Below, piece after piece: positions 1 through 46,115 of a stretch of 46,115 nt of DNA; position 1 is the stretch's first letter, and each line of letters starts with the position of its first letter. The DNA comes from Clostridia bacterium (GTDB lineage: Bacteria > Bacillota > Clostridia > Christensenellales > UBA3700). Location: contig JAEEWC010000051.1 in assembly GCA_016287155.1 (NCBI GenBank), positions 1 to 46,115 on the forward strand, given 5' to 3'. A program made the position numbers and the translations under genes. The notes beneath the pieces are model-generated. The model was not told the origin of the DNA. It did not search any database and worked only from the letters and a program-made list of their open reading frames with translations.

Positions 1-49
1 GGCCAGAGCCAATGATTAAAATCTTTTTAATATCCTTTCTTTTTGCCAT
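1..49 (-). CDS. carB: Carbamoyl-phosphate synthase large subunit, 5' end only (runs off the window)
   Basis: Minus strand from ATG at 49 reads MAKRKDIKKILIIGSG, the canonical CarB N-terminus. AGGAGG SD upstream; follows pyrC. Confidence 0.9.
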   Translation of the reverse strand, partial: MAKRKDIKKILIIGSG

Positions 50-81
50 ATTAGTAGCCTCCTGAGCAAAAATTTATTTTT

Positions 82-1281
82 CTATTTTTTATATACGATA
101 TTACCTTCAAATACCGTAACTTGATTTTCACCTTTTACTTCACATCCAACAAATGGAGTTGCTTTTCCCATAGACAAGAAATCGTTTGGATCAATTTTAA
201 CGGCTTTATTTAGATCCCAAATGCTGTAATCTTGTCCAAGAGAGATGTTGAATCTATTTCTTGGATTTATAACTAAAAGGTCAATTAATTTTTCAAGTGT
301 AATAACGTTTTTTAATACTAAGTTTGTATATAGAACTTGGAAAGCATTCTCAATACCAACAATACCAAATGGACTCTTCTCAAGCCCCTTTGATTTTTCT
401 TCAGCTGAGTGTGGCGCATGATCTGTTGCGATACAATCTATTGTGCCATCTTTAATGCCCTTGATTAATGCTAATCTATCTTCAACGCTGCGAAGTGGTG
501 GATTCATTTTCCAAATACCATCTTCTTTTAGATTTGTTTCATCTAAAATAAGATAATGTGGAGCTGTCTCGCATGTTACATCTACGCCTTCAGCTTTTGC
601 CTTTCTTATAATCTCTACACTCTCTTTTGTAGATATATGACATACGTGGTATTTAGCGCCAGTTCTTTTTGCTATTTCACAATCTCTTGCAATTTGTTTA
701 TATTCAGATGCTGAGCAAATTCCTCTATGGTTATGTTCTTTTGCATATATACCATCGTGGATGTAACCACCCTTTAGGAGCTCGTTTACTTCACAGTGTG
801 CAACTATAATCTTGTCTAGCTCAACAGCCTTTTTCATAGCCTTTTCCATCATCTCGGCTCTTTGAAGACCACGTCCGTCATCAGAGAAAGCAACGACCTT
901 ATCTTTAAGTCCATCCATATCTGATAACTCTTCACCTTTTTCACCAACAGTGATTGCACCATAAGGTAGAACATCAATGATAGCATCTCTATCTATAATG
1001 TCTTGTTGAATCTTTAAATTTTCAATTGAATCTGGAACTGGATTTAAATTAGGCATTGTGCAAACTGCTGTGTATCCACCATGAGCTGCAGCCATTGCTC
1101 CCGTCTTAATTGTTTCCTTATATGAAAAACCTGGCTCTCTGAAATGAACATGCACATCACAAAAGCCAGGTAAAATTGTATATTGATTAGTGTTAAAATC
1201 TTTAAGCGCTTCATTACTCAAAAAATTATCTAAAATAATTTTTGCGTGAGATTCTGGTATACAGAAATTAGCTTTAATCAT
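82..1281 (-). CDS. pyrC: Dihydroorotase (amidohydrolase superfamily)
   Basis: PGFCDVHVHFREPG, GGYTAVCTMPN, HVCHIST, KMNPPLR and IATDHAPH motifs. AAGGAG SD; next to carB and a PyrR site. Confidence 0.95.
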   Translation of the reverse strand: MIKANFCIPESHAKIILDNFLSNEALKDFNTNQYTILPGFCDVHVHFREPGFSYKETIKTGAMAAAHGGYTAVCTMPNLNPVPDSIENLKIQQDIIDRDAIIDVLPYGAITVGEKGEELSDMDGLKDKVVAFSDDGRGLQRAEMMEKAMKKAVELDKIIVAHCEVNELLKGGYIHDGIYAKEHNHRGICSASEYKQIARDCEIAKRTGAKYHVCHISTKESVEIIRKAKAEGVDVTCETAPHYLILDETNLKEDGIWKMNPPLRSVEDRLALIKGIKDGTIDCIATDHAPHSAEEKSKGLEKSPFGIVGIENAFQVLYTNLVLKNVITLEKLIDLLVINPRNRFNISLGQDYSIWDLNKAVKIDPNDFLSMGKATPFVGCEVKGENQVTVFEGNIVYKK

Positions 1282-1314
1282 CCTTTGACTCCTTTTGGCA
1301 TCACAGTACCATTT

Positions 1315-1410
1315 AAAGAAAAATAAGTCTCATCTGTGCGACAAGACTTATACTAATTCAAGTATTAATATATTATTACCTTGTCGACTTCTCTGAATCA
1401 ACTTAAAGAT
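1315..1410 (-). promoter_or_regulatory. PyrR-binding attenuator (binding loop, antiterminator, terminator)
   Basis: Minus strand CTTTAAGTTGATT-CAGAGA-AGTCGACAAGG (1409-1379) matches the PyrR loop. Terminator TAAGTCTTGTC...GATGAGACTTA-TTTTT follows (1350-1319). CGACAAG is complementary to CTTGTCG in the terminator 5' arm. Confidence 0.85.
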
Positions 1411-1424
1411 TTATCTTTGGTTGT

Positions 1425-1452
1425 ATTGTAGCATACTTTTTAATATATACAA
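1425..1452 (-). promoter_or_regulatory. Putative sigma-A promoter for pyrC
   Basis: TTGTAT-N16-TACAAT with extended TG (TGcTACAAT), just upstream of the PyrR loop. Confidence 0.55.
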
Positions 1453-1507
1453 AATGATTTTTAATAAATATTAATTATTCAATTAAATTGTATATATGCA
1501 AGATAAA

Positions 1508-3454
1508 TTATTTATTTATGATACTAAATAATGTCGCTTCATCTATTATTTCAATTCCAAGTTTTTGAGCCTTTTGAAGTTTTGAGCCAGCATCCTCTCC
1601 AGCAACAACTAAATTAACAGCTTTTGAAATGCTATCTGCACATTGACCACCGTTTTGTTCTATTAATTCTTTTGCTTGAGAACGCTTAAGTGTTGGAAGT
1701 GAGCCAGTTAAAACTACTACCTTGCCAGTAAGCACTCCTTCAACTTCTTGCTTTTCTTCAATTTGAACGCCAAGAGCTAATAATCTATCTACCTTTTCAT
1801 TATTCTTTTCATTTTGCCAAAAAGCAATATAGCCATCAGCCATGATTTCACCAAAATCATCAAGGGCTAATAAATCTTCTTTTGTAGCCTTTCTTGCAGC
1901 ATCTAAAGTTTTAAATCTATATGCTAATTGCTTTGCAGCCTTTTTACCAATATTTGGAATGCCTATTGCAAATAGAACTTTATCTAGTGTTGTTTGACGA
2001 GAATCATCAATAGCTTTAATAACGTTAGATATCTTTTTCTCTTTGAATGAATCAAGCCCTTCTAGATCCTCTTCTTTTAGAGCATATATATCTGCGTAAG
2101 ATTGAATCTTTCCTTCTTCGTATAGAAGCTCTAGCGTCTTTTCAGATAACCCTTCTATATCCATTGCTTCTCTAGATACAAAGTGAGACATTTGAGAAAT
2201 AATAGCTGGAGCACATTCTTTGTTTGTGCATTTAATAAATACTCCTTGTACTTCAACTGGAGAGCCACAAGCTGGACAAACTGAAGGTGGTATAACATCA
2301 ATAGAATTTTCTGTATGCTCTGCAATACCAGTAATTTCTGGTATTACATCGTTTGATCTACGAATAAATACACGAGAATTTATCTTTATATCTTTTCTCT
2401 TAATTTCTGAAATGTTAGATAGAGTAGCACGAGAAACAGTAACACCTGCTAAATCTACTGGATCTAAAACCGCAATTGGATTTAATTTACCTGTTCTAGA
2501 TACTTGCCATAAAACATCACGAAGAGTTGTTGTTACTTCTTCTGCTGGAAATTTAAATGCTATTGCCCATTTTGGGAATTTTTCTGTAAAGCCATAACTA
2601 TCTCTTAGTGCTGTATCATTAATTTTAATAACAGCTCCATCGATAAGAAAATCTAGATTAGGACGAACTGATAAGATATCGTCTAAGCCTTTTATGATGT
2701 CGTCTTTGTTATCGATTAATCTATAGAAAGGAGATGTTTTAAATTTTTGCTCTTTTAAAAAGCTTATCATCTCTTCGCCAGTTTTGAATTCTTTTCCTTC
2801 AATATAATTTACGTTATAGCAAATAACTTCAAGTTTTTTCTCAGCAGTTACTTTTGGATCTAAATTACGAATAGCACCAGCTACACCATTTCTTGCATTC
2901 TTAATTGGTGTTACACCTTCACGCTCGTTATATTTCTTTAATTCAGATAAAAGCATAATGCCTTCACCTTGAACTTCAACAGTATCTTTGTATTCAATAG
3001 ATAGAGGTACACAACGAATTGTTTTAACTTGCTCTGTTACATCTTCGCCTTCAATACCATTACCACGAGTGGCTGCTCTTACTAATTTACCATTTTCGTA
3101 AAGAAGGTTAATTGTTAGACCATCAAATTTATATTCAAGTGAACATAGTGGCATTTTATTGCGATTTGCTGCAATTAGTTTATCTAGCCAAGCTATCATG
3201 GCTTCCTTTGTTTGACACTTATCTAAAGAATATAGTCTACCTAAATGCTTTACTGTTTGGAATTTCTTTAAAACTACATCGCCAACACGCTTTGTAGGAG
3301 AATTGTCTAGAACTACGCCCGTTTGCTTTTCTAAAGCTAGTAATTCATCATATAACCTATCATATTCAACGTCAGATACCGTTGGGTTATCCAATGTGTA
3401 ATATTGGTAAGCATATTCGTTTAATTTTTCTACTAGTTCATGCATTCTATCCAT
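1508..3454 (-). CDS. ligA: NAD-dependent DNA ligase
   Basis: EYKFDG adenylation motif, ATRGNG, DGAVIK, PKWAIAFKF, CPACGS Zn finger, HhH repeats and C-terminal BRCT (VVAGEDAGSKLQKA). Confidence 0.97.
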   Translation of the reverse strand: MDRMHELVEKLNEYAYQYYTLDNPTVSDVEYDRLYDELLALEKQTGVVLDNSPTKRVGDVVLKKFQTVKHLGRLYSLDKCQTKEAMIAWLDKLIAANRNKMPLCSLEYKFDGLTINLLYENGKLVRAATRGNGIEGEDVTEQVKTIRCVPLSIEYKDTVEVQGEGIMLLSELKKYNEREGVTPIKNARNGVAGAIRNLDPKVTAEKKLEVICYNVNYIEGKEFKTGEEMISFLKEQKFKTSPFYRLIDNKDDIIKGLDDILSVRPNLDFLIDGAVIKINDTALRDSYGFTEKFPKWAIAFKFPAEEVTTTLRDVLWQVSRTGKLNPIAVLDPVDLAGVTVSRATLSNISEIKRKDIKINSRVFIRRSNDVIPEITGIAEHTENSIDVIPPSVCPACGSPVEVQGVFIKCTNKECAPAIISQMSHFVSREAMDIEGLSEKTLELLYEEGKIQSYADIYALKEEDLEGLDSFKEKKISNVIKAIDDSRQTTLDKVLFAIGIPNIGKKAAKQLAYRFKTLDAARKATKEDLLALDDFGEIMADGYIAFWQNEKNNEKVDRLLALGVQIEEKQEVEGVLTGKVVVLTGSLPTLKRSQAKELIEQNGGQCADSISKAVNLVVAGEDAGSKLQKAQKLGIEIIDEATLFSIINK

Positions 3455-3466
3455 AATTCACCTATA

Positions 3467-5662
3467 TTATTTTACAACAGAAATAGGAGCTAAGCGAAGA
3501 TTAAATTTCTTAACGCCAAGTCCTTCAAATTTAATATCTGCGTTTTCCCCTGTTATTGCCAAGATTTCACCCTTTCCAAATTTAGTATGTTCAACTATTT
3601 GACCAACCCTAAATTGTGTTAAATCTTTATCCGAAACTGGCTTTATTTCTTTCTTTTCGGCAAAAGATGGTGTTGGTTTTGAAGCGAATGTTGATGTATA
3701 GCCATAAGATAATTTCTTCTTTGGATAAGATACATCGTCATCATCATATGTTGGGGTCTTTAACATATCTGCTTCTTTTAAGAATATTGATGGCGTTGTG
3801 AAATTCTTTTGGCCAAAACGATATCTTTGTTGTGCTTGAGTTAGATATAGTCTCTCTTTTGCACGAGTTATCGCTACATACATAATTCTTCTTTCTTCTT
3901 CAATTTCATCAGTTGTTGTATCCATACGTCTTATTGGGAAGATGCCATCCTCCAACCCAACTACAAAAACACATCTAAACTCTAATCCTTTAACACCATG
4001 AACGGTAGCGATTGTTAAAACATTGCCACCTAGCTTTTCTTGATCATCTTCAGAAGTTTGAAGTGTTACTGATTGCAAGAATTCGTCAAGTGTTGATTCA
4101 GGATTATCTTTAATGAAATTTTTAATAACTGTAATTAATTCAGATAAGTTATCTAATCTATCTTTATCTTCTTCTACATCAACATCATACATTGATGCAA
4201 AGTCGATTGTTTCATATACATAATCTATAAAGGAATCTAAATCCATTAAATCCCTTTTTGCATATAGATCATTAACTATTGCTGCAAAGTTCATAAGCTT
4301 GTTCTTTGTAACAGTAGTTAAATCTAATTTAGATAAATCTTGTAGACCGTCAAATAAGGTTATTTTTTTAGCATCGCAAGCTTCTTTGAACTTTTCGATA
4401 GCACTATCCCCGATTCCTCTTTTTGGAACGTTTATAACGCGAAGAATACTTTCCGAATCTTTAGGGTTAGTAACAATCTTTAAATATGCAAGAAAATCTT
4501 TTATTTCTTTTCTTTCATAGAATTTATGTCCACCAATTAAACGATATGGGATATTGTATAGATTACATTTTTCTTCAAAAGGTCTTGTTATTGATGATGT
4601 ACGAACTAGGATTGCAAAGTCCTTATCTTCATAATCCGAATTACGCTTAAGCATATTTATTTGAGATAGAACATAGTCAGCTTCTTCTAGCTCATCCCAT
4701 GCTTTTTTATATTCAACTTTAACGCCACCTTCTTTGTCCGTCCAAAGTTCTTTGCCCATTCTTTCTTTGTTGTTACGAATGACTTTATTAGCAACATCCA
4801 AAATTTGCTTTGTGGATCTATAGTTCCTATCTAGTTTGAAGATTTTACATCCTGGGAAATTCTCGACAAACTTTTTAATGTTTGTATAGTCGGCGCCACG
4901 CCATCCGTATATTGATTGATCGTCATCGCCTACTACAAATACGTTTGCGTATTTATATCCCAAAAGACGAAGTATCATATATTGAATCTTGTTTGTATCT
5001 TGAAATTCATCGACATGTATGTATTTATATCTTTCTTGATACTTCTCAAGAATGTCTTTTCTTTCAGCAAATAGCTTTAGAACTAAAAGCAATAAATCGT
5101 CAAAATCTAAAGCATTATTTCTAATTAATTCATCTTGATAATCTTGATATGCTTTTATGATTAATTGCCATCTCGGAATGCCTCTAATTTTAGATGCATA
5201 AGATTGAGGGTCAAAGCCATAGTTTTTGGCATAAGATATATGGCTTCTTATTTCTTTTATAATATTTTTCTTATCGTCATCAAGATTGTAGGCTTTTACT
5301 AACCTTGTAACAATCTTTGTTGAATCTTCATCATCATAGATTGAAAAGTTCTTTGTGTATACACCAAGTGCTTCAATATCTTGACGCAACACCTTTGTAC
5401 AGAATGAGTGGAATGTAGATATTTGTGCGCCACGAATACCAGTTACATTTTCTATTCTATCTTGCATTTCTTTAGCTGCTTTATTTGTGAATGTAATAGC
5501 TAAAATGCTATATGGAGATACTCCCTTTTCAATTAAATTAGCAATACGGTATGTCAAGACTCTTGTCTTGCCAGAACCAGCCCCTGCTAATACTAATACA
5601 GGGCCCTCTAGTGCATATACTGGTTTTAATTGCTGTTCATTTAATAAAGATTCGTAATCCAT
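3467..5662 (-). CDS. pcrA: UvrD/PcrA superfamily 1 DNA helicase
   Basis: AGAGSGKT, TFTNKAA, VDEFQDTN, VGDDDQSIYGWRGA, NYRS, KGLEF, EEERR.YVAITRA and a C-terminal Tudor-like domain; pcrA-ligA order is typical of Bacillota. Confidence 0.95.
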   Translation of the reverse strand: MDYESLLNEQQLKPVYALEGPVLVLAGAGSGKTRVLTYRIANLIEKGVSPYSILAITFTNKAAKEMQDRIENVTGIRGAQISTFHSFCTKVLRQDIEALGVYTKNFSIYDDEDSTKIVTRLVKAYNLDDDKKNIIKEIRSHISYAKNYGFDPQSYASKIRGIPRWQLIIKAYQDYQDELIRNNALDFDDLLLLVLKLFAERKDILEKYQERYKYIHVDEFQDTNKIQYMILRLLGYKYANVFVVGDDDQSIYGWRGADYTNIKKFVENFPGCKIFKLDRNYRSTKQILDVANKVIRNNKERMGKELWTDKEGGVKVEYKKAWDELEEADYVLSQINMLKRNSDYEDKDFAILVRTSSITRPFEEKCNLYNIPYRLIGGHKFYERKEIKDFLAYLKIVTNPKDSESILRVINVPKRGIGDSAIEKFKEACDAKKITLFDGLQDLSKLDLTTVTKNKLMNFAAIVNDLYAKRDLMDLDSFIDYVYETIDFASMYDVDVEEDKDRLDNLSELITVIKNFIKDNPESTLDEFLQSVTLQTSEDDQEKLGGNVLTIATVHGVKGLEFRCVFVVGLEDGIFPIRRMDTTTDEIEEERRIMYVAITRAKERLYLTQAQQRYRFGQKNFTTPSIFLKEADMLKTPTYDDDDVSYPKKKLSYGYTSTFASKPTPSFAEKKEIKPVSDKDLTQFRVGQIVEHTKFGKGEILAITGENADIKFEGLGVKKFNLRLAPISVVK

Positions 5663-5677
5663 GGGATTATTATATCA
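5663..5677 (-). promoter_or_regulatory. Extended -10 promoter, likely leaderless pcrA transcript
   Basis: TGaTATAAT followed by AATCCC and then the ATG; no SD. Confidence 0.6.
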
Positions 5678-5708
5678 TAGATATAAGGATTTGAAATACG
5701 AAATATCT

Positions 5709-6554
5709 TTATTTCTCGTATTTTGGCTTAACTCTTTGCTCTAGCATTAAAGAGAATGCTGTTTGATGATCCTTTCTCTTACCATTATTTAAAGTAGCCA
5801 TTAAATCCATATCTTCTTTTGATAAAGTAAAATCAAAGATAGATATGTTTTCTATAATATGCTTTTCTGAACTGGATCCAGGGATTACTATAAAGCCCAT
5901 TTGTGTATGCCACTTTGTTACGATTTGACCTGGAGTTTTATTGTACTTCTTTGCTAGTGTTTGAACTTGATTACTATTTAATAATTCAAGTGTTCTCCCT
6001 CTACCACATAGTGGAGCCCAAGACATTAACTTAATGTCTTTAGCATCAAGAGTTTCTCTTAACTTTTCTTGTGGAAAGAATGGATGACATTCTACTTGGT
6101 TAACTTGTGGTAGGATATCAAATTCTTTTAATAGTGCTTCCATATATCTTCCTTCAAAATTAGAAACACCTATACTTCTAACAATACCTTTCTTATAAGC
6201 ATCAAGGATTAATCTATATACTTCTCTCCACTTTGGAGTTGGTCTATGAACAAATAGTAAATCTATATAATCTACACCTAATCTATCTAATGTATTTTGA
6301 ACTGCATTAGGATTATTATATTCAGAAGCCCAAATCTTTGTAGAGAGGAATAAATCTTCTCTTTTAATGCCACTATCTTTAATAGCTCTACCTACTGCTT
6401 TTTCGTTTCCATAGATATTAGCTGTATCTAGCATCTTATACCCATTTTTAAGTGCGATAAAAACGCTATTATATGCATCGTTTGGTTCTAATCTAAATGT
6501 GCCTAAACCTACATTTGGCATCTTAATACCATTGTTTAAAATCAGTTCTTCCAT
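5709..6554 (-). CDS. Aldo/keto reductase (2,5-DKG reductase-like)
   Basis: GLGTF, LDTANIYGNE, STK, DLLFVH, IGVSNF, NQVECHP motifs. Start at ATG 6554 (GGAG SD) preferred; ATG 6566 abuts the upstream stop. Confidence 0.9.
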   Translation of the reverse strand: MEELILNNGIKMPNVGLGTFRLEPNDAYNSVFIALKNGYKMLDTANIYGNEKAVGRAIKDSGIKREDLFLSTKIWASEYNNPNAVQNTLDRLGVDYIDLLFVHRPTPKWREVYRLILDAYKKGIVRSIGVSNFEGRYMEALLKEFDILPQVNQVECHPFFPQEKLRETLDAKDIKLMSWAPLCGRGRTLELLNSNQVQTLAKKYNKTPGQIVTKWHTQMGFIVIPGSSSEKHIIENISIFDFTLSKEDMDLMATLNNGKRKDHQTAFSLMLEQRVKPKYEK

Positions 6555-6566
6555 AGTTAACTCCAT

Positions 6567-9500
6567 TTATGATTCGCGCTTTTTAGCTTTCTTGCTTTTT
6601 ACTTTCTTAACAATTAATACTACTATTCCAGCAATGGCGCCTGCGATTAGTATACAAATCACAACAAATGCTGCTGTATTATCTTCTGCATATTCTTTTA
6701 ATTCATCCGAAATATATTGAGCCGTAACCTTATTGTTTGTATTCCAGTTTCCATGCCAGTTAGCGTCGCTTAAACCTGTAGGCATTTTTATTGCAGTTAT
6801 ATTCTCATCAAACGCCTTTCGGCCTACGTATTGCAAGTCTTTATTTAATTCAACTTTAGAAAGATTTTTACAACCCATAAATGCTTTGTTATCGATTGTC
6901 TTTAGTGTTGATGGGAATTGCACCATTTTTAAATTATAGCAATTATAAAAAGCCTTTTCTCCAATCGTCTCCAATCCTTCATTAAAAATAATACTCGTTA
7001 ATGTACTATTATCTTGGAACAATGCTTCATCAATCTTTTTTAAACTACCTTTGATTGTGAAGTTTGTTATATATAAATTGCTTATATAATCTCTTGTTAA
7101 TGACGTTGCATCTATTACTTTCAATTCATTTATATACCAGCCTGATGTTTTAGCAAAATATTTTGAAATGTTATCATTTGAGTAATTATTTACTTTTTGA
7201 GATATAGTTAGAGTTGTTACGCTACAATTTGCAAATGCATTTTGTCCTATGTTAATAACTTTACTTAAATCTAAAGTTCTTAACGCAGTGCACCCATTAA
7301 AAGCATATTGCTCAATAGTAATATTTTGGCCCTCAATATTAATTGAACTTAATAATTTACAATTTTCAAAGCTATGGGCATAAATTGTACTCGAGTCAGC
7401 TTTGATATCTAAAGACTTAATAGCTGTAGCCGCAAACGAATACTCTTTATATTTTACACCTGCATACAACGAAACAATTTCAGTTAAATTTCCGCAGTTT
7501 TCAAATGCATGTTGAGGCACTTCTTTAAGTATATTCAAATTTACTTTTTTCAATTGAGAACAGTTTGCAAACGATCCTTCCCCAATAGTTTCAATAGTTG
7601 AATCTAAAGCGACCTCTTTTATCCCAGTAGCATTGAAAGCATTTGCTCCAATTGATTTAATACCTTCAAATTTATATTCTGTAAGATTATTACAACCATC
7701 AAAGAAGTTATCTGGAATCACTTTTTGCCCTATAGGATTGATTTTAATACTATTAGTCATCTTTCCCTGAGGCATTAAGTTTGTAATACTTTTAACCACT
7801 TCTGTATAAATGTTATATTGTGTTATTCCGCTACATCCTACAAAGATTTCTTTACCTAAATCGCTAGCATTTGAAGGAAGTGTTATTTTATTCAATCCGG
7901 TACAATCATTAAATGCATAATCACCAATTGTTTGCACAGCACTTGGAATAGAAATACTTGTTAAGCTTTTGCACCCCTTAAAAGCGGACTCGCCAATTGT
8001 TCTCACCGTATTTGGAATAGAAATACCTGTTAATGACGCACAATTAGAAAAAGCTTCTGCACATAATACGGTTGGATTATTAGTTACTTCTATTGTCTTA
8101 ACATTATTTGCAAAATATGTTCCGAATATACTTTCTATTCCATTTTCTAAAAGAGGAAGTTTAATGCTTTCTAAATTTCCAATTCCAGAAAATGCGCCTA
8201 TGCCAATTATTGTAACTATATTTGTCAAATTAATTGATTTAATTTGGCAGTTCTTAAACGCATAATCTCCAATCTTTGTAACATTTGACCCGATACTATT
8301 CAAAACTAGGCATCCACATCCATCGAATGCATGATCTCCAATGGTTTTTATACTAGAGTTAATACTATTCAAAGTAAGGCCGCTACAGCCATCAAATGCG
8401 TGCGCAGGAATAGATGTCAATCCTGAGTTTAAAGAGATACTACTTAATCCTGAACAACCCCAAAAAGCTCCCTCTCCAATACTATTCAAATATGCAATAA
8501 ACGCACCATTAGTTAGGTTTGAACATCCTTTAAATGCGTTATTGCCTACTGCATTTATAGTTCCGTTAATAGTTAGATTCTTCAAAGAAGAACAGCCTTC
8601 AAAATATGAATTTGGAATTGTTTGGGAATTTGCGTCCAATGTAATAGTAGTAATTTTTGAGACTAAGTCAGTTCCAAATATTTGCATTAAACTGTTTGCA
8701 AATACTTTAATTCTAATACTTGTAATTTTATTACATTCATAGAATGCATTTTCGCCGATATTTGTTATGGCTTCGTTTAATGCTAATTCCGAAAGATTAG
8801 AACAGCCCTTAAAAGCAGAATTAGGGATGCTTGTTAAGGAATTGCTAAACTCAACGCTTTCTAGGTTTTTACAGCCTTCAAATGCGCCTACACCTAAACT
8901 ATTTATTGTAGACAAGAATGAAAAATCCGCAATTGATGCACAACTTCTAAATGCACATTCGCCGATATTGCTTAAGTTGCTACTCAACGTAAGCGAAGAC
9001 AAATTTTCGCATCCATCAAAATAGTAATTTGGGATTGTGTTATTATTATCAGTTACAACTATAGTAGTAATTGTTTTGTATGCAGACAAGAACAAGGTTT
9101 TAATTGGATATTCCATTTTTTTAATTGTTGCATTTGCAACCTTTTCGCACCCATAAAACATTGAATCATCATATTGGGCTCCTGTCGTATTGATGCTAAC
9201 CGTAGACAAATTCGTGCAATAACTAAATGCTGCATATCCAATTGAAGTAATTGAACTTGGAATTGTAAGATTAGTTATTGCCCCACAACTAATAAAGGCG
9301 TGCGATCCAATCGATTTAATACCATCTCTTAGATTTAGCACTGATAGTGATTTGCAGTTTGAGAAAGCATTATCGCCTATATTTTGAAGTTTTGTCAAAG
9401 AATCTATTCCATTCCACTTTTGGCAATTATTAAAAGCATTTTCAGAAATGCTAACAACATTACCTATCCCCGTAATAGTAGTTAAATTTTTACATCCTGC

Positions 9501-12500
9501 AAAGAATGAAGGAGCGATGACATTTGGATTATTATTAATATTAATCGTACTAAATGTTGAAACACTTGAATCTCCAAATATATAAATCAGCGCATTATTT
9601 ACCATTGGCATTGTTAAAGTTGAAGTAAGGCCAACTGAATCAAAAGCTTCATTGCCAATTGATGTGATACTTGAGCTTATCTCAGTTAATGTTAAATTTG
9701 AACAACCATAAAACGCATATTCTGGAATCGCTGTAATTTGTGAATTTAAATTAAATGTATTAAGCCTTGAACAGTTGTAGAAAGATCCCATACCAATACT
9801 TGTTAAATTTGGAATAAACCCAAATGTTGTTAACGCATAACAATTCTTAAATGCATAATCGCCAACGCTATTTATCGAGCCCTCAATATTTAATGTTCTA
9901 AGTGATGTAAATCCTTCTAAGAAATGGGCTGGCACCCTTGTGTAACTCGTAGCTAATGTTACATTTTCAATGCGAGCTGCAACACTGTCTCCAAACAAGT
10001 CTTTTAAGCTTGACTGAATTGCAAATATTTCCAAATTTGTTAGATTAGAGCAATCTATAAATGCATCATTACCAATACTTGAAACATCTTGTTTTAAAAC
10101 TAATGTTGTTAACCATATACAACCATAGAATGTTTCTTCTGCGATACTAGAGACATTATTTAATGTAATTGTCTCTAAAGCTGCACATCCTCTTAAGGCT
10201 CCCTTTCCAATTGTTTGAGAATTACTTATAAATGAAAAATCTCTCAAACTTGAACAGTTCATAAAAGCATAATCGCCGACATGCGAAACATTTCCATTTA
10301 CATTAAGTGTTTGTAAATACGTACAATTTTTAAAAAACTCATTAGGGATTGTCCCGTTATAAACATTTAGATTAACTGACTTTATATTAGGTAATGCAAA
10401 AGAGTCAAACAAATATGATAACCCGCTTTCGTATCTTGAAGATATTGAGACAGCGCCCACACTATTGCAACTTCCAAAAACATTATTTCCAAATTCGATA
10501 TTATCACCAATAATATCAACACTATCAGCATTAGAACAGCCCCAAAATGCTTTTTCGCCTACGTTTACAGCATTAGATCCTAATGTGATAGAATTAATCA
10601 TTTTGCAGTTATAAAAGGCTTCTTTCTCTATATTAATAATCGCGCTAGTATCGATTCCTTCCAACTTGGTACAATTATAGAATGCAGAAGCTCCAACGCT
10701 TCTTATATTTGCAAAGCTTCCAATGCTTGTTAGATTTGAACATTTATAGAATGCTTTTTCGCCTACCGTCTCGATATTTGTATCCGTATTTAAAACAACT
10801 AAGGCGGTAAAACCATAGAAATATTCGTTTGGCACATTCTTTAATCCATAGATTGTTGCCCTAGCAATACTGCTGCTGTTTTTACTATCAAAAACATTAG
10901 ACAAAATGACGCCATCTAAATATGGCATCTTAATCTCTTTTAATGAGTTATTTGCGCCAAAAGCTTGATCTCCAATAGTTTTAACAGATGAAGGAATATC
11001 TATTGTGCTTATCCTAGAATTATTATAGAAGGCTTTCGCTCCTATTGATTCTAGCCCATCATTAAGCATTATTTGCGATAAATTAATACAGCCACTAAAA
11101 GCACTATTCCCGATGCTCTTTAATGCTATATTCGTACAATTAATACTACGTAAATTTTTACATCCTTCAAATCCACTATCGCCAACGCGAATCAAAGATC
11201 CATTAATTATTACGCTATCTAGGACCTCATCATTTGCAAAGCTTGAATTTCCTATTGTAACATTTTCCCCTGTTATTGTAATTGTTCTTAACTTTGGCAT
11301 ACCATCCGCAAAATCGTTTGGGATATTTGAATAATTATTTAAATATAAAGACTCAATTTTGCCAGCTGAACTTCCAAAAGTAGAATCGATAGAATTTACT
11401 GCATTGTCGTTTTGCAAAGTTAAAGTTGTAATATTACGGCATCCGCTAAACGCATCGTTGCTTACAGAAGTTAATGTCTTTGGTATTTCAATATTATTAA
11501 TTGATGTACAATTTGCGAATGCCTCGGATTTTATATTTGTAATTTCTTTACCGAAAGATATAGATTTTAGTTTCGAGCAATCGTAAAAAGCTTTTTCTCC
11601 AATATATGTAATTCTATCAGAATTCTCAATTATTGCTAGGTTTATACATTCTTCGAATGTATTATCTCCTATAATATAGTCTCTATCTCCTAGAACAACT
11701 AATCTCAAATTCCAACAATTTTTAAAGCTAGATTCTTCTATTGTTGCATTACTTTCTGTAAATACAATCTCCTGAACAGACTTATTCTTTTTAAATGTCT
11801 TCTTTGAAACCTCTTCAACACTTAAATCATCAATCTTTGCCGGGATTGTATATTTCAACTTTTCTTCATTGAACAAACCATCTATTATGATTGAGTTATT
11901 ATTCCCATAAATATAGTAATATGTATCATCATATCCATCATATCTATTGATGTAATATCCATACATCGAGAAGAATGTTATTGTCATCAATACATATACA
12001 GCAACTGTGCCCAACGAGTATTTAAACATCTTTGGACGCTTATATTTTTTCAAATTCCTATATATGCCAAGTCCACTTAACAATGCTATCACTGATAAAA
12101 CTGCAAATATTGTCAACAAATTAGATCTTTCCCACATCTCTTTTAACAACGTGAAATTATACTTTGCTGCAAAAGTTGTAAGAATAGTAAAAGTTATAAC
12201 GCCAACTGCACTTGGAGCATATTGCAATGTCATATCCATTGCTCTTCTCATTTTTATATTTTCATCTACGATTCTTTGGGCATGTTCTATAAAGGAAATT
12301 CTAAAAATATTATATAATTTGTTTAAATTATATTTATTATATTCTTCATATTCTTCTTCGTTTTGTATGCTTTGAATTACTTCTTTTTTTATCTCAAAAG
12401 AATAATTCTCTTTATTCAACTCTTTATTGAACAACTCAGACAAAACTTTACAATGAGAAAACAATGATAAGTGTCTATCCAAAAACAAACTATAGTACTT

Positions 12501-13307
12501 TAAAATATATTCTAATGCGCTAAGCTCCATTATTGGAGCCTCATCAGAATAATCCATTTCTAAAAAGTTCTCACTTTCTGCACCAATTGTTTTTAATAGA
12601 TCATTTATAGGCATACCTTTAACGCATATGTTTTTGGCAATAAAATTACGTGCCTTATCTAGCAAAGAAAATACTGTCTTTTGCTTTGGCTCTTCTAGTT
12701 GTAAAACGCGGCCTATACGTCTTAATAACGCATGAATTTTATACGCAAATATTCGCAACTTGATTAACCCAGCTTTTTCTTTATACTGATGCTGTGCATA
12801 CTTATCTTTGATAATATCGGCTTGTTCTTCCCAAGTTTGTACAAATTCCAATTCACTTACTTTTTCTTTATTTATAAATGAATTAACATCAGATACAAAC
12901 TTATTGAAATTAGCATATCTATATTTTTTATTTGTTGGAAGTTCGGCAAATTGCTCCTTTTGGCCACAAAAATTAACGCCTAAGTTAATCAAATCCATAA
13001 TTTTAATTTGATCCAATCTTGCTACGGATAGAATTGCTGAACTACTTAAAGCGTGTTTTGCAATGTTTTTATCTTTTTCTATAATAGATTTAAACCCTGT
13101 TAAATCTTTTTCGTCGATAGATATATCATAGCCCAAATTTTCTAATTGCAAATCTATTGAATCTACAGGGCGAATAAAACTATTAGGGATATAATCATCC
13201 TCGATTTTAAAATCTTCTATTAAGTACTTAAGAGGAATATCCTTCGGAGAAAGAGGATTAGCTCTTTCCGCACTGATATATCCAGGTTCTTTTTTCTTAC
13301 TAGCCAT
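6567..13307 (-). CDS. Giant BspA-type (TpLRR/LRR_5) membrane protein, 2246 aa
   Basis: Dozens of IG..AF..C..L..I.I/LP repeats. Three hydrophobic segments at ~aa 365-455 and a C-terminal TM (AAFVVICILIAGAIAGIVVLIV) with a Lys-rich tail. Confidence 0.9.
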   Translation of the reverse strand: MASKKKEPGYISAERANPLSPKDIPLKYLIEDFKIEDDYIPNSFIRPVDSIDLQLENLGYDISIDEKDLTGFKSIIEKDKNIAKHALSSSAILSVARLDQIKIMDLINLGVNFCGQKEQFAELPTNKKYRYANFNKFVSDVNSFINKEKVSELEFVQTWEEQADIIKDKYAQHQYKEKAGLIKLRIFAYKIHALLRRIGRVLQLEEPKQKTVFSLLDKARNFIAKNICVKGMPINDLLKTIGAESENFLEMDYSDEAPIMELSALEYILKYYSLFLDRHLSLFSHCKVLSELFNKELNKENYSFEIKKEVIQSIQNEEEYEEYNKYNLNKLYNIFRISFIEHAQRIVDENIKMRRAMDMTLQYAPSAVGVITFTILTTFAAKYNFTLLKEMWERSNLLTIFAVLSVIALLSGLGIYRNLKKYKRPKMFKYSLGTVAVYVLMTITFFSMYGYYINRYDGYDDTYYYIYGNNNSIIIDGLFNEEKLKYTIPAKIDDLSVEEVSKKTFKKNKSVQEIVFTESNATIEESSFKNCWNLRLVVLGDRDYIIGDNTFEECINLAIIENSDRITYIGEKAFYDCSKLKSISFGKEITNIKSEAFANCTSINNIEIPKTLTSVSNDAFSGCRNITTLTLQNDNAVNSIDSTFGSSAGKIESLYLNNYSNIPNDFADGMPKLRTITITGENVTIGNSSFANDEVLDSVIINGSLIRVGDSGFEGCKNLRSINCTNIALKSIGNSAFSGCINLSQIMLNDGLESIGAKAFYNNSRISTIDIPSSVKTIGDQAFGANNSLKEIKMPYLDGVILSNVFDSKNSSSIARATIYGLKNVPNEYFYGFTALVVLNTDTNIETVGEKAFYKCSNLTSIGSFANIRSVGASAFYNCTKLEGIDTSAIINIEKEAFYNCKMINSITLGSNAVNVGEKAFWGCSNADSVDIIGDNIEFGNNVFGSCNSVGAVSISSRYESGLSYLFDSFALPNIKSVNLNVYNGTIPNEFFKNCTYLQTLNVNGNVSHVGDYAFMNCSSLRDFSFISNSQTIGKGALRGCAALETITLNNVSSIAEETFYGCIWLTTLVLKQDVSSIGNDAFIDCSNLTNLEIFAIQSSLKDLFGDSVAARIENVTLATSYTRVPAHFLEGFTSLRTLNIEGSINSVGDYAFKNCYALTTFGFIPNLTSIGMGSFYNCSRLNTFNLNSQITAIPEYAFYGCSNLTLTEISSSITSIGNEAFDSVGLTSTLTMPMVNNALIYIFGDSSVSTFSTININNNPNVIAPSFFAGCKNLTTITGIGNVVSISENAFNNCQKWNGIDSLTKLQNIGDNAFSNCKSLSVLNLRDGIKSIGSHAFISCGAITNLTIPSSITSIGYAAFSYCTNLSTVSINTTGAQYDDSMFYGCEKVANATIKKMEYPIKTLFLSAYKTITTIVVTDNNNTIPNYYFDGCENLSSLTLSSNLSNIGECAFRSCASIADFSFLSTINSLGVGAFEGCKNLESVEFSNSLTSIPNSAFKGCSNLSELALNEAITNIGENAFYECNKITSIRIKVFANSLMQIFGTDLVSKITTITLDANSQTIPNSYFEGCSSLKNLTINGTINAVGNNAFKGCSNLTNGAFIAYLNSIGEGAFWGCSGLSSISLNSGLTSIPAHAFDGCSGLTLNSINSSIKTIGDHAFDGCGCLVLNSIGSNVTKIGDYAFKNCQIKSINLTNIVTIIGIGAFSGIGNLESIKLPLLENGIESIFGTYFANNVKTIEVTNNPTVLCAEAFSNCASLTGISIPNTVRTIGESAFKGCKSLTSISIPSAVQTIGDYAFNDCTGLNKITLPSNASDLGKEIFVGCSGITQYNIYTEVVKSITNLMPQGKMTNSIKINPIGQKVIPDNFFDGCNNLTEYKFEGIKSIGANAFNATGIKEVALDSTIETIGEGSFANCSQLKKVNLNILKEVPQHAFENCGNLTEIVSLYAGVKYKEYSFAATAIKSLDIKADSSTIYAHSFENCKLLSSINIEGQNITIEQYAFNGCTALRTLDLSKVINIGQNAFANCSVTTLTISQKVNNYSNDNISKYFAKTSGWYINELKVIDATSLTRDYISNLYITNFTIKGSLKKIDEALFQDNSTLTSIIFNEGLETIGEKAFYNCYNLKMVQFPSTLKTIDNKAFMGCKNLSKVELNKDLQYVGRKAFDENITAIKMPTGLSDANWHGNWNTNNKVTAQYISDELKEYAEDNTAAFVVICILIAGAIAGIVVLIVKKVKSKKAKKRES

Positions 13308-13314
13308 TTATTCC

Positions 13315-16300
13315 TTAATCGATTACAAAGCTGCCCTTACGATCAACTTCTGCTAATACATATTTATTTGAATTTATTGTTATTGTATAGAAATATGTTC
13401 CAGCGGTTGCATAGTCAAAATCTATTATTTCATTTTCACATGCTTCTTCTGAATAATACTTAATCGTATAATCTATAGACTCATTCTCTACAACACCATC
13501 GAAAACCAACCCATTTGAATCTAATAAAGAATCTCTAATAAGAGTTATGGTTTTTGGTGTAATATTAAATGTTGATTCAAATGCAATATGGTAACATGGA
13601 TTAACATATAAATCTAATGAGATTCTATATTCACCAACATTATGTGCTTCATATTGCACTTCTATTATATTGTTATCACCGGAATCATTCTTTAATACTT
13701 GCAAATTTAAAACATTTCCGCTGCTTATAATTCCATTACGAAGATTAGTAAGATCTACGCCCTCAAAATGACTCTTTGTTACAAAGCCACTAATTTGCAC
13801 AGTCACTGTATGCGTACTTCCATCATAAACGACGCTATCTATTTCAGGATATGTTATTTGCATTCTTCGATATATCGTTCCAATCGCTGTTGTTGTATTA
13901 ATTGAATATTTATTTGAACTAATTTCTGTTACCGAGAAATTATAATCCCCAATATTTTTTGCTCTAAAGGTTAACATAATATAATTTGATTCTTTTTCTA
14001 GAGTAAAGATATTATTTGCCGTAAAAGAAGTAACGCTTATATCATTTATGTCATTCGTATCTATAAAGCCTGAAATCTTTAATGTAATGTCTTTATATGT
14101 ACCATCGTATTCATTATATTCATCATATTGCCATTCTGTATTAAGAACGCATGGCGTAATACTGAAATTAGACTCAACCGCACTTAATTCATAATTAGGC
14201 AAATTACTATTACTCTCTAAGGAAATAGTATAATCAGCTACATTTTTACATTTACAATAGAATTCTGCGTGGCCATCTACTAGCGCAACGTCAACAGTCT
14301 CTGCCCCAGTTACATTAAATCCATTTTGAATAGCGCTTAATCCTAAAGAATTTAAACCATCCACTTTATACGTTATTGAATGGTATAAACCGTCATATTC
14401 ATGAGATTCATTATCGCCTACTATATCAACGCTATCAGCGCTTAATTGTTGCTTATGAATTACTACTGTTTTACTGTAACTGCTCAAAGAATAGTCAGAA
14501 TCAAGACATCTACTAATTGCAAATGTATATTCTCCGGCATCCTTTATGCTAAATAATAGACATAGTTTGGTACTATTTTCAATTATTGTTTGAGTTGGAG
14601 CTAGAGTAAATGCTGAAGAGAACATAGATAGCGAAATATCATCTCCTGCTATAAAGCCAGATATCTCGAACTTAATATCATACGAAGAATTTACAAATGT
14701 ATATTCATCATATCCAACATAGTTAATTGTTAAACTCTTTGGTCTAATATAAATTCTCTTAACGCCACTTGAAGTGTAACTATAATTAGTATTACTAAAG
14801 CTATTTACCTCACAAGGGTAATAACTACTTTGTACATCTTTTGCCTTGAATACCAATTCTACATAGTTGCTATGTTTTCTAATCTCGCTGATAGTTCCGT
14901 ATCCCAAAGCAAATTGGCTTATCTCAACGTTATCAGCATCAGCACCTACAAAGCCCGAAATCATCAATGATATTTCATGATATTGATTGTCAAAATCGAA
15001 GACTTTAACATCCTCACTTATGATCCAATAATTCGTCAACTCGATTGCTGATATTTCAAAATTCGTTGAAATGCTAGGACAAGCATAATTCAATTGCACA
15101 GTATTTATTGGTAAAATTTGGATTGTCTCTTTATCAACATTTGTTTTAGCTATAGTATATACTAAATTACCATTTACAATTTTTGAAGAATAATTAGCAG
15201 ACGAATCGGTTTTGCGCATTACACTAAACATAGAATCTTTTGTTGTACCATTCAAATCTGCTGCACTTAAATTCTTTATTGTCACATCAAAGCTTTGTTC
15301 TGCTCCATTGTAGTTGAATGATGCGTTTCCAATCTCAACTTCTATTGCTCGTTTGTCTATACTAATAGAAGTTTCATATCTTGGCAAATAGTAATTGCTA
15401 GCCAAAGCGACATCCCCTAAGCCATAACAAATATAATCATATGAATGGCAATCTTTGTTTTTAAATATGATTATTACTGACCCAGCAGCTGATGAACGGT
15501 CGATTGTTATTGTCGCATTATTATTAAACCTAAAGAATGAATTTACAACATTATCTTCTTGCCCTTGAACAAAACCTCTAATGACTAATTTCTTCTCAAT
15601 ATCATATCCGGTATATGTATAATTTGTTGTATTTTCATCAACCCATTCTGCTGACAATTCTTTAGCAACTATACTCCAATTGCATTGATAATTGCTTGGC
15701 AATGCATAATTACAATTGCTTGGAAGAGAAAGCCTTGCAGTATATTGTCCGACTACTGTTGCAGAATTTTCAGAAATACTTGGGGTTAATACATCGCCTT
15801 CACATATTCCATCAACAGTATAATTTAAAGTTTTGCTTTCGCCACTATATACAAAACTGCGGTTTGTATCCCATGTTATTGATAAAGTTTTTTGCAAAAT
15901 TGTGATTCTATGTTCTACATCTGCAATACGATAATTAGATAAATTCTCGCTGTTTATTTTAAAACTGTAACTACCAACATCTTTTTTGCTATAAGAAAGT
16001 GTTACAATGCGTTCAGTTCCAGAATTATGAGAACTCATATCGCTAGGAGCAACATTTGTAACAAATGTTGAACTATCTATTAATGTGGCATCCTTCTCTA
16101 GCAATCCACTAATGCTTAAATTAGCAGTTCTTAGCGCGCCATTATATACTAATGAACTTCCACAATCCCAATATGTGATTAATTGCTTTTCATTAATTGT
16201 CCACGATGTAGATGTGTTAGCATTTAATTCATAGTTTTTATGAGAAAGCGATGCCGTTACAGAATAAGTCCCAGCATTTGTTTGCTTGTTGTTTGTATAT

Positions 16301-19300
16301 GATAAAACTACAGTATCTTTGCTGTTTGTTAATGCATTAGTGTATATCTTGCTTGTTATTACAGCTTCTCTTGTTTGCTCTTCTCCATTATATGTATAAT
16401 CAATAGTTCCCCAATCTAAAGAAATCTTAGTTCTATATACATAATATGTATACATTTTATTTACGTAGCTTGTAGCAAGCTCGTAATTTGAAGAATTGAA
16501 AGAATCTTTCAACCCAAGTATTTCAACTTCATATGTACCGGCATCAACTGCCTTATTGTTGATAGTATAATTTGTATAAGTATCTTGGCTTGATGCTCCT
16601 GTATTTGTATATATAATTGGCAAAGTAGTAAACAAATTACTATCTGCAGGCAAATAGCCTTTAACTTTCAAAGATAAACCAGTCAAATATTCCCCGTTAT
16701 AAGTAACAGTATCGTTTGAACTTTCTTTTTCTAAATAAATCTCAGCTCTATTAATAGTAAATACTTTTGACAATGCACTTGTAGTGCCAACTAACGTATA
16801 ATTTGAATTATCCGCAATAGATTCAACACTAATTGTATATACACCTGCATTCTTGGCTTTTGGAGAAGAAATTGTGCTTCCGTCGATGTATGCAGATCCT
16901 GAGCAACTATAATTAACATTTACTGCATCAGCTCCAATATTTGCGTAATTAATTTCAAAGCTATGAATTGTACCATCATAAGTATAGTTAGTTGCTGGCC
17001 ATGTCCAAGCTAATACTTTTGGATAAATTTCTACCTCTAAATGAGAATTTGCTAAAGATGTTCCATCAAAATCATAATTTGAATTTGTTACGCTATTAAC
17101 TATTAGAGAATAAGTCCCCGCATTTCTTGCATACAAGTAGAAAATACTCCTATTGGTGTCATATGTTCTATATTCGAAAGTTCCTCCTTGTGGTTTTGAA
17201 ATAGACAAATCCCCTATTCTAAAATTTCTTGCATACGTTGAATCGGCAAACCCACTCACAGTCAATTTAATACAATCAATATCATCTCCTGAATATACAT
17301 AATCAGATGAAGATGCACGAGCTAGAGCAAATGTTAGCACTCTTTTGTTAATTGTATAAGCTTTAGTCAAATTGTCTTCTGGAAGACAATAGTTAGAGTT
17401 GCTTAAGCTAACTAATCTTATGCTATAATTCCCCGCCTCTCTATAAGTATCGACTACCATTCCATTTTTATATACGGCATACGAGCCAGATACGGAATCA
17501 CCACTGCAAACATTTGAGAATGATGCAGTATCATTTTTATTACTTCCATCATAAGTAAATGTATTATTTGACCAAGTTACACCAACGACTCTTTTATTAA
17601 TAACCCAATTAAACATTTTAGTCGAATCATTAATTGCATAATTACTATTATTTAGATTTGTTATTGTAGCAATATATGTTCCTGCAGCATTAAGCCTATA
17701 GTTTGCCATATTACTAATAGTTGGAGTTAAAGAATCTTTCTCCCCGCTATCTTCTCTTACACACAATCCAGTAAATACAGGCTTAACCGAATGATAATTT
17801 TTATCATAAACAAAATCATTGTCCGTATATGCCTCTAATGTATCTCCATTAACCCAACTATTTGTAATTGTCTTTTGATTAATCGCGAAAGAGTAAGTTA
17901 GATTTTGAATAGTATAATTAGAGAAGGTATTTTTACCTTGAGCTATTGTATATGTAGTTGCATCAATTGCTTTAAATTTTACAACAATACAACCATTATC
18001 TATAACTACACCATTTACCATGGTTACTTTACTTGCTGGGGTGCAGTTATATGTAAAGAACGAATTATCTACTGAATTTAAATCATCTCTAAGTGGAGTA
18101 TTTACAAATCCATCATATCTAAACCCGAATTCATGATATTTACCATCATAAATAGTTGCCGGGCCATTATATTTAGACACAGTTATTGATTTTTTCGTTA
18201 TTTCCCAATTATAGTTGCACGTATCGTCAACCTTATAATTTGTATTAGTTGTTGAAATTGTTGCTGTATAATAACCTACATCAATAGCAGTCTCGTTATT
18301 ATATGCCAATGGGATTTCATCGTTACCACATCTATTTGTAACAGATGCAACAACACTATGATTAAAGCCATTATAGACTAAATTATCATCTGTGTCCGAT
18401 AAGTGCCATTCTAGTTTCAACAATCTAGGTTTAATATTAAATGTTGTACTACATTCTTTATCTTCATAGTTGTTTCTAAATTGTTCATTCCCAATTGAAT
18501 TAATTGAGACATTGTATGAATCTGCAGAAATGCCTTTAAAACTAATAACCCTACCATTTGTACTGTTATTAATTGTTGTTGATGTACATTTAGGATATGA
18601 TCCTGCGAACGTAGTAATGTTATTAATATCTCTTTGGTAAACATTTGAGATTGTTAATTGAAGAGCTTGTTCTAATCCGTTATAAGTAAACTCTTTTGTT
18701 CCCCACTCTACAGTATAACTAGCCTTGTTTATCTTTAGAGTTGAAGTCATATTCTCAGAGTTAAGAACATAATTATTATAATTAGAGACAATACTATTAA
18801 TAGTTGTTGTATATTCTCCAGCATCTATTGATGAAAAACCGATTGTTACCTTTCTATCATTATTGTCTATTAAACCTATAGAGCCATCACTAACATATGT
18901 CATTTTTTGCATAATGTTATTTCTTGTATATTGCTTAGCATCATCGTTAAAGAATCCAGTTAACGCTAGCTCCATTGCTTGAGATGCTCCATTATAAGTC
19001 AAAGTTTTGTTAGACCATTGAGCATTAATAACCGCTGGATTAATCTTAACCACTCGTGACGTTAATAATATTGTAGAAGCTTCATAGTTATTGTCATTAA
19101 AACCTAATATTTGTATATTGTAATCACCAACATTCTTTGCCTCAACTTTTACTTTCAATGCACCATCATTTGGTTTTTGTTCTGTCGTGAATACCAAGCT
19201 CGATGTATTTAATTGAAGACTATTATTTGCATTTTGAACGTCAGTTCTTGCTAGCCCAGAAATTGTAAAATCATATATTTGAGTCTCACCATTAAAGGTT

Positions 19301-21936
19301 TTGGTTGTAGCCGAATTCCAACTTATAGATAAATTCTTTTTAGTAATCGTCCAATCTTGAGATAGTTGAATTCCATCCTTAAATGTATAATCAGAATTGT
19401 TAATACCTGTAATACTTGTAGTATATGTGCCTACATTTTTTTGTCTATTATTATCGTAAATAAACGCTAGACTTGTGTCAGTAGGCGCACCGCCAACTAC
19501 AGATGGGGTGATACTGTGTTCCACAGCATCATACTCATAAGTTATTGTTTTCCAATCCACATCTATTGGCTTTTGATTAATTAACAGCGTTGATGGCAAT
19601 GTAATTGTTGTGTAATTATCAGCCTCAACCCCTACTTTTGAAAATACAAATTCAACATTATATAATCCTGCATGATAAGGCGATTGCGAAACAAATACAT
19701 TATTATGATTTACGTCATACTTTGATACAACTTTAATATCTGCTGGCAAAGTATGCGGATACGAATACAATACATTCGATCCATTATAAGTAACTACTCT
19801 TTGTGGCAATTCTTCTGTCATAGAATCAAACGTTAATGCTTTTTTATTAATTGTTATTGCATAGTTTTTGCTTGCAATCGCGCGCTCTCCTGTTGGAGCT
19901 GTCACGATTACTTTCAACAAATAATTACCAGATTGATTGTAATTTCTAAATGTATGATTAAATGTATAACTACTTGCATTATTAACAGTATGAGTATCAA
20001 CTATTGCAGAATATCCGCTATCATTAATTTTCTCTAAATTATATTGCAAAGAAACTCCAGTTTCTTTACAAGCATGAGAAGCAGTAGATTTAAATAATAT
20101 TGATTGACTCTCATCAAATGTAAATGTCAATCCACTTCCAGGATAAACTTGACTTCCAACTTGAGTAGTGCTCTCGTTTATTGTTGGCGCAGTTAAATTC
20201 CACTTTGGAGTTAATACTATTGTTTTTTCGCTTACATTTAATAAATCTGACGTTTTTTCAACAGCAGTGTCGCCGTAATACCAAGTTAAATTATCAAATC
20301 CAGCACGAGTAATATTTCCTCCAAATTTTTTTAACTTTGGAAAATATACAACTTCCCCGTCATTTGCTACATTAACGAAATCAATACTTGTAACTTTTTC
20401 GTTATATGGGAAATAATTACCCCAATCTAACTCAACAGTTTTAACTTCACTCCAATTTGCATACAATACAGTATCTCTTGCGAATGCAACAGTATTATTC
20501 CTTGTCAAAACTGTTTCCATTGTATATTCGCTGTCGCGATACCAACCTCTAAATACGCTACCAGGATTTGAAGTAAAGCCATCCCTTGCAAATTTATCAT
20601 TATTGTATATAATTGTGTCTTCGATGAATGAAGTTGCTTCTACGCCTAAATTTTTAAGCATTGACAAATTAACATATGCTTTATCTTTTGGAAGGATTAA
20701 ACTATCCAAATGAATATTACTATTTGTTTCGAAATCAATAATGATATTGTCTTTTTGATCTTCAACATTAAGTTGTGCTCTATTATCATAAGATATATGT
20801 CTATACTCATTGTACAAATTCAATGGTATGCTTACTTCAATATTATTGTACTGTTGATAATCTACCTTAATCGCAGTTTCTTCGCTTTCTAATATAAGTT
20901 TCTTTAATGATGGTGCTTTTATTGATTCCATGCTGAAGTCTTTATCAGAATAATAGTCAATGGTTTTTATTTTCTCACCGCTAATAGCATCTTTCCCTAT
21001 TGTTTCTACAGAGCTTGGGATAATTAAGGAATCAATATTGTTTAATGAAATAGCGTTCTTCTCAATAACTTTTACATTACTGTTTAAATTGCCGTTTTCA
21101 TCATATTCACCGATTTGCACGCTAGTAATGTTGCCACTATCATTAAGAGCATTGCTTAAAATACCTACGACTGGCTTATTGTTGTATGTTAAAGGAATTA
21201 CAATAGAATCATTAACGCCATAATATACCTTAGATACATAATAGCCATCTTCATATCCTTCGACATTCTCATAATATTCATAGCCTAGCAATCTATCTTG
21301 AGCAAAGATATAGTCGATTTGTGGAGGCAATTTAGATATACCTAAACTTACTCCTTCAATTGTACAAATAATCGCACAAACTATAATATATAGAATTGCT
21401 TTTCTTCTTTCTCTTCTATCTAGGCTGTTTTGCAATGACTTTTTGTCTTCTTCTGAGAAAGAATATTTATAATCAAAATTGCCAACCAATGGTAAACGTG
21501 TAGTCTTATCAACAAATAAACTAACCTTTCTTGAAATGAACAATAGGAAGAATATTGCAACAGCTTGCATGCCGCATAACAACAACAAGTCTGTTCTAAA
21601 TGCGTCAAAGGCAACACAACCTATAATAAATTGCAAAATTATTACTAGTTCCCACGCACCCGCAAAAATATATTCGGACATGATAAGTACTTTATTGTAA
21701 ATTCCTTTTCCGACAAAAACATACTTTAAAATTAACACGGCAATTTGTGCAATATTAATAAAAATTGAGAACCAATAAAAGACTTTTAGTGAAGTAGGAT
21801 TTCCTCTTTTATTCCCTAACGCAACTATAACAATAGAAATTGCCAAAATAAAGCAATAGCTAACAAGGGAACCTATAAAGTTCCATAATCTAGCCTTGTA
21901 TTGTTTATCCGGTACTACATTATACTTTGCGTCCAT
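13315..21936 (-). CDS. Giant membrane-anchored adhesin-like protein, 2873 aa (5 TM, short LRR, InlB B-repeat-like, ~22 MBG/Ig-like repeats)
   Basis: Five N-terminal hydrophobic segments. IVIPLTYNNKPVVGI LRR cap; FRGWYRDSEY...VLYANW B-repeat motif; recurring Y[ND]G...[AV]G.Y...NY...I..K.L...W units of ~80-100 aa. Confidence 0.8.
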   Translation of the reverse strand: MDAKYNVVPDKQYKARLWNFIGSLVSYCFILAISIVIVALGNKRGNPTSLKVFYWFSIFINIAQIAVLILKYVFVGKGIYNKVLIMSEYIFAGAWELVIILQFIIGCVAFDAFRTDLLLLCGMQAVAIFFLLFISRKVSLFVDKTTRLPLVGNFDYKYSFSEEDKKSLQNSLDRRERRKAILYIIVCAIICTIEGVSLGISKLPPQIDYIFAQDRLLGYEYYENVEGYEDGYYVSKVYYGVNDSIVIPLTYNNKPVVGILSNALNDSGNITSVQIGEYDENGNLNSNVKVIEKNAISLNNIDSLIIPSSVETIGKDAISGEKIKTIDYYSDKDFSMESIKAPSLKKLILESEETAIKVDYQQYNNIEVSIPLNLYNEYRHISYDNRAQLNVEDQKDNIIIDFETNSNIHLDSLILPKDKAYVNLSMLKNLGVEATSFIEDTIIYNNDKFARDGFTSNPGSVFRGWYRDSEYTMETVLTRNNTVAFARDTVLYANWSEVKTVELDWGNYFPYNEKVTSIDFVNVANDGEVVYFPKLKKFGGNITRAGFDNLTWYYGDTAVEKTSDLLNVSEKTIVLTPKWNLTAPTINESTTQVGSQVYPGSGLTFTFDESQSILFKSTASHACKETGVSLQYNLEKINDSGYSAIVDTHTVNNASSYTFNHTFRNYNQSGNYLLKVIVTAPTGERAIASKNYAITINKKALTFDSMTEELPQRVVTYNGSNVLYSYPHTLPADIKVVSKYDVNHNNVFVSQSPYHAGLYNVEFVFSKVGVEADNYTTITLPSTLLINQKPIDVDWKTITYEYDAVEHSITPSVVGGAPTDTSLAFIYDNNRQKNVGTYTTSITGINNSDYTFKDGIQLSQDWTITKKNLSISWNSATTKTFNGETQIYDFTISGLARTDVQNANNSLQLNTSSLVFTTEQKPNDGALKVKVEAKNVGDYNIQILGFNDNNYEASTILLTSRVVKINPAVINAQWSNKTLTYNGASQAMELALTGFFNDDAKQYTRNNIMQKMTYVSDGSIGLIDNNDRKVTIGFSSIDAGEYTTTINSIVSNYNNYVLNSENMTSTLKINKASYTVEWGTKEFTYNGLEQALQLTISNVYQRDINNITTFAGSYPKCTSTTINNSTNGRVISFKGISADSYNVSINSIGNEQFRNNYEDKECSTTFNIKPRLLKLEWHLSDTDDNLVYNGFNHSVVASVTNRCGNDEIPLAYNNETAIDVGYYTATISTTNTNYKVDDTCNYNWEITKKSITVSKYNGPATIYDGKYHEFGFRYDGFVNTPLRDDLNSVDNSFFTYNCTPASKVTMVNGVVIDNGCIVVKFKAIDATTYTIAQGKNTFSNYTIQNLTYSFAINQKTITNSWVNGDTLEAYTDNDFVYDKNYHSVKPVFTGLCVREDSGEKDSLTPTISNMANYRLNAAGTYIATITNLNNSNYAINDSTKMFNWVINKRVVGVTWSNNTFTYDGSNKNDTASFSNVCSGDSVSGSYAVYKNGMVVDTYREAGNYSIRLVSLSNSNYCLPEDNLTKAYTINKRVLTFALARASSSDYVYSGDDIDCIKLTVSGFADSTYARNFRIGDLSISKPQGGTFEYRTYDTNRSIFYLYARNAGTYSLIVNSVTNSNYDFDGTSLANSHLEVEIYPKVLAWTWPATNYTYDGTIHSFEINYANIGADAVNVNYSCSGSAYIDGSTISSPKAKNAGVYTISVESIADNSNYTLVGTTSALSKVFTINRAEIYLEKESSNDTVTYNGEYLTGLSLKVKGYLPADSNLFTTLPIIYTNTGASSQDTYTNYTINNKAVDAGTYEVEILGLKDSFNSSNYELATSYVNKMYTYYVYRTKISLDWGTIDYTYNGEEQTREAVITSKIYTNALTNSKDTVVLSYTNNKQTNAGTYSVTASLSHKNYELNANTSTSWTINEKQLITYWDCGSSLVYNGALRTANLSISGLLEKDATLIDSSTFVTNVAPSDMSSHNSGTERIVTLSYSKKDVGSYSFKINSENLSNYRIADVEHRITILQKTLSITWDTNRSFVYSGESKTLNYTVDGICEGDVLTPSISENSATVVGQYTARLSLPSNCNYALPSNYQCNWSIVAKELSAEWVDENTTNYTYTGYDIEKKLVIRGFVQGQEDNVVNSFFRFNNNATITIDRSSAAGSVIIIFKNKDCHSYDYICYGLGDVALASNYYLPRYETSISIDKRAIEVEIGNASFNYNGAEQSFDVTIKNLSAADLNGTTKDSMFSVMRKTDSSANYSSKIVNGNLVYTIAKTNVDKETIQILPINTVQLNYACPSISTNFEISAIELTNYWIISEDVKVFDFDNQYHEISLMISGFVGADADNVEISQFALGYGTISEIRKHSNYVELVFKAKDVQSSYYPCEVNSFSNTNYSYTSSGVKRIYIRPKSLTINYVGYDEYTFVNSSYDIKFEISGFIAGDDISLSMFSSAFTLAPTQTIIENSTKLCLLFSIKDAGEYTFAISRCLDSDYSLSSYSKTVVIHKQQLSADSVDIVGDNESHEYDGLYHSITYKVDGLNSLGLSAIQNGFNVTGAETVDVALVDGHAEFYCKCKNVADYTISLESNSNLPNYELSAVESNFSITPCVLNTEWQYDEYNEYDGTYKDITLKISGFIDTNDINDISVTSFTANNIFTLEKESNYIMLTFRAKNIGDYNFSVTEISSNKYSINTTTAIGTIYRRMQITYPEIDSVVYDGSTHTVTVQISGFVTKSHFEGVDLTNLRNGIISSGNVLNLQVLKNDSGDNNIIEVQYEAHNVGEYRISLDLYVNPCYHIAFESTFNITPKTITLIRDSLLDSNGLVFDGVVENESIDYTIKYYSEEACENEIIDFDYATAGTYFYTITINSNKYVLAEVDRKGSFVID

Positions 21937-21944
21937 TATTCCTA

Positions 21945-23894
21945 CTATTTTATCAGTTTTTCAACTGCTTGTCTTATATATGATTTATAATCTATTTTAG
22001 ATAATTCTGAGGCATGTTCAAGTACTCTAACTACCTTGCCTTCTTCAATGTTTTCTTTAGATCTATAATAGATAACATTATCTTCAGCTCTACGCCAAAT
22101 TTTCAAAACTTTATTATTTGTAGTTGCAACATTACAACAGTTGCAAATATATTCATCTTCACTACCTGGGACCTTTATTGCATATGACTTATCTGAGTCA
22201 AAGAAATAATCTCCTCCGCAAGATTTACAAGTCTTTATATTTGAAGCTAATGTAATCTTTATATAATCAGCTGGGACATTTACAATTGCCCCTAATTCTT
22301 CTTTAAAACTCTCTAAGCAACCATATTCAACATAATCTTCTTTGAAATCATCATACTTTCCACTTGCATCTTCTAGCACGCCAAAGATAAAGTTGAATAA
22401 TTTATTCTCATCTCTATCGCCTTTACCATTTATTAACTTATCTCTATTTTTTCTATCCAAATTGTTTACTAGATATTTATATGAATACTTTGCAAAATCT
22501 GCATCAGTCGCAATTTCTTCTCCGGTTAAGCAATTAATAAATGAATACCTCTTTGTATCCCCTTTACTTTGAGCGCCAGTTAAGAAGTGTGATATTACTC
22601 TATCTTGTCCATCTGGATACATCTCATCATGAATCCAGCTTAGATATTCTTTACAATCACAATAATTAACAGTATCCTCAACCGTTGTTATGTTTCTTAA
22701 GAAATCTTTTTTTGATTGAGTATCTCTATTTATTTCATAACCTTTATCCAATAGGCCCTTTTGTTGTTTACCATCGCCTTTAATGTAAATGCTCTTCAAA
22801 TGCCATTTTCCACATCTCTTGCATTGCTTCATGCATTCATTACAGCCAATCGGATATAAAAACTTATCTTTGCCAATGTTAATCTTCAATTCCTTGTCTA
22901 TATGCAATTTCATTGGCTCTTTATTATTTTGAGCATTCGCCTTTGAGTCATTCTTACAAATTGGACAAGTAAATGAATTCTGAATACTTTCTTCTTCCTT
23001 TGCAAAGAATGGAGAATAATAAGTGATATATTCAGCATCCAAAAATTCTGACTCGTCAGCTCTTGGATTCTTTTTCTTAAACTCAACTTTAATTGGAGTC
23101 TTTAAATACTTAATACAATAAACAGCTTGAACTGTAATACGTTCAATATTTGAATCTTTTAAATAATATGCCTCTAGCGCATCTTCTAGATTCTTTTTAA
23201 AGTTTGGATCATATTCTTCTGTTTCTTCTTCAAGAGGAACTTTTCTATTATCAGCATTCTTTAATTTTTCTTGGAACTTCTTTTCATCAACGCTATCAAC
23301 TACATTATATTTATATTCGTTTTCGCCAATGTAAGTAGCATATACTAAGATATTCTTTGGCTCATCGTTTTCGTTAATAGATCTAAAGATACAGCTACAT
23401 CTATATACATAGTCTGCGGCAGCTGATTCTCCAGATATAATACTTACTTTAATTGAACCAATCTCTGGATCATTTTTATCTATAATGCTATCTGATATTG
23501 CTGATTCAATAGAATCTCTTGTATCATCGGCGATATTATCTAATTGAAGGTTTACTTCTTGCTTAAAGAAAGCAACTTCAGAATAGGCTTCCTCAAGTAG
23601 AACCTTTTTGTTACGTTCATTATCGATAATATCCCAACCATCAGAATCCTTTGCGCTATTAATACTATTGTAGAAGAAATAATTATACTTTTGAGCTTCG
23701 CCTTCTACTGGCTTATCGATTGAGTTATTTGTATTTAGGTTAGTATCAACAACTACATATTTTTTATCCTTAATTAATATTGCTGTACTATTTTCTTGTG
23801 GAAGATAATTTGGGATAGCAACCCCAGGACTTCTCTTTTCAGAATTGATAGTCTTTAATAGCTCGGCAATTTCAACTAAACTTGCATTATTCAT
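21945..23894 (-). CDS. Cys-rich hypothetical protein, probable multi-Zn-finger (649 aa)
   Basis: CPIC, CNEC, CKRC..WH, CDC, CKSC and CNCC clusters. Start moved to ATG 23894 (GGAGG SD 8 nt upstream, 8-nt overlap with the helicase stop). Confidence 0.75.
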   Translation of the reverse strand: MNNASLVEIAELLKTINSEKRSPGVAIPNYLPQENSTAILIKDKKYVVVDTNLNTNNSIDKPVEGEAQKYNYFFYNSINSAKDSDGWDIIDNERNKKVLLEEAYSEVAFFKQEVNLQLDNIADDTRDSIESAISDSIIDKNDPEIGSIKVSIISGESAAADYVYRCSCIFRSINENDEPKNILVYATYIGENEYKYNVVDSVDEKKFQEKLKNADNRKVPLEEETEEYDPNFKKNLEDALEAYYLKDSNIERITVQAVYCIKYLKTPIKVEFKKKNPRADESEFLDAEYITYYSPFFAKEEESIQNSFTCPICKNDSKANAQNNKEPMKLHIDKELKINIGKDKFLYPIGCNECMKQCKRCGKWHLKSIYIKGDGKQQKGLLDKGYEINRDTQSKKDFLRNITTVEDTVNYCDCKEYLSWIHDEMYPDGQDRVISHFLTGAQSKGDTKRYSFINCLTGEEIATDADFAKYSYKYLVNNLDRKNRDKLINGKGDRDENKLFNFIFGVLEDASGKYDDFKEDYVEYGCLESFKEELGAIVNVPADYIKITLASNIKTCKSCGGDYFFDSDKSYAIKVPGSEDEYICNCCNVATTNNKVLKIWRRAEDNVIYYRSKENIEEGKVVRVLEHASELSKIDYKSYIRQAVEKLIK

Positions 23895-26800
23895 TCTCAT
23901 CGCCTCCGCTAATAATCTTACTGAAGTCCTCAACTGTTAATTGTGATACAAACTTTGTCATATTATCTGCGTTGTTTCTAACAACTGAGCAGAAATATTC
24001 AAATAGATCAATAATAGGGGTCAACTTGTCTTTGATATGTTTTGTATATCTATTTAAAATCGGATTTGTAATATCTTGAATCTTACTTATATTAAGATAC
24101 GATTCATTCTCCAACTTTTCCTTTTGGTTAGAAAACGCTTTTTTAGCTTTTTCTAATTCTGCCAATATTGTAGACATTTCGTCTGTGTTATTCTTTTGCT
24201 TACGCTTTGATGTTGTTGTAATTTGCACACCACCATCGTATTTTTCAATTTGCTCTTCTTTGTTATATTCAATTAATGCTTTCAAGAATGATATCATCTT
24301 TGTGTAATATAGATTGATTTGCTTAATAAATACATTGATATCATTTGTAGTGTCTTTTTCTTTAATGTTACTTTGACCAACTTTCTCAGAATATGATTCC
24401 GCTATTTCTCCTAATTCATTAAACAAAACCACATCATCTTTTGTCGATTGTATATTTGCTAATAATTTTTGGACTATTGGCTCGCCTTTCTTTAAAAACG
24501 CAAAATATTTAATTTCATCTTGTTTTTGCGCTTCTGAAATATCAAACAATTCCTTAATGCCATTAAAGTATTCCATCTCTTTAGAATCACTAGCAAAATT
24601 CTCTTTAAAGATTTCGCACTTATCTAATAGTTCTTTACCATAAGCATAGAAGTTAGTAGCATCATAATCATACAAACTCTTGTATACTTTATCTATAGAT
24701 ATCATGATATCTTCAAAAGTAGCAGAATTCTCATGTCTACCAATAGGCATAGATACAATACCTGTTGTATCGCCCTTCCAGCTTGAGAATAATTCCAATT
24801 CAAATGCTAAGAATTCAACAATAAATCCACTTAAATCATTCAATGGTGCGAACGAAATAATCTTTAGATTAGGTTGCTCTACTGCGCTTAATTTAACTCT
24901 ATCGATTCTTCCGATTCTTTGTTCCATTTTTAATGGACAATACTTAATATCAAAGTTAATTAATATATCAGAAGTTTGTAAATCAACGCCTTCTTCGTAT
25001 TTATTAGGTTCGACTACAATAATGCAATTTTTATTATCTGTATTGGCTTTTGATAGGTCTTTAATATCCTTTCCTATAGACCAAGCATCTTGAGGATGAC
25101 GTCTATTATATACGCACAATGGCCAATGCTTAAATCTTGCAAAGTAATCTTTTTCAAAGTCTTTATCTTCTTTGAATTTTGTTGCTTTAAGAGTATTGTT
25201 ATCAAATAGTGGCCCTAGGGTTTCTTTATAATTCTTTAGCCATAAATCGTAATCGCTTTCAATTCTTAGCCAATCTAAAATAGCATCATAATTATCTATC
25301 TCTTCATTCTTTTCAGAGAACAATAATACCTTGCCTTTTATCTTGTTATCTTCTGTTACCTTTTCATCTGTTATTAGTTGTAATAACATATGTAGTTTGA
25401 AGTTTGTATAAGAAATCTCGCCAACAGATTTAGAATAAAACTCTTCTCTCTCTCCAGATAATTGATCGTTAATCCAATTGTAGATTTCATAAGCGTGTTG
25501 CTTTGGAATGAATGCTGATCTAATTGCTTTTAAATTCTTTTCATGTTCAACTCTAGCTGCTTCAATTGATGTTGTATCATCTTGGCTAAGGTTATCCATA
25601 TTATTATCATATTCATCATTTTCTCTTTTAATCTCTTCGATTAATGGATTCTCAACCATCTTATTAAACAATGAATAAGTGTCATCTTTTTCTACTTCAA
25701 TTTCTTCTCTTACATCTTCAACGAATTGGTCAAATACTTCTTTTTGTGTAACGTGATCACTAAACAGGCTAGCCTCTTTTACGTCAAGGTGATGTTGCTT
25801 ATGTTTATTAATTCTATCCATAAGCATATTGCCAACAACAATATCAAAAATCTTATCGTTTCTCTTTATGAAATAAACAATACCATTTCGCTTACTCCAT
25901 AAAGGAAGATTTTGATAACTAGACACTTTATTACCTAAAGACTTACTGATGTAACTTGTGTGCTTATCATCTAAGCAATATGTTTGGTGCCTTGTTGATC
26001 TAATACCCATGCCTTGATACATCTTCTTCCATGTAACAACACCTTCTGGGTCTTTTACTAATTCACCAATAGATTTAATAATCTTTTCTTTACCATTCTT
26101 GTCGACTTTTTTATATTTATCTTCAAACTCATCTCTTGATTTATTGAAGCATACTTCATCGAACAATTCTTCATTAAAGAATCTTTCTTCTCTAATAAAA
26201 TTAATTGCCGCTTCATAAATTGCTTCTAGTTTTACTTGATTATAATCATTCTTCTTCATATAAGAGATGAAATCTTTATGATTTGCGAATTTCTCTTTGA
26301 ACAAGAATACATATTTTATAATGATGTCTTCATATGTATAGAAATTCAATGCATACTTTCTATAATCCGGTTTTCCTTCTCTAATGATTATATCTACTAA
26401 TTCTGAAATCATTGAATCATCTAAGTTATATAATGCCTTTCTTATCAAAGCATATGAATCTTTACTTTCTGTTAATAACTTCAAAAGATAGAAGTCAATC
26501 ATATCAGACTTAATTGGAGTAGCTGTCATAAAGATTTTTCTATAAGCTCTATTAGCTAAAGCGCTTACCTTTGGATACATACTATCTTTGTTTATAAAAT
26601 AGTAATCATCGAATAATGGGAATACGAAATAATCATTAAACACAGCCATATCAAAAGGCAATTTAACTTTGTCCGAGAATTCATTTCCTGCTAATGTTCT
26701 ATTATTCTCATTTCTTGTAATTGTCTTTGGCATTGGAAGCTTATAGCTTACATTAATATAATCATGTGCTTCATCTATAATTAGAGTTTCATATGACATA

Positions 26801-28056
26801 TCAATCAAGAAATCTATAACGCAATACCCTTTGTATTCAACATTTTCGATAGGATTCTTAGATAACACATCTCTATATTCAACACTAATTCTATGCTTTA
26901 AAAGAGGATATTTTGGATCATCTTTTTCAGTTACAACCTTACTTACAATTAATACAGCAAATAATCTCTTAACTTCACGTGCAATTCTTTTAAATATTGC
27001 ATTAATACTACTTTCATGAAGTGCCTTTTTTAGAGCCCCAATATTCTCTAGTAAATATATACCTCTTTTTCTCTTGATATAATCAAACTGTGTATAAATG
27101 CTATTCTTTAAAACATCGGCGTTAAACAGTGCATTAAATACACGCTCTGCATATTTGTCTTCATTGTCTTTAAATTTAATAATATCTAATGCTCTATCTA
27201 CGATGTAGTAATACTCCCCATCTTCATCAAAAAAATAATCATTGATACTTATACCATCTTCTAAGTCTAATTCTTTATGTATTGCTTTTACTGTCTCCAC
27301 AATAACTGGTCTTACTACTTCCATTAATATTTGATACTTTAAAGCATTATTGTTTGTGAATTTAAACTTATATGGGCTTGCCAATTCATGAATTTTCTCA
27401 ATCAATGTACTTTTATATTCTTTTAGGATACTGCTAATTACTTTTACAGATTTTGAAGTTACAGTATCATCAAGCGTTGGAATATCATCTTTTGACTTTC
27501 TACAAGAATCAAATGCTGAATAAAAAACTGCATATAAGTCATCCAAACTCTTAATTGCAAAAACTCTTGGCATTGTTTCTGGCATAGCTTGAACATTCTT
27601 CTTGCCCTTATCAATAGCAAATCTTTCATAGAAATTTCTAATACCGAATTTTCTAGCAAGTTCCTTCTGCCATTTCTCTGCCATATTTTCATTTGGAACT
27701 AAAATTAATAATGAATTTAATTCTTTCCTATAAGCAAGTTCGCTTATAATCATTCCAGCTTCGATAGTCTTTCCCATTCCTACTTGGTCTGACAAAATAC
27801 CACATTTACTGAAACGATATATGAAATCTTTTACGGCTTTGTTTTGGTATGAAAAAGCACTAGAGCCGGCTTCTCTCCATTCTCCAGAAATACCAAGGGA
27901 GATATAGTCTTCACTTTCAAGTTTTGCCTTTGGCTCTTCCTCTCCAGCTTTAATGACTTTATCTATTAACGCCCTTTTATTATCGCTTAGTTTTGAATTA
28001 TTGCTTCGAATAGATTTAATACTACTTTCGATGCTGTCATTCAAGATTATTTCCAT
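23887..28056 (-). CDS. SNF2/RapA-like SF2 helicase with large insertions
   Basis: ILSDQVGMGKTIEAG (I), LILVP (Ia), LIIDEAH (II), TATP (III), KVLLFSE (IV), EGVDLQ..INFD (V), EQRIGRIDR (VI). Confidence 0.9.
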   Translation of the reverse strand: MEIILNDSIESSIKSIRSNNSKLSDNKRALIDKVIKAGEEEPKAKLESEDYISLGISGEWREAGSSAFSYQNKAVKDFIYRFSKCGILSDQVGMGKTIEAGMIISELAYRKELNSLLILVPNENMAEKWQKELARKFGIRNFYERFAIDKGKKNVQAMPETMPRVFAIKSLDDLYAVFYSAFDSCRKSKDDIPTLDDTVTSKSVKVISSILKEYKSTLIEKIHELASPYKFKFTNNNALKYQILMEVVRPVIVETVKAIHKELDLEDGISINDYFFDEDGEYYYIVDRALDIIKFKDNEDKYAERVFNALFNADVLKNSIYTQFDYIKRKRGIYLLENIGALKKALHESSINAIFKRIAREVKRLFAVLIVSKVVTEKDDPKYPLLKHRISVEYRDVLSKNPIENVEYKGYCVIDFLIDMSYETLIIDEAHDYINVSYKLPMPKTITRNENNRTLAGNEFSDKVKLPFDMAVFNDYFVFPLFDDYYFINKDSMYPKVSALANRAYRKIFMTATPIKSDMIDFYLLKLLTESKDSYALIRKALYNLDDSMISELVDIIIREGKPDYRKYALNFYTYEDIIIKYVFLFKEKFANHKDFISYMKKNDYNQVKLEAIYEAAINFIREERFFNEELFDEVCFNKSRDEFEDKYKKVDKNGKEKIIKSIGELVKDPEGVVTWKKMYQGMGIRSTRHQTYCLDDKHTSYISKSLGNKVSSYQNLPLWSKRNGIVYFIKRNDKIFDIVVGNMLMDRINKHKQHHLDVKEASLFSDHVTQKEVFDQFVEDVREEIEVEKDDTYSLFNKMVENPLIEEIKRENDEYDNNMDNLSQDDTTSIEAARVEHEKNLKAIRSAFIPKQHAYEIYNWINDQLSGEREEFYSKSVGEISYTNFKLHMLLQLITDEKVTEDNKIKGKVLLFSEKNEEIDNYDAILDWLRIESDYDLWLKNYKETLGPLFDNNTLKATKFKEDKDFEKDYFARFKHWPLCVYNRRHPQDAWSIGKDIKDLSKANTDNKNCIIVVEPNKYEEGVDLQTSDILINFDIKYCPLKMEQRIGRIDRVKLSAVEQPNLKIISFAPLNDLSGFIVEFLAFELELFSSWKGDTTGIVSMPIGRHENSATFEDIMISIDKVYKSLYDYDATNFYAYGKELLDKCEIFKENFASDSKEMEYFNGIKELFDISEAQKQDEIKYFAFLKKGEPIVQKLLANIQSTKDDVVLFNELGEIAESYSEKVGQSNIKEKDTTNDINVFIKQINLYYTKMISFLKALIEYNKEEQIEKYDGGVQITTTSKRKQKNNTDEMSTILAELEKAKKAFSNQKEKLENESYLNISKIQDITNPILNRYTKHIKDKLTPIIDLFEYFCSVVRNNADNMTKFVSQLTVEDFSKIISGGDENE

Positions 28057-28069
28057 ACCTTATATATCC

Positions 28070-29932
28070 TTAATCTCTAAATCTTACCCACATTGCAGGC
28101 CTTACGCCTAATTTAAACACAGAAGATGCTCTATTTAAACAACCATACTGGTCTATACATTTCACTTCGTCTTTACCGCTTGAATCTGGACTTCTCAGCC
28201 ACCACCATTGAGCATTCTCTTTATCAAAATCAATGCTTTGTGGCAAGCCTTCTTCTTCAAATGCGATTCTACTGCCTTCAAATGACAAATATACTTCTAC
28301 CTCATTCTCGCTTAACAAGAAAATCTTATCGTATGTGTTTTCACATAAATATTTATTTGCTTTTTTCGTATATAAAGAATCTCTTGAATTGTCTACTTCC
28401 ATCTCAACAATTTGACTTTGCTCATCTTTATCAAAGCTATTCAATAAGAAGCTATGATTTAACCAATAATGCAAATTCGAATGGCTGTAGTTATTATCTT
28501 CGCGTTCATCATATTGGAATTGCTCAATAATCTTATCGCATATAACTAGTGACAATCCGTCTTTCTTATAAAGTGTTTTCCAATATAATTCTTTATTTCT
28601 ATAATTGCCTAATGGTCTTTTTTCACCTAGCCCTATATATATTTTTTGTTCTTCTTCTGAAATGTCATCAAACAAGAAATAATATTCTTGTCTAATTCTA
28701 TTTTTATCTTTTGTCAATCTCATAAGATTCTTCTTGATTGACATTATTTCATCATTTCTTTCTTGCTTGCCCTTTAATTTCGCTTTTAAATAATATTCCC
28801 ATAAAACCGCATCTTTTGGATAAATATCAAGTTGTTCATCGATAACTTGGATTGCCTTTTCGTATGATTTTCTATATTCTAGTAACCCTTCTATTTGATC
28901 TAGTTTTTGATAATAATCTTGAGAACGCGAATCTCTTTTTGTAACGACAATTGGGTTGTTTCTTATATTACGTGCTTCTATGATAGCAGCGCTAATTAAT
29001 TTTGCTAAGTCTTTATAATTATCTTTTTCAAAGCCATCAATCCAGTTTCTACCATCAGTAAACACTTTGGTTTCTGGGTCTGGTTCAACATTATCTAATC
29101 TATAAGTGATTCTTATTGCTTTTGGATTATGTTTTAAAACGTGACGAATTTCTTCATTACAATCTTTACTCTCTAAAGAGTCTTTTGACATTAGATATAA
29201 AAATACTGGGCAATGCTCTATGGCTGGCTTAATTCTTTCCCAATATAAACTCTTATCTGTTGATGCCTTTTCTAAGTTACGCTCACTATACCAACATAAA
29301 ATGTCGTTGTATTTTGTTTCAATATAATCAGCGATTTCTTTTGCCTTATTCTTTTCTCTACTGCTAAAGCAAATAAATACTTTTTTATCGTAGTAGATGT
29401 ATTTATTCTTTTCGATTTCTCTTGCTCTAAATGCAGCATCTAGTTTTTCTTTATAGCTATTGTATACACCTTGAGCCATAAAGAATTTTTCAATAGCAAC
29501 TCTTACCTCAATATCTGGGAATAATAAAAGTAATGTTGCTATTTCTTTTACTTCATCTAAAGTCAAAATAGTATCTGATAAATTTGCTAGAGTTCTTTCG
29601 TATGCTTGATAGTTATTCGTTAATTTATAATCAGATAATGCATATACAAAATTTGCAAAAGCATTTTCAGGATCATATCCTTTAATTTGAGTAGTAATGA
29701 CCTTTAGGTTATCGAAGTCAATTAAGTCGCTATGCTTTCTATTTAATGCGTCCTTGATAGTTTTCTTGAAGTTATCAATTTGCTCTTTCTTTAATTTCTC
29801 TGCGCCTTCTTTTATCTTTGCATATTCATCAACAGTTAAATGCGCACCACAAACTTCACATACATAGAATGTATCTCTAAAAATTAGACTCGATTCGCCA
29901 CATCTTGGACATTTAACTACTTCTAGTTTCAT
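28070..29932 (-). CDS. Zn-ribbon + helical + TIR + helical + DUF6273-like protein
   Basis: CPRC..CEVC N-terminus. TIR: KVFICFSS..., CWYSERNL, AIEHCPVFLYLMS..SLES.DCNEEI. C-terminal domain with SNLHYWLN, DKIFLLS..EV, WWWLRSP and GVRPAMW. Confidence 0.85.
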   Translation of the reverse strand: MKLEVVKCPRCGESSLIFRDTFYVCEVCGAHLTVDEYAKIKEGAEKLKKEQIDNFKKTIKDALNRKHSDLIDFDNLKVITTQIKGYDPENAFANFVYALSDYKLTNNYQAYERTLANLSDTILTLDEVKEIATLLLLFPDIEVRVAIEKFFMAQGVYNSYKEKLDAAFRAREIEKNKYIYYDKKVFICFSSREKNKAKEIADYIETKYNDILCWYSERNLEKASTDKSLYWERIKPAIEHCPVFLYLMSKDSLESKDCNEEIRHVLKHNPKAIRITYRLDNVEPDPETKVFTDGRNWIDGFEKDNYKDLAKLISAAIIEARNIRNNPIVVTKRDSRSQDYYQKLDQIEGLLEYRKSYEKAIQVIDEQLDIYPKDAVLWEYYLKAKLKGKQERNDEIMSIKKNLMRLTKDKNRIRQEYYFLFDDISEEEQKIYIGLGEKRPLGNYRNKELYWKTLYKKDGLSLVICDKIIEQFQYDEREDNNYSHSNLHYWLNHSFLLNSFDKDEQSQIVEMEVDNSRDSLYTKKANKYLCENTYDKIFLLSENEVEVYLSFEGSRIAFEEEGLPQSIDFDKENAQWWWLRSPDSSGKDEVKCIDQYGCLNRASSVFKLGVRPAMWVRFRD

Positions 29933-29944
29933 AAACCCTCTAAA

Positions 29945-31117
29945 CTACGCTTCCATAAACCATGCATCTGGATCTGGATTTGTATCTATCCCTTCTAGCC
30001 CTTCTAAATCACAAACTTTGATTGTAGATAATTCTTCATCAGTTGGATCTTGTATTTCTGAAACGCGGATAGATTGATTTTGCACAATTGTTTCAAACAA
30101 GTTTCTAACATCACGTGCATTGCCAAAATTCTTATCTCTATTTTCGTATTTATTATTTAAATAATTAACCATTAAATCTTCTGCGTCAGGTTCAAGAATA
30201 AACTGACTCTTACTACACATGCGTTTAAATATATTAAACATTTCTTGGCCTGTATAATCTTCGAAGTTAATGTATGTTTTAAATCTTGATCTTAAGCCTG
30301 GATTTGAATCGATGAAATCTTTCATTAATTCATTATACCCAGCAACGATTACAACTAATTCGTTTCTATGATCTTCCATCGCCTTTAGAATAGTATCTAT
30401 TGCTTCTTGTCCAAAATCACGTCCACCATTACCATTTAATGTATAGGCTTCATCAATAAACAAAACGCCACCTAGAGCCTCTTCTATTCGCTTTGCTGTC
30501 TTTTCTGCTGTTTGGCCAACATAACCTGCAACCAACTTTGATCTATCTACTTCAACTAATTGTCCCGTCTCAACTATATCTAAAGCAGCATAAATTTTGC
30601 CCATCAAACGAGCAACTGTAGTTTTTCCTGTTCCTGGATTTCCAGTAAATACCATATGATAAGACATATCTGGAACCGGTAATCCTCTTTCTTTCTTTAC
30701 CTTAAATACTTTAATTTGTTTTACAAATGCATTGACTTGTTGCTTTACTACATTCAAGCCCTCAAGACTATTCAATTCTGCTAAAACTTCATCTAAGTTT
30801 GGCTTAACAACTGGCTTTGATTTAGGCTCCTCTTTAGTACGTGTATTCTTAGGTTCAATTGGAGGATTAGATGGAACTGGTTTTGCACAGCCTATTTTAA
30901 ATCTACAAAACTCCAACTTCTTCTCGAGTTTATCAAAATTGCTCTTCATTAAAGCAACTTTTTTCAAGTCAGAAGAAGTACTTGCAATGGACTTACAAAG
31001 ATCCATTGCTTGTTCTATTGATTGTATTGCTGAAGTATAATCCCCAGCAGTCATTTCTATATCTATCCTCTTATTTAGTCGGATAAATTGGTCTTCCATA
31101 GCATATGCTGCCATCAT
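29945..31117 (-). CDS. CbbX/SpoVK-family AAA+ ATPase with MIT-like N-terminal helical bundle
   Basis: HMVFTGNPGTGKT, LVAGYVGQTA, GGVLFIDEAY, DFGQEAID, NPGLRSRF, FGNARDVRN. N-terminal ~75 aa helical (AGDYTSAIQSIEQAMDL) followed by a Pro/Lys-rich linker. Confidence 0.9.
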   Translation of the reverse strand: MMAAYAMEDQFIRLNKRIDIEMTAGDYTSAIQSIEQAMDLCKSIASTSSDLKKVALMKSNFDKLEKKLEFCRFKIGCAKPVPSNPPIEPKNTRTKEEPKSKPVVKPNLDEVLAELNSLEGLNVVKQQVNAFVKQIKVFKVKKERGLPVPDMSYHMVFTGNPGTGKTTVARLMGKIYAALDIVETGQLVEVDRSKLVAGYVGQTAEKTAKRIEEALGGVLFIDEAYTLNGNGGRDFGQEAIDTILKAMEDHRNELVVIVAGYNELMKDFIDSNPGLRSRFKTYINFEDYTGQEMFNIFKRMCSKSQFILEPDAEDLMVNYLNNKYENRDKNFGNARDVRNLFETIVQNQSIRVSEIQDPTDEELSTIKVCDLEGLEGIDTNPDPDAWFMEA

Positions 31118-31690
31118 TTACCCCCAATTACTAACGTCAGCCAAGCCTGCTGCTTCAGTTGTATCTTTATCAGCTTGTTCTATTTCATCTTCAATTTGTT
31201 TTGCTAATTCTTCATCTATCTCTTGGTTCGTAGAAGAATCAACTTTATTGATTGATGCATTTACTGAGCTAAACATAGTATCCATCTTCTCAAACTTCTT
31301 TGAGAACTTATTATTAAATGACTTTAATTCGCCTAAAATACCTTTAACTTCTGAAGACATATTCACTTTTCCAACTTCTTTCATGACTTCGCCTATAGTT
31401 TTATATAGGTCCATTTTCATAAAAGCTTCATCAATCATAAATTTAAATTGTTCTAACTTGTTTAGGATTTCTGTTGTCTTATGTCTAAAGATTAATTGTT
31501 GTCTTAAAGTTTCCATTAATCTTTTAACTTCTAAATTATCCCCTTGTTTTTTAGATAAAGTGATTTTTTGTTTTAGTGCATCAATTTTTTCATCATATAT
31601 TGAAATATGATTATTGATAGAATCACTTACCATATCAAACTTAACATCTATTTGAACCTTATTTGGAGTTTTATTCTTCTTATCAAACAT
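31118..31690 (-). CDS. Snf7/ESCRT-III-like coiled-coil protein (putative)
   Basis: 190 aa, all-helical pattern. Helical-hairpin turn SKKQGDNLEVKRL, Met-rich middle, acidic tail EIDEELAKQIEDEIE; its stop abuts the ATPase start. Confidence 0.6.
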   Translation of the reverse strand: MFDKKNKTPNKVQIDVKFDMVSDSINNHISIYDEKIDALKQKITLSKKQGDNLEVKRLMETLRQQLIFRHKTTEILNKLEQFKFMIDEAFMKMDLYKTIGEVMKEVGKVNMSSEVKGILGELKSFNNKFSKKFEKMDTMFSSVNASINKVDSSTNQEIDEELAKQIEDEIEQADKDTTEAAGLADVSNWG

Positions 31691-31701
31691 AATATTCCCT
31701 C

Positions 31702-32616
31702 TTATATCTCCATGTTTTGAACGTCAATTCCGCTACTTTGATTTGTAACAGTTGTTACATCGCTAACTTCTAAACCTTGATTTCTTACAGTAGTGTTTGC
31801 TTCTTCAAGTTTTCCAGCCATTTTTGTAACTTGCTTTTGCTTTGTATTTTGAACCATTGTATCTTCTAATACTTTACCGAATTGATCAACAATTTCATCA
31901 GGCAAATATGTTTCTTGATTTCTTTCAATGTTTGAAACAAGTGTTGTGTAATTTGCAATTTGCAAATCTAAAGCATCTTGCTTCTTTTGTAATTCATCTT
32001 TTTCTGCTTTGATTTGAAGCATTTGCTTTCCAATAATTTCTTGTTGTGCTTTGCCTAAAGATAGAGCTTCTTCTTTAAGTTGTGTAAATGTTTCAACTTT
32101 CAATTTGATTTGGTTGTTAATATTCTCTCTATTAACTTTAAATGTCATTAAATCAAGTTTGTTCTTTAGATAATTTCTATCTTCATAATATTTGTATGTA
32201 ACCATACTTCTTTGATTAGCAAAGTGGTCAATTTCATTAATAGCTGAAGATATACCATAGAAGTTTTCTTGATTGCAATATAAAACTAATTGCTCTACAT
32301 ACTTTAAGATAAAACCATCAATAGCATAAACTGCTCTTGCGTTTTGATCTACAGAACCTGTTTTAATATTTTGCATAATAGCTCTAACACGATCTGCTTG
32401 TTCATAATATTTAGTTTGAGAAATCTTGTTATATGCTATATTTAGACTATTCAATATTTCATGCTTTTGCTTTTCAATATCGTAAATAGCTCTTCTCTTT
32501 GCTCTATTCTCTTCACGAGACAATTCTCTATCATCAGTCTTTTTGATTTCAACACCAAAAATTCCATTCATTTCTTCTTTTGTTACAGGCTTTTCTTTCT
32601 TTTTGAACCATAGCAT
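31702..32616 (-). CDS. Helical/coiled-coil hypothetical protein (304 aa)
   Basis: MLWFKKK N-terminus, long heptad region at aa ~150-275, strong GGAGG SD. Confidence 0.75.
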   Translation of the reverse strand: MLWFKKKEKPVTKEEMNGIFGVEIKKTDDRELSREENRAKRRAIYDIEKQKHEILNSLNIAYNKISQTKYYEQADRVRAIMQNIKTGSVDQNARAVYAIDGFILKYVEQLVLYCNQENFYGISSAINEIDHFANQRSMVTYKYYEDRNYLKNKLDLMTFKVNRENINNQIKLKVETFTQLKEEALSLGKAQQEIIGKQMLQIKAEKDELQKKQDALDLQIANYTTLVSNIERNQETYLPDEIVDQFGKVLEDTMVQNTKQKQVTKMAGKLEEANTTVRNQGLEVSDVTTVTNQSSGIDVQNMEI

Positions 32617-32629
32617 AATTTAATTCCTC

Positions 32630-33568
32630 CTATTGTTTAGTTCCACATACTGAGCAAAATGCTGCACTCTTTGGAAGCTTAGCACCACAATTTGGGCAGT
32701 ACTTATCTGTAATATTTATTGGGGCTTTTGCATTTCCGTTTGTTGTTAATGTTGTGTCTACGACTTTTTCTTCAAATTGCGAACGATTTATTCTTGCCAA
32801 ATCTAATTCATGTTGAAGTGCTTTATCTTGTTCAGCTTGTCTTCTAGCATATTCCTTTTCATCTTTTTGACCTTCTAAATCATCTATTGCATATTTATTA
32901 ATAATATCTAAAACTTTTGTAATTGTTTCATCTGTTTCATCAACAGTATTTACGTGCATAGCAATAGAGTTTGGTTGAAGAGTTAATCCAATTTTTGATA
33001 AAACTCCTAATGTTTTTCTTGAACCCTTGAAAACGTCTTTAGCAACTTCACCTAATTTTGCATGCAAATCATTTTCTGTTGTTTCTGGAGTAATTATTTT
33101 CTTTATAGCATCTGAAATTTCATCGCCTAACATTTGTCTATATTTAGTATTAATTTCAGCTTGCAAATCAGCCTTTGTAAGAGTTTTATCGAAAGCTTCT
33201 ATTAGTAATTCATAATCAGTTACCATTACTTCAATAGAACCAACAACTGCGAATTTTAATTTTGCAGCAGGTAAATAACTCAAAGCGCATGTATGTTGAC
33301 CGGCGAAGAATTTAATCAAGATTGTATTAAACATCTTATCTGGGTATAGATAGCAATCTACAACATCCTTTCTATTTCCGCCTAGCATATCTGCATCTAA
33401 GTGATACGCATTTGGGCTTCCTTGATACTTCATTCCGCCAACAAATGCAACAGATCCACTCTTAACATATAGATCTATGTCTGACTTTTTTAGTTTAATT
33501 TCTGTTTTTTCAACAAGCACATCTTTGCTTGATAGACCAACTTTAATGCTTTGTGTAAATAAACCCAT
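32630..33568 (-). CDS. SPFH/Band-7-like protein with C-terminal Zn ribbon (putative)
   Basis: MGLF start, beta-rich head, GSIEVMVTDYELL..AF followed by helices and GLTL, a charged coiled coil, and terminal CPNCG..C..CG. Confidence 0.55.
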   Translation of the reverse strand: MGLFTQSIKVGLSSKDVLVEKTEIKLKKSDIDLYVKSGSVAFVGGMKYQGSPNAYHLDADMLGGNRKDVVDCYLYPDKMFNTILIKFFAGQHTCALSYLPAAKLKFAVVGSIEVMVTDYELLIEAFDKTLTKADLQAEINTKYRQMLGDEISDAIKKIITPETTENDLHAKLGEVAKDVFKGSRKTLGVLSKIGLTLQPNSIAMHVNTVDETDETITKVLDIINKYAIDDLEGQKDEKEYARRQAEQDKALQHELDLARINRSQFEEKVVDTTLTTNGNAKAPINITDKYCPNCGAKLPKSAAFCSVCGTKQ

Positions 33569-33570
33569 AA

Positions 33571-33933
33571 TTATATATTCTCCTTTTTGTCACATAATGA
33601 AACTTTTTTTCCGCATACCGGGCAATATTGTACCCCTTTAGGAAGTCTTTCTCCACATTGTTTACATTTCACAATTGCACCTAAATCTTCAGCTTCATAC
33701 ATATCCTCAGCTTCTACATTTGAAGATTTATAATTTTTCCCCGTAATTAAATAATCTAAAGAAACATCTAAAGCTTCAGCTAAAGTAGATAAGATACTAA
33801 AATCTGGATTCCCATCATTTTGCTCCCACTTGCTTACGGCTCTATCCGTAACATTCAATTTTTCGGCTAACTGTAATTGAGTAAGATTTAATTCTTTTCT
33901 TCGTTTTTTTATACGATCCCCTATTGTTATCAC
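33571..33933 (-). CDS. XRE-family HTH regulator fused to a Zn ribbon
   Basis: IGDRIKKRRKELNLTQLQLAEKLNVTDRAVSKWE..G.PD...LAEALDVSLDYLITG plus CKQCG..CPVCG. GTG start at 33933 with AGGAG SD. Confidence 0.9.
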   Translation of the reverse strand: MITIGDRIKKRRKELNLTQLQLAEKLNVTDRAVSKWEQNDGNPDFSILSTLAEALDVSLDYLITGKNYKSSNVEAEDMYEAEDLGAIVKCKQCGERLPKGVQYCPVCGKKVSLCDKKENI

Positions 33934-33990
33934 AATAAATCTCCTTATTTGCATTAATACTTCACCGTTCTCAAAGGTAGCATTTTAGCA

Positions 33991-34022
33991 AAACTCCACT
34001 ATCCGTTGAGTTTATTATAACA
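33991..34022 (-). promoter_or_regulatory. Extended -10 promoter with overlapping 23-bp palindrome (candidate operator)
   Basis: TGtTATAAT at 34022-34014; AAACTCCAC-TATCC-GTTGAGTTT at 33991-34013 (one mismatch). Confidence 0.55.
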
Positions 34023-34183
34023 CCAATATATATTCATTAAAAGACTATTTTTAATCTTTTATTAAGTTTTTACTTAAATCTGAAATATCATCAATTAAAC
34101 CAATTTAAAATTTTGATTATGAAATGACTATAAATTACTAATTTATATGACGTTTTATTTTTTAATTTACAATAGAAATATGT

Positions 34184-34897
34184 CTATTTCTTATTTAGAA
34201 TAAATGTACACTTTGGATAATTAGAACACCCTAAGAATTTTCCATATTTCCCTTCTCTCTCCACAAGCTTACCTCCACATCTTGGGCATATACCTTTCTC
34301 TAATTCTTTTTGTGTTTGTTTAATAATCCTAACATGTTCTTTATTTGATATTTTACTTGATGCATTCATCAATTTTTCATAAATTTCATCCATTTCTTCA
34401 GTTGAAAGATATGTACCATCATCAAATTTTTTCAAATAATATTTCAAATCATCAAGATTAACAACATTATCGCAATCAATTTTGTCCGCATTATTCTGTA
34501 CCATTACAACAAGAGAATTTACATGATATTTTTTGCCTATCACATTGCTAATATGATATACATGCGACTTGTTTTGCTTTAGCGGGTTAGTTAATTGATT
34601 CTTTTCTCCGTTAAATAAAACTTGAACCCACTTATCTTGGAATTCATTACCCAAAATCCATCCTATATAATTCTTTGTTTCTATGCAGAAAATACCATTA
34701 TGTCTTATTTCGATATGATCTATTTGATGAGTTTTATTATTACTATCTACAAGGATTAAATTATCTATATATCTATGTTCAACCTTACCAAACAAAATAG
34801 GATTCAATTTCTTATCTACTTTAGCTTCTCCAATTTTGCCCTTTTGCATATTGATTAAATCTTTCTTATATTCATTTATTATTTTAATTAGTCCCAT
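34184..34897 (-). CDS. NERD nuclease-domain protein with topoisomerase-type C4 Zn ribbon
   Basis: GKIGE, HQIDHI...GIFCIETKNY.G, NPLKQN..H; C-terminal CPRCGGKLV.R.GKYGKFLGCSNYPKC. Confidence 0.9.
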   Translation of the reverse strand: MGLIKIINEYKKDLINMQKGKIGEAKVDKKLNPILFGKVEHRYIDNLILVDSNNKTHQIDHIEIRHNGIFCIETKNYIGWILGNEFQDKWVQVLFNGEKNQLTNPLKQNKSHVYHISNVIGKKYHVNSLVVMVQNNADKIDCDNVVNLDDLKYYLKKFDDGTYLSTEEMDEIYEKLMNASSKISNKEHVRIIKQTQKELEKGICPRCGGKLVEREGKYGKFLGCSNYPKCTFILNKK

Positions 34898-34955
34898 AAT
34901 TCACCTATTACATTAATGTAACACTTTGCGTATAACTTTCATTTATTCATCCTAA

Positions 34956-35888
34956 TTATAGAGGAAAAACCGAATAACCAGAATCTCCAATTTTTAATGC
35001 AATGTTAGTCATTTCAACAACCTGATTTACTATATATCTAACATTGCTTTCTTGACTTTCAAAAGATTGAGTAAAGTTCACTTTTTTATCATCTGGCAAA
35101 TAATACTTAAGCATTAAGCCGCCACTAGTTGAGTCTTCAAAATGATAATCAGTAATATCTACATTTATCTCTTTAAAAACTTCTATAACTTCATTTCTAC
35201 GTCTTGCCATTTTTGAAAACTGGAAATCAATTGTATTTTGATCAGACTTATAGCACACTCCAAGCCCACTGACATTTGTTCCAAATTCTGGCCATAAAGC
35301 TGAACTGCCTCTTGATTTCTTTACACGATTAAACTTTAAGAAATTATAATCTATGTTTATTAAATCAATTAAACTATCCCAAAACGCGGTAACTTCCTTG
35401 TTCTCAATAGTATTACTGCGCTTTCTTACATTACACGATGCTTTAAACACTTCTCTGTCTAGGGAATCAACACATAATTTTTCTAAATCATTGTGAGATA
35501 TCCTCAAATCGTATTTTTCATTTGTTTTATAATCATTTGGGGCACATAAAACAACGAAGTGCTTTTCGAATCCCTCTTCGACTTTCAACAATTCAGCCCT
35601 TTTATCATATCTATCTCTTTGTTGAGGTTGAGCATCGGCGTTAATTTTGTCTTCAACAAATATGGCAAACTTTTTGCCATCATCTTTTTGAAAAATAAAA
35701 ACTATATCTGACTCCCCATATTTGCCTGGCTCTTCTTCTTGGACTAAAGAATGAAACGTTTTAACTAATTGCCCTGACATATTTACTTTATCAAAAAATA
35801 GTTCTTGCACAAATTTAGATTTTTGCATTTCTCTCATTATTGCAAAATCCGTATCTCTTTCTTCAATATAAGCCAATTTGTATTCCAT
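34956..35888 (-). CDS. PD-(D/E)xK superfamily nuclease
   Basis: EERDTD, GESDIVF, IFVEDKINA..QPQQ..RY. Start moved to ATG 35888 (GAGGG SD). Confidence 0.75.
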   Translation of the reverse strand: MEYKLAYIEERDTDFAIMREMQKSKFVQELFFDKVNMSGQLVKTFHSLVQEEEPGKYGESDIVFIFQKDDGKKFAIFVEDKINADAQPQQRDRYDKRAELLKVEEGFEKHFVVLCAPNDYKTNEKYDLRISHNDLEKLCVDSLDREVFKASCNVRKRSNTIENKEVTAFWDSLIDLINIDYNFLKFNRVKKSRGSSALWPEFGTNVSGLGVCYKSDQNTIDFQFSKMARRRNEVIEVFKEINVDITDYHFEDSTSGGLMLKYYLPDDKKVNFTQSFESQESNVRYIVNQVVEMTNIALKIGDSGYSVFPL

Positions 35889-36089
35889 TCTAATCCCTCT
35901 CAAAACCTCACATAATTTTACCAATTCATATTATACAACACATAACTATAAGCTATACAAAATATAATAAATATTAGTGTTTAATTCTCTCGTGGCCCGC
36001 CACAGGTAAGTTATACGAACCCTAAAATTAGTAGTTGGTTATTGACCAAAAACATCCTAGGAAAACGTATAACAATTACCAGAAAATAG

Positions 36090-36126
36090 AAAATATGGCA
36101 ATACTATGTATTGCCACTTTTCTTTT
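36090..36126. terminator. Probable bidirectional intrinsic terminator
   Basis: Perfect 9-bp stem TGGCAATAC-tat-GTATTGCCA (36096-36116) with T-rich tails on both strands; downstream of the 118-aa gene. Confidence 0.7.
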
Positions 36127-36158
36127 ATAACTCTCTCAAATATAAACTTGAACAATTA

Positions 36159-36515
36159 TTACCATCGTGTATGAGTTAAATGCCACATCCCGCAATTAGA
36201 ACACTTATAAACATACAAAGTAACTCCTTTTTCTTCTTTTATAATGTCAGCTCTTCTTCGAGCATCTGCCTCTGTTGGATATTTATCTTTATAATGTCCA
36301 CTAGAATCTAGGCATGTGCTTCTTTCGTTGTGTGTATTTCTATCGGCTCTTCCTAAATGAAAATACCCACATTTATTACATTGATATGGCTCTAACTTAA
36401 AATTAAATCTTGAATATCTATTTTGATAATTTGCGGCATCTCTCGCTTCCTTTATATTTTGATATGAAGTTAAAGGGCCGTTTTGTCCTGTACAAGTATT
36501 ACTTTTAAAACTCAT
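36159..36515 (-). CDS. Small protein made of two tandem C...CxxC-xxx-H Zn-finger-like units
   Basis: C..Y....EAR.AA...YQCNKCGYFHL and C..Y....DARRRA...YKCSNCGMWHL. Confidence 0.75.
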   Translation of the reverse strand: MSFKSNTCTGQNGPLTSYQNIKEARDAANYQNRYSRFNFKLEPYQCNKCGYFHLGRADRNTHNERSTCLDSSGHYKDKYPTEADARRRADIIKEEKGVTLYVYKCSNCGMWHLTHTRW

Positions 36516-36537
36516 ATTAATGCACTCTTACCCTTTA

Positions 36538-37623
36538 TTAATCATCAAAATAAGTGTCATAATAGTCATCGTCATCATCATAATCGTAATTATCATCTTC
36601 ATCAGACTCGACATCATAATCCATTAAATACAAAAGCATTTCATATGCTGATGCCTTTTGAGCTTCTTTTTTCTTACTATCGTTATTAATAAATGATTCG
36701 TCTACGCCATCTATAGATATTTCACATGACCATACTTGATTCCCATTATCATCATATTCTTGATTGTATTCATAATTTGGCTTATTAATTAAACCTTTTT
36801 GAACCAATTCATTAATTTGACGTAGAGATTCTTCATAGCTAGGTTCTCCTACAGCTTCTTCAAACTCGTTAGTTATATATCCTTCATCTTGCAATTTGCA
36901 ATACATGTCTTCTGCTGCAACCATTCTCGCCTTTGCTTTACTTTTGCCTTCACCATAGCCCTCATAATTACAATCATCTAACTCAACTCTAACTATGCAA
37001 CTATATCCATCATATCTTTCATCGTATTTATACTCAGGTAATTCGTATCCACTTTTTTGGCACCATGTTTGAAGTAAGCCAACATAATTTTCATCTTCAT
37101 CGTCTTCGCCATTAAAATAAGCATCAAAATCAATCATTGTTTTTACAACGTCTGTAATGGTGTCCATATCATAATTGCAATCAACAGTTACCGCACCAAC
37201 AATTGCTTCAAATAAATCTTCTTTAACGGAATCTTGGTCTTGGATATTCTGACTTATATCACCTTTTCCCATAATCAATTCTGTATTAAATCCCAATCGA
37301 TCCATACATTGTGCTAAAGCTTTCTTTTGAACCAAATCTTTTTTGATATCAGTAAACTTACCTTCTGAATACTTTGTCTTAAAATAACTTGGATTTGTTA
37401 ATTTAAATTCTTGCCATTGTTTATCAACAGTAATGCGGCCAAATCTTTCCATCATTATTCTAATGACTGCTAGATCAAGCGCTTTATCGCCAATAAATTC
37501 TAGGACTTCGTTGTTTTGTCCACCTTTTTCTTCTGAATAACTTCTTCTTACAAATGCTTGTTGAAGTAAATCACCATTTGAAAATGTGTACCCAATTGTG
37601 TTTTCAATTTTGCTAACATTCAT
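36538..37623 (-). CDS. Ribonuclease III-family protein with two dsRBDs and an acidic tail
   Basis: NNEVLEFIGD signature and EDLFEAIVGA. dsRBD1 LLQTWCQK...P.Y...GEGKSKAKARMVAA; dsRBD2 ...KP.Y...SKKKEAQKASA. Start at ATG 37623 (GGAGG SD). Confidence 0.88.
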   Translation of the reverse strand: MNVSKIENTIGYTFSNGDLLQQAFVRRSYSEEKGGQNNEVLEFIGDKALDLAVIRIMMERFGRITVDKQWQEFKLTNPSYFKTKYSEGKFTDIKKDLVQKKALAQCMDRLGFNTELIMGKGDISQNIQDQDSVKEDLFEAIVGAVTVDCNYDMDTITDVVKTMIDFDAYFNGEDDEDENYVGLLQTWCQKSGYELPEYKYDERYDGYSCIVRVELDDCNYEGYGEGKSKAKARMVAAEDMYCKLQDEGYITNEFEEAVGEPSYEESLRQINELVQKGLINKPNYEYNQEYDDNGNQVWSCEISIDGVDESFINNDSKKKEAQKASAYEMLLYLMDYDVESDEDDNYDYDDDDDYYDTYFDD

Positions 37624-37661
37624 AGTTAGATCCTCCAAAAAATTATTTGCATTGGAGAAAT

Positions 37662-37719
37662 AAAAAAATTAGACACAATGAAGCCACTCTCCCTATGAGC
37701 TTACCGTTAATGTCTAATT
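37662..37719 (-). promoter_or_regulatory. Long leader hairpin with U-tract upstream of the RNase III gene
   Basis: AATTAGACAT...AAGC...GCTT...GTGTCTAATT followed by TTTTT. Confidence 0.55.
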
Positions 37720-37841
37720 AATCAAATATTAAATATAAATCAAGTTTATTTATTAATTGTCTCTTTCAAAACTTTTAACAAATACCATTGTTTTATAGTC
37801 AGCATTTAAATAATTGACATTTATTTCTCTATGCTGACTGA

Positions 37842-37850
37842 ATTATAACA
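37842..37850 (-). promoter_or_regulatory. Extended -10 promoter for the RNase III unit
   Basis: TGtTATAAT, followed by a 9-bp inverted repeat AGTCAGCAT/ATGCTGACT (37797-37839). Confidence 0.5.
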
Positions 37851-37971
37851 CATCAATTCTATTTTTGTCTATAAGAGCTTTATTATCTTATGTCTTTCCC
37901 TATTAACGCGAATTTGCCAAATAAAAAAGCAAATATAATCAGAAAAAATGATAGTTCTGCGTTATAAGCAC

Positions 37972-38424
37972 TTAATCGTTATCGTTTAATTCGTTATGTA
38001 TCCAAGACACCCAACTTGCTACTGTTTGCGCTCTTCTCTTAAACATTTCCTCACTATTAAATGAAACCGTCTTTTTCATGATATCTATTATTTCTTCCTT
38101 CGATAATTTGATACCTAAACGCTTCTCTGTTATATAAATTGTTCCAAACACTTCATTGCTAAGAATTAATCGAATCAACTCAATTCTTTGCTGTATTAAA
38201 TCATATTCTCTAATTTTTTTGCCCAGTTCTGTAAATTTTCTTCCTTCAATAAGCCCTAAATATGCTGCAGCTGATAAGTAATAATTAACTTGCCTATCTG
38301 TAATCTCACCAAGTTGAATGCTTATTTTTATGTTTGATTGTAAATCTTCTTCATCATCAATTTTTAGTAGCGAGATAACTTTTTCAAAATCATCCGCTTG
38401 AGGAAATGGGATCGTATTATCCAT
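37972..38424 (-). CDS. Winged-helix-like protein of a type associated with restriction systems (DUF7226-like, from memory)
   Basis: PFPQADDF, RQVNYYLSAAAYLGLI, FTELG, RRAQTVASW; overlaps the methylase stop by 8 nt. Confidence 0.6.
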   Translation of the reverse strand: MDNTIPFPQADDFEKVISLLKIDDEEDLQSNIKISIQLGEITDRQVNYYLSAAAYLGLIEGRKFTELGKKIREYDLIQQRIELIRLILSNEVFGTIYITEKRLGIKLSKEEIIDIMKKTVSFNSEEMFKRRAQTVASWVSWIHNELNDND

Positions 38425-39244
38425 GAATTATTACCTCCATTGCTTTTTTTCTTTCTTTGCCATCACAACTGATAAATCTATTTGCCTCGATATGCTCTAT
38501 AATATAGCGATTGTCTCTAAATAAGTTATTTACAAATTTAGTATCGTTATTACTAATAATTACTTTTACACCTCTATCTATCAACGCATCAGCAACTTCC
38601 TTAAGTCTTTCTAAATCTTTTCTACTAAAGCCATTGCCTGTATATGTAGTAAAGCCAGAACTATCATAATCATAAGGAGGATCAAAATAAACCAAATCGC
38701 CAGCAACAGCACCATTTACTGAATCCGCAAAGTCGCCACAAGTAATTTGTATATTGTTATCTCTAAAATAGTTGCTTAATGCTAATATTCTATCAACCAT
38801 TGCTATTTCGGGATTTGAATAACGTCCCATTGGAACATTAAAATACCCATTCTTGTTCTCGCGATACAACCCGTTATAACAGGTCCTATTTAAATATATA
38901 AATCGTGCAGCACGGATAATTTTTGATTTTCTTGTGTAATTAGGGTCTCTATCTAACGCTCTAATCTCATAATAAAACTCTTTTGAATGATTCTTTGCAT
39001 AAGACTTTAATCTATTAATAAGAGCTTGTGGTTCATCTCTAATGACTTCGTACGTATTGATTAACTCTGAATTGTAGTCGTTAATCACACAACGTGGCAA
39101 CTCCATTGAAAAGCACAAAGAGCCTCCTCCAATGAAAGGCTCATAATAAGTGCCATTTGCACGCAATTCATCAATTTCAATATAATCCTTGATTCTTTTT
39201 AATAGCTGACGCTTTCCGCCAGCCCATTTTAAAATAGGCTCCAC
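38417..39244 (-). CDS. Dam/DpnM-family (D12 class) N6-adenine DNA methyltransferase
   Basis: LKWAGGKRQL, YYEPFIGGGS, IYLNRTCYNGLYR.N..G.FNVPMG, VYFDPPY. GTG start overlaps the upstream TAG. Confidence 0.93.
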   Translation of the reverse strand: MEPILKWAGGKRQLLKRIKDYIEIDELRANGTYYEPFIGGGSLCFSMELPRCVINDYNSELINTYEVIRDEPQALINRLKSYAKNHSKEFYYEIRALDRDPNYTRKSKIIRAARFIYLNRTCYNGLYRENKNGYFNVPMGRYSNPEIAMVDRILALSNYFRDNNIQITCGDFADSVNGAVAGDLVYFDPPYDYDSSGFTTYTGNGFSRKDLERLKEVADALIDRGVKVIISNNDTKFVNNLFRDNRYIIEHIEANRFISCDGKERKKAMEVIIHG

Positions 39245-41475
39245 TATTCATCTCCTATAAACTTCTCATAAAGATCATCTATAGTTTTTCTATCTTGCTT
39301 GGTGATAGCCCTTTCTTTTTCTGCATCAGTTTTTACCATAGATAATGTCATTAAAGCTTTAACCGCCTCCACTTGGTTTGAGAATGCAGTTGCAAACTTG
39401 TCCTTAAAGAATTCTGTCCAATTAGATTTATACTTTACGATTTCATATATATCTTTGAATTCCAAGAAATCAAATTGTGATTTTGTGGAGTCCTCAAAAG
39501 ATTGCAATACTATTCTTTCTTTGATATTTACTGGAATATTATTCTTTAACCAATCATTAACGTTTGCAAAAGCATCTTTGATCCATCCCAAGAACAAATC
39601 ACCCATTTTGCTTATTTTATAAATGACATCGGAATTATAACTTCTTTCAGATTCTTCAACAATTTCCTCAATCCTTTCAGAAGTAAACTCTGGGCACGCA
39701 CGATGCAATGCAACAATAAGAGTTGTTCTAACAATCTTTTTGCCCGGTTCACCTATAGAACGCATCGCTTTAATCTCTTCTTCGCTCATATTTAAAAGAG
39801 CGTCGCATAAAGCCAAATAGAATGGCTCACATTTCTTAACAAACTCATCGGCATCATTGATAACAGTTATATTATCTCTCTTGCAAATCAAATCAACTAT
39901 TTCGCCGAATATTGTAATCAGTCCATATATTCCAATGTTAGTGGTGATATAGCCCTTTCCGTTTTTGTTCCATTCGTCTGCACAATAATCTTTTACATAA
40001 TCAAAAGACTTTACTAAGAACCTGAATACTATTTCATGCGTTTTATCATTATCATTCTTGTCGAAATATCCTGGCACAGTGATATCGTTTGAATTCTTTT
40101 TATATTCATTAAAGAAACTCGTTTTCAAAAGTGCTGCCTTAATAAATTCATTAGTTACAGTTCTAATTTCGTTACCAGAGTTCTCGCCCAAGATAACTCT
40201 TCCATATAACGGAGAACGAGAATCTTCTCCCAATTTTTCAGCAAGAGAAAGTACTACTGCCGTCTTTCTGTCACTTGCCTTTTCTGCATTCCATAATAAA
40301 TCCATATTTAATGTATTTCTTAATGTCTTAGATACTTTCTTTTGCTTTTCATTGATATCCATAAACATTTTAACTTGCAAATTCTTATCTAAATTCACAA
40401 ACGCTACTACCGGAATACTGTCTTTGCCTTCATAATTGCTACCTGAATATCCATATAGTCTATGTTGACCATCAATAACATATGCCGTTTGATACTTTCT
40501 TGGCAAATGCAATACACCTATTTTTGATCTCGTATTCTCAAATTTGTTTTTATCGAAGCTGAAAGATAATTCTGATTCTTTAACATCCAATGAGATAATG
40601 ATGGAATTTGGGAAATAACCACCATCGTTTATAAATTTCCTTATATCATTTAATCTATCTTTTTTTATAAGTCTTTGATATGCTGGCATTAGATCGTGAT
40701 TAGCATTATTTCTATGCAAAATATACGCTATCTTAAGTAGTTTTTCTGGTTCTATTGTGAATGCATAATATGTTAAGCCACCCATTTGACTTTTAATAGC
40801 AGGGACATCTACGTCTAAACCCTTTATGTCTTGCTTTGCGAACAAATTGCCAAGTAATTGATACTTTGCAGCTGCCCCCAAATGCTCTACTAGTTGATGG
40901 TAATAATCAACTGTATCATAATCAAAATAAACAAATCCTTTTAAGTCTTTAATCTTTTCTTGATCTTTATCTCCCAAAACATAATTTTTTGTTGCAAAAA
41001 TTGTTTTAAATTTTAAACCTGGATATTTTTTTGATAATTCTATTTTGGCCTTTGGGAAATTGCTATCCATAGATTCAAGTTCTGTCTTAAAAGATGTTTT
41101 TGTACCCAATGTGCTTGCTGCTTTACACTCAACAAGTAAACATGTCTCATCATCTATGGCGACAATATCTATTTGCTTTGTTAGATCTGGATTATCACTT
41201 GAAATACTAACCTTAAATTGATTGTTTTTGTTTAGCACTTTAAAGCCCATCTTTTTTAATATGCACCAAACTTCATTCTCGAATTGTTCCCCAACAGGCT
41301 TTTCTTTTCGCAATACTGTTGTATTTTTATTCTCTTTTTTGATTTCCCAGCCTTGCGCTAGCCTAGCTTCAACTAAACTTTTATCAACTGTTTCTTCGAT
41401 ATATTTATTTGATCTAAGTTTATATGCTTCTTCTAATTCTTGTCCTTCAACCAATAAATCCCATGATGTAGCCAT
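39244..41475 (-). CDS. DGQHR (DndB/ParB-like) domain protein with N-terminal PD-(D/E)xK nuclease
   Basis: GEQFENEV...QIDIVA...LLVECK; YQRL...RL..I..FI..GGYFPNSIII; VIDGQHRLYGY; MFMDINEKQKKV. Confidence 0.88.
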   Translation of the reverse strand: MATSWDLLVEGQELEEAYKLRSNKYIEETVDKSLVEARLAQGWEIKKENKNTTVLRKEKPVGEQFENEVWCILKKMGFKVLNKNNQFKVSISSDNPDLTKQIDIVAIDDETCLLVECKAASTLGTKTSFKTELESMDSNFPKAKIELSKKYPGLKFKTIFATKNYVLGDKDQEKIKDLKGFVYFDYDTVDYYHQLVEHLGAAAKYQLLGNLFAKQDIKGLDVDVPAIKSQMGGLTYYAFTIEPEKLLKIAYILHRNNANHDLMPAYQRLIKKDRLNDIRKFINDGGYFPNSIIISLDVKESELSFSFDKNKFENTRSKIGVLHLPRKYQTAYVIDGQHRLYGYSGSNYEGKDSIPVVAFVNLDKNLQVKMFMDINEKQKKVSKTLRNTLNMDLLWNAEKASDRKTAVVLSLAEKLGEDSRSPLYGRVILGENSGNEIRTVTNEFIKAALLKTSFFNEYKKNSNDITVPGYFDKNDNDKTHEIVFRFLVKSFDYVKDYCADEWNKNGKGYITTNIGIYGLITIFGEIVDLICKRDNITVINDADEFVKKCEPFYLALCDALLNMSEEEIKAMRSIGEPGKKIVRTTLIVALHRACPEFTSERIEEIVEESERSYNSDVIYKISKMGDLFLGWIKDAFANVNDWLKNNIPVNIKERIVLQSFEDSTKSQFDFLEFKDIYEIVKYKSNWTEFFKDKFATAFSNQVEAVKALMTLSMVKTDAEKERAITKQDRKTIDDLYEKFIGDE

Positions 41476-41506
41476 AGTTATCTCCCTAATAATAAATTAC
41501 GCATAA

Positions 41507-41515
41507 ATTATATCA
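41507..41515 (-). promoter_or_regulatory. Extended -10 promoter of the DGQHR-methylase operon
   Basis: TGaTATAAT about 30 nt upstream of the ATG, which has a GGGAG SD. Confidence 0.55.
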
Positions 41516-41590
41516 TGCACGCATATTATATAACAATACCAAAAACGTCAACATCCACAACAAGTGCTAGACTTTATAACCTAATGAATT

Positions 41591-41807
41591 AAAAGTGGTA
41601 ATGAGACGTGTGCTTATCTTGATACAAGTATATGCAATTGGTTAAGAAATTAAATCTGGACATCGCAGTTGTTGATGGGTGCGGCTGCATGGCCGCTATC
41701 CCGCTTGGCCAAATTGCAGTCCACATATCCCCCATATTCAATCTTGCTTGTATGTTATCAGAAATCCTTAATTCTTCTTTCCCGAAAAGTCTTCACATAG
41801 TACTTTT
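41591..41807 (+). ncRNA. Candidate rod-shaped structured RNA (6S-like geometry, unclassified)
   Basis: Nested complementary segments around a GCAT loop at 41687-41690, many needing G-U pairs that only form on the + strand; locally GC-rich. Confidence 0.5.
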
Positions 41808-41828
41808 GTATTCTTAGGCTTTAGCAAC

Positions 41829-41859
41829 AAAAAACTGGTACATTATTATCCATTACCAG
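41829..41859 (-). terminator. Intrinsic terminator after the 60-aa gene
   Basis: CTGGTA-N13-TACCAG followed by TTTTTT. Confidence 0.6.
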
Positions 41860-41880
41860 CTTTATTAATAAATTTTACTA

Positions 41881-42063
41881 TTATTTGTTCTTATTGTTAT
41901 TTTGGTTATCTTGATATCCTTGATAACTAGAATTATTAGGATTGCATTGATTAGCATGATTATCTAGATCATCCCAATAAGCTTGATTGTTTGGATTGTG
42001 TTGATTTGCATATGCATCTAATTGTTGTTGTGTATGTGTATAACTTGACACTCCCTTTCCCAT
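41881..42063 (-). CDS. Small Asn/Gln-rich protein with a duplicated LD..ANQ.NPNN..Y motif
   Basis: Perfect AGGAGGTG SD; internal repeat LDAYANQHNPNNQAY / LDNHANQCNPNNSSY; downstream terminator. Confidence 0.8.
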   Translation of the reverse strand: MGKGVSSYTHTQQQLDAYANQHNPNNQAYWDDLDNHANQCNPNNSSYQGYQDNQNNNKNK

Positions 42064-42127
42064 GTTCTCACCTCCTACACATATGTTACCAATGTTAGAC
42101 GAATCGCAAAATGTACCAGTAGTTCAA

Positions 42128-43126
42128 TTAATCCATCTCATCATAAACTGATAAGCCAAGCGGGTTTTCTTCGATATCAATTAAATCTTTCATTGGCCTA
42201 ACAAAATAATCATCATAATTCCACTGAGCTTCAAAGTAGTCCTCTTCAAAGACTTTTAAACAGTATTCTTTAAAAAATGCAATACAACCATTAATTGTTT
42301 CCTCTATTAGTCCTTCAGAAAACTTAACATAATATATTCCCAAATCTCCACCAACATATTTCCTATTAATCAATACGTCTGGCCTATATGCTTTTAGATC
42401 ATCATATGTGCTTTCTGTATTATGCTTTATAAAATGCCAAATTAGATAAGCGGTATTATAATACTTATAATTATCAAATAATAATACATTTTGATTCTTT
42501 GGAGCACCAGCACCATATAGCAAATTTCTATTATACTTTTTTACATCAATATTGTGTCTCTTTAGAATCTTAATCGAAGCGGCCTCCATTCTCGAAACAA
42601 ATTGATGAAAAAACTGGCCATATATGCTACGCTCAATTTTCCCAACCGTATATGCATATTTTTGTTTGTTTTTATAATTCATATCTCTTGCCCAAGCGTT
42701 TGCTCCATTTGCGCCTCTTATGCCGCAATTTAACATATAGTCGTCACCGGGTGATAATTCTTTTGGCTTTACAATTGTTCGTACTGCATCTTTCATTTTC
42801 TTTAGTGTTTCTTGCCATTCGTTGGAACAATCTTTCAATTCATCAACAACATAATTCACTGTGTAATCTCTATAATGCTCTTTTTGTGGGTAAAAATAAT
42901 GCGTTTTCCTTAAATTAATAACACTTAAAATATTTTCATCCAAAGATTGTACATTTTTTTGATATCTTATTGGATCTATCCTATATCGTTCTTTCCCATC
43001 TTTGCTATATTTAAACACTCCATAATAGCGTGTGTCCTTTAATCCGCAACCTCTCCAACCAAATCGCGCATCTAAATTCCTATATAAATTCTTATTAACG
43101 TTTTTTGTTTTTCTTTCTTTCTTCAT
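42128..43126 (-). CDS. Hypothetical protein, possible HEPN-like C-terminal domain
   Basis: 332-aa ORF with GGAG SD. Helical C-terminal half containing FVSRME and LIWHFIKHN, resembling a variant Rx4H HEPN motif. Confidence 0.7.
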   Translation of the reverse strand: MKKERKTKNVNKNLYRNLDARFGWRGCGLKDTRYYGVFKYSKDGKERYRIDPIRYQKNVQSLDENILSVINLRKTHYFYPQKEHYRDYTVNYVVDELKDCSNEWQETLKKMKDAVRTIVKPKELSPGDDYMLNCGIRGANGANAWARDMNYKNKQKYAYTVGKIERSIYGQFFHQFVSRMEAASIKILKRHNIDVKKYNRNLLYGAGAPKNQNVLLFDNYKYYNTAYLIWHFIKHNTESTYDDLKAYRPDVLINRKYVGGDLGIYYVKFSEGLIEETINGCIAFFKEYCLKVFEEDYFEAQWNYDDYFVRPMKDLIDIEENPLGLSVYDEMD

Positions 43127-43141
43127 ATATTACTCCATAAA

Positions 43142-43399
43142 TAAGGCACCTTATCACTAAAGTGCCTTACCGCTTGATTGATTACCAAGCTTTCACATAA
43201 GACACAAATACCACGCCAACATCCACCTATATATTGACGATATATTTCATCTATGAAAGTCTCGACGTTAATACTACTATGTGGGAATGCATTTGCATTG
43301 CGACATAATAGCTCAACCAGTGAAAGAATCGTATATCATATATAGATTTTCGTTCATAGGCATATGCGTTTCAGAACCTAAACGCAAATCTTATGTACC
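43142..43399 (-). ncRNA. Candidate multi-stem structured leader or cis-encoded RNA
   Basis: Five complementary pairs between a consensus-like promoter and the 332-aa gene; wobble pairs form only on the minus strand. Confidence 0.55.
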
Positions 43400-43403
43400 C
43401 CTA

Positions 43404-43432
43404 ATTATAAACTATTAAGGAGGTATCATCAA
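43404..43432 (-). promoter_or_regulatory. Sigma-A promoter
   Basis: TTGATG (43432-43427)-N17-TATAAT (43409-43404). Confidence 0.7.
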
Positions 43433-43493
43433 TATAGTAATATGTTTATTGAGTTTTAACTATGTACTAATAGTACAAAAAAAATGATGGCAC

Positions 43494-43718
43494 CTAGCTT
43501 GCTAGGATGTCATCTGTGTGAACATTAAGTAATAACGCCAAGTTATACAAGTTCTCATGATTAGGAAGTTTAGTTCCTCTTGTCCATTCATATATTACTC
43601 GAGGAGATTCTAATTCGAGAAAACCAGCAATGTCCTCATAAGTATAATGAGATGAAGCAATCAGACTATATAACTTGAGCCCTATTCTTTCTTTGTTCAA
43701 TTTCACTTTGTTAATCAT
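43494..43718 (-). CDS. XRE-family HTH regulator
   Basis: TYEDIAGFLEL.SPRVIYEWTRG.KLP..ENLYNLALLLNV..DDIL; GGAGG SD. Confidence 0.85.
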   Translation of the reverse strand: MINKVKLNKERIGLKLYSLIASSHYTYEDIAGFLELESPRVIYEWTRGTKLPNHENLYNLALLLNVHTDDILAS

Positions 43719-43933
43719 ATTTTCGTACCTCCGTAATTGATAATCATCAATACGTGCGAAATATTAATTAACATTATAATTATATCACATATTAAAATAG
43801 TATGAGTATGTTATACATATAAATATGCATATTTATCAAATTTTATATTAGGTGGGAAAGCATGTTGTGTATACTGCAAAACTATTTTAATTGGAGCTAC
43901 TTCTATAAATAAAATAGGCAAAATATATAAATA

Positions 43934-44176
43934 CTACAAATGTAAAGAACGCGAAAAGAAAAGAAAATGCTCTTTTAAATCAATCCCTAAAAAATGCATC
44001 AAAGATATTGTTATGTCTGAATTACATAAATTTTCTCAGAAGTAACAATCAGAAATTACAATTTGTCGTGCAATTATGTAATCTTTTGTTCTATAGATTT
44101 TGTCAATGTTCCCTAGGATAAAATCGCATGGACTTACTGCCTTTTGGATCGCTTGTTCATCAAAATGCATACCCAT
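43934..44176 (-). pseudogene. Short ORF (46 aa) with an in-frame 33-codon continuation past a TGA
   Basis: AGGAGG SD, ATG at 44176, TGA at 44038-44036; the frame stays open to TAG at 43936-43934. Confidence 0.3.
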
Positions 44177-44201
44177 TGATTTATCCTCCTAAATTTATTT
44201 G

Positions 44202-44505
44202 CTATAGCCACCTACGCAAATATCCATTTAACCGACCATATAGTCTTTTCATCTGATAATCTGTTACGTTCCAATATTTCATATTAACTTCGCTCTTAGG
44301 CCTACCTTGTATATAGTGTGATAGTAGATATTCAAAAGATCCATTGATGCATGCTCCATTACTTTGTCGTAATGGTATGCAAGTTTTAACTGCTCTTCGA
44401 AATCTTCTATTTGCTCATCATCTAGTACGCGGCGAGTCTCATAGCACTTCTTTATCTTTGCTAGGTCAATTTGTATTGCCGTATAGCTCTTTGCCTTTGT
44501 TAATG
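44202..44505 (-). pseudogene. Frameshifted small helical regulator-like gene
   Basis: AAGGAG SD near 44510 has no in-frame start codon after it. The ORF ends LRAKLI-TGA, and an overlapping frame (ATG 44282) continues MKYWNVTDYQMKRLYGRLNGYLRRWL. Confidence 0.45.
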
Positions 44506-44669
44506 TTCTCCTTTGCTTTTGGCTATCTTGCCTTTCAGCACTTACAATATATGGCTTTTGATACGGATATTTCGTGGTAGTAACTAGGAAGAAAATAGGA
44601 AATAAAAGATAGAAAATAGATAACAAATAGGAAGAATATGTAAATTAATTAGGAAGTAGTTTTGGTCAT

Positions 44670-44697
44670 AAAAAAAGTCAGGCTTTTAAACCTGACT
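44670..44697 (-). terminator. Intrinsic terminator after the 283-aa gene
   Basis: AGTCAGG-tttaaaag-CCTGACT followed by a T-run. Confidence 0.8.
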
Positions 44698-44717
44698 CAC
44701 GTGAGTTTCAAATCAAA

Positions 44718-45569
44718 TTAATCGTAATCTACATTTATTGTAAACTCTGGCACTCCCCCAGCGCCATTATCTATAACACACACATTAATACTATTAATAC
44801 TTTTATCTTTGAGTTTTTCAGCTTCTCTATCGATACTCCTATTGTTCTCTATTAAATAACGAGTTGAGCTTAAACTATTCCCAGCGCATGACTCTCCTCG
44901 AATTGGAACATACACTTTACCATTCAACTTAAATATTGACAAGACATGGCACTTCCATAATCTCATAATATCAGCAGGTGAAGATATTTCAGGAACAGAA
45001 TCAGGAATCGCATCCTTAGCTTCAATTATTCCAACTTTTTCTAACCAATTTTCTTCCTCTAAGATTTTCAGGAAATCAACGTTTGCGAATTCGTCTCCGT
45101 TTAGATGATGTGTAACATCTAAAAATAATATTTCATTTTGCTGCTGACATATTAACAAATATGTATCACTTCTGTTTGAATGAAAATCACTTTTACAATC
45201 TGCAGTGGCCTCATTTAGGTGAAGATGCTTAATACCCCAATAATTCAACAGTTTATCGTCATTTGTTTTAAAAATAAATTTTGACAAATGTGAATTCATA
45301 TCCAAGCCATTCTCTAAATTATTCTTAAATAGTTCTACGAGTCCTCTTTTATCATCATCTAATTCTAAAAGATGACTATTCAAAACTGATGAATACGTTA
45401 CTTTATAATTTATAATTGGCAATCGCTTTTCTTTATAATCTTTAAAGCACAACATAGTAGTTTGGTATGAAGCATCTGAATTGATTTCATACTCATGAGC
45501 TATTAAATAATCAATTAATTCTTTGCAAACTTTTTCTTTTATTGACAATACAATTTCGGTTAATTCCAC
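44718..45569 (-). CDS. Hypothetical protein, possible YafO/RelE-like RNase core
   Basis: GTG start with AAGGAG SD; D.LLNYWGIKHLHL...RSDTYLL....ILFLDVTHH. Confidence 0.7.
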   Translation of the reverse strand: MELTEIVLSIKEKVCKELIDYLIAHEYEINSDASYQTTMLCFKDYKEKRLPIINYKVTYSSVLNSHLLELDDDKRGLVELFKNNLENGLDMNSHLSKFIFKTNDDKLLNYWGIKHLHLNEATADCKSDFHSNRSDTYLLICQQQNEILFLDVTHHLNGDEFANVDFLKILEEENWLEKVGIIEAKDAIPDSVPEISSPADIMRLWKCHVLSIFKLNGKVYVPIRGESCAGNSLSSTRYLIENNRSIDREAEKLKDKSINSINVCVIDNGAGGVPEFTINVDYD

Positions 45570-45658
45570 TTTTGTTCTACTCCTTTATTAAAATTGTAAT
45601 ATTTAGTTCTTAAATATAACAAAAATCTGCAAATATTTTTGGGGCTACAACATAAAAT

Positions 45659-45823
45659 TCAGCAGCCAACTTCTCTTGCAAGAGAAGTAATACTTATAGA
45701 TTCTTCTAGATACCTTTTTACTATTGCTATCTTTTCTTCTTTCGTAAACTTACTTCTTTTATCCATAAAAATACCTCCAAAGCTTTTACTTTTTCAAGCG
45801 TCCACTTTGGAGGTATCATATCA
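45659..45823 (-). mobile_element. IS3-family left-end remnant with truncated OrfA
   Basis: TG-starting end TGATATGATACCTCCAAAGTGGAC (45823-45800); 12-bp inverted repeat covering the SD; ORF 45766-45659 MDKRSKFTKEEKIAIVKRYLEESISITSLAREVGC* (transposase HTH). Confidence 0.75.
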
Positions 45824-45857
45824 TTTTGCCGGCTCTGCCGAAATTTAAGCATTATGC

Positions 45858-46115
45858 TTATTTACTTATATCATCAATGATTCTATCAAATTCTTCTTTA
45901 GAATATGTATCATCAATGATTAAGCTATACCATGTATCTTTTTGTTTAGGGAAAGCAGATAAGTTAATTTGCTTATGCTTTTTCTTTAATTCATTTGCAT
46001 ACTTTGTATTCATCTTCGCAAGAAGAATCATAGTTCCATCGATTTCGTATACATATGCAAAGCATATCTTCTTACCATCTTTTTCTACATAGTGTGTATC
46101 TGCAAGAGGAAGACC
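45858..46115 (-). CDS. 3' end of a gene entering from outside the window; YjbR/MmcQ-like C-terminal domain possible
   Basis: Open frame GLPLADTHY...ICFAYVYE...LKKKHKQINLSAFPK..TWYSLIIDDTYSKEEFDRIIDDISK*; absent from the ORF track because its start is off the window. Confidence 0.7.
   Translation of the reverse strand, partial: GLPLADTHYVEKDGKKICFAYVYEIDGTMILLAKMNTKYANELKKKHKQINLSAFPKQKDTWYSLIIDDTYSKEEFDRIIDDISK

Follow-up and report, generated by a model that had tools for sequence, protein, structure and literature searches.

A putative ESCRT-like module encoded with a TIR-domain protein and facultative partners in a variable island of a gut Clostridia genome

Animal and plant TIR-LRR receptors combine a TIR domain with leucine-rich repeats (LRRs), and in PspA-YdjGHI an SPFH (Band_7_1) protein and an ESCRT-III-superfamily polymer, serving as scaffold and membrane polymer, are encoded together. 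In Bacillus subtilis, the SPFH protein YdjI recruits the ESCRT-III-superfamily protein PspA (PMC11188069). The archaeal Meth_adaptin ESCRT contains an SPFH-coiled coil-Zn ribbon protein and was read as serving protein or cargo sorting (Makarova et al. 2024, PMC11188069), and the abstract of that paper states that ESCRT components are not identifiable in bacteria. According to the sections used of a second survey (Ravi et al. 2024, PMC11237479), some bacterial Snf7-clade proteins adjoin AAA+ ATPases, PspA occurs with Band-7 partners, and VPS4-like ATPases were transferred to bacteria, the transferred genes being without snf7; "Tir" there denotes the CesT/Tir chaperone and not the Toll/interleukin-receptor domain. 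No description of an ESCRT-like module combined with TIR, SNF2 and LRR proteins was found in the literature.

The locus studied lies in a window of 46,115 nucleotides (the whole stretch of DNA analyzed) from a gut Clostridia genome, and comprises eleven minus-strand ORFs running from 33954 to 5709 (Table 1). The gaps from g01 to g11, computed from the coordinates, were 2, 13, 11, 0, 12, 13, -8, 8, 7 and 0 nt, exactly as given in the first-pass annotation, whose eleven co-oriented genes were confirmed. Co-orientation was not special to these genes, since all 41 listed ORFs of at least 150 amino acids in the window are on the minus strand, and the tight spacing extended past g11 into pcrA (46 nt) and ligA (12 nt). 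Both features are thus weak evidence, and the real support for a system comes instead from the comparison across genomes. Along the minus strand, a strong terminator-like hairpin first occurs in an intergenic position at 1351-1323, 3' of ligA. Promoter-like sites were not enriched over shuffles (82 found and 86.3 expected; 97 and 107.6), so the hexamer pair upstream of g01 is a candidate promoter only, and one promoter for the whole cluster, like a single 11-gene transcript, is at most putative. No RNA run was found to contain the window stretch. In a run from a different study, a contig of 15,467 bases was collinear with positions 18683-34066 of the window, with 389 differences, which excludes an assembly chimera as the source of the gene arrangement.

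Table 1. Features of the cluster, in gene order (window coordinates)
Feature	Coordinates	Strand	Description	Basis
Promoter-like hexamer pair	34025..34054	-	TTAAAA-18-TATATT	5' of g01; weak
g01	33571..33954	-	XRE-type HTH + C-terminal Zn ribbon	HTH_3 9.3e-18, Zn_Ribbon_1 1.7e-6 (Pfam)
g02	32630..33568	-	Divergent SPFH/Band_7_1 + coiled coil + C-terminal Zn ribbon	Profile comparison
g03	31702..32616	-	304-aa helical protein, no known family	ORF, Pfam null
g04	31118..31690	-	Snf7-type ESCRT-III protein	Family-profile match
g05	29945..31117	-	AAA+ ATPase, CbbX/EccA/SpoVK type	AAA + AAA_lid_6 (Pfam)
g06	28070..29932	-	TFIIB-type Zn ribbon + helical region + TIR + DUF6273	Pfam
g07	23887..28056	-	1389-aa SNF2 helicase, Clostridia-specific subfamily	SNF2-rel_dom + Helicase_C (Pfam)
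g08	21945..23894	-	649-aa Cys-rich orphan	ORF 21945-23933, ATG 23894, called product P0027
g09	13315..21936	-	2873 aa, N-terminal membrane segments then MBG-like repeats	Hydropathy, MBG_2
g10	6567..13307	-	2246-aa BspA-LRR protein	LRR_5, 16 stretches
g11	5709..6566	-	Aldo-keto reductase	Aldo_ket_red 2.5e-49

Sequence comparison suggests that g01 to g06 form one conserved unit, a bacterial ESCRT-like module, in which we infer a helical adaptor (g03), a polymer protein (g04) and a remodeller (g05), together with a presumed membrane scaffold (g02), a likely regulator of the cluster (g01) and a TIR protein presumed to act as effector or sensor (g06). That g02 to g06 constitute one functional unit is highly probable. 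In Pfam, the Zn ribbon alone was matched in g02. With the ribbon removed, a 19-sequence g02 profile aligned with 30 Band_7_1 proteins (hhalign probability 81%, E 1.2e-5, 226 columns), and the Atlas model of the g02 homologue P0006 (39% identical) gave Band_7_1 plus Zn ribbon in 10 of 10 structural rows (TM 0.49-0.57), in agreement with the earlier label "SPFH-like". Only 8 proteins matched g02 among 5.8 billion clusters. No Pfam match and no solved relative were found for g03, for which the Atlas rendered weak leads only (Snf7, 0.81; PspA, 0.79). As a single sequence, g04 matched Pfam Snf7 with an E value of 0.0038, under the Pfam cut-off, and 5 of 14 family members matched that model (best, 2.2e-5). 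With the 14-member profile, Vps24 (6zh3) was matched with an E value of 2.3e-7 across 177 of 192 positions; for CHMP1B the E value was about 0.01. On this profile evidence g04 can be classed as Snf7-type ESCRT-III, and the "ESCRT-III-like" label holds; g04 had only 18 matches among 1.84 billion representatives.

For its part, g05 matched CbbX (3zuh, 3.1e-53) and EccA1 (1.5e-49), and its Walker A (GNPGTGKT) and Walker B (FIDEAY) motifs suggest an active-looking AAA+ ATPase. Its N-terminal helical domain of ~75 amino acids is common to the first AAA+ of related loci (alignment A3). This domain gave no MIT signal in four tests, and a weak pairwise match to the true MIT domain of a paralogue (see below). 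The first-pass annotation had invoked MIT-AAA+ ATPases; for g05 this label was not supported, its ATPase being of the CbbX/EccA type, and a Vps4-like mechanism would require MIT identity of the N-domain. A g05-type ATPase was located 3' of the Snf7 gene in the places L080 and L081 (60-63% identity) and L084 (48%). In g06, Pfam matched Zn_Ribbon_TF, TIR_2 (50.1 bits; cut-off, 28) and DUF6273 (96.6 bits), and the Glu at the catalytic position was invariant across alignment A5. The N-terminal ribbon resembles those of the protease and F7 proteins of relatives and that of a paralogous Zn-ribbon-TIR protein, while the C-terminal domain, DUF6273 in the window copy, is variable and sensor-like.

Recurrence was assessed in 28 places, 14 island-type (the window, 7 species genomes and 6 metagenome contigs, selected through the g02 family) and 14 core-type; because many of these are related to one another, they are less independent than the counts suggest. 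The g02-g03-g04-AAA block was recurrent in 13 other places, its parts varying by place. Of the island-type places, 13 had a g03-type gene, always between the SPFH and Snf7 genes, 13 had Snf7 and 10 had a classic AAA+. A trypsin-like protease whose N terminus bears a Zn ribbon was present in 9 of them, and 8 contained a second Snf7 paralogue (the L044 copy matched Pfam Snf7 at 2.2e-5), 7 LRR_5 and 4 TIR. Core-type places contained TIR (5), the protease (3), a g05-type AAA+ (3), a BrxL-like protein (3) and a g07-like SNF2 (2). The TIR proteins are of one family, found in 9 of the 28 places (island-type, 4/14; core-type, 5/14), although 4 of these 9 (the window, L005, L070/L072 and L071/L073) supplied the model and match by construction. 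The modules of relatives also carry RuvB-like ATPases, F7 (a membrane protein that has a large ectodomain as well as a Zn ribbon) and two membrane proteins with an ABC ATPase, and some of their LRR proteins start with a hydrophobic N-terminal segment. A g01-like HTH gene was immediately 5' of the SPFH gene and on the same strand in L076, and farther upstream on the opposite strand in L002 and L006.

The genome also has a paralogous block (contigs C15, C6 and C51), which adjoins ftsZ, in the order ftsZ, Band_7_1-Zn ribbon, two small helical proteins, Snf7-like, ATPase, BrxL-like and Zn-ribbon-TIR. Its ATPase, with MIT (30.7 bits; cut-off, 30), AAA and Vps4_C (24.9 bits; cut-off, 21.3) matches, is a true MIT-AAA-Vps4_C protein of the Vps4 type. 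The g06-family model matched only two TIR ORFs in the genome, one in each of the two modules. In all 6 of the same-genus genomes, the core paralogue has ftsZ or a sigma-factor gene as its neighbour, a conservation that looks more like housekeeping than immunity. The window copy, for its part, is a divergent accessory paralogue, located in a variable island: three same-genus genomes showed no synteny with the region upstream of pcrA, the upstream genes encode NERD, PD-(D/E)XK, RNase III, Dam methylase, DndB-like and DUF7226 proteins, and distribution was patchy (island type, 5/301 genomes; core type, 24/301).

The g07 helicase matched the PADLOC models of DrmD (3.9e-23) and DpdE (4.4e-19). Its subfamily (about 1300 aa) comprised 97 listed relatives of 1253-1471 aa with E values of 1e-94 or below, after which a sharp drop was observed, and its named members came solely from Clostridia MAGs. 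It was present in 4 of 301 genomes of the order. In genome G306 a g07-type SNF2 shares an operon with a Snf7 module (1297-aa relative, L084; 32% over 746 aa, E 5e-67), and the G247 cluster contains a more distant SNF2; g07-like proteins occurred in two other places, both core-type (2/14). Relatives without a detectable module were found in G287 and G315, of one genus, which are 2 of the 3 other genomes of the order sample that carry the family. The g07 family thus seems a facultative partner of the module, as does that of g10. The orphan g08, which overlaps g07 by 8 nt, had no Pfam or PADLOC match, and the only relatives found were itself and one at 86%.

In g10, an N-terminal region of 360 amino acids without hydrophobic segments is followed by membrane segments around 394-419 and neighbours (hydropathy), an LRR ectodomain and a C-terminal anchor (2207-2238). 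LRR_5 proteins close the cluster in 7 of the 14 island-type places, corresponding, within the stretches examined, to 7 of the 8 of at least 16 kb, and in L062-L064 the LRR_5 gene is the last conserved gene of the cluster. Adjacency alone is weak evidence, given how frequent LRR_5 genes are in these genomes (12 of 1252 ORFs here; 12 to 92 tblastn matches per genome in five relatives). In L005, flanked by signalling rather than defence genes, the Zn-ribbon/TPR-TIR family is fused to LRR_5, and the N-terminal 286 residues of the fusion matched a core-type Zn-ribbon-TIR protein (E 1.9e-24). No membrane segment was found in the TIR-fused LRRs of relatives, so an LRR is not always an extracellular sensor. 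About 5-6 N-terminal membrane segments were predicted by hydropathy in g09, and its MBG_2 match (E 0.0028) was under the cut-off.

The first-pass annotation had coupled a membrane module to TIR, BspA LRR and SNF2 proteins. This held in that the g02-g06, LRR and SNF2 families recur together, reordered and with TIR-LRR fusions, although the SNF2 link is less firm. Its inclusion of g08 and g09 was not supported, neither having a relative in any of the 27 other places, and g09 is best regarded as lineage-specific. Nor was that of g11, an aldo-keto reductase without relatives in L002-L008 or L040-L046 and probably a bystander outside the system.

Like the archaeal ESCRT (PMC11188069, as far as the sections used go), the locus places a Snf7-type ESCRT-III gene beside those of an AAA+ and an SPFH-coiled coil-Zn ribbon protein, with Zn ribbons in accessory proteins and large-ectodomain membrane proteins; the paralogue even has MIT, AAA and Vps4_C over the Pfam cut-offs. 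It differs in its bacterial host, in the CbbX/EccA-type rather than Vps4 ATPase of the window, and in the TIR, protease, SNF2 and BrxL-like partners, not reported in those sections; the parts identified here include no adaptin-like, wH or GOLD component. With PspA-YdjGHI it shares the joint encoding of an SPFH scaffold and an ESCRT-III-superfamily polymer, but g04 matches Snf7/Vps24 and not PspA_IM30, and the AAA+, TIR and other conflict-type partners are additional. The neighbourhoods described in the sections used of Ravi et al. (PMC11237479) include no TIR, LRR or SNF2 link. The g06 TIR, with its conserved Glu, resembles Thoeris ThsB (weak PADLOC match, 4.3e-6), but no ThsA-like partner was detected by PADLOC among the proteins scanned, and the TIR protein here carries a Zn ribbon with DUF6273 or LRRs within an ESCRT-like operon. 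Similarly, g07 resembles the SNF2 helicases of DISARM, Dpd and BREX (DrmD, DpdE, BrxH), but forms a separate subfamily, and no DrmA/B/C, Dpd or BREX partner was present among the ten proteins scanned. For these ten PADLOC named no system, consistent with the initial view that the locus matches none. The L005 relative joins TIR and LRR as animal and plant receptors do, by analogy only, since its LRRs are of the BspA type, its N terminus is a Zn ribbon/TPR region, TIR precedes LRR and NB-ARC is lacking. Bacterial ESCRT-III machinery (scaffold, polymer and ATPase) repeatedly beside TIR, helicase and LRR proteins would thus be an undescribed combination.

We give even chances to a putative membrane-based conflict or defence system in which the ESCRT-like polymer is a platform for TIR effectors; taken by itself, a role of the unit in conflict or defence, as opposed to housekeeping at the membrane, is about as likely or slightly more so. 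In such a system, g02 would mark out an area of the inner membrane face, where g03 and g04 would polymerise and g05 would turn over the polymer. This platform might recruit partners that bear Zn ribbons, which would be TIR in the window copy, and a trypsin-like protease and BrxL-like or RuvB-like ATPases in relatives. TIR clustering could be triggered by a disturbed envelope, or by a ligand that the LRR or DUF6273 domain senses, and would switch on signalling or the cleavage of NAD+, as known from other TIR immune systems; the SNF2 arm would act on nucleic acid.

Against defence, TIR was present in 9 of 28 places only, and the archaeal SPFH-ESCRT systems are read as sorting in the sections used of PMC11188069. 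A possible, if somewhat unlikely, alternative is a non-immune membrane machine, the bacterial counterpart of archaeal ESCRT sorting or of PspA-YdjI, engaged in membrane repair or budding, perhaps of vesicles with the giant LRR/MBG proteins, or in the insertion or turnover of these, with TIR as adaptor or metabolic regulator. The make-up of Meth_adaptin, an SPFH-coiled coil-Zn ribbon protein beside ESCRT-III and Vps4 (PMC11188069, same sections), the position of the paralogue near ftsZ or the sigma-factor gene, F7, the membrane proteins with ABC ATPase and the hydrophobic N termini of LRR proteins in relatives, and the region without hydrophobic segments ahead of the membrane segments of g10 are all in accordance with it. 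However, one would not expect a sorting machine to include a TIR with its catalytic-position Glu kept, trypsin-like proteases, or BrxL-like, RuvB-like and SNF2 ATPases, and the patchy distribution, the defence-rich island and the TIR-fused LRRs without membrane segments also speak against it.

Simple juxtaposition is unlikely. Here g01-g06 alone would be the unit, g07-g08 a separate helicase-based defence module, g09-g10 ordinary adhesins and g11-pcrA-ligA housekeeping genes, the short gaps reflecting a compact one-strand region. The strand bias, the spacing into pcrA-ligA, the absence elsewhere of g08, g09 and g11, the SNF2 relatives without module and the 12 LRR_5 ORFs of the genome agree with this; the rare SNF2 family inside the G306 Snf7 operon, the distant SNF2 of G247, the TIR-LRR fusions, the recurrent LRR_5 genes, last conserved in L062-L064, and the Zn-ribbon theme extending to g08 do not. 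A cargo role, in which the locus would serve the phage, plasmid or other mobile element that carries it, e.g., in superinfection exclusion or egress, would fit an accessory, patchy locus in a non-syntenic region, but is very improbable: neither IMG/VR nor the 72,556 plasmid and 50,697 phage records contained a match to g02, and no integrase or phage structural gene was present among the window ORFs scanned (up to 41475). The CxxC-x(6-25)-CxxC motif was found in 41 of the 1252 ORFs of the genome, including g08 as well as g01, g02 and g06.

The eleven minus-strand ORFs of the cluster (g01 to g11 in transcription order) had been presented in the first-pass annotation as one closely spaced set, and the intergenic distances recomputed from the ORF coordinates agreed with that description: 2, 13, 11, 0, 12, 13, -8, 8, 7, and 0 nt, the value of -8 nt before g08 assuming the ATG at 23894, which is where the called product P0027 (649 aa) starts. 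The gene order does not stem from misassembly: a contig of 15,467 bases from another study's run was collinear with positions 18683 to 34066 of the window, with 389 differences. Co-orientation and spacing carry little evidential weight, given that the minus strand holds all ORFs of at least 150 aa in the window, that tight spacing extends past g11 to pcrA, 46 nt away, and then to ligA after 12 nt, that no strong intergenic terminator-like hairpin occurs on this strand before the one beyond ligA (1351 to 1323), and that promoter-like and terminator-like matches in the window showed no excess over shuffled controls. No RNA run containing the stretch was listed. The composition was about 31% G+C over the 46,115 bases, with a uniformly negative GC skew.

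As a single sequence, g04 scored 17.4 bits (E 0.0038) against the Pfam Snf7 family (PF03357), under the cut-off of 27.3, and phmmer recovered only 18 relatives among 1.84 billion representatives. The profile of the g04 family (A2, 14 members, five of which matched Pfam Snf7) matched yeast Vps24 (6zh3) with an E value of 2.3e-7 over positions 9 to 185 of 192, and CHMP1B at about 0.01 (0.011). Since the family profile matches Vps24 over nearly its full length and also reaches CHMP1B, g04 is identified by profile comparison as a Snf7-type ESCRT-III protein and not as PspA. It lies next to an AAA+ gene (g05, at a gap of 0 nt), and an order with Snf7 beside an AAA+ gene was conserved in related loci. 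A single-protein search of 40 relatives with g04 found nothing, the distance to the paralogue being too great for a one-sequence query; this paralogue was visible to the A2 model by direct hmmsearch, yet was overlooked by the genome-search pipeline.

For its part, g02 was recognised by Pfam only through its C-terminal Zn ribbon, the SPFH domain (Band_7_1, PF13421) being missed, and only eight relatives were present in 5.8 billion clusters. When compared by hhalign with a single Band_7_1 protein, the ribbon alone was aligned; with 8 query sequences against 30 Band_7_1 proteins the value was 32%, and only the 19-member family profile, with the ribbon removed, reached a probability of 81% against 30 Band_7_1 proteins of related genomes (E 1.2e-5, 226 columns). 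The structural evidence comes from P0006, a homologue 39% identical to g02 and not g02 proper, whose model in the Atlas of predicted structures gave Band_7_1 plus Zn ribbon in 10 of 10 structural rows (TM 0.49 to 0.57). The earlier designation of g02 as SPFH-like was thus confirmed by the 19-sequence comparison and by the rows of this homologue. Comparisons of small alignments among the families of the relatives yielded only common Zn ribbons, and the best PDB match of profile A1, a sperm flagellar protein (7e-5), was set aside as a helical-region match.

No family was found for the helical protein g03 by Pfam, by PDB profile, or by hhalign to p208, a family of 208-aa helical proteins at core-type loci (defined below), for which the PDB profile likewise found no solved relative. 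The best PDB-profile match of g03, PhoU (8.6e-4), was judged not credible, and the Atlas gave weak leads to Snf7 and PspA only. Three different small module proteins in the related loci L002 to L008 (families A2, A4, and F8) have C-terminal tails in which an acidic stretch precedes D-D-L-F, L-F-K-L-D, or E-D-F-F, unlike g03 and g04 of the window, which end in NMEI and SNWG. Such tails may be a common docking motif, perhaps for the ATPase N-domain.

Pfam and profile comparison placed g05 among the CbbX/EccA1-type AAA ATPases with AAA_lid_6, and not among the classic-clade AAA proteins with Vps4_C. Its N-domain, of about 75 residues, is common to the first ATPase of the related loci. The first-pass annotation had named MIT-AAA+ ATPases as the enzymes that disassemble such polymers; as a label for g05, MIT-AAA+ failed four tests: a Pfam scan of seven N-domains at E values up to 10 found no MIT, the N-domain profile A3 had no match in the PDB, hhalign to nine core-type MIT-like N-domains gave a probability of 0.5%, and Pfam MIT run on the whole genome at E values up to 1 matched on contig C6 only, with none in g05. 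The sole hint of an MIT domain in g05 was a pairwise BLASTP match (E 5e-5) to the true MIT region of the paralogue.

That paralogue belongs to a second module of this genome, whose parts lie on contigs C15, C6 (1-4014), and C51 (1-5199). It comprises, in order, ftsZ, a Band_7_1 plus Zn-ribbon protein, two small helical proteins beginning MGL, a 195-aa Snf7-like protein (A2 model, E 3.4e-6), an ATPase, a BrxL-like ATPase, and a 726-aa Zn-ribbon-TIR protein. The first of these ATPases (C6/C51) scored 30.7 bits for MIT at its N-terminus and 24.9 bits for Vps4_C at its C-terminus, both over the Pfam cut-offs, and the best solved-structure score of its orthologue in the same-genus genome G004 was with p97/Cdc48 D2. 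The orthologous cluster in G004 (L070/L072, C7:171000-197800) has the same domain content, with nrdR at its end. Modules of this core type, that is, like the one beside ftsZ, were kept in 6/6 same-genus genomes and were patchy in the order (24/301 genomes, 14/150 genera). A third paralogous pair was observed at L035 to L039 (same-genus genomes G001 to G006), where a Band_7_1 protein of about 330 to 340 aa is followed by a p208 relative of 34 to 39% identity.

Loci resembling the copy in the window (island type) were sought through the g02 family, whose pattern scans yielded seven loci in 185,579 species genomes and seven in metagenome contigs; L046, a 41-residue fragment match among the metagenome loci, was left out of all counts. 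The island type was present in 5/301 genomes of the order. In relatives of higher G+C content a recurrent order was found: a Zn-ribbon-trypsin-like protease, a g02-type SPFH protein, a g03-type protein, Snf7, and a classic AAA+ with a g05-like N-domain, followed by another Snf7 paralogue (in L044 matching Pfam Snf7 at 2.2e-5), a second classic AAA+, and a RuvB-like or third AAA+. The related loci showed two endings. In L005 it is a Zn-ribbon/TPR-TIR-LRR_5 fusion. The alternative begins with a Zn-ribbon-membrane-ectodomain protein (family F7) and continues with two membrane proteins and an ABC ATPase, after which comes an LRR_5 protein whose N-terminus contains a hydrophobic segment. After F7, four conserved genes were seen at L062 390-4297, L064 440-4316, L063 21-2659, and L007 18898-20954, encoding a protein of about 300 aa that has a hydrophobic segment near its N-terminus, two large-looped membrane proteins (about 392 and 318 aa), and the ABC ATPase; the LRR_5 protein is next.

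To score family content, local HMMs and phmmer were run on the six-frame ORFs of 28 places (E <= 1e-4 and 1e-6). Twelve core-type places were taken from 11 of the 23 other matching genomes, their content then not being known. Four of the nine places with a TIR had supplied the TIR model, and five were independent (L002, L006, L078, L080, and L081).

Families scored at the window plus 13 island-type places and at 14 core-type places
Family	Island type	Core type
g03-type	13/14	not found
p208	not found	10/14
Snf7	13/14	14/14 (selection criterion)
Classic/Vps4-like AAA+	10/14	12/14
Second Snf7 paralogue	8/14	not found
Trypsin-like protease	9/14	3/14
LRR_5	7/14	1/14
TIR	4/14	5/14
g05-type AAA+	window only	3/14
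BrxL-like	not found	3/14
g07-like SNF2	1/14 (window)	2/14
g08, g09	1/14 (window)	0/14

The TIR_2 domain of g06 (PF13676) scored 50.1 bits against a curated cut-off of 28. In the TIR alignment A5 a Glu is invariant (motif C-N-E-E / K-N-E-W), at what we take to be the catalytic position of known TIR NADases. Only two ORFs of the genome matched the TIR model, each inside one of the two modules. Over its first 286 residues, the TIR-LRR fusion in L005 matched the core-type Zn-ribbon-TIR protein with an E value of 1.9e-24, and thus g06, the fusion, and the core-type protein belong, by sequence comparison, to a single TIR family whose C-terminal domain is exchangeable (LRR_5, DUF6273, or other). The DUF6273-holding region of g06 was also matched, at 30 to 33% identity, by C176 22606-23856 of the same genome and by L068 4170-4592, the latter lying upstream of pcrA in G004.

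The SNF2 protein g07 exceeded the Pfam cut-offs for SNF2-rel_dom (PF00176, 32.5 versus 24.9 bits) and Helicase_C (PF00271, 28.5 versus 23.5 bits) and carries GMGKT, DEAH, and QRIGRIDR as helicase motifs I, II, and VI. Its subfamily comprised 97 proteins among the matches listed (1253 to 1471 aa, E <= 1e-94), after which there was a drop to generic SNF2 proteins; the few members bearing a source name came from Clostridia or Clostridiales MAGs, and the subfamily was present in 4/301 genomes of the order. In genome G306, a 1297-aa relative (32% identity over 746 aa, E 5e-67) occupies the ninth position in an operon whose other products include a Zn-ribbon protein resembling g02, small helical proteins, an AAA+ of g05 type (46%), a Snf7-like protein, and one more AAA+, which matched RuvB-like ATPases as well as the Vps4-like N-terminal region. 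In G287 and G315, two genomes of one genus, no module was detectable near the g07-like SNF2 in the 20 kb (G287) or 6.2 kb (G315) covered, and the neighbours were large unknown ORFs. At the G287 locus (L086, C66 1-20000), the SNF2 gene is a 1477-aa open frame amid same-strand frames of 771, 647, 1691, and 1232 aa (stop to stop), with no Snf7, SPFH, or TIR match. The link between SNF2 and the module is therefore real but facultative.

The Cys-rich g08 matched nothing in Pfam and had a single homologue, an 86% relative. A CxxC...CxxC motif is common to g08, g01, g02, and g06; of the 1252 ORFs in the genome, 41 have it, including these four, a count made post hoc, after the motif had been noticed. 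Zn-ribbon motifs of the form CxxCG...CxxCG also occur in two neighbouring ORFs on contig C147 of the same genome, at 4472-5065 and 6899-9925. The larger ORF, of 1008 aa, is in addition LRR_5-like, and a further Zn-ribbon-LRR partner may thus be encoded outside the modules.

Examined as a BspA-type LRR surface protein, g10 showed both LRR_5 repeats (PF13306, 16 stretches, 1043.7 bits) and predicted membrane anchoring. Hydrophobic segments were located by a Kyte-Doolittle window at 394-419 and 2207-2238, and hydropathy predicted a 360-aa N-terminal region devoid of them, followed by membrane segments, an LRR ectodomain, and a C-terminal anchor. LRR_5 ORFs were frequent both in this genome (12/1252) and in its relatives, so the link of LRR proteins to the module rests on the TIR-LRR fusions more than on adjacency. 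The giant g09 gave a weak MBG_2 match, with several N-terminal membrane segments predicted by hydropathy. In contigs of other runs, it differed by an insertion of 9 bases and a deletion of 2+10 bases, at window positions 15627-15633 and 17050-17063, in frame overall, and its repeat length appears to vary between strains.

We conclude that g02 to g06 constitute one conserved unit, in which a bacterial Snf7-type ESCRT-III protein, an SPFH scaffold, and an AAA+ ATPase are tied to a Zn-ribbon-TIR family. The initial reading of all eleven genes as a single system held for this core, through the conserved module, its tie to TIR, and the recurrence of the SNF2 and LRR_5 families with it, but not for its full extent, as g08 and g09 recurred at none of the 27 other places scored, nor g11 at those compared. 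The kinds of system represented in the cluster, ESCRT-III/AAA+/SPFH modules and TIR systems, are themselves known.

A scan with PADLOC, which covered ten proteins (g01 to g08 and two upstream genes), matched no named defence system. A Dam methylase and a DndB-like gene lie 10 kb upstream, outside that set. Like Thoeris, the cluster has a protein matching the ThsB models, g06, although weakly (4.3e-6); ThsA (SIR2 or Macro/SLOG) had no match among the ten proteins. Similarly, g07 matched the SNF2 models of DISARM, Dpd, and BREX (DrmD, DpdE, and BrxH), and none of the other signatures of these systems (DrmA/B/C, DpdA-K, and PglX/BrxC) was found among the same proteins.

In the mechanism that we propose, the polymer would assemble on the membrane and be turned over by the ATPase, Zn ribbons would dock partner proteins, and clustering of TIR domains on the polymer would switch them on. 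We give an even chance to a role of the module in conflict or defence, which is favoured by its TIR, protease, BrxL-like, and SNF2 partners, its variable sensor domains, its patchy distribution, and the location of the window's copy in an island. The main competing explanation is a sorting, repair, or vesicle machine akin to archaeal ESCRT systems. The ftsZ-side paralogue, conserved genus-wide, speaks for such a machine, as does the Meth_adaptin-type archaeal ESCRT, which, in the available text of PMC11188069, has the same SPFH-coiled coil-Zn ribbon protein. Within the defence reading, it is possible, if somewhat doubtful, that some gut Clostridia own a true ESCRT machinery (Snf7 polymers, an SPFH-Zn ribbon scaffold, and ATPases including MIT-AAA-Vps4_C) recruited as an innate-immune membrane platform. 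Envelope damage, or a ligand on the LRR or DUF6273 domains, would then trigger assembly of a polymer that would gather Zn-ribbon-tagged TIR, protease, and helicase effectors. ESCRT is linked to cell-death immunity in eukaryotes, and the pairing of TIR with LRR is familiar from animal and plant immunity. If true, recruitment of this kind would be the first ESCRT-III-based defence system and a prokaryotic precedent for the eukaryotic link. Any defence role would introduce a new principle, in which a membrane polymer serves as the platform on which TIR effectors assemble, and would extend the TIR-LRR pairing to bacteria. If the module remodels membranes, it would offer a tractable bacterial model for ESCRT-III/AAA+ mechanics and would bear on ESCRT-like transfer between gut archaea and bacteria. 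Either way, a concrete role is proposed for the orphan families g03 and g08 and for the SNF2 subfamily of about 1300 aa, with its 97 relatives among the matches listed.

The combination was not described in the literature searched, although the supplementary tables of PMC11237479 and PMC11188069 may list bacterial Snf7/Vps4 neighbourhoods. According to the available portions of recent work, bacteria are without a Vps4-like ATPase, which is apparently absent (PMC7619361), and without ESCRT components beyond PspA-type polymers (PMC7619361, PMC11188069), such components being identifiable in archaea and not in bacteria (PMC11188069). The text available from PMC11237479 reports some bacterial Snf7/PspA-AAA+ contexts, plus VPS4-like transfers without snf7. 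The accessible part of PMC7159879 makes no mention of Snf7, ESCRT, or Vps4, and in that of PMC12065111 ESCRT-III appears in a reference title alone. The one genome studied here holds two Snf7-type modules, both tied to TIR, and one of its ATPases passes the MIT and Vps4_C cut-offs.

Family scans covered the ORFs of the window up to 41475 and a minority of the flanks of related loci. No synteny upstream of pcrA was found in three same-genus genomes, and g02 had no match in phage, plasmid, and IMG/VR viral collections. Upstream of the cluster, the stretch from 34184 to 41475 is a run of defence-type genes, in which the methylase, the DndB-like protein, and DUF7226 may form a modification-based system.

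Domain assignments of cluster ORFs and of genes upstream of the cluster
Feature	Coordinates	Strand	Assignment	Source
g01		minus	HTH_3 + Zn ribbon	Pfam
g06		minus	TFIIB-type Zn ribbon + TIR_2 + DUF6273	Pfam
g11		minus	aldo-keto reductase	Pfam
Upstream gene	34184-34897	minus	NERD + topoisomerase Zn ribbon	family scan
Upstream gene	34956-35924	minus	PD-(D/E)XK	family scan
Upstream gene	36538-37638	minus	RNase III with two dsRBDs	family scan
Upstream gene	37972-38424	minus	DUF7226	family scan
Upstream gene	38417-39244	minus	Dam-type methylase	family scan
Upstream gene	39244-41475	minus	DndB-like protein, 743 aa	family scan

Follow-up and report, generated by a model that had tools for sequence, protein, structure and literature searches.

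A CbbX-type AAA+ ATPase with a predicted MIT-like domain, encoded beside an ESCRT-III-like protein in a Clostridia bacterium

Introduction

Can a bacterium own an ESCRT-III-type machine whose motor is laid out like Vps4 and yet belongs to another lineage of AAA+ ATPases? The question is raised by a gene of a gut-dwelling Clostridia bacterium (Christensenellales; UBA3700; assembly GCA_016287155.1) on contig JAEEWC010000051.1, of which positions 1-46,115 of the forward strand were analysed; this whole stretch of 46,115 nucleotides is referred to as the window. According to the accessible part of PMC7619361 a Vps4-like ATPase 'appears absent in bacteria', and in the available text of PMC10936438 ESCRT components beyond PspA-type proteins are described as not found in bacteria. 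A 2024 survey (PMC11237479, accessible portion) reports only Vps4-like transfers in which snf7 is displaced, and PspA/Snf7 beside a double-AAA+ protein. In the literature searched we found neither a cassette of Snf7 with MIT-AAA in Bacillota nor an MIT-like domain on a CbbX/SpoVK-type ATPase; in both cases the supplements of PMC11237479 (Text S2.2, Table S3) may list such neighbourhoods.

Results

Layout of the ATPase

The ATPase is encoded by an open reading frame at 29945..31117 on the minus strand (390 residues, ATG start), with the following parts.

30890..31117, minus strand: N-domain, aa 1-76, a predicted three-helix bundle with an MIT-like fold
30797..30889, minus strand: Pro/Lys-rich linker, aa 77-107, predicted to be disordered and variable in length and sequence
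29993..30796, minus strand: single AAA+ module of the SpoVK-EccA-CbbX clade, aa 108-375
29945..29992, minus strand: C-terminal tail, aa 376-390, with a D-x-D-x-W-F motif, and the stop codon

Orthologues were found at 50-76% identity, so the reading frame is not a chance one; a database twin of 389 residues starts at the second Met. In an alignment with the three closest homologues the N-domain and the ATPase module are conserved, while the linker differs in length and sequence, and D382, D384, W386 and F387 of the tail motif are invariant. An AlphaFold2 model, built on an alignment of three sequences only, places the helices of the N-domain at residues 2-23, 27-47 and 51-74, with a pLDDT per 10-residue block of 64/84/86/90/82/75/88. 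Residues 77-103, which follow, have a pLDDT of about 28-29, and elsewhere the model is of low quality (pLDDT 53 and pTM 0.29 for the whole). The reading frame, the alignment and the model together confirm the domain architecture given in a preliminary description of this DNA, that is an N-terminal three-helix pattern, a Pro/Lys linker and a single AAA+ domain with a YVG loop.

The AAA+ module is of the CbbX type

Pfam recognises AAA (E 1.1e-17, aa 155-286) and AAA_lid_6 (PF17866, E 3.3e-19, aa 310-371) in the ATPase. The best matches among solved structures are to CbbX (3zuh/3syk, E 3e-53, aa 109-368), which at about 40% identity is the closest solved module, and EccA1 (9lur) matches at E 1.5e-49; the matches that follow (ClpC) reach only about 1e-7. 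The NCBIfam models for SpoVK (E 3.2e-83, 278.8 bits against an equivalog cut-off of 422.95), EccA (E 6e-75, 252.9 bits against 466.65) and CbbX (E 2.3e-66, 224 bits against 459.25) all match, each below its cut-off.

The motifs of the module were compared with the clade-defining features of SpoVK, EccA and CbbX as given in the accessible part of PMC11513918. Walker A reads GNPGTGKT, Walker B DE with E223, and the pore loop G-Y199-V-G. The sensor-1 signature A259-G260-Y261 is invariant in all four aligned CbbX-type sequences, where the classical-type sisters described below have ATN. Within N272-P-G-L-R276-S-R278 both N272 and R278 are invariant (4/4 CbbX-type sequences), the position of R276 being K in one CbbX-type relative and E in another. 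Sensor 2, the second arginine finger, lies in G-N-A-R335, and its arginine is kept in the four aligned sequences. A CdvC model gave no match to the ATPase at E<=0.01, whereas it matches the sister ATPases and the second ATPases of related loci. Vps4 and CdvC carry a classical ('meiotic'-type) AAA module with an SRH; the module found here is of the CbbX type. Pfam, solved structures, NCBIfam and motifs thus agree in placing the ATPase in the SpoVK-EccA-CbbX clade and not in the Vps4 clade, as had been noticed at the outset.

The N-domain resembles MIT in its predicted fold

The predicted model of the N-domain is an asymmetric three-helix bundle of about 75 residues, as expected of an MIT domain, and its top fold matches are single MIT domains spanning the whole domain, not TPR arrays. 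Pfam MIT matched none of 12 members of the N-domain family even at E<=10, and a search of PDB sequences with the N-domain profile returned no MIT, giving consensus-TPR designs only, through one GDYxxA...A..L motif. We therefore regard the N-domain as MIT-like in its predicted fold, the likeness being structural only; the earlier suggestion of an MIT-like domain stands at the level of fold and finds no counterpart in sequence searches.

The same small genome has a genus-conserved, ftsZ-adjacent operon with SPFH-ZnR, ESCRT-III-like proteins and a true Vps4-like ATPase (MIT and classical AAA). BLASTP gave no alignment between the window N-domain and the N-terminus of that ATPase, which led us to reject the view of the former as a close copy of the Vps4-like MIT in this genome.

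The neighbouring genes

The genes around the ATPase, all on the minus strand, are listed in their order of reading.

33571..33954, minus strand: 127-aa protein, HTH (XRE/Cro type) with a C-terminal zinc ribbon (Pfam)
32630..33568, minus strand: 312-aa divergent SPFH/Band_7_1-like protein with a coiled coil and a C-terminal zinc ribbon, YdjI-like in architecture
31702..32616, minus strand: conserved 304-aa protein with a basic N-terminus, a coiled-coil middle and an acidic C-terminal tail
31118..31690, minus strand: E3a, 190 aa, ESCRT-III/Snf7 superfamily (family profile against Vps24)
28070..29932, minus strand: 620-aa zinc ribbon-TIR-DUF6273 protein, 12 bases downstream of the ATPase
23887..28056, minus strand: 1389-aa SNF2-family helicase, DrmD/DpdE-like, next downstream of the 620-aa gene

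No base separates the TAA stop of E3a from the ATG of the ATPase, and GGGGG lies a little upstream. Pfam Snf7 matches the window E3a below its cut-off (E 0.0038, 17.4 bits against 27.3), and matches 5 of 14 family members at E<=0.1 (best E 2.2e-05). The E3a family profile aligns over nearly the full length of yeast Vps24 (6zh3_B, E 2.3e-07, residues 9-185 to 17-198); CHMP1B is second (E 0.011-0.018), and the rows after it are unrelated (E>=0.03). The PspA model reaches only E 0.0089 against the 190-aa protein. The N-terminus of E3a is basic and its C-terminal quarter acidic: the first quarter has a net charge of +3 to +5 and the last one of -7 to -10 (+3, 0, +3 and -10 by quarter in the window protein, which ends in ...SNWG). 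On this sequence evidence E3a is a member of a rare ESCRT-III family of the Snf7 type and not of the PspA type. Searches for relatives of E3a were negative in viral contigs (with the window protein and P0005 as queries), in phage and plasmid records (tblastn with the window protein) and in genome contigs (with the single window protein).

The 304-aa protein is conserved within the cassette, and its acidic tail terminates in a short hydrophobic motif. It had no match in a Pfam/family search, its profile found only generic coiled coils in the PDB (E>=0.02), and hhalign of its family against three ESCRT-III-like families gave a Prob of only 1.7-7.8%; a second ESCRT-III at this position was rejected on these results. 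Of the two upstream proteins that had been taken as ESCRT-III-like, the 190-aa one is thus retained and the 304-aa one was negative in every test.

Pfam finds the zinc ribbon alone in the 312-aa protein (E 2.9e-08), with no Band_7_1. A language-model atlas led to Band_7_1+Zn-ribbon clusters (score 0.93, 192/256 features), and hhalign of the 312-aa family profile against a Band_7_1+ZnR alignment gave a Prob of 96.7% (E 3.7e-10, 121 columns, aa 66-199). Homologues are present in 12 related loci, in one as a fragment only. The stop of the HTH gene (HTH_3 E 9.3e-18, Zn_Ribbon_1 E 1.7e-06) lies 3 bases from the 312-aa gene, and the HTH gene is likely the regulator and the first gene of the window cassette; in related loci a trypsin-like protease gene takes its position.

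Related loci carry two types of motor

The loci were searched for with a 5-sequence subset, the 14-sequence alignment being too diverse. The order SPFH-ZnR, 304, ESCRT-III, N-domain-ATPase recurs in loci from gut and rumen MAGs, and in 17 of the 18 related loci the ESCRT-III gene is immediately followed by the N-domain ATPase. In 11 of them a homologous N-domain is joined to a classical Cdc48/Vps4-like AAA module, and the CbbX-type engine occurs in the window's clade only. The sister cassettes, of the classical type, come from Clostridia/Oscillospiraceae/Coproplasma MAGs (loci L003-L012, L014 and L021). An HMM of 10 classical-type sister N-domains matches aa 1-76 of the window protein at E 1.8e-12. 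Identity to these sisters is 28-40% in the N-domain and 17-22% in the ATPase, compared with 46% and 55% for the same-type L015. The sister ATPases match PF00004 at E 1e-30 to 1e-33; their best alignment to any single Cdc48 domain has an E of about 1e-27, and that to VPS4B 9e-29. Their pore loop, (C/S)KVG, has no aromatic residue, an unusual feature in a threading motor. One relative of the window ATPase module (49% identity) stands alone: its N-terminus is unrelated and no cassette genes lie nearby.

On the trees of p312 (the 312-aa protein), E3a and the N-domain, the type of ATPase changes just once (support 96-100). As the CbbX-type engine is confined to the window's clade and the homologous N-domain of the sisters sits on classical AAA, these comparisons point to one exchange of the motor module, in either direction, inside an existing ESCRT-III/AAA cassette. 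The proposed recruitment of a different unfoldase family is strengthened, since the sisters have a homologous N-domain on classical AAA, but 'independent' is better replaced by exchange within an existing cassette.

The C-termini of the neighbours differ along the same line. E3a ends in ...DLF(K/N)L(D/N) in the classical clade and in ...(S/A)NW(G) in the CbbX clade, and the 304-aa protein in ...DD(L/F)Fx(M/F/L) and ...xM(E/T)I, respectively. The tails of the two proteins read ...SNWG and ...NMEI in the window clade, and ...DLFNLKK and ...DDLFKM in L004, a classical-type locus. Judged from the alignments, the C-terminal motifs of both proteins switch together with the motor; as this change took place only once, between two clades, it has little statistical weight. 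For the binding of a MIM-type C-terminal motif of ESCRT-III, a trait of MIT domains, the conserved ends of the two proteins are indirect evidence. A change of tail is hard to square with binding to a conserved N-domain, and the tail may contact the ATPase instead.

The window has no trypsin-like protease, second Snf7, second classical AAA or RuvB-like ATPase, which most of the sister loci carry in addition. A query with the L015 Snf7b failed to locate the second Snf7/AAA module of related loci in this genome, which is 83% complete.

Genomic surroundings and distribution

The 620-aa protein matches TIR_2 (E 4.7e-13), DUF6273 (E 1.9e-27) and Zn_Ribbon_TF (E 4.8e-05) in Pfam, is ThsB-like by PADLOC (E 4.3e-06) and is a candidate effector or sensor of the island. 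TIR proteins were confirmed beside the cassette in only two related loci, L006 and L008. The 1389-aa helicase has SNF2-rel_dom and Helicase_C (Pfam) and matches DrmD (E 3.9e-23) and DpdE (E 4.4e-19) in PADLOC; an SNF2 helicase beside the cassette was not seen in related loci, and its tie to the cassette is uncertain. The surroundings comprise NERD, PD-(D/E)XK, TIR, SNF2, Dam and DndB-like genes. An LRR gene also lies near the cassette, with the TIR and helicase genes. Except for weak ATPase hits, no PADLOC model matched the cassette itself.

None of 60 related genomes and none of 400 genomes sampled from the phylum yielded the cassette. This rarity and the island neighbours are more in keeping with an accessory conflict element than with a housekeeping stress system. 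A scan for promoters and terminators told us little, with 40 promoter-like sites where 46.7 were expected. In one bovine-gut metatranscriptome run two short contigs, of 161 nt (0 differences) and 221 nt (3 differences), map to the 304- and 312-aa genes, and there is a further piece of 33 nt; this is weak evidence, which demonstrates neither transcription nor its absence.

Discussion

It would seem probable that the 390-aa protein serves as motor in a rare ESCRT-III-type cassette of bacteria, which remodels a Snf7-like polymer. The cassette would consist of a regulator, an SPFH-zinc-ribbon scaffold, an adaptor (the 304-aa protein), the Snf7-like polymer subunit and the ATPase, in that order. 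The MIT-like bundle on its flexible Pro/Lys linker would dock the ATPase onto a membrane-bound polymer of the 190-aa protein, probably through the acidic C-terminal tail and terminal motif of the latter and possibly through the tail of the 304-aa protein too. CbbX works by pulling the C-terminal tail of its client Rubisco. By analogy with this, and with Vps4 acting on ESCRT-III, a hexameric CbbX-type ring may pull the tail with its Tyr pore loop and extract or remodel subunits. Polymer formation, binding, threading and action on the membrane are what we infer for the cassette proteins. The cassette sits within a defence island of the chromosome, immediately before the ZnR-TIR gene, and its role is therefore most likely to remodel or repair membranes in concert with a conflict (anti-phage) response; this step, which is based on the neighbourhood, is the weakest.

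The TPR-like motif, the sole sequence-level signal of the N-domain, leads to a different and rather unlikely reading, in which the ATPase is a dedicated SpoVK/EccA-type chaperone with a TPR-like adaptor that assembles or activates another protein of the cassette or island (the 304-aa, SPFH-zinc-ribbon or ZnR-TIR-DUF6273 protein) and disassembles no filament. Members of the clade are, according to the accessible part of PMC11513918, dedicated and narrow chaperones whose variable N-domains recruit the client, including the TPRs of EccA; the clade-specific C-terminal motif is found on the 304-aa protein too, and the TIR gene follows the ATPase gene by 12 bases. Yet the best fold matches of the N-domain are to whole, single MIT domains and not to TPR arrays, the ATPase follows the ESCRT-III gene in 17 of 18 loci while a TIR protein is confirmed in L006 and L008 only, and most loci carry the same N-domain on a Cdc48/Vps4-like classical AAA.

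That the cassette is a PspA/YdjI-style envelope-stress module, whose ATPase mainly regulates or holds the ESCRT-III-like protein, in the way PspF holds PspA, and is no unfoldase, and whose island location is incidental, is improbable: the pairing of an apparent SPFH-zinc-ribbon protein with ESCRT-III does mirror YdjI/PspA of B. subtilis (PMC10936438, accessible part), PspF, an AAA+ protein, binds PspA (PMC7619361, accessible part) and an HTH gene heads the cassette, but the ATPase has no DNA-binding domain and keeps its Walker A/B, arginine and Tyr pore-loop motifs intact, as in working translocases, its partner is of the Snf7 type (Vps24 and CHMP1B best), and the cassette was found in none of the 60 related and 400 phylum genomes and sits among island genes.

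The preferred reading, a motor for a Snf7-like polymer, can be set beside known systems. With Vps4/CdvC the protein shares, in its predicted structure, an N-terminal three-helix MIT-like domain of about 75 residues, a disordered linker and one AAA+ module, and the product of the adjoining Snf7-type gene is basic at its N-terminus, acidic at its C-terminus and ends in a short motif. It differs in the SpoVK-EccA-CbbX clade of its module, its bacterial host and its accessory-island locus. The sister cassettes agree with it in gene order and have homologues of the SPFH-ZnR, 304-aa, ESCRT-III and N-domain parts, and differ in their classical AAA (Cdc48/FtsH/PAN/Vps4-like), (C/S)KVG pore loop and tail motifs. 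CbbX shares the position of the pore-loop tyrosine, the AGY, NPG-R-S-R and GNAR motifs and AAA_lid_6. It has no counterpart of the N-domain and linker, because the match begins about 15-25 residues from its N-terminus, and the window ATPase falls below the CbbX equivalog cut-off and has no Rubisco context. EccA and SpoVK belong to the same higher-order clade and likewise place a variable, client-recruiting N-domain on a conserved motor (PMC11513918, accessible part), but where the window protein has a single MIT-like bundle, EccA carries a TPR array plus a beta-helix and SpoVK a small beta/alpha NTD; no sporulation or T7SS genes were seen among the window genes scanned. PspA and YdjI (B. subtilis ydjFGHI) are alike in that an ESCRT-III superfamily protein is encoded with a zinc-ribbon protein of the SPFH kind, as the 312-aa protein appears to be, and archaeal ESCRT loci with SPFH-coiled-coil-ZnR proteins parallel the 312-aa partner (both from the accessible part of PMC10936438); here, unlike in PspA/YdjI, the partner is of the Snf7 type and a dedicated AAA+ motor is present.

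The upstream ESCRT-III-like partner and the Vps4-like architecture suggest that machines of this sort exist in bacteria and have an exchangeable motor. A Snf7-type protein here adjoins a motor of Vps4-like architecture in a bacterium, against the published statements of absence. More tentatively, gut and rumen bacteria of the Bacillota/Acholeplasmatales-like kind might own a genuine ESCRT-III with a modular motor, the MIT-like adaptor being carried on two engines, one Cdc48/Vps4-like and one CbbX/SpoVK-like, and the tails of the polymer subunits re-tuned together with this change. If this is true, the published absence of Vps4-type ESCRT machinery from bacteria would need revision, and the cassette of the window would have branched off into a conflict island from an ESCRT system that serves the bacterial cell. 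The swap of engine may be read as meaning that the adaptor-linker-ring design is needed and not a particular AAA+ lineage, and two homologous cassettes with different motors and tails offer a test bed for the minimal needs of an ESCRT-III disassemblase. The finding also widens the known range of N-terminal client adaptors in the SpoVK-EccA-CbbX clade and, with TIR, LRR and helicase genes as neighbours, membrane remodelling may be part of bacterial immunity.

The ATPase joins a predicted MIT-like domain to a CbbX-type motor

The ATPase is encoded at the downstream end of a compact cassette:

29945-31117, minus strand: 390-aa ATPase
31118-31690, minus strand: 190-aa protein
31702-32616, minus strand: 304-aa protein
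32630-33568, minus strand: 312-aa protein
33571-33954, minus strand: 127-aa HTH-zinc-ribbon protein

It carries the Pfam domains AAA and AAA_lid_6, and the solved proteins closest to it are CbbX (E 3e-53) and EccA1 (E 1.5e-49), with ClpC far behind (~1e-7). The NCBIfam models for SpoVK, EccA and CbbX match it strongly, each under its equivalog cut-off. In the accessible text of PMC11513918 a higher-order SpoVK-EccA-CbbX clade is defined by three features, namely a GY signature at sensor 1, an asparagine that precedes the first arginine finger by four residues and a retained sensor-2 arginine. All three are found here (AGY at 259-261; N272 before R276, with R278 invariant; GNAR at sensor 2), and Walker A, Walker B and the tyrosine pore loop (GYVG, Y199) are intact. 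Because the defining motifs are present while the scores fall under the equivalog cut-offs, we assign the ATPase to this clade, as the preliminary description had done, but as neither SpoVK, CbbX nor EccA. At the C-terminus there is a D-x-D-x-W-F motif (window 29948-29992), in which D, D, W and F do not vary among the three closest homologues; it is absent from L015, a related locus with the same motor type, and from the sisters with a classical AAA motor.

A word search of an index of 5.8 billion proteins showed the N-domain to be common to only three; one is nearly identical to the window protein (100%), and the other two are related to it at 58-59% identity in the N-domain. When these are aligned residues 1-75 are conserved, the Pro/Lys-rich linker varies in length and the ATPase part starts at about residue 108. 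The AlphaFold2 model, made from this shallow alignment, is poor as a whole (pLDDT 53), with a linker at about 28, but the N-domain is confidently predicted as helices 2-23, 27-47 and 51-74; the three-helix pattern and linker described earlier are therefore upheld. VIA-align, a fold search independent of Foldseek, was run over all 48,161 representative solved chains, and its top rows include the MIT-bearing MITD1, SKD1/VPS4A/Vps4, katanin p60, LIP5/Vta1, ULK3, USP8, NRBF2 and spastin. We read the predicted fold as MIT-like, MIT itself being a TPR-like bundle. The likeness is at the level of the fold, and the earlier reading of the domain as MIT-like stands to that extent and not as homology to MIT.

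Partner proteins

The 190-aa protein has 18 relatives among 1.84 billion representatives. A profile built from 14 of these matches yeast Vps24 over nearly its full length (E 2.3e-07), followed by CHMP1B (E 0.011-0.018) and then noise. Pfam Snf7 is matched by 5 of the 14 (E down to 2.2e-05); the window protein, at 17.4 bits, stays under the cut-off of 27.3, and the PspA model reaches just E 0.0089. The first quarter of the protein is basic and the last strongly acidic. It belongs to the ESCRT-III/Snf7 superfamily and is of the Snf7 rather than the PspA kind. The preliminary description had called both this neighbour and the 304-aa protein ESCRT-III-like; for the latter the view is unsupported, as Pfam, the PDB profile search, the atlas and profile-profile comparison all gave no match. 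The 312-aa protein ends in a zinc ribbon, and an atlas lead to Band_7_1+ZnR proteins is supported at the profile level (hhalign Prob 96.7%, E 3.7e-10, 121 columns) against an alignment from ten same-order genomes, in which one of the ten rows is a wrongly picked ORF.

The same genome has a second ESCRT-like operon beside ftsZ. It lies on the minus strand of contig C6 (L038:1-4014) and is continued on contig C51 (L016:1180-2262). Its order is FtsZ, a 252-aa Band_7_1+zinc-ribbon protein, proteins of 117, 208 and 195 aa with MGLF-type N-termini, and an ATPase. The first 172 residues of this ATPase are collinear with yeast Vps4 ~13-183 (5uie_A, E 1.1e-15), and also align with VPS4B; since the yeast Vps4 alignment starts at about residue 13-14, it covers the MIT region. 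By hhalign the 195-aa family and the 190-aa family of the cassette are related (Prob 92.8%, E 4.1e-07); the former occurs in 5/6 same-genus, 1/30 other same-family and 1/24 same-order genomes.

Genomic context

The window has a G+C content of ~31%, and its long ORFs lie nearly all on the minus strand. Housekeeping genes occupy one end, and behind them comes a long array of densely spaced genes that makes up a chromosomal conflict-type island:

One end of the window: dihydroorotase-like protein, NAD-dependent DNA ligase, PcrA/UvrD helicase, aldo-keto reductase
Within 6567-23933, beyond the housekeeping end: 2246-aa BspA-type LRR protein
Within 6567-23933: 2873-aa protein, no Pfam match
Within 6567-23933: 662-aa protein, no Pfam match
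Next in the array: 1389-aa SNF2 helicase (PADLOC matches, DrmD/DpdE-like)
Between the SNF2 helicase and ATPase genes: 620-aa zinc-ribbon-TIR-DUF6273 protein
29945-33954: ATPase, 190-, 304- and 312-aa proteins, HTH-zinc-ribbon protein, in this order
Within 34184-41475, upstream of the cassette:
NERD + topoisomerase zinc-finger protein
PD-(D/E)XK-like protein
RNase III-like protein with dsRBD
DUF7226 gene
Dam-type methylase
743-aa DndB-like protein

Intergenic distances are 0-13 bases from 33954 down to 28070, and the 662-, 2873- and 2246-aa genes downstream of the helicase follow with 7-8-base gaps or overlaps. The 190-aa gene ends in a TAA that directly abuts the ATG of the ATPase gene, and a GGGGG run lies shortly before this start. 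Beyond the HTH-zinc-ribbon gene a 229-base gap separates the cassette from the further conflict-type genes. One bovine-gut metatranscriptome run contains short contigs identical or near-identical to window 31900-32060 (304-aa gene) and 33171-33391 (312-aa gene), though these may be DNA carry-over.

Related loci

The cassette is rare: 60 related genomes and 400 sampled from the phylum gave no member of the 190-aa family, nor did viral contigs searched with two queries, and the window protein had no match in phage or plasmid records. Searching with a five-sequence alignment of the family gave two sets of loci, 13 confirmed out of 64 pattern matches in species-representative genomes and 5 out of 81 in metagenomes. 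All 13 come from MAGs of gut or rumen origin, which bear the labels Clostridia, Coproplasma, Oscillospiraceae, Faecousia, Staphylococcaceae or Acholeplasmatales. The N-domain ATPase gene directly follows the ESCRT-III gene in 17 of the 18; in the exception, L013, a 385-aa Macro-domain protein takes its position (L013:585-1742), with VWA and DUF2779 proteins after it. The 312- and 304-aa genes lie ahead of the ESCRT-III gene wherever there is sufficient upstream sequence.

Larger clusters, of at least eight genes, occur in L003-L008, L011, L014, L015, L023 and L024. The full order is trypsin-like protease, SPFH-ZnR, 304-aa protein, ESCRT-III a, N-domain ATPase, second Snf7, second classical AAA (resembling VAT/Cdc48-D2/Vps4) and a RuvB-like or further AAA ATPase. 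The second Snf7 of L015 scores 31.4 bits, over the Pfam cut-off. Variable large proteins, including TPR-TIR-LRR, LRR_5 and Sel1 types, come after these, and L006, L008, L012 and L024 have LRR_5 proteins flanking the cassette. Where most related loci carry the protease, the window has the HTH-ZnR gene. It is also without the second Snf7/AAA module, which was not found with the L015 query in its genome (83% complete).

Exchange of the motor behind the N-domain

In 11 related loci (L003-L012, L014) the N-domain is followed by a classical AAA, assigned by Pfam in six and by alignment or BLAST in the others; L021 belongs to this clade by its 190-aa protein and N-domain, its ATPase gene being cut off after 188 aa. 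These motors match PF00004 (E 1e-30 to 1e-33) and the NCBIfam FtsH, CDC48, PAN and CdvC models, AAA_lid_6 is absent from them in Pfam, and their best solved relatives are Cdc48/p97 (E ~1e-27, single-domain alignment) and VPS4B (9e-29). Their pore loop is (C/S)KVG (L003-L014), with no aromatic, whereas that of the window motor is GYVG. The CbbX-type motor is found only in the window's clade. Besides the window this contains L015 (Acholeplasmatales) with L022 and L023, which are near-identical copies of it from metagenomes, as well as L024, L025 and two database proteins.

An HMM from ten classical-type N-domains matches window residues 1-76 (E 1.8e-12 in a nominal million-sequence space), eight residues are invariant across 12 sequences, and by this comparison the N-domains of both motor types are homologous. 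Between the window and the classical type identity is 28-40% in the N-domain and 17-22% in the ATPase, as against 46% and 55% with L015. A stand-alone ATPase from a same-order genome is 49% identical to the window motor; its N-terminus is unrelated and no cassette genes were found around it. A single change of motor type suffices on each of three trees, those of the 312-aa protein (support 96/100), the 190-aa protein (100/100) and the N-domain (100/99). Together the homology, the higher identity of the N-domains, the stand-alone motor and the trees support an exchange of the motor module behind a conserved N-domain, given without direction as the trees are unrooted.

The C-terminal tails were compared between the window and the corresponding positions in L003-L025:

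31118-31160, minus strand, 190-aa protein end: classical clade ...DLF(K/N)L(D/N); CbbX clade ...(S/A)NW(G)
31702-31740, minus strand, 304-aa protein end: classical clade ...DD(L/F)Fx(M/F/L); CbbX clade ...xM(E/T)I

The second Snf7 ends in ...(E/D)DFFxx(I/L)N in both clades. Short, acidic-flanked hydrophobic motifs at the C-termini of polymer subunits would be expected in a model of MIT-type or pore-type docking. The joint switch of tails and motor speaks for a physical coupling, though as a single event, and the partner of the tail may be either the N-domain or the ATPase.

Discussion

We favour a Vps4-like mode of action, which we hold to be somewhat probable. An adaptor domain on a flexible linker would recruit a hexameric ring to the tail of a Snf7-like polymer, placed at the membrane alongside the SPFH-ZnR scaffold, and the tyrosine pore loop would pull subunits out of the polymer. 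It is unlikely, if in line with what the accessible text of PMC11513918 says of the clade, that the ATPase is instead a dedicated chaperone for a different client. More improbable still is a stress module like PspA/YdjI in which the ATPase is regulatory, and what likelihood is left falls to none of these three. The island context and the TIR proteins that adjoin the cassette in L006 and L008 suggest a role in conflict; no PADLOC model matches the cassette, weak ATPase matches apart.

As far as the accessible texts go, a Vps4-like ATPase appears absent in bacteria (PMC7619361), and Vps4 and ESCRT-III genes are assigned to no group but archaea and eukaryotes, with a description of archaeal loci that encode SPFH-coiled-coil-ZnR proteins (PMC10936438). 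Transfers of Vps4-like genes to bacteria in which snf7 was displaced are reported in PMC11237479, as is PspA/Snf7 alongside a double-AAA+ protein. In the literature searched we found no description of such a cassette, nor of a CbbX/SpoVK-type ATPase that bears an MIT-like domain. The Vps4-like architecture that had been observed is confirmed, and its interpretation is borne out in part. As a pairing of ESCRT-III with an adaptor-AAA motor the cassette is of a known kind; what is new is that it occurs in bacteria and that its engine appears to have been exchanged.
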